From Ginglymostoma cirratum (Eukaryota): a stretch of DNA of 64,000 nt. The notes beneath the pieces are model-generated. The model was not told the DNA's origin and did not search any database. It worked only from the letters and a program-made list of their open reading frames with translations. The stretch covers positions 25,474,110 through 25,538,109 of the forward strand of contig JAHRHZ010000025.1 of the NCBI GenBank assembly GCA_024137785.1, given 5' to 3'. This document shows positions 1 through 64,000 of this stretch, piece after piece (position 1 is the stretch's first letter; every line of letters begins with the position of its first letter). Both the position numbers and the translations under genes were made by a program.

Positions 1-2319
1 ACAAACCTTGACTGTCATACCAGAATGCTAGGTCTTTGTTTTGCTGGATCACAAGAACAACATTGGGCACACATATTGCTGATGGCAATAAAGGTGTCTC
101 AATGGAGGTACTCCTTTCACTTCAGATAGCCATGTCAGCACCCAGTGGCACAATGGGAAACTACAGCAAAGTTTACAACAGTGCACCAAATGTACACCTA
201 CAGAAGAGCAGAATCGATACATTGAATGAACTCCTGTGCCGCCCATGTGCTCTAAAAATATTACCATCTTTCTGTGTCTACCTCTATGTCAGGGTAGTGG
301 CCAACATCCACAGCCAAGGTGGAGGCAACCAACTGACTGCTACTCCTCAGCCACAAATAGTTTTGTCGGGCAACTGTTGCAGACTGAGACCCAATATGGC
401 CCTGGCCTGTGGACCGTCTCCTGAATAGGTTCAGGTAGACCCTTTTTATGCTGAACTACTAGAGGTAATGGAATCACCAGCACAAAGATGTTGGAGGGTC
501 AAGGTACCTCTAGAGTGTCCTGAGATGAATCTCCCAGAGTGCCTGGCTGGCATTCCTCTTCCCTTTATACCTGCTGGCACTTCCTTGTCTCCTTGTGATG
601 ATGGGGTGCTTGGATTGAGGGTAAGACACAATGCCCTCTCACCATGCCATTGTTAATATGTACTTATAGCTAGACCAATAGATGTCAGTATATCCAAGAA
701 GCTAATATCTTCTGTACGGAGGCAAGTAAGTGCTTGAACATCTAAGTCATAACAGTTGGATGACCTGCCTCCTCCAACATTCGCTTTAGTATTGAGAGGG
801 CCTCAGGTATCACTGCCTGAAGCTCTCCTGCCTGCCTCTACACATGCAACATGTCCCTGATGGCCAAGTACAGAGTCAGGTCTTCTGTATGAGGTACAAC
901 AGGTGCCAGTTCTCCAGCAGTCTCTGATTGTAAGAGACCTCAGGTGTTAATTGCTCCATTGGCTGTCAATCAATGTCCTCAATGTGCTTACCAGGATGTC
1001 ACCCTGACCTGACTGCAATTAGTGCCCTGCTGAGGTGAGTGCCTCTAAGCTGGTGGAGAATACTGTGCCAGTGCCTTTCCTGAGTTTTCAGAGACATCAA
1101 CCTCAGAGCTGGTGTTGCTGAGGAAGATTGTGAGCTCTAGTGCTTCCTCCTCTTCTAGCCACTTGTGCCTACTTTGGAGAAATAAAAGAATTAGCTTTTG
1201 AGAACTGTTAGAACATTGACAGCACACATTGGTAGCTGTCAGATATTCAGCACATCACTAATGAAGTGCTGGCCTTAGCAGACAATTGTCTTTTGTGACA
1301 TGCTGCAGCCTTTGTTAGACTTTCGGATGTCCTTATAATTGTTTGTTGGCAGTGAGTCGATGGTGCCACTAACCCTGATGGAGAGCAGGAACTTGTTCAT
1401 CATTGTCCTGTACTCATCGGGTTCTTTTATGCAGGTCACAGGAGGTGACCTACAGCTGGGACTGCAGTCTGGTTTGTCCAGGTCTCTCCACATGCCAGAA
1501 AAGGATATTTCTTCATTGAACAAATGGCCGGGAGAAAAATTCCTGCAGCTAGTTGCCTCTCATGAGGCATAACTGGATTTGGGAATAGGGGTGTTTGTTC
1601 TGTTTGTTTCTGAGCCATTCCAGGAGGGGGAGGAGAGGGAGTCCAGCTCAGGCTCCAGCAGGGCTGCAGGGTTATAATGAGCGAGCCACTGTCTAATTGG
1701 TGCTGAACATGGCAGGACACCTTCGACCTTGGAATGTCTGGGCAGCGATGAGAACACCTCATGAGATTCACTGTTCAACTCACAAAGCAACTCGCCTGTA
1801 TATGTAATGAGCTGAAAACCGTGTGACCGCGCGAGAAACCTCATCCTGCCCCTGAGCAGAAATAATAGCCTCTAACACGTCCAACTCCACACTTAGATTC
1901 CATAATTAAAGATTCTTCCCAAGGAGGTAGTTTGAAAGGGAAGTGGGAAATAGGCTGGGCATAATTTAAACTGAAAGAATCTGCAATTGAGTCCTGCACA
2001 AACATAGCCAACGGGAGGAAAAAAGGCTAAAAGACACAAAACCAGATTACCGCACTGTGGTGTGTTTAGTATGAACTAAATGAGGAAATGATATAGGAAT
2101 ATGATTTACTTGGTAGCAAACACAGGGACAGGCCATCACCAATACCAAGCCCCCAAATAAAGTTTTGAATTTTGAGACTATTCCATGCTTCTTTGACATT
2201 TGGCACCTACTTCGACTCTAAATTTCAAAATAAAACAATTTTCCAGAAGGAGTTGTTGATATGAAGTAAAGATGTTTAATTATTTTGGGCCTTATCGTGG
2301 TCATTTGTTAATGTAATAG

Positions 2320-3295
2320 AGATGTCACTGGCATTTATTGCCTATCGCCGATTGGCCTCAGTAGTCTGGAGCTACTTTCTTGAACTATGCAGTCAGTATG
2401 CTATTTATAAAGCTACAATGCTGTCAGAGCGGGAGTTTAAGAATTTTGACCCAATGACAGTGAAGAGACAGCAACATATTTTCAAATCAGGTTACAATGT
2501 GACTTGAAGGGGAACTTGCTGCTGGTAGTGTTGTCATTCACCTGCTGCCATCTTGTCCTCTTGGGTGTTGTAGGTTGCTGGTTCAGGGGTACCTTTACAG
2601 AGGTATAATCTATAGATAACATATATTCCAGATACACTGTGTTAGTGATGGAGAAGGGGAATGTTTTTGGTGATGGATAAGATGCCAAGCAAGTGAGTTG
2701 CTTGCTTTGGATGATATTGACTTCTTTGAACATTGTTGTACCCATGCAGGCAAGTGGGGAGTACTCCATCACACTCCTGTCTTGCAAATGAAGGAAAAAC
2801 CTTGGTGAATCAGGAGTTTAATCAGTTGACATAGCATCCACAACTTCTATACTGTTCTTGTGACCATGATATTTATGTAGGTGGTCCAGTAAAGTTTCCG
2901 GTCAATGATGATCCCCGGGATGTTAGTAGTGGATGGTTCAGTAATGGTAATGCCCATTGAATGTCAAGGAAAGGTGATTAGATTCTTTCTTGTTGGACCT
3001 GGACCTGACCTGGTCTGGAACTTGAATTGTGCAAATGTTACTTGTCACTTATCAGACAACGACTGGGTATGATCATCTGGGCATGGACTGCTTTAACATC
3101 TCAGGAGTTCTGCGATCATTGGTGAATATCCGCACCTCTGACCTTATGATGGAGGGAAGGTCATGATGAAGCGGCTGAAGCTTGGGCTTCAAATCTTATC
3201 CTTTGGGACACATGACACCGTGTCCTGAAACTGAGATGATTGGCCTCCAGCAACCACAACCATCTTCCTTTCTGCTAGGCACGATTGCAACAAGT
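2320..3295 (-). mobile_element. LINE 3' portion, same family as 43575-46295
   Basis: Reverse complement contains gaagatggttgtggttgctggagg, gaccttccctccatcataaggtcagagg, gtgtgatggagtactccccacttgcctg and tail ggcaataaatgcc. Confidence 0.75.
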
Positions 3296-5799
3296 AACCA
3301 TCATTATTTCCAGTACAAGAAACTAATCTAGTTTTGGTAAAATGATAAGGTCCATGTCCAATTACTTTCTTTGTTTTTCCATTAATCTTCCCATAGAGTC
3401 ATGCTGGCACAGTCGGAAATTCCCTGAGCAAATTCATCCCAAGTGGCTGTTCAGACTCAAATACAACCTTATAGTGTTCAACTAAAATAAACAGGTCATT
3501 GTCGTCTATTAAAATAATGGAAAGCTAAATGTCAGATGTACAGCTTAACCATTTGCACCAACAGCAAATTTTACTCCATATTCCTTCTTAAACCTTGTCG
3601 AAAGGGTTTACTTTCTTGCACAGGAAATAAGATTCATTTTCCCCTGCAAACATTTAAACTAAAGCGAATTGTCGACACTACTCAACTAAAGCCAATTTTT
3701 GCATTCATAATGGACAATGCCCAGCTGTTTTAACAAAGTTATTGTATATACATTTTGTATCCTTTGAACTGTGCTCAACCAAGGAAACACAGCAAATGAG
3801 CCCATTTCAAATGGCCTCTTCATTTGGTGCGCTGTTGCTGGTGGCCGGAGGCTAGTCTTTGAGAGGCAGGTTCTGACACAAGTGCTGTATGTGAAACTGC
3901 TGAGTGTCATGGTGGATTGTTGTTTTCGGACTTGATTCTTCCCTCAAGTTAGCACATTTCCTGCCGCTACCACAACCAACTAAGCCCCAGATTTATAGAT
4001 TTCTGTCTTCTTTCTTGATAGCACACTAGGAGATCAAGAGGTGGTTGAGATGCTCAGCACCTCCTAAATCCATTCCTAGGATCTGCAGGAAACAAAGATG
4101 ATTTACAAGCACTCTAAAAAAAACCCAACATCCCTAAGAGATATGTCCCCTTGGTTTTCTCAAGGAAATTGAAATGTATTTTAGTAGCATATTTGTTCAG
4201 TAAGTTCTTTAATGGCAAACACTAAAATGAAGATCTGTCAGTTGACCTTCAAAGCCATCAATTGGCCTTAAAACCTTATGTCCGAACTGAATGTGTGACC
4301 ATTTGTGGTAGAAAGCTATGTGTCTACGATCTGATGAAAGGTCACAGAGCTGAACTTTTAAATCTGTTTTTCTCTCTGTCAGTGCTGCAAAACCAGCTGA
4401 GTATTAGCAACAGTTTGTGTTTTTTTTTCAGATCGTTTGGATCCACAACATTTTGCTTTTGTGTTGGCTGAATGATTGGTTCTAACTGTCTTCATTTTTA
4501 CCTTGCAATTGATCGCAATGTTGCATATTGCTAGCCTCTAGTCCAAAGAGAAAGAAAGAAAACAGAGTTTAGTTACCATTGGATATTTCCAAATCCAGTA
4601 CATGTTGGTTTTACTTGTGCAAATCTGAGAACTTCCACATGGTCATCATCAATACTAACAGTTGAACTCCAAAGTAACAACATAATGTATGTCTGGGCTA
4701 AATGCTGGTACCTGCCCATAATGCCCATTGATGCTCACTGTATCAACCATCGGAACATCAGCATTCCAGAGCAACCACAGGAAAACCAGCCCTACGGAGT
4801 TCTGTGGTTAGCAGTTCCCATCACCACAACCGCATTGCCATTGTCATCTTAAAATGAACTTAGTAAATTACTGTTTGTGCAATAGATTTTATTAAGCCTG
4901 TCTCTAGAAGGGCTGATTTTGTTTTGCACAATACAATTGCCACTTTGTTCCCCAAACCAGGAGATTCATTGACTCAACATTCTGGATAAAACACTTCATA
5001 ATTTTACTAAAAACTGAGGTTACTGTTGCCATGGTGCACTCTCCCCTCAAACTCCAGGAAAACAAAACAACACTTCAATAATTCTTTTTGCAGAGAAATG
5101 TCTTGTAATGTCAGCTGAAGACAGGAGACAATGTTATTTTTAATTTCATTTTGTTTGAAATGAAAGCAGCCAAGGGAATGAGCACAGCCCAGAAACTGGA
5201 ACATATAATAGAGCTGAAGTGAATATACAACTAACGAGACATTATGGCTTCCTTTCATTTTGAATATTTGGTAAAAGTAAAAAATATCAAGTAATTGTAT
5301 TACATGGGTTATGTGATTTATTACAAACACTCAATTAGCAATTACCACTGGTGTGGTCAATGAACAAGTATCTAACACCTTCGCATTATATTCTTCTTCT
5401 CTCTATTTTCACGGACGGTTTAGTCCATTTAAGACAAAAAGGATTGCTCCTCATTCAAAACAATGAAGAGAAGATTGTCGTTATATATTGAGTATGAAAT
5501 GAGCAATTTCAACAACAACATTTTCTGGATTTTTTTTCATTGCAGCATTTAAACAGTGGTGTGCCATTAATAGAGACCTCTCACCCTCATCCTTTGCATC
5601 TTAACATCAAGCCTAAATATCATTACCACATGGTCACTGTAAAAGTTTTACTTACTGTGATAACATTTCCAAGGCTCATGGGATATCACAAATTAATCTC
5701 CCTTTGAAGCTCTTTCAGATGAGTTCCCTTGGTAACAGAGGCAATGACCTGCCTAGCTGGAACTCACCACCTGAGCCCTGTATAAATCAGACCCAAAAA

Positions 5800-6048
5800 G
5801 TACCCTCTTGTGATGTAGAGGTAGTGTCCCTACCACTGAACCAAGAGACCCTAGTTCAAGTCCTACATGCTCCAGAGGTGTGTAGTAGTATCTCTGAACA
5901 GGTTGATTAGAAAAATACATGAATTTTTTTTTAAAAAAGCAGACTTAAGAGGGCTTTTGTGGCGCAATGGTAGTTTCCCTACCTTTAAACCAGGAGGCCT
6001 GAGTTCAAGTCCCACCTTAACATCTCTGAACGGTTTGATTAGAAAATA
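5800..6048 (+). mobile_element. Two tandem copies of a short (~100-115 bp) tRNA-derived SINE; other copies at ~25398-25510 (+) and ~42730-42792 (-)
   Basis: A-box TGGCGCAATGG, B-box GTTCAAGTCC, shared end atctctgaac(a)ggtt(t)gattagaaaa. Confidence 0.65.
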
Positions 6049-8089
6049 GGTTAAAAATTTGGAAAAAAAACACAAAGCGGACCCGTGTCCAGGCTGTGGG
6101 GGGATCATACCTGCTTACACAGCCTTCTACATGCTCACTCATGGATGGAGGGAGGTGTGTCTATCCCTCTAACTGAACTATCATATAGAACCACCACATT
6201 CCTATTAATATCCCCCCGGTTAGCTTGAATGGCTATTTGTATCATGGTTCCATAGTCAGTTCATTCATCCACCCTGAGCAACATCTTTTAAAGATTTATT
6301 GATTTTATTTAATTTGTGTCTAAATATCTTTTTTCTTGGTTTTGTTTAATATTTTGCATATAGCTGTTAAAAAAGTAATATCAATGAACTGCAAATCATT
6401 GCAACCCTGCAATGTTATTGATGTCAAATTGAACTCAGAGCAAGAAGGGCTGAACTGAATGTAGTTCACAAACATTGAATGATGATTCATTTCAACACGC
6501 TTGCCTAGTTCTCCATATTCAATTTTCTTGTAAAATACTAGTGAATCTCCTGTGGTATTGTTCATTTGAGTTAATGGCATGTTTTCAGCTCTGTTTGTAT
6601 AGTTTTGTCTTTTTGACTTTGTTTCTTTGGCAATGTTCCCAAAAGTGTGAGTGGGGTAGGTACAGGATGCACTTTTGTTCCTGACACTGCCACAGGTCAC
6701 AGGGTAGGAGCAATAAAAAAAGGTGGACCTTTGGTGCTTAGGGATTGGATCTTGAGTGTCCTGCCCCCACTCCATTCCCTTTGGAATTACAGCAGCAATC
6801 CCATAGATTGATTGCATTGTTTTTACCCTAGTTTCTTTCAGAGGACACAATGCATTTCTAGGGCATGTATGAATAATTGACAATACCAGAATTATTCACT
6901 GTTACTCACTAATCTCAATATATTGAGAATGGGACAAGAGTGCTGGCTTGAAATTATTAATGTTAGAGATTTAGTTTTGTTGTGTTAAACATTGATTCCT
7001 TTGCAGCCAAGGAAAGGGTGACAGCTTGCAATTAATATCTACAGATGAAAGCTGAAACATCCCAGTTTAGTTTCTGACCCTATTGCTGTTAATTTTACTC
7101 TATCTCAGCACCAGGTTCAGACACTCTTTGAAGTTAATTTTCCTGTCAAACTCACCAGCACTCAGTGTTTGAATAAATAAAGCACAGTGGACACAGGCTG
7201 AAGGAAACAAAAAGGGTTCATTATAATTCTTTTATTTAATTTAGTATATTAAGGAGCTATTGATAGAACTTATTTATTAAAGCTTTCCTGACACAGACAG
7301 GGTGCCAGGCAGTATTAAAATGCCATGCCATCCATCTTTTGTGCTGAATACTTTCTGGCTTCTGAAAAATAGCAGTTTCTTTGCATTTATTTCAGTCTGG
7401 TGGGAAGATCCTTTTTCACAGTCAAAGCTAAATCCAATGCCAAGGGAAGGCAATTATTACTCTGACTATGAACCAGAGTAAAATGTGCTGAGCTGAATGT
7501 ATTTGGCTGAGTTTCAGAATCTCTGTGTTCACCTGGAGATTGAACCAGACCAAGTTAAATCAACTGGTGAGAAAGGGCGAGCTATGCCAGCAGTGCCAAT
7601 ATGAGAAGCAAAACAGCAAGATTTATTTGGGAGAATTTTCCTTCTGGTGTGAGATGAATGAATTATGTCCTTTCGTTTCAGTGGTAGAATCTTCACAAAG
7701 TAAACTCTAGAGATTGCAACAAAAGCCCATCACTTGAATAACACAGAGAATGATTTTGAGACGAACTTCAATACTGCAAGAAAGTAAATGGGAAAGACTC
7801 ACATTTATCTCCTATCATCTCCAGCACATCTCTATTAAGCAACTGAGCTCTTGCAGGCGGTAGGAATCTGTGATAGCATAGCTGGGGTTTCTCAAATATT
7901 CTACTCAGTCTGATCTCATATTTTCAAAGACTAAATGTTTTATTTATTATGATCAAACACTTAGCAAAACACCATCTGGTGCCAGCACTGCTAAAGACAA
8001 CTTGAATTCAAACAAGGAAATTAATTTTTTGTAAAAGATTTTCTAAATAAAGTTTTGTAGGGAGTAACTCAAGTTGTGCATTTTTAAAT

Positions 8090-8310
8090 ATTAATTCTTG
8101 GGATGTGAGTACTCCTGGCAAGAGTGACATTTATTGCCCATTCTTAGTTAACAACACGAAATTCTGGAGTCAAGTTTTCATCTATAACTGGCTTTTTTTA
8201 TTTACCCGTGGTACGTGAGTGTCACTGACTGGGCCAGCATTTATTGCCTGTTATGAGTTGCCCTTGAGAAGGTGGTGGTGAGCTGTCTTCTTGAACCACT
8301 ACAGTTCATT
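8090..8310 (-). mobile_element. Two short 3'-tail fragments of the same LINE/SINE family
   Basis: catttattgccc and gggccagcatttattgcc...gcccttgagaaggtggtggtgagc. Confidence 0.6.
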
Positions 8311-8789
8311 GGCTAAAATGTGGCCTGCTAGGTCACCAGACGGCATTTATGTAGCCATCACTTTGGCAGGGACTCCTGTCTGACACAAAACAATGGTCAT
8401 TCTATCTGTGGGGATAAATAGTTAAGCTGTGATGAGAATGATGAGAATATTAACCATCCTTCATGAATCTCAATTACTAAGATCTGAAAAAATGATATTA
8501 AGCATTTGGAAATCTTAATTTTCAGTACCAGAGAGGTTGTTGGGAGTATGTAATCTAACAAGAATCTTTCTATTCTATCTAGAATCTTCTGATTTTAATT
8601 CACCATTTCCCCTTTTTATTTAATCTCAGGATAGGCAATGTCCAAACTAAACAAGCTGACTCTAACCACTAACGTGAGTACATTTTTTCCACCGCACTTC
8701 CTTCAAGCACTCTATGGTCCTGGATAATCAGGATTTATCTCATTTATTGTGAGAATAATACTTTCCATATTACAGCTTTTGATATGCCT

Positions 8790-10240
8790 TTCCTTTCTCT
8801 CAACTGAGGATTGTCCTAGCCAATGCTGACAGGCCCCTTGATCATGTCCACTCCATTGCCTGCATTTCTGGGATCACTGCTTCTCCTTTAGCACAGAAGC
8901 ACATATTCCACCACACCAAACTCCACATTCAATGGATCATCCTCTGCCATTTTCAGTGTGTATATCATGACATCAAGACCAAACATATCTTTTCATCCCC
9001 TTACTTTTCTGCGTTTCAAAGGCACTGTACCCTCCACATTAGCCTGATCCACACCTTTCCCATCCCCAAAACAACCATCCATTTCCATGATACCTTTCCA
9101 AGCAAGAGCTGAGAATGAAATACCTCCTTCCTTCATAGTATCACAAAATTACAGAACCCCTAAAGGACAGAATGAGGCCAATAGCACCTGCACTCATTCT
9201 CCAAATAAGCATTATGACTTGATGCCATTCTCCTGCCTTTCTCCATACCCTTACACATTGTTTTTAGTTAGATGGTCACCCAATACTCCCTTGAATGCCT
9301 CAATTGAACTTGCCTTCACTTTTACAGGCTGTGCACTCCACACCCAAACCACTTATTGTGTGAAAAAGTACTTTTCTTACATTGCATTTATTTCTTTAAA
9401 TCTATGACCTCCCTTCTTGATCCATTTACGAATGGAACAGTTTCTCCCTGTCATCTTTAACCAGCTCCCTCATGGTTTTGAAAACATCTGTCAGATCTCT
9501 TCTTGGTCTTCTTTGCTCCAGTCTCAACTCATGACTGAAGTTTCTCATTCCTGGAAACATTTGTGTAAATGGTTCTCATTCCCTCCCTATCCTGGACCTC
9601 GGCACTCTTTTCAAATGAAGTAGCCATTTATGTAGATTTCATTCACTTCAGTATTCAATGTTTGCAGTATAGTCTCCCCTCCACTGGGAAGCCCAAATAC
9701 AGATCGATGACTACTTTGCAGAAACCTTCATTCAATCTGTAAGTGTGGTCTTAGCTTCCAGTCACCTGTTGTTTTAATTCCCCCGCCCACTCCAACCTCT
9801 TTGTACTCAGTTTCCTACAGTCTTCCAAAGAAACTCAATGGACGTTCGTGGGAGAGAATGTCATCTTTTAACTGGTCACTTAACAGCTTTCCACACTAAA
9901 CATTCAACAACTTCAGATCATAACTTTTGTCCCCAGTGTTTCAGATGGCTGTAGTTGGTAACGGTTCTGCTTTCTTCATTTATACCTGCTGTCGACCCAA
10001 TGTTCATTTACTTGTTTTGTTACCATCTCCTTTTGACTTGCCCATCATCCTTTTGTCAATTTCTCCTGCCTTTCAATCACAGAGCTTTCCTTTTGTGTTC
10101 TCTGTCTTCCCATCTTTCTGTTTCCATACTTGCTAAAGCCTGCACATCTGAAACTTTTCCAGTTCTGACAAATGTTAATTGACCTGTAAACCTATTTTTG
10201 CTCTCCACAAATGCTGTTTAACCTTTTATTTTCAGCAATG
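8790..10240 (+). mobile_element. Old decayed Penelope-like element, interrupted by a CR1 3' fragment (~9170-9580, minus)
   Basis: 9640-9915 aligns by eye with GIY-YIG region 44740-45045 (tttgcagaa, cctgtt, catcttt, ttcaacaacttcag); decayed tail ctctccacaaatgctg near 10201. Confidence 0.6.
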
Positions 10241-12394
10241 TGCTTGAAGACGGGAGCTGTAATTAATGTGGTAAAACGGAGGAGAGGATTGGCTTCAGAT
10301 CAGAGTGTTTAAGTATTCCAAATCAGAGCAAAAAGACCTGTAACAGTTAATGGGGAACATTTGGAAACTGTAATAACTGAAACACAATAAAGACACAACC
10401 ACGATCCACTCTTAATAATGAACTCATTTGCGTGTGTGTCTGGGATTTAACGGAGCCAATGTCAAGTTTGGATCGGCTTTGCTCTGTGCTTTGGCAGATG
10501 ATAACATTTTGCAAAGAAAAACCAACGAAACGCGGATGCTGGAAATAATATTTTGCATTCTGACTCATCCTTTGGTTCATTATTGTCTACCTCTGCTGGC
10601 TGTTTCTAAACTGCTAAACATCCAACGTTTTGTCAATTGCCCCTGTGTTATTTATCAAACATAATGAAAAATCAATCACTGTTATTCAAAAATGGGGAAA
10701 ATTTCTGCACAGGGTGAAAATTTGAAATAAAAATGGAAATCGCTAGAGATTAAAATTGTCGGGGGAGAAAAGGGAGGCTTTTAAACAAAAAGAAGTGAGG
10801 ATTCTGAGTTGACAACATCTCAGAGCTCATTTTTTTCACCTTAATTATTCAGTCTAATTGGTCACATTAGTTTAGTCTCAAAGTCATTATTTATACTATG
10901 GATCAGTAATGTTGTTTTGTATTAGAGAGACTGATAATCAAGAATGGATACCCATATGATGTTGAGTAGGGCTAATCCAGGTTCTTCCTGTGGAAATGAG
11001 GAGTTGTTCATTTGAAAAACCTTTGCTTGCAATTCCATCCCCTCTATCAAGGAGGACCTGTTAGACTGCCGGGAGGTTGGCATCTCAACCTGCTGCTTGA
11101 TGTCCACTTCCAAATAATTGATCATTCTCCCATTGCATTTGGAACTGGAAGGTAAGTGGTGATTTTCCACCAGCCTCTCCAGATAGCTTCTTTTAATCTC
11201 ACTTCAACGAATCTTTAACTGAGCCTATTGGCTAGCCTGCCATGAGGAGAATAGGAGATCTTGTTGGGTCAAATTGGCCATCATTAGATATGGCTTGGGG
11301 GCAGATTTTTTGGACATCTTCATAATTTTTGGGGTCCTATCTGTCTCTGTTGCCGATGCCAATGGGGCTCAGAAATTCAACCCATTGTTTTTGCTCAGTG
11401 TTTTTTCTTCTTACTGCAGATGCGATCCCACAAATATCAAGGACTTTTGTTCCCACAAACATCAAGAACTGTCAACAAGCACTTTTGAACATAGAGCCAG
11501 AATTCTGATCTGCTGAAATTTTGATTTAAAGTGGTCTCTGTAGGAATGATGTTATTGTAGTGGCATTTTTTGTTAGCTTCTAGTTTTATTCTAAATTTAT
11601 AAAATCCGTATGTCTGATCATCTGAGTCCAGCCTGAGTCTGCATTTTTAAACTATAATTAATATCCTGTCATTGACATCTGATGCTCAATCACCCTTTAA
11701 TTTGTCCTTTAGATAAACCTAAAGAATGAGAAAAAGTCTCTCAGATTTTGCTGACGCACTAGATCACAATAAGAAACACATGGTGGTCGAACTATTTCTT
11801 GCATATGCCTGGATCTCTCACTGGGTGGATAGTGGATTTATGTTGAATGCTCCATTGTCAGTCTCCATGTCATAGATGATAATTAGGTTCTTAGAAGTGC
11901 ATTTAAGTTTGAACTGACGAGCATTGGATGAACTGTGCTCCTTGGGTTTAGGATGATGAAATAATAAGTTGTCCATAATAAGTCAGATTCAAGAGTTTGG
12001 GAATAGTGTATAAACAATAATCAAAGCAATGGTTGAACTGGATAGCGCCAGACCAGAAGCAGAACTTCAGTGTAAATATTCAGCAGTATGAAGACCTTAA
12101 AGAAGTTGCTTGCATCTTGTGCGGCATTGATAAGTTTTTATTTTAGTAACGACACACATAGGGAAAGCCATAGGGTTATAGGAAGTAGGGTTACAGTCAT
12201 GATTCCCGACGCATATTGGGGATCTCAACTAAGTGCAAAACCTGGGTCTAATCTTTTCATGCAAAAAGAGGAATTAATTTAGAGACATGGAGCTTTAAGA
12301 AATGGAAGAAACATGGAGATGGAAAACTCTTATCCTGGTTTACACAGCAGGTCCAGCTGCATTTGCGGACAGAAATAGAGTTAACGTTTTGAGT

Positions 12395-12935
12395 CATAGA
12401 GTCATACAGCATGGAAACAGAGAGTTTGGTCCAACTTTTCTGCGCTGATCAGACATCCCAATCTGACCTAGTCACATTTGCCAGCATTTGGCCCATATCC
12501 CTTTAAATCCTTACCATTCATATGCCCACTCAGACGTCTTTTAAGTTTTGTAATCGTAACCGTCTCCACCACTTCCTGTGGCAGCTCATTCCATATATGT
12601 ACCACCTCCCCTCTCACCTAAGCCTATGCCCTCAAGTTTTGGACTCCTCCACCCTGGGAAAAAGACCTCGGGCTATTGACCCTATTTATGCCCGTCATGA
12701 TTTTATAAACCCCTATAAGGCCACCCCTCAGCCTCTGACACTCTGGGAAAAAAAGCCCCAGCCTATTCAGCTTCACCCTACAACTCAAACCGTTCAGTCC
12801 CAGCAACATTCTTGTAAACCTTTTCTGCACTCTCTCAAGTTTAACAACATCCTTCTTACAGAAGGCTGATGAGAATTGTATGCAGTATTCTAAAAGTGGC
12901 TTCACCAATGTTTCAAAACAATCATACAGAACTTG
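12395..12935 (-). mobile_element. CR1 LINE 3' end
   Basis: ORF 12624..12938 (LVKPLLEYCIQF..KKDVVKLERVQKRFTRML..RLRGGLIGVYKIM) is the CR1 ORF2 C-terminus; tail ctatgactc repeats. Confidence 0.85.
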
Positions 12936-13294
12936 CAATGTTAACTGGTACCCTCTTCACAAATGCTGCCTGACCTGTTGAGTTTCTCCAGTATTTTCTG
13001 CATTTGCTTTAGATTTACACCATTGACAGTATTTTGTTTTTGCTATCTAACTCTGGTTTCTTCTGCATGTTATAGATACATGTGCAATGGCGCTCATCGA
13101 CAACATTGTCTAACTGTGAGAAAATGCAAGTAAAGTGACTAAATGGCGTTTATCAACAAATTGGGATTTCATGAAGATGTGGTAACACTATAGAAATGCA
13201 GGTTATTCTATATAAAGCCTGTATTACCATAAAAAAACACTCGTTCTTACGCATTGTCTCTGGGATTGTGCAAATGTGTATGCGTTTGTACATA

Positions 13295-13640
13295 TCACAG
13301 AATCCCTTTAGTGCAGAAAGAGGCCATTTGGGCATCAAGTTTGCACTGATCTTCTGAAGAGTATCCCACCCAGACCCAGACCCCACCTTTTCCCTACATT
13401 TACCATGGCTAACCCACCTAGCCCGCAGATCCCTGGACACTACAGAACAATTTTTAAGCCTCGTCAATCCACCTAATCTGTGCAATTAGGTTGTGGGAGG
13501 ACACAGGAGCATTGGCAGAAACAAGGAGAATGTGTAAACGCCATACATACAGACAATCTCCCAAGAGTGGAATCAAACCCAGGCTCCTGCTGCTATGAGG
13601 CAGCAGTGCTAACCACTGAGCAACCGAACCACCGTGCCAT
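13295..13640 (-). mobile_element. HE1/V-SINE-type tRNA-derived SINE
   Basis: Reverse complement: ggcacggtgg...ctcagtggttagcactgctgcctca head, V-domain-like core, CR1-like tail. Confidence 0.75.
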
Positions 13641-16600
13641 TCCTGATATGACAGATTGTCTGGGGAATCTTGCCTGGAAACATGTCTGGGACACCTTCTT
13701 TCTGCTTTCTGGGTATGGAATGAACAAGGAGAAAAGGAACACATGGCTAGTTTGGCTTTGAACAGAAGAGATGATTGTGAAGCACGTCTTGGGTCTTGTA
13801 TTTGAGGCTAAAATTGCAAGAGGTTAATTTTTGCATTTAGAAATAATGTAAGAGAAGGATATTGTGAAAAACAACTCAGGCCGAACTAAAGACAGGGTAC
13901 TGCTAAATACCAGAGTTTAAGTGTAGGTTTGACAGAGTCCAGTCATATACTTTTCTAGTCAGATTTTAGCTCACACACCACAACCTCCAATACCACTGAT
14001 TACTTGTTCCCCATGTATGTATACCCAGTCAAATGCTCACCTACTTATCCCTTAACTAACATATAACCATACCTGTTCACTAATTCCATTTTATCTCACA
14101 CATCCCTACTAGATCCTAATCGATGACAATAGGTGCTCGTTTTAATTTCCCTCAGAGTTATTCAAAATACAAATGAGGCTGAGCTTAAAATGTAGAATTT
14201 GCTTTGTCTGTTTCTCCATGTACACTTGCTATATGTGAAATAAAGTAGTTTATCAATTCATAACGGGCCAGTTATTCCATCTGCCTTTCAAATGCTTGGA
14301 GAAGCTCACCTGAGGGCACTTATGATAAACAGTTCAGACTTCAGAAAGTGCTAATGGTATATTCATGAGTTCTGCTATTGTTTAATTAGACAAACGGGAA
14401 TGACACCTCTAAATGTAAAATAGTCAGACAGCTTCTTGGAATAAAAAAACATGAGAAACAATCAAAAACTTGCCACAATATTCATGACATCCGCTAAACT
14501 TATAGTTTTTGCGTATATATACCCATGTGCAATGTGTGAGAATATGATAACTGTACGTTAATTCTATTGTTAAGATCGTGGATAAACAGATGGAAAACAT
14601 TTATTGATTAAGTATTTTAAACATGCACAAAAAGGCATTGCTCCACCATTGTGCTGGTTAATAGGAGGAGGTGGAGATATGCTATGCTGCATTGAGTATT
14701 TTCAGCATTTTCTGTTTTTATTTCAAATTTCCAGCATCTGCAATAATCCCTTTCATTGTATACTCAATAGATAGTCTGCCTGAATTCTCACAGAGTGTAG
14801 GACTACAATTAGTAGATCAGTGGAGATCATTATTCATGTAGATATGGTACTGAAGGTATTATTCAAAACTAATAACAGACGAATCATCAGCTTCCTTGGA
14901 AAACTTAGAAAAAGATAGTTCAGCACTTAGGCCATGAACTTGTGACAAGGAAATCTATACAAGGAGTTGGAAGGTGAACAATATATAACCTTTCAGTTCA
15001 AAGTAATGAGAGGATAAATCAGAATGTAGAGGCTAAGTAGTTTCATTTTAGTTTTTGACAAACCACTAGGACAGTATAATCTGGGATGGAATTACAAAAT
15101 ACTTTGAGAGACAACAGTTAATTAAAGCCTGTCAGTTTATATTTCTAGCGATTTGATGAACTCAATGAACTCTTTAGAGAAATATCTGTGAGAAATGCGT
15201 ATAATTTATGGAGTGTTATGATCCTAGCCCAGACTACCAAAATATGTAAAGGACCTTTCAAAGGACCACGAACAGTTTTGAAAAGTTGACAGTATATGAG
15301 ATTACTAAGTAATTACTAAGACAACAAAGTCACATAATTCCAAGGTTTTGAATAAACAATCATAACTTTGATATGCAAAAATCAGAACAATAATGCAACA
15401 TACTATATGCATACCTTATTTTCTAATATCCAGAATCGTCATGAGGCAATTATGGGTGATGAATTGTGATTGATTATTATACAAAGTACAACAACTGTAT
15501 CTTTATAGTTTTTCTGTACTTTTGATAGAGGAATAAATGGGAAAAGAACTGGATCAAAGGACAAGGACTGTTGAAGGATTGCTGCACTTTTTAAAAGCGA
15601 GTAACCTAGCATTCATTGTAAATGCTGTTTAAACACCTATTTGTTCAACAATAGTGAAGGTCTGGTTGCAGTCAAGCAGGGGCCAAGCAATGTGTATAAA
15701 GGAAGCTTTGGCTGGCAACAAGTAACTAATTGATCTGTGGACTAGTGACCAGTTATTGATGACAAAGCTTCCTACTTTCTGACAACTATGTACAGCAAAC
15801 ATTTTATCTAACTGACACCTATGGCACCAGGGGTATGCTGGTTGATCAAATATTTTGGATAGCTGTGAGATCCACATAGTCAATGTAAAAACACACACTA
15901 AGTAATAGAAACATAATGCAGGGGGTATACACATCATTTTTATACTTTAGTTACAACATTAATCACTTAAATAATAATGCAACTTTGCCTTAAAGAAAAC
16001 TTACTGGCAGAAAGCCTTCTCACTTGCACCCTTAACTGACTACACAGACATTACGGTAGATTGTGGTCCTTGAGGAGAAATTGACTTGAAATTGAATCAA
16101 CTATTGATATTTCATGCAGCCATTTGATTGAATAACAAGTATGTTTACATTGAAGTAACTAACTTAAAGAAAAACTATAATCATTGAACAGAATAATACA
16201 GTAAACTTTTGAGGTATATAACTTCTGTCAGTTTTACAAGAATGTCAGTTCATAACATGCCACTTAACAGAAAGTTTTCTGTAATTGGTTCCCAAGTTGA
16301 TGAAAACCTTGAGAATGTGATTGTTTGATCATAAACTATCAGACCTCTGGAAGGGAAGCAGATGTGCAGGCATTTCATGCCTAAAGATAGCGAGTGTGCA
16401 CCCCTCACCAGTTGCTGCAAGCTGTGATTTTTAATTAGTAAGTCAGAGACCTTCATAAATGTGAACCAGTCACCTTGCACCTCTTGCAAACAACTGAACA
16501 CATCTGGAGAAGGGAGATCAGGAAGCAGCGTTCTTATCAGCGAAAGGATCATCTCAACAATACCTGAGGACAAGGATCAGTGAACTACCTTCCCAGTCTT

Positions 16601-18179
16601 TCCCTCTGCCATAATCCATCTTTTTTGTGTCTGTGTCAGTATGTGCATATAGAGGATGAGTTTTATAAGCACGTCAGAGCTTTGATCTGTTGATTTACGT
16701 CAATGGTTTAGAGTTGTTTATCTGTAGTTTGAACCTATTTATTTGTAATTTAATGTATTTAATATGAATCTATGTAATAAATTGTTGTTAAGCAGAATAA
16801 CATGGTCCATGCTTTCTGTCAAGCAGGTCTAAATGACCAGTAAATTGGGAAATTCTGAGTGCTTTTTAAAATCTTCAACTTTGTGATGACCCTTGGAAAA
16901 GTGGGGCTTGATTCCCAGTAAACTACCCTGAAAAGGCATCACATGAGCACATCAAATTGAACATGCGATCAAAGCAGGATTTCTCAACAAGATTTGCAGA
17001 TTTTCATGACAAATTGGATCATCCAATCTGATTAAAAATTTATAAGTCAACTTCTTCACAGTTGAAGACCTAGTTTCAGAACTCCCAGGAAAGTGATTTT
17101 ATTATGGACTGCCTCAACACTGACTCATAGCCTTTTAATCCATTGTTTCCAATGGCATATGTCTCCCTGGATTCTGGAAACTTCACTGAAACACATATTC
17201 ACACATGCAATTTCACCTTGTCCGCAGACTGCTAGCTTCACCAAGCTAGTACTGCACTAGGCTTTGCCTTAATCTCTAATCATGTTGAGTTGTGTCAAAT
17301 GGCACTAGAACTCTTTCCTGAATTGTATTGGCAAAGAACTATCCGAATATTTCTGTGCCTTCTTCCTGAGCCCAACATTCAAAGCCAGTGTCTTTTAATT
17401 GCCTTGTCAGCAGTCCAGTTAAACATCAGCAGTGCTTACTGTGGAGCCTGATTTTCTCTCTCTATAATTGCCGGTAACCTTTGAACTACTCTTTGGTCAT
17501 CCACTTCAACTGTTTTGAGTAACCTATTGGAAATCTTGCAACGAGTTCCTAGGCAATATTGAATGTTGTTAAAATTTTGTAAGCATCAAATTTAGCAATT
17601 TCTTCAAACTCTCTTTTCCCTGCATTACAATTTCCACAGATTCCTGAACTTACATACTACAAATTACATACAACAAAAAGAAAATGCCATCTTGTTTTAG
17701 GAAAGACATAAAAGTAATGGTAAGATTCTGCATGGATTTGTTAAGATTGTCCATTTGCTAGAATGACGGTAATCAGATAGTTTGAATTTAAGATGAACAT
17801 AAGGGAAAACAAGACAACGGTTTGCACAGATCACAGTTTTAATGAAAAGGTTTCTGGGACAGAGTTAAAAAGATCTAAACGGGGTAAAGGGATGAGGCAG
17901 AGTGTAGGAGTATACACGATAGCTTATGTAGAAAAAAAATATGGTTCATATTTAAAGACTTGAAAATCTTGGTTGCTTGCTGATATATTCAATGGTTCTT
18001 TGGAGGGGGGTTAACCAGATCTATACACATTTGTCTACGCCTCCATACACATATAAATGTTTACTTGTGTTAATGCATAACCTTATCTACATCTATGTCT
18101 CCGTATCTGTTGATTCACATTAGAATTTTTAAAAAAAATTGCAGGTTTTCTACTTGAATCATGTGAGATTGGCCAAGCT

Positions 18180-19715
18180 AGAATTAGATTTTCACCGCAA
18201 CAGAGAACTACTTTTCATGGGGGTGGGAATGTGGATGGATTGCATTTCTCCCATTTAAATCATCAACTGCTTCAACTGAAATAGAATTTTAAGAACCTTG
18301 GAGTGTGAAATCCAAAGTGTGCAGACAAGACATGGTAAGAGCTGGTTAGGTTAATTTGAAAAGCTATGGTACCGCTTTGGATTTGAGCCCAGGACACCTT
18401 TGGGGAAGTAAGGTTTCATCTCGGGCACATCATGTGAATTTGAGGAGGTAAAGCGCCCTCATAATTGTTAAAATTAGTCTTGATTTTGTGTGAAAAGTCT
18501 ATAGGACCATTACTGTCATGCTCATTGAAACTGTTAACAGTTCTGTCAAAGTTAATGTCAAAATTGTCAAAAATACATGTCAATAGGACCTGTCAAAGGG
18601 AACTGTCAATAGGAACTGTCAAAAGTGCTAAGAGGACCCATCACAGGGTCGTGTAAGAAGGGCTTTATCAAGCTGTCAAGATTTTCAGAAATGCTGTCCT
18701 TTCAATCTTTGAAAAAAACATTGGAGTGGTTAAAAATGATTGCTTGCTACTTTACTCTGCCCGTTGGCACAAACCTGAGGATCTATAGTACTGAATTACA
18801 GCTGCACAACTGATTTCACAACCATCCATATTCACAGCAGGGTGTTTTTCATTTCACCGCTTGATTGACAGCTCCAAGTGGTTATAGACTCTTTGATGTC
18901 AGGCTAAGATCTAATGCTAATCTTCTTGTTATAGGGGATTGTGCACTTGAATGAAATGTTTCTTGTGAGAAGGCTTTATTAGTTGAGGGAATGGATATTT
19001 AATAAATGCTTCTTATGAATGTGTATGGTTTTCCAATATAGTGAAGTCTCCAAAACAAGCTTCTAACTATTTTAGAGAACTTTCTTTAGTCTCATCTCTA
19101 CATGCGTCTTTAGGCTTGTCCTTGGCATGCTAGGTATAAGGACAAAGAGTGGTTAGATGTGGGCATGCATTAATATGAGTTTTTACTAAGAGGCATGGGG
19201 CTATAAAGGTCATGGGATGTGGGTATGGGGGCATAGGTTGGCTTGGAGGGTATGAAATGCTGGGAGGAGCATTATGACATCTTAACAAGACATACAGTGC
19301 ATGAGGAGGCTTAAGGATCATTTTGGTGGACTATCTTGACTAGGATTACATTAGGGGGCATTGGGTGATGGGTGGAGAAAATGAGGTGGCATGGATTTAT
19401 GTGGGTGCATCACACGGAGTGTTGGGGAGGGATGGCTGAGGTGTAAAGGCTGGAGGGATGTATTATGTTTTGTCCATTTCTTAATTAAACTTCAGCACTG
19501 AGACAGGCCATCCATGCAACACATTTCTGTACCTGATAGCCTCCATTATCATCCTGTGGTCACTCAATCAGGCTCACAGGGAACCCATTCCCCTGAAACC
19601 AAAATCTAACCTTCTGAGCTACTTCTTTCCATGTTGGGCTCGCAGAGCTAGGAAATGCTCTGACTCTGCACTCCTGACCCAGGAGTCCAAATCCATGCCT
19701 TGACCTCTGATGTTT
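18180..19715. repeat. Unclassified ~1.4-1.5 kb interspersed repeat, copy 1
   Basis: Collinear with 26310-27715: gctcattgaaac, TGTCAA cluster, tcctttNaatctttg, actgatttcacaaccat, agactctttga, ttgaatgaaatg, aggctttatt, gtgaagtct, then a G-rich ggcatg tract. Confidence 0.7.
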
Positions 19716-19729
19716 TCCCATATCAAAAA

Positions 19730-20128
19730 GAACAAAAAACTTGCATTTATATTGCACCTTTTGCAATTCCAAGCCGTTCCAACTAATGAAGCACATTTGC
19801 AGTTGGATTAATATTACAATGTAGGAAACATGCAACCAATTTGTACACAACAAAGTCCTAAAAACCACACTGTGACACTGACCAGATAATCTTATTTTTC
19901 TATGATGTTGATTGAAAGATTGAAACTGGTGACGGTGTCAGGGAAACGCCCCTGCACTTCATTGAACTAGCATCGTGGGATCGTTTACATTTGACTAAAA
20001 TATACCATGAAAGAGTGCCCCAATTCTTCAGTACCAGTCTGGAATGTCAGCTTGGATTTATGTGCTCAAGACGTAGAGTGGAACTTAAACACACAGCTCT
20101 GAGACAAGTGTGCTGAGACTGAGCCATA
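19730..20128 (-). mobile_element. Deu-domain SINE (SacSINE1/AmnSINE-like), decayed
   Basis: Reverse complement head tggctcag...ttaagttccactc...ttgagcacataaatccaagctgaca and tail tgcaatataaatgcaagtt. Confidence 0.6.
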
Positions 20129-22922
20129 TCTACTATATCAGTGTTGCTTATCTAGCTTAGTGCCTGAACGACATGTTGTAAAATACTCTGGACTAGAGTT
20201 TAGGATTATCATTTTTGTTGAGATAAGAGCAGAAGACTGAAGTAAGTGAAATCATTTCACACTTTCGGTGGTTCAAATTCAATACATATTTATTAATTCA
20301 GCAGATATTTAAACGTTTAATCATACAAAATTCAATACATTTTGAAAATACACATGGTGCAGAAACCACTATGTATAGTTCAGAATTACAATAGAGTTGC
20401 TTATGGCTTTCCCACATAGTGGAGAGATTAAGGGCATTTGTTTCAGAAATTATCCACTGATCAGATATATAGTCTACTAACATTTCTACATTTTCCAATA
20501 AGTTTTCAGAGCTTTTCTTAAAAGCATTACTTCTACTATATTAAAAATTCCATTATATAAAACTATTTCCACAGATTGCTCTGTTTATACCTTTTCTGTA
20601 AAGAACAGCGTTAAGTGCTGTTGGGGTTTTAATACACTTTAATCTCAGTGTGCTCTCACACCAACCAAGCAACTGTGTGGGTTCGGTTTATTTCCAATTA
20701 CTCTGCAGGGTGGATCGTACTACAGGAAACAGGTATCCAAACTTGTAGAAAATACTCTCAATCATGTGACTTACCTAACTTAATCATTCCTTTGGCAATT
20801 AGTTCAGAGAGATAATTCCCTTCCCTCTGAATTTCAGAGAAAACTCTCTTTTTCAAGCCTCCCAAAACCCATCTCGTTAATGGTAGCTCCATTCAAAGTT
20901 CTTTCATTCCTTGTTTAATGTCCAAATAACAGAACTTGAGATATTCTTTTGTATGGAAATGACTACTTTACAAATGTAAGCTTCTGCTGCTAATAGGCGG
21001 GGTGTCCGTGGAACAGACCAATCTCATTACATGTCTGCAAAACATAGATGACCTTTTAATAGAGGACTGGAATGGAAGAATGGAAAGAAAAGCAGACGTG
21101 AAATGATGAGGACTGAATATGTGGAGTGCTTCAGTTTTATACTGGTGTAATTAATTCAAGAGAAAATTAAAACCCTGTCAGTCTGCTCTAATCGGATGCA
21201 GAAAATACTGAGACATAGAAGTCTTTCTATAAATGTGGTTTGTATTACTGTCACATAAACTTGCAGCATTTGGGTGTTAGAGTCACTTGCTCTCTAGAAA
21301 TTGAGGCCCAATAAAAATGCAACGTGTGACATGTAATCACATAAGATATCCTTCTTTTTCATGCAATTTTTCCCTCCTCATTCATTTAAGTCTTTTCCTG
21401 TTTTCAGCTTATACTCAATTCCCAAATAGCAGACACCAGAGGTGGTAGGGAAGTCTCAGAAATGTAACTCCTTCTGTCTCCACTTTCTCATGACAGGGAG
21501 AGGTTATCTGTTTCACTTGAGCAACTCCCAACTAGACACAAATAAGATGGGAAATGTACGGAGGTTTAACCCACGTCCATTTGCACTCTGTGGCTGTCAC
21601 CTCTTGACAGTCAACCTAAGCACTTGCCATAAAGACCCTACTAATTTCACATGGAAAAGGAAACTACTTGCTGAAATTATTGGCTGAATTCAGTTAGAAT
21701 TTAGCATCAGTTATTGGAAGGCATTGATATGTTCAATGTTCCTCAAGGGTGTAATGCAGATTTTGAGCTGTTGGAGCAGTTTTTAAACTTTAAGATGTCA
21801 CAAAGATAAGCTTTTTTTGCTTTTAACTGGAGGGGTTAATGCACTTCAGCAGGACCACATGCTAGGGGGTACCTGACGTCTGACACAATTGAACGTTTAG
21901 GCTTACATACTGAATCTTTCGCCGAATTTATGGGCTGGGATTTATTGGGGACTGAGGACAAGGGCTATGGCAAGATTTGTGGCAGAATTGTGCAAGAAGT
22001 CTGGCAAGGCCTATCTTAAGGTTGGGAGCAACTCATTGCATTTTTACACATTTGCCAAACAGTGCGGCTACTTTCTCACTATACACCAGTGATTTGTCAC
22101 TTCAAGGAAATTATAGTTTGCTAAATAGCTCATTAACACACAACTTGCTTCATTAATATGCAGTTTCTTATCTTATCAAATGTGCCGAACAATCTAGACA
22201 GAGAGAATTCTCAACACGGTGCTGGTGACTCCAGCGCATCACTGGCTAAGGAGAGCCTCCATGTTGGTCACCACACAACAGCACCTCGAGGCATGATCCA
22301 TTGGCACCAGCCGCATGCACATCTTGTATATGGTGAGGGGTTGGGAGAGTGTGGGGAAATGGGAATGCCTTGTTGTATGGCACACCGAAATGTCAACCTA
22401 CTGCATGTGCCAGCTGCCTGTGTGACAAACATACTGCATTGAACCAAATGGACAGCTCCCATCTCCCCTTGACAGGACTGCGCACTGCCCCTCACCCACA
22501 TCTGACATGGCCACTAACGGTGGCTACAAATAAAATCCTTGTGTTTGTGCTCATCCAACTGCTTGCCTGTATGTGATGTTCCCTTCCTGGACAACCAAAG
22601 ACTGTGGGTCCACATTGGGCATTGGGGACAGAGTAGTGATGACTGAGAGGAGATGTTTAGACAGGATGTAGCTAATGAGAGAGACACTGTACGGTCTAAT
22701 TGTTAAACAGTGACAAAGGTAAGTGAAGGTGCTTGTATCTATGATGGAACATCAGTTGTACGTTGAGAGCAGAGGAACTTTATGGCTGCTGTGACACTAC
22801 ATTGCCAATGACCTGTCCAGGTGCACAGTGGCTTTTCAAAGGTAGTACAGGCAGAAGGAAGGCCAGTTGATTGGTGGATATCTGCTGAGTGGCAAGTTGT
22901 TCCACAAATAGTCAGTGGTAAA

Positions 22923-23160
22923 TGTAGTGATTGTAATGAGGTCAGCTAGGTGGACCTCACAGAATATGAGTTCCCTGATTAAGGCTGTTAACCTGGTCCA
23001 ATCAGGGAGCCCTGGCTGACAGATATGAACAGGAGTGTCAGAGGCTCTGTCCACTCTGAGAGCTGGCTCTGAGGGAGCTGGATCAGTGTCAAGGATGCTC
23101 CACAAGTAAATATAGAATGACTTGTTGACTGGATATGGTGAGCCTTTGTGCAGTTATTTG
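22923..23160 (+). mobile_element. Probable solo LTR
   Basis: Starts TGTAG; contains CCAAT within inverted ccctgatt/aatcaggg, TATA-like gatatgaa and a decayed polyA signal. Recognised as a recurrent shark LTR-like sequence from memory, not verified. Confidence 0.45.
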
Positions 23161-23477
23161 GGTGTGAGGAGCACCATGGAGGTAGGGTAGGTAGTTACTG
23201 AAGCCGGTTTGGTAAGATACGATGAGAATTCTCACAAGACCTCACAGAGAAAAACGTTCCAAAAAAACGCAACATAACTGTCACTTAGCCAAAAAATATT
23301 ACATGTTGCCTTACAGTTTTACGTGTCTCCATATGAGTGGTTGACTGACACATTGTCAGTTTAGCACACAGTCTGTTGTGCAGTACTGAGTGATGTGACA
23401 TTCTGGAAATTGATATCTACTTGTGTATCATTCCTAAATCATTTTGGAATAATACAGCAACATGACAAAGACATTAA

Positions 23478-23612
23478 TAACTGAAAGAACTGCAGATGCT
23501 GTAAATCAGGAACAAAAACTGAAGTTGCTGGAAAAGCTCAACAGGTCTGGCAGCATCAGTGAAGAAAATATCAAAGCTAATGTTTCGGGTCTGGTGACCC
23601 TTCTTCAGAACT
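23478..23612 (-). mobile_element. Penelope-type terminal repeat (subfamily B) with partly decayed hammerhead at 23575-23612
   Basis: Reverse complement AGTT-CTGAAGA-A-GGGTC-ACCA-GACCC-GAAAC-ATT-AGCT followed by gatgctgccagacctgttgagcttttccagca, homologous to 45301-45436. Confidence 0.75.
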
Positions 23613-23639
23613 GCTGGTTAGCTACTACTGCCTACATGC

Positions 23640-23852
23640 ACTCACCTATCACCATCCCACCTCCCTTCCTCAGCCCCATCCCTCCTCTCTCTATTTATTT
23701 CAGAGCTCCCCTCCCCCTTCCCATTTCTGAAGAAGGGTCCCGACCCAAAACGCCAGCCTTCCTGCTCCTCTGATGCTGCCTGGCCTGCTGTGCTCCTCCA
23801 GCTCCACAGTTGTGTTGTCTCTGACTCCAGCATCTGCACTTCTTGCTATCTT
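23640..23852 (+). mobile_element. Penelope-type terminal repeat (subfamily A, older copy) with inactivated hammerhead
   Basis: Homologous to 31150-31360; core reads CTGAAGA-A-GGGT-CCCG-ACCC-AAAAC-GCC, so the GAAA box and UH triplet are mutated. Confidence 0.75.
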
Positions 23853-23947
23853 AGTTATCATCGTGTAGTGACGTCTTCTGGCATAGATTGTCAATGAACA
23901 GAAGCAATGGAGTCACTAAGGTCCCAGCATGATATTAAATACAGAGC

Positions 23948-24255
23948 TGATGGTCTAGTGGCATTATCACTGGACTATTAATACACAGAGACAAGTAATG
24001 TTCTGGGGATCTGTATTTGAATCCCACCATGGCAGTTGGCAGAATTTGAATTAAATTAAAGTTTGGAATCAAGAGTTGAATAATGATCATGAAACTGTTG
24101 TCAATTGTCAAACAGAAGACACATCTGACTCACTAATGTCCTTTAGGGAAGAAATTGTGCTGTCTTTACCTGGTCTGGCCTGCATGTTACTCCAGACCCA
24201 CAGCAATGTAGCTGACTTTTAACTACTTTCTGGGCAATAAATGCTAGCCTAGGCA
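23948..24255 (+). mobile_element. Older copy of the same SINE
   Basis: tggtctagtggcattatcactggactatta...tttgaatccc...cactaatgtcctttagggaag...gggcaataaatgct. Confidence 0.75.
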
Positions 24256-24699
24256 AAAATAGCAAATTTGTAATAAAGCTCTATCTGAAATTATGGGCTT
24301 TGATTCTGGAGGGGATAGGGAGGGGATAGTCCACGAGATTTCCTCAGGGATAATGGTCAATTTGTGCCAGAAGAGCAGAGACAGATCCATGGGCCGATAG
24401 AGAAGGCCATATCAATGAAAGTGGAGAGGCAGATGTATGTATTGGAAGTGATGGATATGTCTGGGAGGCAACAGAAGGCGATGTTAGTTGTTGGGGCATC
24501 TATGAGAATGGAATGGATGGATATAGTGGGGAGTTGGAGGGATGTGTCTGGGTGTGGGCCCAGGGGATAATGATGGAGTACACATTTATTTTGAGCAAGA
24601 GCTCAATCCAGGAAATAGTGAGTTAGAAATCCAGTTTTCATTCTGCTCATGAATTAGAAAAAAACAATTGGGTAAAGTGTAAAGATTTGCAATTGCCTG

Positions 24700-25165
24700 T
24701 ATTTGCATGAAAACAAAATTAGCAAATTGCGTTTATAAAACACATTTTCTCTATTAAAAACATTCAAAGGGCTTTATGTAGGAACACTGTGGATCACATT
24801 TTGACATGGAGACACATAAGGAAATTTTCAGCCAGATGAGCCAAAGTTTGGTTGCAAGGGTACAATTTACGGGTCGTCTTTAAAGACGAAATCTTGTGTT
24901 TAAAAAATGACAGAGTTAAAGAGATTGAAAGTTGTATGGAGGAAATTACTGAGTGTAATGTTGAGGGAACCGAAGGTACAATCTCAATGGTGGAGTGACT
25001 AAAATTGTACTTATAACATGAGGCTAGAGGTTTCAGGAGGTTGTTTGGCTAGAGGAGGTTACAGAGATAGGGAGGGGTTTAAGGCCATGAAGGAAATTGA
25101 AAAGAAGGATTTAAATTTTTGCATCAAGGTGTTGCTTAACTGCAAGTCAGTGTAAATCTCTGATT
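24700..25165 (-). mobile_element. L2 LINE 3' fragment
   Basis: ggaggttacagagatagggagggg..aaggccatgaaggaaattgaaa..aggatttaaatttt, homologous to 50490-50875 and 36775-36880. Confidence 0.6.
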
Positions 25166-26309
25166 ATAAGACAAATTAATACCCTATAGTCCCAAAGGGG
25201 TTTGCAACTATTTATTTTTAACTAAATTAATCTTATTTAATTATCTTCTAGCAAACATCAGTGAGACTTTGAGTCTAAATTTCCTGAATTGATACTATTT
25301 TGGTATTGAATCTAAACATTAGATTTCTTCGTAAATGTATGCTCTTGCATGAGCAGGCTGTCCAAGATGGACTATGCAGGCTAATTCCCTGTGGATAAGG
25401 GCCTTTGTGACGCAGTGTCCTTATCTCTGAACAGGAGGTCCAGGTTCATACTTCACCTGCTCTGGAGGTGTGTAACAACATCTCTAAACAGGTTGATTGG
25501 AGAATGTCTATTATTTGTGGAAATACTAAATATAATGAGTTTCAAATTGACCTCAAATATTGTATTATACCAAGTGCTCACTGGACACAATTATTAGTAT
25601 CACTACTGATATTGCAAACATTGGCTATTGATTTCTCTGAATGGTGTCTTGGTGTTCCTAATGCAATGTTCAGAGAAGTACCAATAGTGGACTTTTCTGA
25701 GTGCTTTAACAAACCTATAGCCATGTTTACATTGGAAACACTTCATACCTGATTAGAATGATAACTACCGGATATTTCTTGAACAATTTCTAACATCATG
25801 AAAACTGTAAAAGCTGAACTATTTTGACACCACATAGATTTCTTATCAAGAAAGGAACATATTTCTATAGCCCGTAGGTTATGCAATTTAAACTTTGAAT
25901 AGAAACTTGTGAAATATTAAGTTTCACCTTGAGTTGCTATTTGTCAATTTGGATCCATTTTATTTTCCCAGAGAACAAAATGAGGAATACTGCCCTCCAC
26001 TATTATTAAAGAACTGACCCTACCCTTTAACAGTATATTTATTCATTATAGAGTAATATGAGCAATGGTCAATAGGTGTACAATGCAGAAAGTCTATGTC
26101 CACGACCCAAAGAAAGCAGTGTTGTTGGGGATAACACTTGAGAAATGAAGATGAGGGAATATAAGGCAGAATTACACTTAGCCACTGCATTGATTTCCCT
26201 TAGTAGGCACTTGAAAACAAATCAGTACTGGATTTGTATCAGAAATGAACTGAAAGCTTTTATCTTAAAATGTGACACCAACGTCATGATTTTCTTCACA
26301 ATTATGATG

Positions 26310-27715
26310 AAAATGGCAGAAGCACCCAAAATTGGAAGGCCCAGTCCAAAGACAGTACTACTTATTTTTATGGGGTGGGAATGGGGAAGGCTCAAGCTTT
26401 GCATATAGAGGTTCCTGGCTATTTAAGTTAGCAACTGCCTCCACTCAGATCAGATTTTGGTAGCCTAGGAGTATGAAAACCAAGATATGCGGAATTAGAT
26501 CTGGACTTTGTGTAATTCTTTGATTAGCCAGGGTATCTCTTTAGAAAGGTATGGTAACCCTTTGGGTATGGTTCTGAAACACCTTTAGGGTATATGTAAG
26601 GTGCCCTTCGGGAGCGGTGAAGTGGCTCTTGGAATTGTTAAAAGTGGGCTTGCGTGTATGATGCAAGTTGCATAATCACATTAACCGTCAAGCTCATTGA
26701 AACCGTCAACAGATCTGCCAAAATCAAATGTCAAAAGTGTGAAGGGGACCTGTCAAGAGCAATCTGTCAAAAATATCAAGAGACTCTGTCAATGGGAGCT
26801 AATAAGTTGTCATGGTATTTAAAAGTCTTGTCCTTTAAATCTTTGCAAATAAATGTACAGTGTTAAAAAAATGTTTGCCATTTCATTGTCTTGACAAATG
26901 ACTGAGAATTTCCATTCCTAGATTCTTGCCGCTTTACTGATTTCACAACCATTCATTATGATGTACAGCATGCTTCTATTTTACAGTTTGATTCATATCT
27001 ATAGATGTTTACAGACTCTTTGAAATGGGGTGATGAATTCCAATGTTTGCTCTTGTATGGGATTGAGCAATTGAATGAAATGCTTGTTGTTATCAGGCTT
27101 TATTTAATTGAATATAAATGGAAAACAAAACTCATCCATAAAAAAAAAATGTACTCAATGTGGTGAAGTCTGCAATACATATTTAGAAATTTATTTTATA
27201 GAATTTTATATAACCTCATATCTGCATGGGTCCTAGGTGTGTACTGTGTGAGTTTTTGTGTAGATACAAGGCCAAAGGTTGATGGGTAGGGAGGAATGGG
27301 CTGGCATGAATTGGAACTAAGTTAGCATAACGGTTATGAAGGACCACATAAATGCAGGGTGGCTGCAGGCGAATAGTTTGGCATGGGGATTGGGAGTCAT
27401 GGGGTCAGCACCGGTCATGAGGTGACATGATTGGCGTGGGTCAGGGAGGGGGGGATGTGTGGGTTATGAGGTAGCGTGAGGGTTAGGACTGGAGGGAAGC
27501 TGCATGATTGATTTAATTTTAATAATTTTGGACATAATGCCAGAGCCCTGATGCAGTCCTTCTGCGCAGCCCAACTCCTCAGTCAGCATCCTCCAGCGTA
27601 TGAGCGAGAATCTGATATCGAGGCCACCAATTTCAAAAGTCAGGTTTGCAAAGCCAGGAATTCTACTGACTCTGTGCACTCAACTCACAGATGAAAATCA
27701 AGGCCCAGAAATGAA
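26310..27715. repeat. Unclassified ~1.4 kb interspersed repeat, copy 2 (same orientation), just downstream of the heyl stop
   Basis: Same shared blocks as copy 1. Confidence 0.7.
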
Positions 27716-28085
27716 AGAGGACTGGAAGGTCACTAAAAATTGAATACAAATCTTGTTCTACATTTTCTATCCAAGGTACATGCTTGGAACAAGCCTGGTT
27801 TGAGAAACAAAAGCACTTCTGTAGGGAAGGGTGGAGTAAACTATAGGAAACACAACACTTCATTTATCAGACTAAAAACAATTGCTTCATAGATTAGAAT
27901 GCTAGAGGAAACTTCTGCACTTATAAGATGCATAGAAATGAACTTTAGTTATGTTTTCTCTCATTTCAATATGATTACAAACTGCTGAAATCTATCAGGA
28001 TATTTTCTGGCACAATATACTTTTTATATCACAATATATCACCATAAAAAAGTGTAGCTAAAATATTTCCCTCATTAGGCTAGAT

Positions 28086-28843
28086 TCAGAAAGCCCCAAT
28101 CGCTGTTGTCCATGACCTCTGGGATTTGCGAGCGCTCAGGTTGCTTGTTTGACTAGAGGGATTGTGTCGGAAGTGTGATACAGATGGAAAAAGTCCTAAA
28201 GAGCCAGGGATAGATGCAGTTGGGTTTGTTGTATGAATGGTGCTGGTATTGGAAGCTGGTGACAGCAAGGGTGAACTAATTTGTGGAGATACAGCAACAC
28301 CAGTTAACATTTTGTTCGTTGAGCTTACATTGGACAGAACACCAGGAAATGTGCATGTCATGTTGGACAGCACTCTATGAATAGGTGACGCCAGGTTTGA
28401 CAAGAAATTAAGGCTAGATGATGTCATGTTTGGGAGAAGGTTGTGTGTGGGTGATATCACTGAGGATGTTATTTTGTCAAGAGGAATTCCTCTCAGAGAT
28501 GATGCGGAGCATGCTAGTGCAGAGCCAGTAAGGAAAGCTGGGTTCTGCAGAGTATCCCTGCATTGTAATTGTCCTCCTTCTGTTGTCTGTGGGAGTAAAG
28601 TAGTTAATTGGTGGTGTGGCCAAGTCCAGTTTCGATGGATCAAGGAAGCCGGTGCCAATGGTGCAGGCTCTATTTCAGACACATAGTTGTTGAGATGAGA
28701 TACCAGACGGTCTTTTAGTGGATCAGTATTGTCATGGCCTTGAAATCGTTCAAATGAGCTGAGATACCTTATGACTTCAGCAAGACATTCTCTGAATCCC
28801 ATACTTCTGTAATCCACAGCAAGCAAGTGAGGATCAAAATAGC
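28086..28843 (-). CDS. heyl: heyl coding exon 5: Orange domain, S/T/P-rich region and C-terminal [11 protein letters not shown]
   Basis: Acceptor tgttttgttgacAG at 28845-28844 inside ORF 28086..28895. Orange motif [18 protein letters not shown]...[11 protein letters not shown]; ends IGAF-TGA. Confidence 0.95.
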
Positions 28844-31800
28844 CTGTCAACAAAACAGCATAATGATAAGTACAGACTAGGCAAGGCTTGGTCACTGTCT
28901 AATGTTGTTACATTTTAATAAGCATTGTAGAGTGAGCATCTACAGCATTGATTACAATTGTTCTTCAATGACTATGCACTTTTATAAAACCCATAACGTA
29001 ATCATTTAAAAATAAATCTTTCTTCTGAAAGTTCATGTTTATCAATAGATGAAACATAAATCTAGGGAGGTAAGTTTGATAACAGGATAAATATGGACAG
29101 ACACCAGTTAGACAGCCTCATAAAATATAGCTTTATAAGACAGAGATCAGGTACAAATTTGAACTAAGGCGATTTGTTACAACTAAGGTTTAAATACTGC
29201 AAAAGACATTTAAAGGAAAAATTCAGACTTACCAATAAATCAAAAATACTATATATAAAAGTGAATCTGCTATAACTGAAAAAAAATACTAAAAAAGCTA
29301 GAGTGTAACTGTTTAATGTACTGAACTGGCAGTGATCTAGGAGTCACTTATAAACTAAGAACAAGGTCTGGATTTTACCTACAGCAGTGAAGTGATGTCA
29401 CTCACTGCTGACATTGCAGGAAGCTGCCTAGAAAGATCTCGTGATCTTTGTGGAGTGGATGTCACCATTACCAGTGCTAATTTCATTCTAGTATCAAGCA
29501 TAGCGTATCCAGTGATATCTGAAACCAGGCTATGCAGGTAATCACATTGAAGTATTCTCACAGACAGCAAACCACAAAATTTAAAAGCACTGATCATTCT
29601 TCTGTTGTTACTCAGACTGCAGCAAATGTAATAGTGATTGGCATGCGTAAACGGAATTAGAGCTTAAATTTCATTAACAATTTTTTAAACTATTAGTTTA
29701 AATATCTGTGGAATTTTAGATGTTCATGGAGAGACTTGACATTCCAGAAATATAATGTTAGGTTTTTAGTGCATATAAGTTGTTCAGCTATGATTAGGAC
29801 TTGGTGCATTGTTAAAAACCCAGTTACATGTTAGTCAACAAGCTGCATGTGAACTTGAAATGATGTAGTGAGCTAATAAGCCTGTTAGGTCTGAGAAATA
29901 AATATTGTTTGAACTGTGTAGATATTTATCTAAGTATTCAATCAATCAATTACATCTGGATTTAGATGTAAAATTATAATTGTCACAATGCACATTTTGA
30001 CCATTGTGACATACACTTAGCATAACCACTGCAGTTCAGGAAGTTAAACTTCAAATTCACAGCCCAAGGCTATCCCAAAAAGGTGATCAGTCAGTTAAAT
30101 CATGTTATTTTACTTTAGTTACAATAAATGGACACAATGTGCCAGGCATGATACAACAGACTGTGATGAGAGATTAAACCATTGGCTCCTTCCTAGAAGG
30201 TCATGATTTTAGCTCCTTGGTTCGCTTGTCACTGAACGTATATTTCAATGGAGGGCATTTTAACTAATCCTAAACCAAAACAACCAAAGCTGGACATTAT
30301 TTTAAGCTTTAATCTGCATTGACAAATTTTAGTCTTTGAAAAACATCCTCCAATTACAATTTTTTGATTTGAAACATTTGCCATATTAATGGGGTCCCTG
30401 AATGAGACTGGGGATTCATTACAGCTAAATGCCAAATTTGTATCCAATTTTCTGGCTTGGCTCGACAGCTGCTAGAAACTGGGTTCCAACCTGTCCAATC
30501 TCATTCCATGTCAAAGCCCTACAAGTGAGCAGGCTGGTAAACTAAACTGAATATAAGTGATAAGAGTGTTCTCACATAGGGACCATCCAGTTTCTTGCAC
30601 ACAAGATATAATCGTTCCAGAGACTAAGCACTGACATAATTAATTTATTATATTTCCTAGTGGAGTGAATGTTAAAAGTAAAGTACTGCTATGTTCTTGC
30701 AACCTTCTTTGCATCTATCAACCGAATTTTAAAAACAAATGACATGCTACTATTATGGAAGTATTTACTGCCTATATTTTCCATAGCTTTGTATTGACCT
30801 ACTAATGTATGACTGTACTCTGTACGAACACACCCTAGTCATAAAAGAGACTGGCATTGAAAGGTGAATGTTTGAACAAAATATTTCAAGACAACAGTGG
30901 CCTAGGTTAGTTTTACATTAAGGTTGACCATTGACTATAAATTAAATGACATTAAGATCTCCAATAAAATAATCCAAATCCATTAAACCTTTCAGTTTCA
31001 AACAACGCCATCTCCTATCTACCAACATCATCCCGCCCCCTTGACCTGTCCGTCCTCCCTGGACTGACCTATCTCCTCCCTACCCCCCCACCTACACTCA
31101 CCTTTACTGGCTCCATCCCCGCCTCTTTGACTTGTCTGCCTCCTCTCCACCTATCCTCTCCTCTATCCATCCTCTATCTGCCTCCCCCTCTCTCCCTATT
31201 TATTTCAGAACCCTCTTCCCCTCCCCCATTTCTGATGAAGGGTCGAGGCCCGAAACGTCAAGTTTTCCTGCTCCTATGATGCTGCTTGACCTGCTGTGTT
31301 CATCCAGCCCCATGCTTGTTATCTCGCATTCTCCAGCATCTGCAGTACCTTTTATCTCTGATACAAAATTATTCAGAATGGTCTCCTCTACAAATCTATA
31401 AATGTGTCATGCAAATTGGAACACAAGGATAGCAAGGAGCCATCTGTCTGTTAAGATTGCTCTGTCCTTTATTAACCATGGCATCTTCACCTTTTAAATC
31501 CCAAATCTGCTTCTTATTAGCGATAGGTCAGTGAGGTCAATACTGGGAGAAAGAAAATTTTTCAACACTTCCTACTCATCAACAGCAGCAAATTTTCTAG
31601 GTCAGATACATCAATGGCTAATTACTATGTAAATATTTCTCTTTTCCCAACCACTGATTTTGACCTGGATTGCAGCAGAACACTTCTTCCTCTTGCACAA
31701 ATACGATATGTTAACACCGATAGTAGATGACTATCTTTACAGTCTGTCCAAATCAGATTTGCCACTGAAGTTGGATTTGTACGACAGCTGTAGCAGTGAT

Positions 31801-34800
31801 GTAAAGCTCAAGAGTTTTGGGTCAAATCCATTCAGCACCCAACTGACTCCAGAGAAAAATGGATTTAAGCATGAACATCATGCCAGGTTGTTGAACTGTT
31901 AGGTGAAATTTCAAATGTGGATTTGCACTGCAAGTTTTGCATCACTGCAAAGCAAAACGACACTGCATGAACACCATTGATGTCATGTAAGTAGTAGCCT
32001 TAATTCCACCTTATTGCTAAATGAGAGATTGGTTTGCCCTGAATACATAATCATCAGGAACTGGTGGGAGATTTTCCTCTTTGAATAAAAGAGTTCAATT
32101 ACCCATTTTTTGTTGTTAATTTACACAACACTTCTTCATAATTTAACAATTGAAAATGTGATATTAATCTGATAAATCTGTGGTGTGCCCTCTCCAAGGT
32201 CAATATTTTTAGCTGTGGTTTGGTATCCAAAGCTAAACACAATATCTGAGATGGATTCTGTGTAAATGAAGCATTACTTATTCACTTATGGATACCAACA
32301 CCCTTGATAAAAAGACAGGCATTCCATTTGACATGTTACTTACATTTTGCAAGCAATTTAGAGAAGTATACATGAAGACATACTTTCCTTTTCCACAGTT
32401 CCTGATCTGTCATTATTAGGAAAATACATCAACCTTTTTTCAGATCTCCACTTTGAACTCCATCTGCCTTGGTTTTGCCTCCTCATTCTATGTTTCTTTG
32501 TAACTTCTTGTTTATCTACACAACTTGTGCTTCATAACAATGTCACCTGCAAACTTGGATATACAACTCTCTATTCCTTCATCTAAATCATTAATATACA
32601 TGGTGAAAAGCAGAAAACCAACACAGACCCACAAGATACATGTCACATCTTGACAAGAGAATAAGCCCTATAGCCTCTTGCCACTCTGTCTCCTACATTC
32701 CAATCATTTATTCTCTGATTTGTTTGATTTATTATTGTCACATATAAACTGAGAATGTTCAAATTCAGTGCATTCTATGAATCATTGATTATAGTGACAG
32801 TTTTTATTTCATTGGTAGTTCAAGTAGAGAGATGAACTTCAACTGTGACAGCTCACTGAAAGGGTTTCCCTACTCACTTCATATGTTCTGCAGCAGTTTA
32901 CAAATTGTTGACAAGATGCACCATTTCTAAGATATTATTTACTGCATTGCCTTTCAAAACTTGAAAGAATTTATAAAGTTGAATGGAAAATGAGCACAAA
33001 TTTTGTATTCTAATTGTAAATGTTACTAGCTGATCAAATTTTGGGGCTCTAGAAACATAAAAACATTGAATATATGTGTAAGACTAGGCCATTTAGCTCT
33101 TTGAGCCTGCATTGCCATTCAATATGACCATGGATTGATCTCACTTTCTCCTTTGGTTCCTTTAGTTAGAAAAACTAAACCTGACCCCTTCTTAAAAATA
33201 TTCAATGTTTTCGGTAACAGCAAATTTCACAGGCTCCCCACTTTCTGGGCGAAGAGATTTCTCCTCATCTCGGTCCTAAAAAAGTATATGCAAAATCCTT
33301 AGACTGTGACCCTTGGTTCCGGACTCCCCTGCCATTGAGAACAACCTTCTTGCATCTACCCTGTTGAATCCTGTTAGAATTTTATATGTTACTGTGAGAC
33401 TACTCCCTCATTTTTCTAAACTCTGATCTGGTTCTGTCACTATGTGGCCATGCACAGTAGAATGGAACTGGATTTTAAAAGTACATTAACAGTTGACTTT
33501 TCTTGTCAGAATTGGACAGTGAAGCTTTTCAATTAATCTAATTAATACCCAAATTTTCACTTTAATTATGGATAATCAGGGTATCAAAATTCAACATTTT
33601 TTTTAACACGTAGAACTCATCTTCTGATACAATGGGAGAGATTAAAGGTCAATATTAACTTATAGCATGAGTTTAGGATGGGGTCCAGATTTCAGTCACA
33701 CTTAAGATTCTTTAAATAATTTATTGAAAAAAAATATTTCTATGTAAAATATCGCCAACATCATGCGTATGTTTTCTGACAATTAATTATAATTTTGAGT
33801 TTTAATTAGTTAATGTTTTTAATTTTTAAAGTTAACAATTTTAGGCCACAATTTTGGATTTTAAAGTATTATATCTGCATTCAAAGGCATGGAAAATATT
33901 TTGAAAGCTTTAGAAATTCTATCAAATTAGAGTACCTTTTTGCTAAATCATTTCATTGCATTTTAATCCTTAGTTTGAGATTGTTTATTTATAGATTTCT
34001 TTCAAATTATTATTGAACCTTGACATAGATTTGAAACAAGATAACAAAACTGAAATGGGCATTAAATTATTGCGATTATGTCATGGCAATAATATCTTTG
34101 TGACACGCATACAAATTATTTATAGCTGAGTTTCCTTGGCAAAAGGTAGTGACTAGGTTATGAGGAGGTGGGGAGTGCGTGAGAAGGTTAGGAAGCTTTA
34201 AGGGTTACGACGAGATCACCAGGAGCACACCAACTCTAACTCCGATAGGTGATGCTTGCAATATGCAATTTATCCACTTGTGGTGCTGTAATCCTAGCCT
34301 CGCCTCTGGCCAATTCCCAGCTTTCGCCACAAGCCTCCACATTCCTGCAAACAGTTCCAACTTGCATGTAATGCGCAGTTTAAATGTGTTTTATTCAATT
34401 CCAAAAGGTTGTTAACCTTCTGGTCTGTACCTCTGTAGCTGCTGCTATTGAGACATACATGAACAGCAATTAGTCCTGTCCTTCTCTCCAAATCTGCTTC
34501 AAAAACCTGTTACAAAGTTACGTTCCCAGTCTTCCGCAGCACCGTGAATTATTCTTTATTGTCCTTGCTTTAAAGTTCCCATGAATTGTGTGCTGTTCAG
34601 AATAAATTGACAAATGGTCCTCCTTTAAAAGCTTACTTTGATCTCTAAAATGATTTTAATGACAAGTTTCTTTTGTCCTTCTTGGGAATTCACCTGGTTG
34701 TTTAACATCATCTGAACATGAAACATGAATTATGAGTAGAATTTGCACTCCTAGATTCCCACTGATGGACAAAAATATTTTGATTTTACCTTCAGTGATT

Positions 34801-37800
34801 TATTAATTCAGGTCTGCATGACTGGGCCAAAGACATATTCTAGATGTGACTGCAGGCGATTGGTCATCTTGTACCTCACTTCCATCACCAAACTGAAGCG
34901 AGCAGGTCAGCCTAACTTGTCATGGTGGCCAGGAAATTCTCAGATCAGCTTATGCTTCACGCTGGTTATTTTGCCAGAAGCTTAGTGGAAATCTGGTTCA
35001 AATGTGTAATGGAGTTTCTGTCAGGGGATCAAGAGAGGGGAGCATCCTTGACTAGTAGCAGGCATCTATGTGAATTGCTTAAAGGAATTGGGAGGTTTAA
35101 GATTCAACAAGGTGAATAGAAATAATTAATCACTTGGGTATCAATCACAATTGCATTTTGTAGAAGAGTGGCATGAGAAAAGGATGTTGGGGTCAACTAC
35201 ACTAAAGGCTCCAGATTTGTCAAGACGACGAGGGGGATAATTTGAAATTCTCTTTGTGATACAAACATAGAATAGCATTTATGACTTTAAAGGATTTCGT
35301 ACTCTTGATAGGAGATGGAAATCTGCATGAAGGGAATTGGACTTGGAAATCAGGGAAAGATGAGTATCAATTTGAAAGCCAAGAGCATGTCCAAGGGTGT
35401 AAATCTATAGCTTGAGCGATGGTCCCATTAATGAGTCCTCTTAGGAGACTCTCATAATTTACTGAACACTGAAGGTAAATTAGTTGTTTACTTGGTATCT
35501 GGAAGATATGCTCAAAATCTGCCACTGTAAGGAGAGTTTCTCCAATTGGTTAATTTGATTAATTGTGAATGATTTATTTTCCAACAGCTTGTATTATGTA
35601 AATTGGTTGCTGTGTTTGCCTGGGTAACAGTAATGACTACACTTCAAAAGTAATTCATAGATTATGAAATGCTTGGAAATGTCTTATGGTCAAGAATAGA
35701 GGTCTTGCGGTGCGGTGGGTCGTATTGCTGCTTCTGAGCCAGAAACCCCATGTTCCAGTATCAGTCAAAGTTTTGACAGCTGTGGAAGGTGCCAAAGTAG
35801 CCATGGGAACTGACATAAGCAGACAAAGCAAGTGCTTATGTACCACTAGGCACAAAAAAGAAAGATGAAGAAGATACGATCATGACATATTATATAAATG
35901 CAAGTTCCTTGTTTCTTTCATATGTAGGTGAAAGATACAGCTGAGGTGGTCATGCTTATGTAGGTTTCAATAAACCATTATGCAGAGAAAGACTGAGAAG
36001 GGAGTCTGTGCAATTTATTTCTTACATTCAAAGCTCTTTATCAAGGATACATAGTTCATGCTCTTTAAAGCACCGAGTTACACAAAACAATTAACAGAAG
36101 TCTGCCATTCTGTTTCAAATAATCTTGTTTGTTTGGTAGCTTTCAAACCAGTTTTTATATTCTGTATGTTATTTACCAGGCTGGATCCTGGCTGCAGCTT
36201 GGAGTCTCCTTGCTCAATTTGGTAGCACATATCAATTAAAATATGGTATGAGAACAAAGTGATGAAATAAATATTTCACTCATGTCCATTTCTTAATTAA
36301 CATTAGTAAGGACAGGTATTACATCCCGTTTTAACATCTCCAAAAACAGATTTACAAGGCTTAAACTGTTTCAATAAAGTTCCTCAAAGCTTTGATGTTA
36401 ATTTTAACATATAAAAACACTTCCTACATAATACTGTAAACTGATTTAAACACCTTGATAGTGCTGATATATTAAAGGAATGGTCATTTAAGATGAACAT
36501 AATATAGAGCACCAACCATCTCATTCTTACCTTTACCCCCTGTTGCATGCAGCAACTTTAGATGGTCCACAGTCATTTGTAGGATCTCAGCTTTCTCGAG
36601 CTTGGATGATCCCTAAAAAGCAGAATAGTGAAACTTCTTTTAAAATGAATAATAACCGTAGCATGCACAAAGTAATTAATGAGGAACATGTTTGACTACA
36701 CTGAATTACTGAATGAATGAGTCAATGCTATAAAATGTGAGCAAATGAATGAATCACTGAATTAAAGATTTACTACATGAAGCAGTAAGGAAGAACAAGA
36801 CCATGGAAAGCTTTGAAAACAAGGATGAGAATTTTAATATCAAGATATTGCTTAAGATGGAGACAGTGTAAATCAGAGAACAGAGGGTGAATAGTAAGAT
36901 GGACACAGGCCGTAGAGTTTTGGACGACCTCATATTTACAGAGGGTAGAAAGTGGGAGGTCAGTCAGGATTGTGTTGAGATCTTCCAAATCTGAGGTAAC
37001 AAACGTAGAGGGGATGGTTTAGGAAGAAGATGACCTGAGGCAAGCTTGGACTTGGCCAATGTTATGGAGGTGTAAATGGGAGGTCTTAGTCAAGAAGCAA
37101 ATACATGGTTGAATGTTTAGTGCATTGCAAATATGACTTCGAGATTGTGAGCGGCTTGGTTCAGTCTCAGACTGTTACAAAGACAAGGGACAAGAGTCAA
37201 CGGATAGGCAATGGAGTTTGTGGCAGAAGCTGAAGGCAGTGGCTTCAGGTTTTGTAACATTAAACTGGCGGAAATTCCTGCTTTTCCAGTACTAGATGTC
37301 CGACAATTTAAAGCCCAAACATATTGGAAGGTAATGGTGAGATACATGTCGAAACTATGGGTGGAATCTTATCAAGATCTGAACAACGTGGGCTATGGGA
37401 CAAATTGCGCAAGAAGGTGCTGTGAGGTCTCTGTTAACAGTGGGGCACGGCCTGCTGCATCTTTTATACAATTGCCAAGCGCGAGGCAAGATTCTCTCTG
37501 GGTAGTTTCAAGTTGTCTATATTCAGGGGATGCTTGCTTGAATCAACAACACATCTCACCTCTTTAATGTACAGCTTCCTATTTTACAAAATCCACCAAA
37601 TGAACATGTTGCTGAGAATTCTCAACATGGAAGTCTGAGCGATTTCAGCTCACTACCGGCTGTGAAGAGTCTCCATGTTGCTCAGCATGAAAATCTTCTC
37701 AGGGTATGATCCATGGACAGCAGCGCATGCACCCTTTGTACCAGTACATTGGCATGTGATCTTTGCCAACTGCTCACAGCACCTCTTCAATTCACCTGCA

Positions 37801-40800
37801 TTGCTGGGCGCACCAACAACTGACAGTGAAAGGCAGCTACAAGAATATCTTGTGAGCAGGGAACAGGCACCCAGCTCATGGATTGGAGCAGGCTGTATCT
37901 CAGGGCTGCTCATTTCCTGCTCACTTAGTGCCTAACTGTGTGCTTGCAGCATCCTTGCCATACTATGCTATTCCTGTTGGCATATTGGTGCATCAGCCAG
38001 ACCTTAAAGGTTGCTGGCACTACCATATTGATGTGCTTTTTAAAGCACAGACACACAGAAAAGTTGCTGGTCAGTAGGGATTTGTCTGGGGGTGCAGGGG
38101 CATGTTGCTATATAGCACACCAAGACCGGGGGCAAACTGCAGCCTCTATTCATTTTGTTTGTGCTCACTTTGCTGGCTCTAAGTAAAAGCTCATCTTTGG
38201 AATTATCAGATTGTTTGCCCGTAGGTGATATTCCCCTACTGGACAATGATAAGCAGTGGATATCCAGTGGGCATTGGGAACAGAGTAGCAGTGACTTAGT
38301 GAGGGTGCTTAGATGGGATGTAGCTTAGGACAGGTAAACGGTATGGCCTGTTGATTAAATAGCAAACAGGGTGAGAGATTAGAATTGTAAGGGTGAGAGT
38401 GTCAGCAATGCTGGCTGCTTGCAATGGACAATGTGGCTTTATGGCTGTTGTGCCATTACATTGCTGTTGAGATGCAATACTTGTCTGGGTGTGCAACTGC
38501 CTTTTAACGATGGTGTGGACATCAGGGATTGATGGCTATCTGCTGTATAGTGAGTTGTTTCGGGAGGTGTTAAGATGAGGCTAGAACCAGGGAAGAAGGT
38601 GTCACAGGGGCAGGGTAGGTCATTAATGACAAGGATATGGTGAACGATCTCTCTAGGTCTTGTGGTGAGAAACCCACCAAAAATCTTGATGCAACTGACA
38701 ACTGAGGAAAAGATAAGATTTGGCCCTATGTTTTTGTGTTTTCAAACTGTTCTTGTCACAGCATTGATTGGAAACCAACATTTTACCAGGTTCTTCAGGA
38801 GGAACAAATGAATGTTCACTGCCAATTTTTAAAATAATAGTAAAAATTGAAGAGAGATTTGGGGAATTCATTGGGAGAACGTAAGATACAAGAAACAAAG
38901 ACTGCTGCAAACTATGGAGCCAAAGGCTGAACTCAACATAAAAAGTTTACACCTTCATGCTTTAAAATCAAGGATTTATAGATTGTACAATAACCTTAAA
39001 GACTGAGTGAAAGCATTTGAATGGTAACTGATTCTGGTTCCCGATTCTGTAGGCAGTAGGATGTCTGCTTGGAAGGAAATAGACTGTAAAATGGTTTGAT
39101 TGGTTTTCAAAAACAGGACCTGAATGACTGAATAAAGAAAATCAGTTCAGAGACACTTTCATTGTTGTTACATTGTGTTCTTACATTTGTTCTTGTAGGG
39201 TTTCAGTACACTTGAGCTGGTCTGGTCAACTAAAAACTAGAAGATCAAAACTCAAGTTGTACTTGTCAGAGTCTTAGTAATGCAGCTTTATTACAAGTTC
39301 CATCTGACAGTTCACAATGGATCTGTCTGACTACTTTTAGAACATTGTGAAATGGCAGTCCCAAGCAATACTGTCATTGTCTAGCCAGAAGAAAGCACAA
39401 TACTATATAGTTAATTCTAGAAAGATATCCAGGATTCTAAATTAGCAAACATTATTATCCATAAAAGACAAGTTGGCACAGAACTGTAGAATCATACAGT
39501 GAAGAAAAGGCCCTTCAGCCCATCCAGTCCGCACTGATGTGTGAGAAACACTCGACCTTCAACCTAATCCTACTTACCAGCACTTGGCCCATAGCTCTGA
39601 ATGTTATAACTTGCCAAGTCTGTTCCAGGTGCTTTTTAAAGGAAGTGAGGCAACTTGCCCCTCCCACCCTCACCAGCAGCATATTCCAGACTGTCACCAC
39701 TTTCTAGGTAAAAAGGTTTTCCTCACTACAGCACCCCACCCCGCCCCCCAAACCTCCTGCCCTTCAACTTGATCCTGTGTCCTCTTGTATCTGACCCTTC
39801 AACTAAGGGGCACAGCTGCTCCTTATCCAATCTGTCCATGCCCCTCATAACCTCATACACCTCAATTAGATTGCCCCTCAATCTTCTCTGCTCCCACAAA
39901 AACAACACAAATCTATCTGTCCTTTCCTCATAACTTCAATTTTCAATTCCCAGGCAGCATCCTGGTGAATCTCAGTGCAATCACATTCTTCCTGGAATAT
40001 GGCTGCTGTTTACCAACATAGATTGCTTAGAACCTTTTCATTTCAAAAGTTTGGAAAGTTCACTTTGGATTGATTCAGTTATATTGTTGCATATATGAAA
40101 CCATCTCCTCAATATGTCTCACACTGAAACTGAAAGCTGAACTGATGTCATTGTGAAACGGCATTATATTTATCCCAGTAACACAATATGCTGCCTGCTA
40201 GATATTGTGTTGAGGAGAGCTTTTACTTTCAACTATCTTTCCTGGTGGGGTGATGGAAGGAAGGGGGAGGGTTGAACGGATGTACAGTCAGTTGGTAGAA
40301 ATATTGTTGAACATTACTCAAATAGTTTTGATACCCGTTACTGGTCTTTGTTGACAGGTTCTGGTGATGCGAGACAAAGGATTTTTTAATTGTAAAGTGC
40401 CGCACAATAATCAGGTTTAGCACCTTGTACATGATATGAAGCAATTATAATTATCAAGGCTCCTCGAAGAAATAATAAAACAAAGTAGTTTTATCCATCT
40501 ATCAGCTTTCACCGAGTTTTACTGCACTCATACAATTTTGTGCAGGGATAAACAACTTCATCTGAGACTGAAACTCTGATCAATTTAAACTCACTAAGTA
40601 CCTGTTTTTCAAAAGCTGTTGGAACCAAACGACGCAGTTCAGACAAACTGTTATTAATTCTGTCCCGTCTTCTTTTTTCAATAATCTGTAAGAGGAATGT
40701 TGAAATACCTTTTAAAATAAAATCTCGTCACGCATTTGCCTGTCAAAAATGATCAGTTCGCCACTTACCCCGCGCCTCTTCTTCCGTGCCAGAATGTGAG

Positions 40801-41454
40801 AAGTTGTAGTGGGTGAAGTTGATTGAGTTACAGGACTGTAAACAGAAACAGCATTTAATGTTTGTCCCTGGAGACACTTATCTGTCACGTTACTAACAGT
40901 GGAAATTTCAATGAATTCTTTGAAATAGAAGTCCAGATGTCAAAAAAGTCTTTCCTAGGGCACAGCCAGAAGGTTTGAAAAGCACATTTATATCTACGTT
41001 AAAAAATGTGTTGCTCGGTTTTTGTTGGCTCACAACAGAATATTGCATGGGATCTAATTCAAGAAAACAAAAGCGATGTGCAAGTTGTTCCAAATGATCT
41101 TCCTCCATTTACCAGAATCAGTTTATAGAGGCTATCGTTCCTCGTGATCTTGACAAGTAACAAAGTTGGTGGGTGTCTGCTGATTTAAACCCTCCGAAAG
41201 GCTAACTCTATTCATATCCCCTTGGAAAAAGCAAACTGCTTTAAAAACCGTAGATTTGTAAAGTTCTGTATCAGTGAACACCAAACAGGTGAAGAGAGAG
41301 AGATTGAATTGGACCTGCAGAGATTGTGAAAGCCCGAGTAGTGGGTGCAGAGACAAGAAACTGAAGTTACTTACCAGTAATGTTCCTCTTTGCCAACATC
41401 GATCATCTCCTCCAGCTCACTGTCGGAGGAGCTTTCATCATATAGCCGCTTCAT
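28086..41454 (-). CDS. heyl: HEY-like bHLH-Orange transcriptional repressor (Notch target), spliced gene span, 5 coding exons, 356 aa
   Basis: Exons of 80+67+84+82+758 nt join in frame with GT-AG introns to give [125 protein letters not shown]...[11 protein letters not shown]. The basic-region Gly (RRG) marks HEY rather than HES. GSSKLEK (HEY1/2 have GSAKLEK), the 80/67-nt first exons and the degenerate YRPW favour HEYL. Confidence 0.9.
31010..31362 (+). mobile_element. Young Penelope-type 3' end (subfamily A) in heyl intron 4, antisense to the gene
   Basis: C/T-rich tract, then hammerhead, then gatgctgcttgacctgctg...ctccagcatctgcag tail; 3 mismatches in about 127 nt versus 46914-47040. Confidence 0.8.
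31228..31263 (+). ncRNA. Minimal type-I hammerhead ribozyme motif, intact core (Penelope-type end, subfamily A)
   Basis: ATTT-CTGATGA-A-GGGT-CGAG-GCCC-GAAAC-GTC-AAGT: core boxes CUGANGA and GAAA, 4-bp stem II, palindromic ACGU stem III, GUC cleavage triplet, 4-bp stem I. Confidence 0.75.
32165..33430 (-). mobile_element. Two decayed CR1 fragments in heyl intron 4 (~32165-32720 and ~33050-33430)
   Basis: tgtcacctgcaaacttgg (KFAGD, RT YADD-like motif on minus), ggccatttagctctttgagcctgc tail, cttagactgtgaccct. Confidence 0.55.
36531..36612 (-). CDS. heyl: heyl coding exon 4 ([27 protein letters not shown]+G), loop and helix 2
   Basis: Acceptor ctgctttttAG, donor GTAAGA, 82 nt, canonical [15 protein letters not shown]. 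Confidence 0.96.
36775..37345 (-). mobile_element. L2 LINE fragment in heyl intron 3
   Basis: ORF 36773..36988 [35 protein letters not shown] matches the L2 ORF2 C-terminal pattern (LHWL...FKIL.LVFKA.HG..P.Y). Confidence 0.7.
39485..40005 (-). mobile_element. CR1 LINE 3' end in heyl intron 3
   Basis: [23 protein letters not shown]...TRGHRIKL and VTVWNML motifs. Confidence 0.8.
40602..40685 (-). CDS. heyl: heyl coding exon 3 ([28 protein letters not shown]), basic region and helix 1
   Basis: Acceptor cattcctcttacAG after an 83-nt intron, donor GTACTT, 84 nt, canonical HEY bHLH sequence. Confidence 0.96.
40769..40835 (-). CDS. heyl: heyl coding exon 2 ([23 protein letters not shown])
   Basis: Acceptor tgtttctgtttacAG, donor GTAAGT, conserved SPTTTS..ARKKRRG start of the basic region. 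Confidence 0.95.
41375..41454 (-). CDS. heyl: heyl coding exon 1 ([26 protein letters not shown]+TG)
   Basis: ATG at 41454 (context gacaggATGa), HEY-type acidic N-terminus, donor GTAAGT at 41374-41369, phase 2. Confidence 0.92.
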
Positions 41455-41589
41455 CCTGTCTTAGTTAAAGAAATATATGTATTCTAAACACTGGGGGAAC
41501 AACGTGAAAATCCCCCACCCTCAGGGGTCAAGGCTGTTTCTGAACCTCGATGGGACAAATTAATAATCTCCTGCAGATAGTGTCTATAT

Positions 41590-42380
41590 CTCTGGCGGCA
41601 CTTCACCCGGCGCTGAAGCTTCTCTGAATGTTGATGTTGTTTTCTCTGGATGGTGACTGCGGATCGGTAACAGTTCTCGTTTTATCACCCCCCCCCCTTA
41701 ACCTTGGCGATGTGTCCTGGGCTCAAACTGCCAATGGGATGTCCCTGATTTAGAGGTTCTGTCCACTCCGTGCGCCGGTCTGTGCGTTTCTGCTGTTCCC
41801 AGTTCGAGAAAAGATGACTTGAGTTTGTTTGCAGATTGCTGTTTTTCTTTCCCGGGGAGGCTCTTCCTGTGGCTGAAGCTCTCTCATGTGGTCTCTTTGA
41901 TGCTTTTTTTCCCCCTCTCTTTCTGACCGAGTCGCCCTGGCTCGCTCCCAGACTCTCAGCGCCTTGTCTGCTTGGCACTAGTCCCTGTTCTGACCCTGTC
42001 TTTACTTATGGCCTCGTTCACTTTCTATTCCCCTGCTGGTGATAGATTTTCTCCTTTCGCCATTTCTTTTGCTGTATCTCCATCGTACCACCTTTTCTTT
42101 TTGGGAGGGACTTAATTCCCGATGAATTTCCAAATGACACTTTGGCTGGGAGCAAACACCCTTTCACCTGTCCCTGTTACCTGGTTGGCAGCTTGTGCAA
42201 TCTCCAGGACAGCTGAAACGTGAGAAAGAGCCGCCAGCTGCAACACAGAAGGAACCGGAGATCCGTGACATCCATCAACATAAACCTCCTCACCTGTCTG
42301 GGCAAGACCGCGCCCCGGGCACATCCCCAGTGCTTCAAACATGAACTAACACTGCACTAGTGGCCTGCGATCGGACAGTT
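41590..42380 (-). promoter_or_regulatory. Probable heyl 5'UTR / proximal promoter (locally CpG-enriched, repeat-free)
   Basis: Visible rise in CpG and GC content just upstream of the ATG, GC-box-like CCGCGCCCCGGG near 42308-42319, CCAAT at 41731. The TSS cannot be fixed from sequence. Confidence 0.6.
42219..42226 (+). promoter_or_regulatory. RBPJ/CSL consensus site CGTGAGAA
   Basis: Exact match to CGTGRGAA about 765 bp upstream of the heyl ATG; HEY genes are established direct Notch/RBPJ targets. Confidence 0.6.
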
Positions 42381-43009
42381 TCCAAAAGTGAAACATAAAG
42401 GTTTACCCGCTGCATAATGCAACATGCATATCATCTATTTTGGAAACAAACGTTTACCCTTATAACATTTATATTGACCAAGTTGTTTTCCTAAATTTTT
42501 TTTGCATTTTATTTAGAATGCCAATTTTATGAAAGCAGTACAGCATCAAGTGTATACTCTAAGCATACTTGAATACTCGCAGAATCTTGCAATACAGGAG
42601 GAGGCCATTCAGCCCATTAAGCCTGTCCTGACTCTCCTGAAAAAGAAAACTGCCAATTAGTGTCATTTCCCCATTCTTTCATTTCAAAATTGCTGTAGTT
42701 TTCCTCCTTTAACTTATCCATATCCAATCATTAATCAACTCGTTCAGATATGTTATGATATACCTTTTGGGCATGTGGGACTTGAACCTTCACCTTCAAT
42801 GTCTGATAAGAAACTCAGGTCAGTTATAATCACCCAAACCCAGCTCAAGTCAAATAGACAGTAATACTGAAATGATATGCAGTACAGGGAAGAGACTGGA
42901 AGAGTATCAACATGAAGAGAGGGATAAAGAATGTGTAAAAGCTCACAATGTTGGGGAAGAGGTTAGGGAAGAATACAGCAAATCATAGGATTCGTACTAG
43001 AGAGAAAAA

Positions 43010-43445
43010 AGATGTGTATTTATACAACTTGTTACAGCTTTGGTATATCCTAAAATATTTGACAATCAGTGTTGTATTTTAGTGTAATTACTTTTGTAGT
43101 ACAGGGAATGAGATTGTCAATTTGTACAGAGCAAGCTCCCAAAAACAGTCATGAAGTAAATGATAAGATAATCTTTTAAATATGCTGATGGAGTGATCAC
43201 AACTGGGCAGGACATTAGGAGAACTCAGCTTCAAATAGTGCCCCAGAATCTTTAAAGTTCTCCTGAGAAGGCAGGTGGGTCTTAGTTTCAGGTCCTGCAC
43301 AGAAGGCAGTATCTCTGAAAGTGCAACACATTGCCTGTACTGACAGAGCTGTCATCTCAGATGTTGTGCTCGAATTTCAGCAAGGAACTTCAACCCATGA
43401 CTTTCTGATTTAGAGGCAAGAATATTATCACTGAGTCAAGACTGA
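43010..43445 (-). mobile_element. Deu-domain SINE, decayed
   Basis: Homologous to 19730-20128; tRNA head atgggttgaagttcc, gagcacaacatc, cagtac. Confidence 0.6.
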
Positions 43446-44621
43446 TGCCAATGACCTTTGTATGATTGCCAGGGCTCTGAATCAGAATTGGAACTTAAGC
43501 TTGCTGAGAATAAAAGGTCAAAAAAGTGAGTAACAAGTTATCCAGAAACGTTTCTGGTAATCGAAACGGCAGTGCAGCACCATCCCTGTGGCAATTGCAA
43601 TAGATTTTGAACTGATCTAGCAACTCAAGGCTGTGTACATATGGCACAGTGGGCCATCTCAGCAGCAGCGGAATTGTACTTCAACACAATGTGTAACTTC
43701 ATGATCAGGCATATTCCTTAGTTTGCAATTACCATCAAATCAAGTGACTAACTCTGGCCAAATGAAGAATGGAGGAGGGCATGCCAGTTGCAACATCAGG
43801 TATGTAAAAATGAGATGTCGACCTCGTGAACCTACAACATAGGACTACTTACATACAAAATGGCATAAGCAGGAAACAATAGGCAGAGCTAAATTATCTG
43901 AGCTCTGCACTGCTGTCATAGCCAGTCATGAATGATAGTAGATAATTAACTCACTGGAAGAGGAGGCTCCACAAATATCCCCATTCTTAATCACCCTTGA
44001 GTCCAGCACAGTGATACTGTTAAGGCTGATGCATTTGTGACAAGCTTCAGCTACAAGTGCTCAGTGGATGACCCATTCTCAGCCTATCCTGGAGACCCCC
44101 AGCATCACAAAAGCCAGTCTCCAGCCGATGTAATTCAATCCATGTGATATCAAGAAATGGCTGAAGGCTCTGAATACTGCAAATGTAGTTCCCTGACAAC
44201 ATTCACTCAATAGCACTGAAGATTTGAGCTGCAGAACTTGCCGCTCCCCTAGCCAAGCTGTAAAAGTACACCTACAGCACTGGCATCTACCCAGCAATGT
44301 GAAAAATTGCCCAAGTACGTTCTGTACAAAATAAGCAGGACAACTTGGCAAGCAACACCGCATCAGTTTACTCTCGATCATCGGTAATTGAATGTGTCAT
44401 CAACAGAGCTATCAAGCAGCATATCCTTAATCTGCTCACTGAATCCCGGTTTGGGTTCTGCCAGGGAGGGTCAGCTCCTGACCTCATTACAGCCTTTGTT
44501 CAAACATGGATAAAAAATTCTGAATTTCAGAGGCAAGGCTGTATTTGACCAAGTGTAGCACAAGGGAGTCTAAAGTAAATAGGGGAAAAGACATCTGCTG
44601 CAAAAGAAGATGGTTGTGGTT

Positions 44622-45436
44622 ATCCAAATGGCAGGTGCAACACCTGCCCATTTACCTCCTCCCTCCCCAGTATCCAAGGGCCCTAACATACCTTCCAGGT
44701 GAAGCAACACTTCATCTGCACTTCCCAGAATCTAGTCTGCTGCATTCACTGCTCACAATGTGGTCTCCTCGACATTGGGGAAACGAAGCGTAGACTTGGC
44801 AACTGCTTTGCAGAACATCTATGTTCTGCTTGCAAAAAAGACCCTGAACTACCTGTTGCCTGCCACTTCAATGCACCACCCTGCTCCCTGGCCAACATCT
44901 CTGTCTCTGGCTTGCTGCAGTGTTCCAGTGAACACTGTGCAGTGCAGTGAACCCCAACATAATCTGGAGGAACAACACCTCATCTTCCACTTGGGGACCA
45001 TACAGCCCTCTGGAGTCAATACTGAGTTCAATAATTTTAGGGCCTAAACTCTCCCATGTCCCAGCTCCCCACCCCACACACCAGGCCTTGTTACCACATA
45101 GCCTGCCATTACACACCCCCTGTTGTTAGTCACTAACAGTCCCCATTAACAACAATTCACCTTCCCAGCCTGATCGTTAGCAACTCCTTTGTCTGTCCAA
45201 CTGTCTTTCTCTCTCTTTGGGCTCAATCCTATCATTTACTCCCTACTCCACCCACCTCCCTATTTTCTGCATATGATCTGACATTTTCCCAGCCACCATC
45301 AGTTCTGAGGAAGGGTCACTGGACCCGAAATGTTAATTTTGTTTTCTTCTTCACAGATGCTGCCAGACCTGCTGAGCTTTTTTAGCAACTTTGTTTTTGA
45401 TCCCGTTTTACAGCATTGTTCTTTTGGTTTTTATTT
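44622..45436 (+). mobile_element. 5'-truncated Penelope-like element: GIY-YIG endonuclease remnant, 3' region and hammerhead
   Basis: ORF 44699..44950 (F.CTSQNLVCCIHCSQCGLLDIGETKRRLGNCFAEHL) matches the PLE GIY-YIG/CCHH pattern. TSD AAGATGGTTGTGGTT at 44607-44621 and AAGATGGTTGCGGTT at 45437-45451. Confidence 0.85.
45301..45338 (+). ncRNA. Minimal hammerhead motif (subfamily B) at the 3' end of a Penelope element
   Basis: AGTT-CTGAGGA-A-GGGTC-ACTG-GACCC-GAAAT-GTT-AATT: 5-bp stem II; C-to-T change in the ACGT palindrome. Confidence 0.65.
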
Positions 45437-46499
45437 AAGATGGTTGCGGTTGTTGGAAGTCAGTCATCTCAGGTCCAGAATATCTCAGCGGGAGTTCCTC
45501 AGGATAATGTAATAGGCCTAACTATCTTCAACTACTTCATCAATGACCTTCCCTGCATCATAAGATCAGAAGTGGGATGTCCATGGAGGATTGCACAATG
45601 TTTCTCACCATTTGTGACTCTTCATATATTGAGGCAGTCTGAGTCCAAATGCAGCAAGACTGGACAACATCCAGGCTTCGGTTGACAAGTAGCGAATAAA
45701 GTCATGCCACACAAGTTTTAGTTAATGACCACCTCCCTCAAAAGAGGATCTGAACATCACCCCATGACATCTAGTTGCTTTACTATTGCTGAATTCCCCG
45801 TTATTAACATCATGGGTTTATTATTGACCAGAAACTGAACTGGACAAGCCGTTACAAATATAATGGCTACAAGAGCGGGTCAGTGGCTCAGAATCATGCA
45901 GTGAGTAAGTCAACTTCTGATTCCCCAAAGCCTGTCCACCATCTATAAGGCACATGTCAGGAGTATGATGGAATAATCCTCACTTGCCTGGATGAGTGCA
46001 GCTCCAACAACACTCAACAAGCTTCACACCATTCTGGACAAAGCAGTTTGCCTAATTGACACCTTCAAGCCATTCACCATCTTGACTTGGAAATATATCA
46101 GCATTCTTTCAATGTCTTCGTGTTGAATTCCTGGAACTCCCTCTCTAATGGCATTGCAGGTCTACTTACAGTGATTGGATTGCAACGGTTCAAGAAAGCA
46201 GGTTAGCATCACCTTCTGAAGGACAACTAGGGCTGGGCAATAAATGCTGGTCATCCAGCGATACTCATCTCCCATGAGTAAAGAAAAAGAAAGAAAGATC
46301 TTCTTATGGAGTTACTGCAGATTAGTTGCCCTTTTAAATCTTGTTGCTGCAGCAGCGTGGAGAATAGTTCCACTTGGTTTACCTGAGGGGTGAGTGCACG
46401 TTGGGTGGAATGTCTGTAATTTTGCATAATAACAGTGTTGGTGCCTTAGTTACACTTTGGTGTCTCTATTAGCATATCCATGAGGCTGCACCTGCTTCT

Positions 46500-46640
46500 A
46501 AATAAAAACCGAAAGAACTGCAGATGCTGTAAATCAGGAACAAAAACAAAATTGCTGGAAAAGCTCAGCAGGTCTGGCAGCATCTGTGAAGGAAAAAGCA
46601 GAGTTAACGTTTCAGGTCCCGGTGACCCTTCCTTGGAGCT
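46500..46640 (-). mobile_element. Penelope-type terminal repeat (subfamily B), hammerhead core decayed
   Basis: Reverse complement CCAAGGA-A-GGGTC-ACCGG-GACCT-GAAACGTTAACT followed by the shared tail; highly similar to 23478-23612. Confidence 0.75.
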
Positions 46641-46907
46641 CTGAGGTAAATCAATCTAGTAAACCTTCTCTGAACTATTTCAATGCTTTTACATCCTTTC
46701 TTCCCAATTACCTAGTGTTTTCTAAATTCACAGCTTGAAGCTCCTTAATGATCACCTTTCACATGACAGGTGTCTAGCTAATTGGCCTGTAGTTTCCTAA
46801 CACATTCCATTCAGGGATGGAGGAGTTATTTTTGCTACTTTCCAGTCCAATGGAATTTTTCTTGTGCCAATTTAATTTTGGAAAATTAAAACAAAACTAA
46901 TGCACCT

Positions 46908-47039
46908 GATTTTCTGATGAAGGGTTTAGGCCCGAAACGTCAAGTTTTCCTGCTCCTATGATGCTGCTTGACCTGCTGTGTTCATCCAGCCCCATGCTTG
47001 TTATCTCGGATTCTCCAGCATCTGCAGTACCTTTTATCT
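46908..47039 (+). mobile_element. Short 5'-truncated Penelope-type insertion (subfamily A) with perfect TSD
   Basis: Flanked by CTAATGCACCT at 46897-46907 and 47040-47050; interrupts a CR1 ORF2 fragment. Confidence 0.85.
46910..46945 (+). ncRNA. Minimal hammerhead ribozyme motif, intact core (subfamily A)
   Basis: TTTT-CTGATGA-A-GGGT-TTAG-GCCC-GAAAC-GTC-AAGT. Confidence 0.75.
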
Positions 47040-47740
47040 CTAATGCACCTATTACCTCTTTGGCCACCTCTTTTAAGACGCTAAGATGAAATCCATCTGG
47101 ACCCAAAGTCTTGTCAGCTGGCATCTCCATCAGTTTGTTTCTCAGTTCTTTTCTCCTGAATAAAAGTTCACTAAATTCCCCACTCCCTTCCGATTCCTGT
47201 TGTACGGCTGTTACTGTAAATTTTTTTGTGTTCTCAGTAGTGAAGAGAAAACTAAAATATTTGTTCAATTCTTCCACTGTGTCCTTATTATCTACTCTTA
47301 ACTCCCTATTCTCACTCTACAGTGAACCAGCTTTCCTAACTAATTCCTGTTTTAAACCTGGAAGTGGGAGAATTGGAGACAGGTTGAGGACGTGCTTGAG
47401 ATTTTAAAATTTTTATATCCCAGCTGATCACGATCACCATTTTTGTAATTTAAATTTAAAGTAGAGAAATAATTTCTTCTAATAGAGGAAATGAGAACAA
47501 GGAAAGCATAAACCTAAAATTAGAGACCAGTTAATTTGGAATGAAATTAGGGAACATTTTTTCACACAGTGATTCTGGGAAATCTAGACCTCCTTCCCTC
47601 ATAAAGCTGTGGATCCTGGGTCAACTGATATTTCCACAACTGTGATCAGTAAATTTTTGTTAGGCAGGATATCAAATAAGATGGATCAAAGGTGAGTGAA
47701 TAAAGATGATGTACAAATCAGCTATGAAATAAATAGATTG

Positions 47741-48091
47741 GGGGAGGCGATGGCCTAGTGGTATTATCACTGGACTGTTAATCCAGAGACCCAGACAACG
47801 TTCTTTGGACCTAGGTTTGAATCCTCTACAGCAGATGGTGGAATTTGAATCCAAAAAATATCTGGTATGAAGAGTCTAATAATGACTGTGAATCCATTGT
47901 TGATTGTTGAAAAAATCCATCTAGTTCACTAATGTCATTTAAGGAAGGAAACTGCCATCCTTACCTGGTCTGGCCGTGTAACTCCAGACCTACAGCAATG
48001 TGAATGCCTCTCAACAGCCCTCTAGACAATTAGGGATGGGCAATAAATGCTGCCTAGCCAGCGATGCCCTCATCCTGCGGATGAATTTAAA
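47741..48091 (+). mobile_element. Full-length tRNA-derived SINE sharing its 3' tail with the LINE above; perfect 10-bp TSD
   Basis: A-box TGGCCTAGTGG, B-box GGTTTGAATCC, tail gggcaataaatgctgcctagccagcgatgccc; TSD AAATAGATTG at 47731-47740 and 48092-48101; sits in a CR1 3' end (~47480-48160). Confidence 0.85.
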
Positions 48092-49949
48092 AAATAGATT
48101 GTGAAATAGGTTTGAGGGGCTAGATGGCCTATTCTTAATTGCTTTGCTCCTGCCATGATTCTATCAGTAATGGTGGACCTACGCAAAAGATAAAATATAC
48201 AATGGCCTTATTGAGTCTTGAAATATTATATGCAACAGGAGAAGATTATGCACTTTATTGCTAAATGCTGTATTACAGAATTTAGTTTTATTACAGAAAA
48301 CTGATCATCAGTCAGTGGGAAAATTCACAATCAAATATAACGCCCACTTTTTAAAAATCCAAGACATTTACTTCTATTAATCTAAACATAGATCTTATAG
48401 AATTGCTTTTATGTTAGGAAGTAGTCATGGCACCTATAAAAGTTTATATGATACTTATCTCATATAAATCTTTAGATAACATCACAAACTATTGGGACAA
48501 AGATCAAGTTGTTCATGCCATTATTGCAATCATGAAAATGGATTAATTTCACTCAGTTATTTCTTATCTTACATATATTAGGATCTTTTCCTTTACCTCA
48601 TCTTATGTTTTAATCATTTACAGTTACATGGTAAATATTAAGGGCCAAATCATTTGATGCTGTTGTGAGATAACATTGAATGATTGAATGCCAATATCCT
48701 GATGTTTAACAGGACATGAAAATCATAAATTTCTGTACCATATAAAAGGAGCAGAATAGCTTGAAGGTGGAATATGTGATAGAAATTGCTATGACTGTGA
48801 CTTGTAATTAAATCTCAGTCCTCCGTGAGTTGCATTAGCATAAAAGTTTTGATTCAGTCATAAAAATGATCAATTGTTCCCTTTTGTACCGCTATCCAGA
48901 ACAAAATAGACTTTGACCAGACTTCTATAATGAACGCAAAGATAATCCATTTATTACAAAGCAAACCAATTTCTAGAAACAAATTGTTAATGTTAAGCTA
49001 CAATTAAAAATTAGAACAGTATTCCTTTTTTCATTTCAAATGTACCGACATAATGCAAGCAAAGGACAACAATAATTCTGCAGAGATGATCTTTTGAAAT
49101 GGGCAAAAGAAAAACACCTTTTCTGGCCAAACTCTAAGAAACAAAACACAGAATCCTATGAATTCCCATAATTCACTGGGTTTCTGGTTGATAAAATTAA
49201 ATTGCTGAAGCAGTAGACTAAAGGAAGGCCTTCCAAGTAAGGTTTGGGATTTGTTTGGTTCCAACTCTTTGGGAAGTCAGAGGTCAGCATATTAAGGTTA
49301 ACAAGGTAATTAAAATACAAAAGCGTGGTTTTCAAATATTTCAACCAAGCGAGTTGGGGCGGGGGGTGCTTGCAGATTTATAGCAAGTTGTTGAGGCTTT
49401 CTTCCTTCTGACACCCTAGGTTTTTGAAAACAGAATCTAAAACCAGAAAAGCTTTCTCAGCAACCATGAATGGAGAGTCCTATTGTCTCTTCCAAAGCCA
49501 GTTTTTTCAGCCATTTTTAGGGCGATAAATCTTCTCTCTCTGACATGTTTGCTTGGCTGTTTTTCCAAAGAGCTAATAAAACACAAAGGAAAGGAACCAG
49601 AGAAAAAGAAACAATCATATATTAACAGATAGGCATGATATTGGAGACAGAAGTGACAGATTAAAAATAATCATAAAGGACAGAGAACAAGCGTAAAAAA
49701 TAGGGCAGTTAGTCACATGAAATTAAAAAATAATGAGACTTTGTTTTTAGGATTTTGGGATTTTAGGAGATATGGAAGTGATTGAATCAGTAGGGATGAG
49801 GGGATGGTGGGTTGGTGGGGAATGAAAAGATGAAATGATTGGAAGTAGAAACCAAGCTTGAGAAGAAAGAAACACTAATGTAACTTATTTTTCATTTAAA
49901 TAAATGAAGAACCTTTGATATTGCCAGTCTTCAAAGTCTGCTTTTGAGG

Positions 49950-50138
49950 AACTCCAGTTTCCTCCCACAGTCCAAAGATGTGCAGGCTAGGTGGATTGGC
50001 CATGCTAAATTGCCCATAGTGTTCAGGGGTGTGTGGGTTATGGGGGTATGGGTCTGGGTGGGATGCTGCGAGGGTCGGTGTGGACTTGTTGGGCCGAAGG
50101 GCCTGTTTCCACACTGTAGGGATTCTAATGATTCTAAG
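49950..50138 (+). mobile_element. 5'-truncated HE1/V-SINE-type SINE
   Basis: tttcctcccacagtccaaagatgtgcaggctaggtggattggccatgctaaattgccc...gggccgaagggcctgtttccacactgtagggattcta. Confidence 0.8.
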
Positions 50139-50489
50139 AACTGAGTGTTTTCAGTGGTCTTAGATCTGTATTAATGTTTGCTGTGGGAAAGTGAATTCCA
50201 GTTGAATTAAACCAAATCTGCTCTGTTTATCCATTGCTACATTAACTATATAACTAGCCATGAACATATTTGAGACAATCATAGAATCACATAATGATAC
50301 AGTGTAGCCCTTTGTGCCTTTTTCAATCCTTTGCAGAGCTATCCAATTAGCGTCAACCCTAGTCCATTCCTCATAGCTCCAAATAATTTCTCGAAGTATT
50401 TATCCCATTCTCTTTTGAATGTTACTGTTGAGGCTTGTCCGCCACCTTTCCTGGCCATGCATTCTAGACCACTGCAACAAAAACAACAA

Positions 50490-50875
50490 TTTGTATTTGT
50501 AAGTGATTCATTGAAGTATTATGTTCCAAAGCTTCACAGAAACAGTATTAGACAACATTTAACATGTCACTAAGCCACATATGGAGATAGGAGAAGGGAC
50601 AACTGCTTGGTCAAAGACGAAGATAGTAAGAAGATTCTCAAATGAATTAAGAGAGGAAGAAGTGGGGAGGTTTGATGAGGGAATTCCAGGACCCACAGCC
50701 TTGGCAGTTGAAGGCAGGGAGACTAATGTTGAAGTAATTAAAAATTCAATGAGTAAGAGGCCAGAATTGGATTGCAGATATTTCAAAGGTTTATAAGGCC
50801 AGAGGGATTACAGAGATAGGAAGATATGAAGCAATGGATAGAACTGAAAATAAAGATAAACATTTTAAAACCACT
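50490..50875 (-). mobile_element. L2 LINE 3' fragment
   Basis: LPSTAKAVGPGIPSS resembles the A(F)S..GP.LWN region; homologous to 24700-25165. Confidence 0.55.
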
Positions 50876-51517
50876 GTGTCAAAACTATTTCCTCACATGA
50901 GCTCAGTTTTTTGGTTTTAATCACCTTAAATTTGTAGCTCATGATTTCTGACATGTTAGTCAGCCTGAGATGATCTTAAGGGCCACTGTTTGATTTTTGA
51001 GGGCTCTTTTACCAGTCGTACCAACTTGTGTATTAGTTGATGCAGTCATGAGGTAACAAAAGCTGATGTATTTCTGTTGACATATGCACAGCAAGTTATA
51101 CATAGAAGAACTCATCAGCCAACCCTTAATATAATTTAATATCACAACACTGAAGGAAAACATTAATTTCCTACTCATTGAAACACTTAAATTGGCACTT
51201 GGAAGCAGCTATAAGTTAACAAACATTTTCGCAAACTAGCTAACCCACACTTCTGCACACAAAAAGCCTGCACGCTAAAAACACCTTCCACACATAATTC
51301 CTCTTGTTTTGTACAGGGTAAGGTTTGAAAAGAACCATGGAAGAAGTATACTGTCCCAATGACCAAGAAAACTGGAATTATTCTGAAGTAGAAAACCTGG
51401 ACTTATATCTTCACAAATTTTGCAGTGTATCAGTAAACTGTTCTACTTTCAGGGAATACTGTCTGTTGACCATGGGAGTATGGGTCTGAAAGTGTTAATA
51501 TTGAACAGTGTCTTAAG

Positions 51518-52185
51518 ATGAAGACAGTCGACAGCATCAATTTCCTGGGGCTGATGACTGCCAACAAAATTTCATGGTCCACCCATGTCAATGCGATGGT
51601 CAAGAAAGAACATCAATGCCTCTACTTCCTCAGGAAGCTAAGGATATTTGGCTTCTCCACAAGGACTTTTAGCAATTTTCATAAATGCACCACAGAAAGC
51701 ATCCTATCTGGATGAATCACAGCTTGGTATGGCAACTGCACTTCCTAAGACTGTAAGAAACTACGGAAAGTCGTGAACAAAGCCCAGTTCATCATGCAAA
51801 ACAGCCATCCATCCATTGACTCCATCTATACTTCCCGCAGCCTCAGGAAAGCGAACACCATTATCGAAGACCCTTCCCACCCCAGAGAGACCCTTCCTCT
51901 CTTCCACCCTCTTCCATGCAGCAGAAAATATAAGTTTGAATACATGTATGAACAGATTCAAGATCAGCTTCTTCCTGATTGTTATCAGGCTTTTGAATGA
52001 ACCTCTCAAATGTTAATTCTGATCTCTCTCTCTGCACCTTCTTTACAGCTGTAACACTGAAACAAAACACTCTGTCCTGCTACCCTGATGCACTTTGTAT
52101 GGTCCGATCTGCCTGTATGGCATACAGAAAATAACACTTTTCACTGTATCTTGTACATGTGCCAAAAATAAATCCAATCTAATTT
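51518..52185 (+). mobile_element. Rex1/Babar-type LINE 3' end
   Basis: VDSINFLGL..ISWSTHVNAMVKKEHQCLYFLRKLR..NFHKCTTESILSG*ITAWYG, then NTIIEDPSHP..LFHPLP; tail aataaatccaatctaat. Confidence 0.8.
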
Positions 52186-52784
52186 AAGTAACATTCACTA
52201 TGATGATATCATACAGGCTTGCTGGGGGATCAGCTTACAATCTGTAACAAGACAAATCATCCAGGTCTTCCTCATATTCTCTATCCTATAATTATAACTT
52301 GTATTTAGTTGCTATCAAACAACAGCTACACTTTTTTGAAGACGGGAGCTTGTTGCACGACCAAAGGCTTTTCCTCACAACACTACACCAGACAGGCCTT
52401 CGAGCTCCCAACCAGGAAAGGGGATGGTGGCAACAAATCGACATGATACCTCAGACAACCCAATTAGTTGTCATGCAGAATCATCTTATAACATAGTGGC
52501 AGGTGGTGTAGACTCCACTTTGCTGCCTCCCTCATGCTGGCTGAGATGGATGAATGAAGATATCCCCAACAATAGCTTTCAGAAGGCTACTCCAGACAGC
52601 TGGGGGTTGGAAACAACAAACTGGCAGGACAGAACCTCAAAACAAGACTCAGCAAGGCGGAATCTCCAGCTGATGATAAAAAGTAGTTCAGACCTCTAAG
52701 AGATGCACAGCACCAATAGTGACTGCAAGAAACTGGAAGCCTAGTCAGTCCAAGACAGTTACAGTTTGCATTGGTGTTGATGAT

Positions 52785-53445
52785 CTAGAACATACAACAT
52801 AGAACAATACAGCTCAGGAACTGGCCCAGAATATCACCCCTCCCTAATGTTACCATCGCCATGGTGAATATTGATGCAAAGTGCTCATTAAGGACCTCAC
52901 CCACTTCCTCTGGCTCCTTGAATAAATTCCCTCCTTTGTCCTTGAGTGGACCCACCTTTCCCCTCATTACCCTCTTGCTCCTAATATACATACAAAATGT
53001 CTTTGGATTCTCCTTAATCCTGCTTGCCAAGGACATTTCGTGACCCCTTCTAGTCCTCCCAGCTTCTTGTTTAAGATCTTTTCTGCTTCCTTTATATGCC
53101 TCATGGGGCTTGTTTGATTTGAATTTCCTAACCCTTACATATGGTTCCTTTTCTTTTTGACTAACCTTTCAATATTTCTTGTCAACCAAGGTTTCCTAAT
53201 CTTGCATCTTTATCTTGTATCCTCACAGGAACAACTGAACTCTGATCAACTGGCATTTAAAAGGCTCCCACATGTCAGATGTGAATTTTTCCTCAAACAG
53301 CCATCCTCAATCTAATTTCTCCACTTCTTACCTATCGCTGTTATAATTAGCCATTCCCCAGTTCAGCAATTTCTTCTGAGGACCAGTCTTATCCTTATCC
53401 ATAACTATCTTAAAACTTACAGACTTATGATCACTGCTCCCTATG
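52785..53445 (-). mobile_element. Internally deleted CR1 (EN-RT linker fused to 3' tail)
   Basis: ORF 52785..53036 SLASRIKENPKTFCMYIRSKR..GPLKD..GEVLNEHFASIFT, immediately followed by gggccagttcctgagctgtattgttctatgttgtatgttcta tail. Confidence 0.75.
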
Positions 53446-56400
53446 GTTTATAGGAATAGTCCCAAACTGAAGTTCAGCCAGAAAGTAAACCGACATTAGA
53501 GTCTCCTTGAATAAAATTGAAATCCTGGTGGGCAAGGGGAAAACTTTAAAAACTAGCACAATTTTCAGGCTGTGAATGCTAGAAGTAAGCTCACATCAAG
53601 TGTCATGACTATTGCAAGGTGGCACCATAAGATATAGTTGCACTAAGGGAAATCAAGGCCTGAACACAAGTTTAGAAAGAGTTCACAGATCTAGGAAGTC
53701 ACAAAGCCAGAATTAAAGAGATAGAGAGGCAATTTGGAAGCCTGAACAGACAAAATCTACCAAAAGATGAAGTTAGGAAGTATTGAGGTTGCTGAAAACT
53801 ATTACTTCAACCGCAGTAAAGACGGTGAGCATTCATTTAAACAGCACACAGTGGGACTCATTCAGAATAAAATGTGACAGCAACAGGGGTTATATTTAGT
53901 TACAGACAGTGGTTATCTTGTCGGAAAAGTCATTAAAGTCACCAAATTTATCTTGTAGAACCATAGAGAGTGCAATTCAATAAAGCTGGTAAGAAAATGT
54001 CAATTGCTGTAAAGCTGCAGGCAGCCAGATTCATTCAGTAAAGCTAGTAATGAAATACAGTTAGCAGGAATCATGTACAGAAGCTGAAAGAAAAGCAAGA
54101 ATGCTCAATTTTTTACCTCAGAAGATAGAAATCCTTCATTTTACTTGCAAATGGAAGGATTCCCTTGTTTTGTATGCAAAACTGCAGGAGAAATCATCCA
54201 TTACAGCAGTACACAGTCATTGCATCACTATATTGCAGAGGAATGGGGAATCCATATATAATTTCATTAATGTTCTAATCATGAAGACTTAAAGTCTTAT
54301 AATTATAAGAGATATAATTATTGATGGAATTGTTGATGAGTCTTTATTAAAATTATTAGTCAATAGGAAATTTTACTCTAGAGAAAGCCATTCAAAAAGT
54401 GAGTAAAGCAGAGGTCCAGAAGCAGCACAAGTCAGTTCTAAAAGGAGAGGGACAACGTTCTCACATGAGATCAGCTGAATCTGTTCAGTTCTTAGGAGTC
54501 AGAACTCTCACAGACACATGTGAGAAACCAATGCTACAAGTAGGTCAGACACCAGATATTAATAGTCATTGTCCTCATTTTGGAGTGCAAACTTGACAAA
54601 TTTAATGCTTTATCTGTAAAACAATAGGTCACTTTCCAAAGATGTGCTGAAGATAAAATATGGTCTCAGACCAACAAAGAATCAGGTAGCTACTCACACA
54701 GAGAAGATCATGAGGTGGAATGCAATTACAATAGAAGAAAAGCCAATATTTCCCCGAGTTATTATCAGATAGCATCTTTTGGTTGAATAAGCACTGCCTA
54801 CCATTAATAATAGTGCAATGGCATGGTCCAGAAGACATAGCACATAATATCAAAGATATACGACAATCAACTATCCATACACAAGGAATGTGACACAATA
54901 GAGAACTTATACATATTTCACAAGCAAGAATTCATATTCTTGAGCATGAATATGTGTTTTGACCTGAATCTTTGTTAAATAGTGAAAGGAGTCAAACCTG
55001 TTAATATTAAGAAACCATGGGTCAAAGCAAAATCAGTCATGGAGCAATAGGTGAAAGAATATTTGGTTACTGAATAGCCAGTCATGGAAAAACAAGTCAA
55101 ATGACAACTGGTAAAAGATTTTATAGGGTTCTCTAGACTCATGGCAGAAAATAAATAGAAAATAGCATCCTCTGAGAGTAGCTATGTTGGCATAAAAGAA
55201 ATTGTTCCCTGTGGTGAATAACGTGGAAACCTGCATCTGTACTGGATTGGCAGAAATATTTTCCGCTGCTGTCAACGCTATAGAGAATTCAGAATCAATA
55301 AAGTTTGCAAGGAAACAGAAATGATGAGATTGCTGATGAGCAGCATACCCTACTTGAGCTTATTGATGAATCTTCAATTGACACAATTCAGAGAGCAATG
55401 CAGCTTGGAGAACAAACAGTAATGACAGAGTTAAATCCAATGTCAGATGCTCAGGTGATACCGACGATGTAATTTCAAACAAAGAATTTCATTTCCTTGT
55501 CTTCTCAGTTAGAATTTTCAGTACCAGTTGACCTTCCAAGCAAAAAGCAAGCTTCAGATAGTCCGAGAAAGTGAGAATACTTATTTCATTAGTAATGCAC
55601 TCACAGGTAATGAAGGAGCCATCTGAATCACCAAATTGAAATTAGAGGTGTGTGTACTTCAGCACAAATTTATCAGCCAATAGAATAGAGTAGAAATCTG
55701 CTGACACAAATTGAAGAATCCATGGAAGCACCAATGGAAAAGCAATATCCAAATTCAATATCCAAAGATTCGGGGCATGGTCAAAAGGAAATTGTCCGGT
55801 TCACAGACCTAGCATACTGCTACGAAGAAATTACCTGGCTGTGATTCAGAATACCATGAAAAGAAAGTGATTATTTCAACAGGGCAATCAGTTGAGTGAA
55901 AGAAATTTGTGAAATTAATGGTCCTTCAGACATTACAATGGAGCACTTGCTTGTTTCAGTAGGACAGACATCTTCAGTGAAACAAATTCAAGAAATGAAA
56001 GGTCTTCCAGGTAAAGGGATTTTCAGACCTCACACTGTCACAAAAAGAATCAAAATCAACAGTATCCAACCCCGAACTTTACCATTTTCTCATGTCCAAA
56101 GAAAATAGGCTCTGAGCGAATAGTAGTTAAACCACTCGATTGCTTGAGTTTTGTTTTGAGTATTGTTTGAAGTCAGAGACTTGGAGGCATATTATGTCAT
56201 GGTAAATTTAATTATAGAGATAAATAAGTGGATATTTACAATGGGAAACAAGCTTGGGATGGTGGGGCTGGTGGTGGAGATGTTGTTTGAGAGTGTGAGG
56301 GCATGGAAAGATTAATACAGAGGAGTGTCTTAAGCACAATCCACAGGCTTGCTGGGAGAACAGTTTACAATTTTGAACAAGTAATATCTATGTCTGGTCT

Positions 56401-56919
56401 GTCTCTGTAACAATGTCTATCATATTAATGTGACCTGTATATAGTTGCTACCAAGCAATAAATTGCATCTTGTTTCAGACAGCAGCCTCTTCTCATTATA
56501 TGACTTAATGGTTTTCCTATGCCAGACTAAACCAAGCAGGCCCTGTAGTTTCCTACAGGAAAGAGATGATGGTGACAAATCTAACAGAAGACTCATACAA
56601 CATGATAAACAGTGATGATCATCTTACAACACTGTTATCCATAGAGAACAACATTTCCATTTTTTTTCCATGTATAATATTAAGTAACTGTATGAAAGGT
56701 ATTTTCAACGGCAGCACTCCCAGGTAGAATGCAAGGAAAATCATTCACTGGTGATGAGCAGTTTCTTCAGAATGAATGTCCTAGTAAATCTGATTTTACA
56801 ATGGGAGACTGAAGTGAGAAATCTCCTTCATATATATTACATTTCTTTCTTTAAGCAAGCTTTAAAGCACAGCAATAAGCTAATTTTGCCACCTCCATGC
56901 TTGGTGTGGAGGCTCATTG

Positions 56920-58142
56920 CTGCAAGATATGGACAATATCTAGGTTTAGGCTGACGAGTGGCAAGTAACATTTATGCCACACAAGTAGCAGGGAAAGACA
57001 CTCTCCAACAAGAGAGAATTTTTCCTTTTTCTTTGTTCATGGGATGTGGATGTTGCTGGCTAGGCCAGCCTTTATAGCCCATCCCTCATTGGTCAGAGGG
57101 CAGTTAAGAGAAAACCACATTGTTGAAGATCTGGAGCGGTGTGTAGACCAGACAAGGTGTAGATGGCAGATTTCCTTCCCTAAAGGATATTAGTGAACAA
57201 GATGAGTCTTTACCACAATTCACCATTATGCCAGCCCCTCCCCTTTAGCCACCTGATAGTCCACCTAACGTAGCCATCTAATCTAGCCATTGACCCTTGA
57301 CATTCAATGGCATTACCATCACTGAATCCCCCAATATCAATATCCTTATGGTTACCATCGACCAGAAACTGAACTGGACTAGTCAAATGAATACAATGGC
57401 TACAAGAATAGATCTGAGGCTTTGAATCCTACAATGTGCAATTCACCTCCTGACCACCATCTATAAGGGCCTGTCCACCATCTATAAGGCACAAGTCAGG
57501 AATGTGATGGAATACTCTCTATTTGCCCAGATGAATGCAGCTCCAAAACCACTCAACAAGCTTGACACCTTCTTGGATAAAACAACCCATTTGACTGGCA
57601 CTATATTCACGTACTTTCACTCCTTCAACTACTCATTCTCAGTAGCAACAGTCTAATGAGTGTTAGTGTGGACCACCTACAAGAAGGAGCAGAAATTCCC
57701 TTAGACAGCATCTTCCAACCCCACAGCTAATAACATCCGAGGTTACCATGAAGGTGCAGCCTTCTCAACCTTGCCTCTCACCTTAGGCTTGAAGACCATC
57801 AGATTAAACTTAACACTAGCACATCTAATGAGAGAATAGACATATGGTTCTCTGGAATTATGGCGACTTTATCTTTCCTTCGAGTATGATGGGGGCAGGA
57901 AATACATCAAACACCATCAACTATTACTTCTCCTCCAACCAGACTTCATAATATATAATCGTTCCTTCACTGTCGCTGGTCAAAATCCTGGAATTCCCTC
58001 CCTAACGGCATTGTGGGTATACCTACACCACATGGACTGCAGCAATTCAAGAAGGCAGCTCACCACCTCAAGGACATTAAGGGATGGGCAATAAATGCTG
58101 GCCCAGTCAGCGATGCCCTCACACCATGAAAGAAAAGAAAAT
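56920..58142 (+). mobile_element. LINE 3' portion of the same family, with an inverted SINE fragment at ~57020-57225
   Basis: gaccagaaactgaactggac, gtgatggaatactctc and tail gggcaataaatgctggcccagtcagcgatgccc are shared with 45826-46290. Confidence 0.75.
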
Positions 58143-59399
58143 GGGAATGCACTCATGAGATGGGCCACATCATCGCATCAATTCTGATACTCAGGTTCCA
58201 ATTGAGGTGCTTTAAATTAGAATCCTCTCATTGCAAAACGATCCTTTAGATTTCACCAGAGTATTTCAGATAATATCAATTAGCCTGGAGTTAAGTCGAA
58301 GAAAATCAACCATAGTAACCACATCCTGACTGGTAATTCTGGAATATATTTGTGCTCGTATTTGTTGGAAGGTAGGACTAGGATCAGCTACACCCTGCAA
58401 TTAAACAACTTGTAGGCAATAACTGTCAAAACTCTCAGATGATTAATGGATATTTGAGCTAGATACAGGATTGTGTCCTGTGACTCTGGAACCGAAGACT
58501 AATACCTCACAAGAAATGGGGTAAAGTGAAAATGGCAAGAAAATCCCACAAAGTTAAATTCTGTAATTTAAATTCAAAATCTTTACATCTGGAAATGCTT
58601 TTGAATTGGGTAACTGAAGCTTGATGCTTTTTGTTCATAGATTGTAGTGAAATGAAGCCATGTGACATACTTGATCAAAGAGGTTTAGGAAAATACAGTA
58701 ACAAAAAGTAGCTCACTTTAATCAGTGTTCTGAATCCTTCTGAATCAATTCTATTGAGAAATGATCAGCAAGAGGCAAAAAGAGATTGTTAGCCTTGTTT
58801 TATTTAATATCATGCAGAAACAGCTATTCTTGTTCTTGCTGAAACAAGCAGAAATATTCTGAAGCTAGAGTGAAAGAAAGAAATATCTTGATTTGTCTTG
58901 TCAGAAGAAACAAGATAATTTTCAGAGATGTGCACTACCTTATTTGCATTGGAACGTTTTATCAGATTAAGGGCACTATCTAAATGCAACTTCTTCATGC
59001 ATTGTGTATCACAGATAATACTTCCGTACACAACATGGCGCAAGTGCAAGAAAGACAATGTGAAACTATGGTCGTGACAACTGAGTGATGCCAGATGTTA
59101 CTCAGGTTTACTGATTTCCAGACAAATTTCTCTTTTACTTTGCTGAGAAGAAGAAACATGAAAACCCAGCATAGCTTTGCACACCATCAGTAATCACACC
59201 CATGCAGGTGTGGTTAACAAGCACATAAAAAGTGAAAGTGATGAACAATTAGCGTCCACTTTTTGGAAAGGACTGGTCTGATCTCAAATTGTTGATTTCA
59301 GTGTATTATCCACTCTGACACATGTCTTGTGATTTGCAGTTGAAAATATTTCATTCACTTTCATTTATGTGCGAAGACGAGTCACTGGCTCATTATCAT

Positions 59400-59716
59400 C
59401 AAATCCCTACAGTGTGGAAACAGGCCCTTCAGCCCAACAAGTCCACACTGCCCCTCAGAGCATCCCACCCAGACCCATATCTCATAACCCAACTAATCTA
59501 CACATCCCTGAACACTATGGGCATTTAGCATGGCCAATCCACCTGGCCTACACATGTTTGTGACTGTGGGGGGAAACCAGAGCACCTTGAGGAAACCCAT
59601 ACAGATGCAGGGAGAATGTGCAAACTCCACACAGACAGTCACCTGAGGGTGGAATCAAACCCAGGTCCCAGGTGCTGCGAGGCAGCAGTGCTAAACATTG
59701 AGCCACAGAGCCACCC
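59400..59716 (-). mobile_element. Near full-length HE1/V-SINE-type SINE
   Basis: Inverse homolog of 49950-50138 plus tRNA head (gtggctcaatgtttagcactgctgcctcgc...gggtttgattcc). Confidence 0.8.
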
Positions 59717-60297
59717 TGATCTGGCAGTGCTTCATCCTATACTTCTTGTCAGTGATTCTTCACCACTGCCTTCCACTTTCACAAGCAGAGTAAGGAGACA
59801 GAGCAGAAATCGGACATGCGCTGTTGACAACGGTCCAGAAATTCCATTTACTGTCAGGAGTGGGACATCACATTTGGTGAGTTTGGTGAGTTTGGTGATC
59901 AGGTCAGGTACTGTTAGAGATTGAGATGTGGAATTGGTGGAGTCAGGCTTAACACTAACTTTTCCTGGACAGCTATGAAACTTATGTGAGTCACAAACCT
60001 CTGAATTCTCTGACATAAGGGGCTTTTCCAGGGTGTTTCAGACGAAGGGGAATTACATCTTGGAAAATTTCCTGAGTAATTCCCTTGGAGCCAGCAGTTA
60101 GAAATTTTGCACAAACTCTGTATGCTATCTCAGTCTATGCAGCTTCAATGTCTCCTTGGTCACTGGAAATCTGGATTTCATTCTGAACCACAAACTAGTT
60201 ATTGGGCCATCTGAGTTAACCCTTTACCATATCTGAACACGCTCAAATTTAAATACAGCAACTCTGGCATAAGTAAATTCACAGGACCACACATTAT

Positions 60298-60435
60298 TGT
60301 TCTGAGGAAGGGTCACTGGACCCAAAACATTAGCTCTGTTTCTCTCTCCACAGATGCTGCCAGACCTGCTGAGGTTTTGAGCCATTTCTGATTTTGTTTC
60401 TGATTTTCAGCGTCTTCAGTTCTTTGGATTTTTTT
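60298..60435 (+). mobile_element. Penelope-type terminal repeat (subfamily B), hammerhead decayed
   Basis: CTGAGGA-A-GGGTC-ACTG-GACCC-AAAAC-ATT-AGCT then cacagatgctgccagacctgctgag. Confidence 0.75.
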
Positions 60436-60774
60436 TGTTCAGTGTAGAAACAAGAACCTTGGAGCAGGAGCAGACCATTCAGCTCTTTTAGCCTGCTCCA
60501 TCGTTCAATACGATCATGGCTATTCATCCTCAGTTCCTCAGGTTTTTTTCACACTTTATTGTATCGCATTTAATTTTAATATTTTGCACCACATTGGGTT
60601 TGAACACCAAAATACTTGGTAATTAGATGCACCAGGTCAACTCTGCAATCAAAATTTTTGTTTGAATGATCAAACCCAGTTTGGGAAGCAATTTGTTAGG
60701 AATTTTGATTTGAAGAAGATGGGAGAATGTGTTTACAATTAACAAGTTGTCAAGAACACAATGGAGCCTTGTGT

Positions 60775-61105
60775 TCATAGTTAATTAAGGTATCAGTCTT
60801 GGCAATGAGTCAAATGTTATGAGTTCAAACTCCTCAGACTTGGAGCACAGAATGTAGCCTGATACTTTCATGCAGTCCAGGCTGAGTGCGACAGTTTTGG
60901 ATGAGAGATTAAAATGAGGTTCTGTCAGTGGTATAAAAGATCAATTGAAAAGCAAAGGAATTTCTTAGTGCACTGGTTAACATTTATCACACAACTAACA
61001 TCATTGAAACACTGACTATGCTTCAAAAGTACTTTTATGGGCTGTGAGGCAGTTTGGAATATCCTGTGGTTGTAAGAGGCACTATATTAATGCAAGTTAT
61101 TTCTT
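60775..61105 (+). mobile_element. Deu-domain SINE, decayed
   Basis: gagttcaaactcctcagacttggagcacag...ggatgagagattaaaatgagg...cttcaaaagtac...actatattaatgcaagtt. Confidence 0.55.
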
Positions 61106-61639
61106 TCATTTCAATTTGAATCTTGTTTAAATTAAATTCGAATTTTCAAAGGAAGACAAAGATACAGACTAGCTGATGTGAAACGTAAGAGAGGAAATTG
61201 ATGGAAGGAAAGAAAATGGTTCCCTCTTTTAAAAAGTAAAAGTGAAGATACATTCCCATTAATCGAGAACATGATTGAATAATGCAACAATCTATGATAT
61301 GAAAGATTCATAGTTATGGACTTTGTCTGACCTCTGTAATTAATTTACCATCTTTCACCTTTTCCAAGTACATTTTGGGCTCGATTGCTCCATTTGCAGT
61401 TGTAGTGTGCTGCCAAATGAGTTTCATGGCATTTGATTGCCATGGCCTGTGGTGAATTTTCTTATGCAATCTTTTGCTTTTCACCTAATTAATTATACCA
61501 CTAAGTTTCTCAGGAAATTGCATTCCAGAGCAAGATGGAAATGTTCACCCCTTGCAAGCCCTTTGGCTTACATGCCTCTGGCACCGTGGTTAAGCCGAGT
61601 TGCACATGTCATACATTTCAAGCCAGGAACTACGTCTCA

Positions 61640-61900
61640 ACCTGTGGTGCTCAACTTTGAAAATACCTCAGTAGAACAGCACATTCACTCCTTACTTCCA
61701 GGACAGGGATCAGGAGGTGTGGGTGGACAAAGTGTTAGACAGGAGGGCAGAATGTCTACAGCTGATCACTACAGGGGGCAGTGCCAACAGACCTAGATGG
61801 CCTGGACAGAAATTGCAGCATGCGTCTGTGTCTTGAAAGGAAGAGACTCCTCAGGGTGATGTAAGAACGACAATAATCTTCTGAGCTTAGTAAGGATAAG
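61640..61900 (+). mobile_element. Myb/SANT-like remnant, probably from a PIF/Harbinger-type DNA transposon
   Basis: 61797-61895 reads MAWTEIAACVCVLKGRDSSG*CKNDNNLLSLVR, resembling AW..IA..V....R...QC.K..NDL; upstream LNFENTSVE; frameshifted and stop-containing. Confidence 0.4.
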
Positions 61901-62959
61901 TAGGGCCATTTTCACTCTGCTAACTCATGCTCAAGGGCAGCACTCAGCTTAACCCACTGGCACATGCTACAGCTTTGACCTTGATGTAACACAGAACCAT
62001 ACAGTCGCAAGTCATTCCCTGCCTGACTGATAGATTGACTTATTCAGTGCACCTCCACATGCTGTCTGCTTCTCCCTTTCCTCTAAGAATAAAACTGCAG
62101 AAGCTGACAAGCCTGTTACTCAGTGCTAAAGTCAACATGTGCTAAGAAAGCAACATGAAATAGACAGAGGCTTGCAGCCAAATGAGTTCTGTATCCATGT
62201 CAGCACAAAAGCATCCTGCCTTGTGCATGAAATGTGCAGTTCTTCATGCTTGAGAAGTGAGTTGGCAGAAATGAGTAAGTTGCAGGTATTTGCCAGCTGC
62301 AGGCCCGAAGCAGTGTCTGATTTGGTTCAAGAGCAAGCATGATGATATTGGGAGGCTGGTAGCTTGCTAATGTGGAGTTGCATGGGTGATGGGTTAAGGA
62401 GGATAGTGGTTGTGCACCATGCAGGGACACTGTGCAGAACAGACAGTGCATGATGGCTGGCCCACACAGTCAGTGAGCTGCAGCTGCCAGGTACCCGCTC
62501 TGACTTAGCTGTTTGGAATTTGTGCTGTCTAGCTTCTTGATGCAGGAAGGGAGCATCGCAAGTGGGAGGGTTCTGCTCTGTAGAGAAGATAAATGAAGGT
62601 TTGGTGAAAGGGGAGTTTGGTGAGAAGAGAAGAGGGGTTCTATTCCCTTTTCTTTGTCTTCAGCATCCAGGTGACCGGCAGTTGTAAAGCTGTCATGAGA
62701 AGGGAGGGTGGGGGTGGTTAGGGTTTGATTACATTCAACAGAGACATGGCAGGGAAAATATAAGCTCAACAGGGGTTGGGAGGCAGCACAGGAAAAGTGT
62801 CGGACTGCCTTGGCACGTAAGGCCAGGGAAGTATTTCTCCCATGTGGTCGTTAAAGTAAAATTGGTCTTTGGATTAAGAATGTTTGAAGCATAAGAAAAT
62901 AAAGTAAGCTCCCTGGTATACGTTTAACATTCTTTAACCTCGGGGAAGTAAATAGAAAG

Positions 62960-63891
62960 ACATGTATTTAAGGAGAAGTCATGGCAAAGCAGCTTAATTC
63001 GGTGGAATGCTCCTCCTGTGCGATATAGGAAATCAGGGGCACTATCAGTGTCCAGTGTGAAGATATAGGCAGGAGGTTTCTCCAACTGAGGTTACAGGAA
63101 ATCCACATTTTGCCCCTGGAGGTTTGGCTGGAGTCACTGTGGAGCATCTGCAAGGCTGAGATCTTTGTGGATAGCATGTAGATGAGGTGGTCACACCACA
63201 GGTGAAGAGTGCAGAGGCAGAAAGGGAATGGGTGACCGCCAGTTCAGAGTAAAGCCTACAGGCAGGTGGAGCAGGAATCCCCTGGGCTATCACGCTCTCT
63301 AACTGATTTTTTTTTTATTGAATGACTCCAGGACATCCTAAACAGGAAGGGAGAACCACCCAATTTCATGGCCCATGTTGGTACCAATGACATAGGGTAG
63401 AAAGATTAGGGTTAATAAATATATTTTAAAAACAGGACCTCAAAGGTAGTAATGTCAGGCTTATTCTTGTAAATGTTTGGAAGGTTGGGAATAGGAGAAA
63501 AGACTGAATGTGTGGCTGAAGGGATGGTGTAGGAAGGAGGGATTTAGATTATTAAGGCATTGGGACCAATTCTGGGGAAGGTCTCTTTTGTATAAACTGG
63601 ATGAGTTGCATTCCAGCAGGACTGGGACCAACATCCTTGCAAGGTATTTGCTCATCATTGGGTGTAGGGATTAAATCACGATGGCAGGGGAGTAGGAACC
63701 TTGCTGAGGAGACAAGATGGAAATGAAAAACAGAAAAGTGGAAAGCAAAAGTGGAAGATAGAGGAAACAAGTTCTAACAGTGAAAAGGACCATAGTACAA
63801 AAAAAGTGCTAAAATGTCAAGCAGGCAAGTCAAAAGATGCTATATTCAAATACGGAGAGCATTCGCAATAAAGTGGACAAATTAGCAATGC
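62960..63891 (+). mobile_element. Decayed CR1 5' portion: ORF1 (Cys motif and SGNH-esterase-like region) and start of ORF2 endonuclease
   Basis: ECSSCAI near 63004; NVWLKGWCRKEGFRLLRHWDQFWGRSLLYKLDELHSSRTGTNILAR at ~63507-63645; YSNTESIRNKVDKL at ~63843-63885. Confidence 0.7.
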
Positions 63892-64000
63892 AAGATAACA
63901 AGCATGGGGCTGGATGAACACAGCAGGTCAAGCAGCATCATAGGAGCAGGAAAACTCGACGTTTCGGGCCTAAACCCTTCATCAGAAATGGGGGAGGGGG
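63892..64000 (-). mobile_element. Young Penelope-type repeat (subfamily A), running off the window edge, interrupting CR1 ORF2
   Basis: Near-identical to 46914-47007 and 31217-31325. Confidence 0.8.
63954..63989 (-). ncRNA. Minimal hammerhead ribozyme motif, intact core (subfamily A)
   Basis: Reverse complement reads ATTT-CTGATGA-A-GGGT-TTAG-GCCC-GAAAC-GTC-GAGT. Confidence 0.75.

Follow-up and report, generated by a model that had tools for sequence, protein, structure and literature searches.

Minimal hammerhead motifs in probable 3' end-pieces of Penelope-like elements in a 64-kb stretch of Ginglymostoma cirratum DNA

The hammerhead motifs in the 64-kb stretch of DNA analysed here (hereafter the window) very probably belong to scattered, 5'-short 3' end-pieces of two subfamilies, A and B, of Penelope-like elements (PLEs), likely of the Neptune clade. 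These pieces carry the known minimal hammerhead ribozyme (min-HHR), which is predicted to cleave solely as a dimer, weakly and likely with help from protein, in the element's own RNA; in these copies the motif appears to decay neutrally. The reading is based on target duplications, on an endonuclease and a hammerhead enclosed in one insertion, on a site that is empty in relatives, and on CpG decay. New here are the young insertion with its motif at 31232 and the share of the family in RNA, which showed no pile-up of ends at 31259.

Motif sites and element copies in the window

All eight sites listed by the first-pass annotation exist. A relaxed pattern (up to three substitutions) gave five non-overlapping best matches in the window and none in each of 30 dinucleotide shuffles, and a profile built from the eight sites recovered all of them at E 1e-33 to 1e-43. 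A pattern scan of viral contigs gave no motif matches. Six of the coordinates first given are those of C3, but the two others, both on the minus strand, pointed roughly to the motif's far end; C3 lies at 23608 rather than 23575 in one and at 46637 rather than 46602 in the other. The motif CTGANGA-A-GGGT..RCCC-GAAAC-GTH is complete at 31232(+), 46914(+) and 63985(-) but damaged at the other five sites, so that "eight ribozymes" was an overstatement. The stem III palindrome, described as ACGT, was found in four sites, whereas three have CpG-decayed forms and one has ACGC. The 23608 site has ACAT as stem III, the 23727 site carries G12>A and U16.1>C, the 46637 site has CCAAGGA as first box together with C11.1>T, and the 60302 site combines G12>A with ACAT; at 45305 the core is intact and stem III (ATGT) pairs by wobble only. 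Six of the nine breaking changes fall at the motif's two CpGs. The CUGANGA and GAAA boxes, U16.1 and H17 are kept at 31232, 46914, 63985 and 45305, and the boxes also at 23608. Every site has the extra A between positions 9 and 10.1, and seven have the G10.1-C11.1 pair, which is G-T at 46637. The first description is correct on the variation of the stem II loop, the alternation of GCCC and ACCC, the two types of stem I and the GUC at 31259, and two subfamilies were confirmed. The density of eight sites in 40 kb applies to the densest part of the window; the first 23 kb holds only four older degenerate copies.

Table 1. Element copies and associated features in the window
Feature	Positions	Strand	Remarks
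Older degenerate B-like copy, absent from the first-pass annotation	4328..4433	+	profile E 7e-7
Older degenerate copy	12312..12396	-	profile E 6e-8
Older B-like copy	12937..13041	+	begins inside motif; profile E 4e-13
Tail-only remnant	14685..14757	+	profile E 8e-5
Subfamily B 3' end-piece	23474..23618	-	core 23608-23579; starts about 10 nt before C3
Older subfamily A-type end-piece	23680..23852	+	core 23727-23754 broken; head-to-head with B copy 23474..23618
HEY-family (bHLH-Orange) host gene	28086..41454	-	five coding exons; span runs from start codon to stop; Hairy_orange E 3.9e-12
Young subfamily A insertion, 354 bp	31009..31362	+	in intron 4 of the HEY-family gene, antisense; core 31232-31259 intact, with the cut predicted after 31259
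Subfamily B insertion	44622..45436	+	15-bp target duplication, one mismatch (44607-44621 / 45437-45451)
Broken GIY-YIG endonuclease C-terminus	44624..45047	+	in-frame stop and frameshift
Hammerhead core of the 44622..45436 insertion	45305..45334	+	catalytic boxes intact; 258 nt past endonuclease stop
Subfamily B end-piece	46499..46645	-	core 46637-46607 broken in first box
Young subfamily A insertion, 132 bp	46908..47039	+	core 46914-46941 intact; starts 6 nt ahead of C3; flanked by an 11-bp target duplication without mismatch (46897-46907 / 47040-47050)
Subfamily B end-piece	60299..60436	+	starts at motif; core 60302-60331 broken
Young subfamily A copy, runs off window	63884..64000	-	intact core 63985-63958; lacks last ~30-nt tail

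The copies are dispersed, with close pairs on opposite strands and no tandem copies in the window. Target duplications were clear at two of the copies examined (Table 1), and none was clear for the 31232 copy or the 23608/23727 composite.

The Penelope-type origin proposed earlier is supported by a single target-duplicated insertion of subfamily B that encloses both a GIY-YIG fragment and a hammerhead, and by metagenome loci with the same arrangement: an identical core was found at 120 loci unrelated to the window, 28 of which have a PLE coding match, and in 25 of these 28 the endonuclease ends 73-173 nt upstream of the motif on the same strand. The window's fragment itself had no Pfam match; its relatives match Pfam GIY-YIG weakly (P0003, E 0.0066; P0005, E 0.00095), and it aligns with 41% identity (E 8e-23) to a protein that itself passes the GIY-YIG cut-off. 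The 64-kb window contains no reverse transcriptase (RT), and a weak RVT_1 match below the cut-off (E 0.00034) lies upstream of the same motif in one metagenome locus (L080). A remnant of a CxxC linker and CCHH-type cysteines and histidines in the fragment are of the Neptune type, and Neptune is the likely clade, an assignment that rests on cysteine motifs and not on an RT tree. Subfamily A has no coding remnant in the window and is tied to PLEs only by the motif and by a stretch of 89 nt that is 71% identical to subfamily B. What the window holds are 5'-short copies derived from an endonuclease-bearing unit, and these do not show the partly non-autonomous family first supposed.

Constraint on the motif

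Across 80 distinct metagenome contexts, not all of them independent of each other, stem I pairing averaged 2.96 bp, compared with 2.00 bp in shuffled sets (maximum of 2.29 in 1000 shuffles), and N17 was H in 77 of the 80. Covariation among the nine window copies was not above shuffles (62/500, covariation score). The putative downstream helices GATGCTG/CAGCATC and GCTG/CAGC of the nine copies had 92-93% of cells paired with no two-sided change, again not above shuffles. The result for the window copies, together with an Rfam scan in which no hammerhead family matched the window even at an E-value limit of 5, would fit a motif that is merely shared repeat sequence, free of any constraint related to a ribozyme. 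However, the core is identical amid unrelated flanks and stem I covaries in the 80 contexts from other organisms, and the motif fits the published descriptor. We regard a constraint-free repeat as most improbable; as far as sequence comparison can tell, the metagenome contexts largely refute it.

Copy 5' ends, RNA and cleavage

Four of the seven copies with a visible 5' end start no more than about 10 nt from C3, the motif's 5' edge, and RNA depth at the motif bin was 6-10 times that of the upstream bins. This clustering of starts and the jump in depth at the motif edge are poorly explained by random truncation. It is possible, though we would not bet on it, that the 130-150 bp copies are not random truncations at all: the 5' end of the element RNA would coincide with the hammerhead's 5' edge, and reverse transcription that is primed internally on the first terminal repeat would run off there. 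In a variant of the same scheme, the short copies would be a small non-autonomous family of their own. The starts and the RNA depth are in keeping with run-off, the more so as contig depth summed from the DNA of two relatives differs there by no more than 1.4-fold; moreover, 11 of 12 opposite-strand joints (among 15 joints listed of 267) have one side at 31225-31233, and internal RT initiation near the 5' part of the RNA is described for an anole PLE in the available text of PMC11167929. However, there are only seven copies, detection by motif favours copies long enough to include it, RT might simply stall at stem II, the position of a joint may mirror where a local alignment begins, and the DNA runs came from other species, contig depth being a poor measure. 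Run-off is a refinement of the end-piece explanation and not a replacement for it. An extension that we consider unlikely holds that the element RNA starts at the hammerhead, which would then not be a processing site, that run-off mass-produces 130-bp mini-insertions headed by the hammerhead and inserting until recently, and that the genome thus carries of the order of 1e5 half-ribozymes, some of which could be switched on by the element protein in host transcripts.

Under the preferred end-piece explanation, drawn here from the PLE literature, the RT-endonuclease would nick DNA and begin copying at a point some 100 nt downstream of the motif, the optional tail would result from two such points spaced about 30 nt from each other, and RT would copy through the uncut hammerhead and then stop early. 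Both sides of the cut site are kept in every copy, and the templates were therefore likely uncleaved RNA. Selection on the motif would likely be limited to master elements, and host transcripts would be passive carriers of stubs.

The 31232 copy was missing from the orthologous contigs of two relatives; by this comparison it is a young insertion, and the empty sites show recent activity of subfamily A. Summed contig depth in the relatives was about 2-4e5 times that of single-copy flanks, an order of magnitude only and not a copy number; the high copy number claimed earlier is supported, with a rough estimate of order 1e5. The family, on both strands, was held by 0.4% of the reads of one poly(A) run, of unconfirmed library strandedness, a smaller share than the 1.2% that subfamily A makes up of the window's bases; the organism of this run may not be the window's species, and HEY exon RNA depth was zero in both RNA runs. 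Nine of ten family-holding reads continue into unlike sequence, indicating that many host transcripts carry the family. A joint of 31350 to 31239 (48 reads) was considered as a circle and rejected, as it is not at the cut site.

The presence of the family in host transcripts, the three intact cores and the 3-4 bp of stem I pairing within a subfamily are what one would expect if half-ribozymes in host transcripts paired in cis or trans, as the first-pass annotation had supposed, and were cut, regulating host RNA. Other findings speak against it. The HEY-family gene, the one gene identified in the window, contains a single motif, and this lies in intron 4 on the antisense strand; between the two intact copies on the same strand there are 15.7 kb; and subfamily A and B stems I pair mostly by 1-2 bp. 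In an energy model, the active dimer is predicted at -3.5 to -7.1 kcal/mol and two folded monomers at -17.2 to -18.6 kcal/mol, making the dimer 10-15 kcal/mol less favourable. Read ends at 31259 showed no pile-up in two RNA runs at ~22,000-fold depth, standard RNA-seq being a weak test. Published min-HHRs are weak cleavers or dependent on element protein in the available text of PMC4209133 and PMC11167929, and eight of nine Xenopus dimers showed no cleavage. We consider cutting of host transcripts very unlikely; if true, trans cutting of host RNAs would weigh much more, and nothing here supports it.

The young, intact subfamily A offers a usable handle on what PLE hammerheads do, because its copies begin at the edge of the motif and retain the sequence on either side of the cut site, which argues for insertion from uncut RNA.

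Comparison with known systems

The comparisons below refer to the available portions of the cited sources. Min-HHRs in the pLTRs of metazoan PLEs were described by Cervera & de la Pena 2014 (PMC4209133), and by its sequence the window motif is this ribozyme. All four hallmarks given there are present, and the minimal type-I architecture first proposed is supported. Shared features are type-I topology, a palindrome at 15.1-16.1 in place of stem III, the extra base between 9 and 10.1, G10.1-C11.1 and a short stem I. In both cases, too, one genome has more than one consensus family, most motifs are single ones left by truncated PLEs, and opposite-strand pairs lie 100-700 bp apart. Stem II has 4-5 bp here compared with 7-8 bp in Schistosoma families, and the copy number, a rough figure, is likely far above the 4,000-9,000 of coelacanth and Xenopus. 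The same source reports min-HHRs in fish Neptune, Poseidon and Xena elements, and two of its supplement files contain no shark term; a literature search, with subscription papers and repeat databases outside its reach, found no study of shark hammerheads.

Non-LTR retrozymes (bioRxiv 10.64898/2026.07.22.740005), reported in one chondrichthyan genome, likewise have PLE-derived type-I hammerheads; we rejected this identity, as they form head-to-tail tandem units, unlike the dispersed monomers with target duplications seen here. PAc, a Poseidon PLE of Anolis carolinensis (Frangieh et al. 2024, PMC11167929), resembles the present family in that genomic copies end about 100 nt past the hammerhead, with an optional ~30-nt tail (absent here from the 63985 copy), that RNA-seq reads do not end at the cut site, and that insertion is from uncut RNA. 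It differs in clade, since the fragment here bears a Neptune/Nematis CxxC linker; past the motif, subfamilies A and B share no conserved reading frame. Neptune-clade EN+ PLEs (Craig et al. 2021, PMC8557442) share a C-terminal GIY-YIG with CCHH and an upstream CX2-5CxxC linker, inverted 5'-truncated neighbours and a tail; they differ in that the RT is absent from the window and the linker's first cysteine lies beyond the truncation point of the fragment. As it stands the gain is small, in that the association of PLEs with min-HHRs made in 2014 is extended to one more genome.

State and kinship of the hammerhead motifs

All eight minimal hammerhead motifs claimed by the first-pass annotation are present, as judged by a pattern scan against shuffles and by a profile search. 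A relaxed pattern gave five best matches in the window and had no match in any of 30 dinucleotide shuffles. The profile, made from the eight motifs, recovered all of them together with four older copies (E below 1e-4, window search); an Rfam scan of the window returned no hammerhead match. Six of the positions first assigned are correct, but two minus-strand sites had been misplaced, the motif's first C (C3, after which copies are named) lying at 23608 and 46637. The motif as originally described, with its two catalytic boxes and its ACGT palindrome, was intact only in 31232(+), 46914(+), and 63985(-) when the eight copies were scored base by base. The boxes are also intact in 45305, with a wobble in stem III, and in 23608, which has lost the palindrome; the cores of 23727, 46637, and 60302 are broken. 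Six of the nine breaking changes fall on the motif's two CpGs, the pattern expected, we infer, from neutral decay of methylated insertions. We conclude that the motifs are real and partly decayed.

A core pattern scan of metagenomes yielded at least 120 loci, 80 of them with wide flanks, giving 123 matches in 81 distinct contexts (80 with sufficient flank); the scan of viral contigs gave 0 matches. Stem I, left unconstrained by the search pattern, paired over a mean of 2.96 bp in the 80 contexts, compared with 2.00 bp for shuffled partners (maximum 2.29 in 1000), a test inflated by kinship among the rows. Among nine window copies alone, covariation did not rise above shuffles. N17 was other than G in 77 of the 80. 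Among the 120 loci listed, 28 had a tblastn match to P0005, a protein of a Penelope-like element (PLE); the endonuclease end lay 73-173 nt upstream of the motif, on the same strand, at 25 of the 28. These results mark the motif as a PLE hammerhead of wide distribution, not a local oddity. Among the matches listed, the metagenome flanks are dissimilar to those of the window, and the three loci with two matches all carry them head-to-head.

Subfamilies and insertion of the copies

As proposed, the copies split by sequence identity into two groups of PLE 3' end pieces, which share 71% identity across 89 nt. In subfamily A, 31232, 46914, and 63985 are mutually 96% identical and 23727 stands at 77%; in subfamily B, 23608, 46637, and 60302 are 78-84% identical to 45305. 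The postulated Penelope-type origin is borne out by a GIY-YIG remnant and a motif within one target-duplicated insertion, and by metagenome relatives that carry both. A 15-bp target duplication, mismatched at one position, flanks the 45305 copy and encloses 815 bp. Its endonuclease fragment had no Pfam match of its own; when all seven longer homologues returned for it were scanned, two matched GIY-YIG weakly (Pfam). The fragment also aligns at 41% identity (E 8e-23) with a protein of locus L043 that passes the GIY-YIG cut-off. No coding remnant of subfamily A was seen within the window.

Features in and around the PLE copies
Feature	Position	Strand	Remarks
HEY-family bHLH-Orange gene	28086-41454	minus	five coding exons
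Disrupted end of a GIY-YIG endonuclease	44624-45047		258 nt upstream of the 45305 motif, inside the 815 bp
Old PLE linker-region fragment	8810-9049	plus	tblastn with PLE protein P0004, E 8e-9
Splice-acceptor-like pyrimidine run with CAG at its end, subfamily B	45360-45366; 60351-60356		right after stem I
Old duplicated stretch	18253-19108; 26421-27232		65% over 526 nt, with flanking pieces; one of the two lies downstream of where HEY coding stops

The 46914 copy (132 bp) has an exact 11-bp target duplication and begins 6 nt ahead of C3. Four of the seven copies with a visible 5' end start at most about 10 nt from C3; stem II may have stalled the polymerase, or the RNA may begin there. The 31009-31362 insertion is young, since contigs of two relatives (X11 and X15, flanks about 4% and 6.5% divergent) span the site without it when reads are compared over 28500-31500 at 85% likeness. 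What the data show are retroposed fragments, short at the 5' end and with target duplications, a single unit that holds both endonuclease and motif, an insertion of recent date, and decay at CpGs.

Two close head-to-head pairs, each B(-) and A(+), lie at 23611-23727 and 46637-46914 (C3-to-C3 distances 119 and 277 nt; P about 0.001 under uniform placement, in a test chosen post hoc). They are in line with the insertion of PLEs beside older copies, as reported in a review. The segments 23619-23630 and 23852-23863 are identical at 7 of 12 positions, differ by transitions only, and might represent a target duplication of the A copy that has since decayed. Where the 5' end of 46637(-) is broken, the plus strand (46637-46648) resembles a B motif start, like an inverted first box; the likeness spans only 7-8 nt and could be due to chance.

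A study of an anole PLE (PMC11167929) describes internal RT initiation, an optional tail, a protein-assisted hammerhead, and insertion of uncut RNA. By extension from that element, RT would initiate internally ~100 nt past the motif at two sites, which would make the tail optional; the hammerhead would be protein-assisted, and uncut RNA would be inserted. The 63985 copy is without its last ~30 nt, which, set against two RT start sites, suggests an optional tail, and insertion from uncut RNA fits because sequence on either side of the cut site is preserved in every one of the eight copies. In the copy alignment (A1, columns 64-126; e.g. 31280-31346), GATGCTG/CAGCATC and an inner GCTG/CAGC are kept in both subfamilies and may form a nested hairpin close to the 3' end, to which RT could bind; no two-sided changes were seen in A1.

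Reads, host gene, and pairing between copies

Summed contig depth on the repeat was ~2-4e5 times flank depth, which is not a copy number but agrees in order of magnitude with four A copies per 64 kb. In the poly(A) RNA run X23, of which about a quarter was covered, 51,185 of 12,895,792 records (0.4%) fell on the repeat, compared with a 1.2% share of window bases for subfamily A; both directions were equal, and 9 of 10 reads continued into other sequence. A second RNA run, X24, gave 47 of 6,985,526 records. Read strand is uncalibrated because the HEY last exon had no RNA depth in either run. Read ends expected at the predicted cut did not pile up at 31259 or anywhere else at ~22,000-fold depth, a weak result given fragmented libraries and a one-fifth threshold. 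RNA depth in the motif bin was 6-10 times that of the two bins upstream of it. Among the 15 of 267 joints listed, 12 connect opposite strands, and 11 of these have one side at 31225-31233.

Host transcripts had been envisaged to carry half-ribozymes that pair in cis or trans. Only the 31232 copy falls within the HEY-family gene, in antisense orientation, and the two intact plus-strand copies are separated by 15.7 kb. In trans, stem I would pair over 3-5 bp for most A x A and B x B combinations and mostly over 1-2 bp for A x B. The predicted energy of the active dimer is -3.5 to -7.1 kcal/mol, whereas a pair of folded monomers reaches -17.2 to -18.6 (nearest-neighbour model, without tertiary or Mg2+ terms); in the best fold predicted for the monomer, the first box lies buried against the strand with the cut site. 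As seen in loose read ends at 31264, the commonest form of the family has a stem II and loop that are fully self-complementary. Two molecules could therefore pair through stem II as well as through stem III, and two-strand folding of 46914 and 63985 likewise favours a stem II swap.

Comparison with known hammerheads

Our literature search found no study of shark hammerheads, although supplements and databases may list them. Other reports describe a Penelope-like element expansion in whale shark introns and, in a 2026 preprint (bioRxiv 10.64898/2026.07.22.740005), PLE-derived hammerhead repeats in one chondrichthyan, as well as cleavage of one of nine frog dimers. Cervera and de la Pena (2014; PMC4209133) list as hallmarks of minimal hammerheads the palindrome, an additional base following position 9, and several families; they also report that truncated elements leave single motifs, that pairs occur on opposite strands, and that activity is low even for dimers. 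The sequence hallmarks of the window motifs are exactly those set out there.
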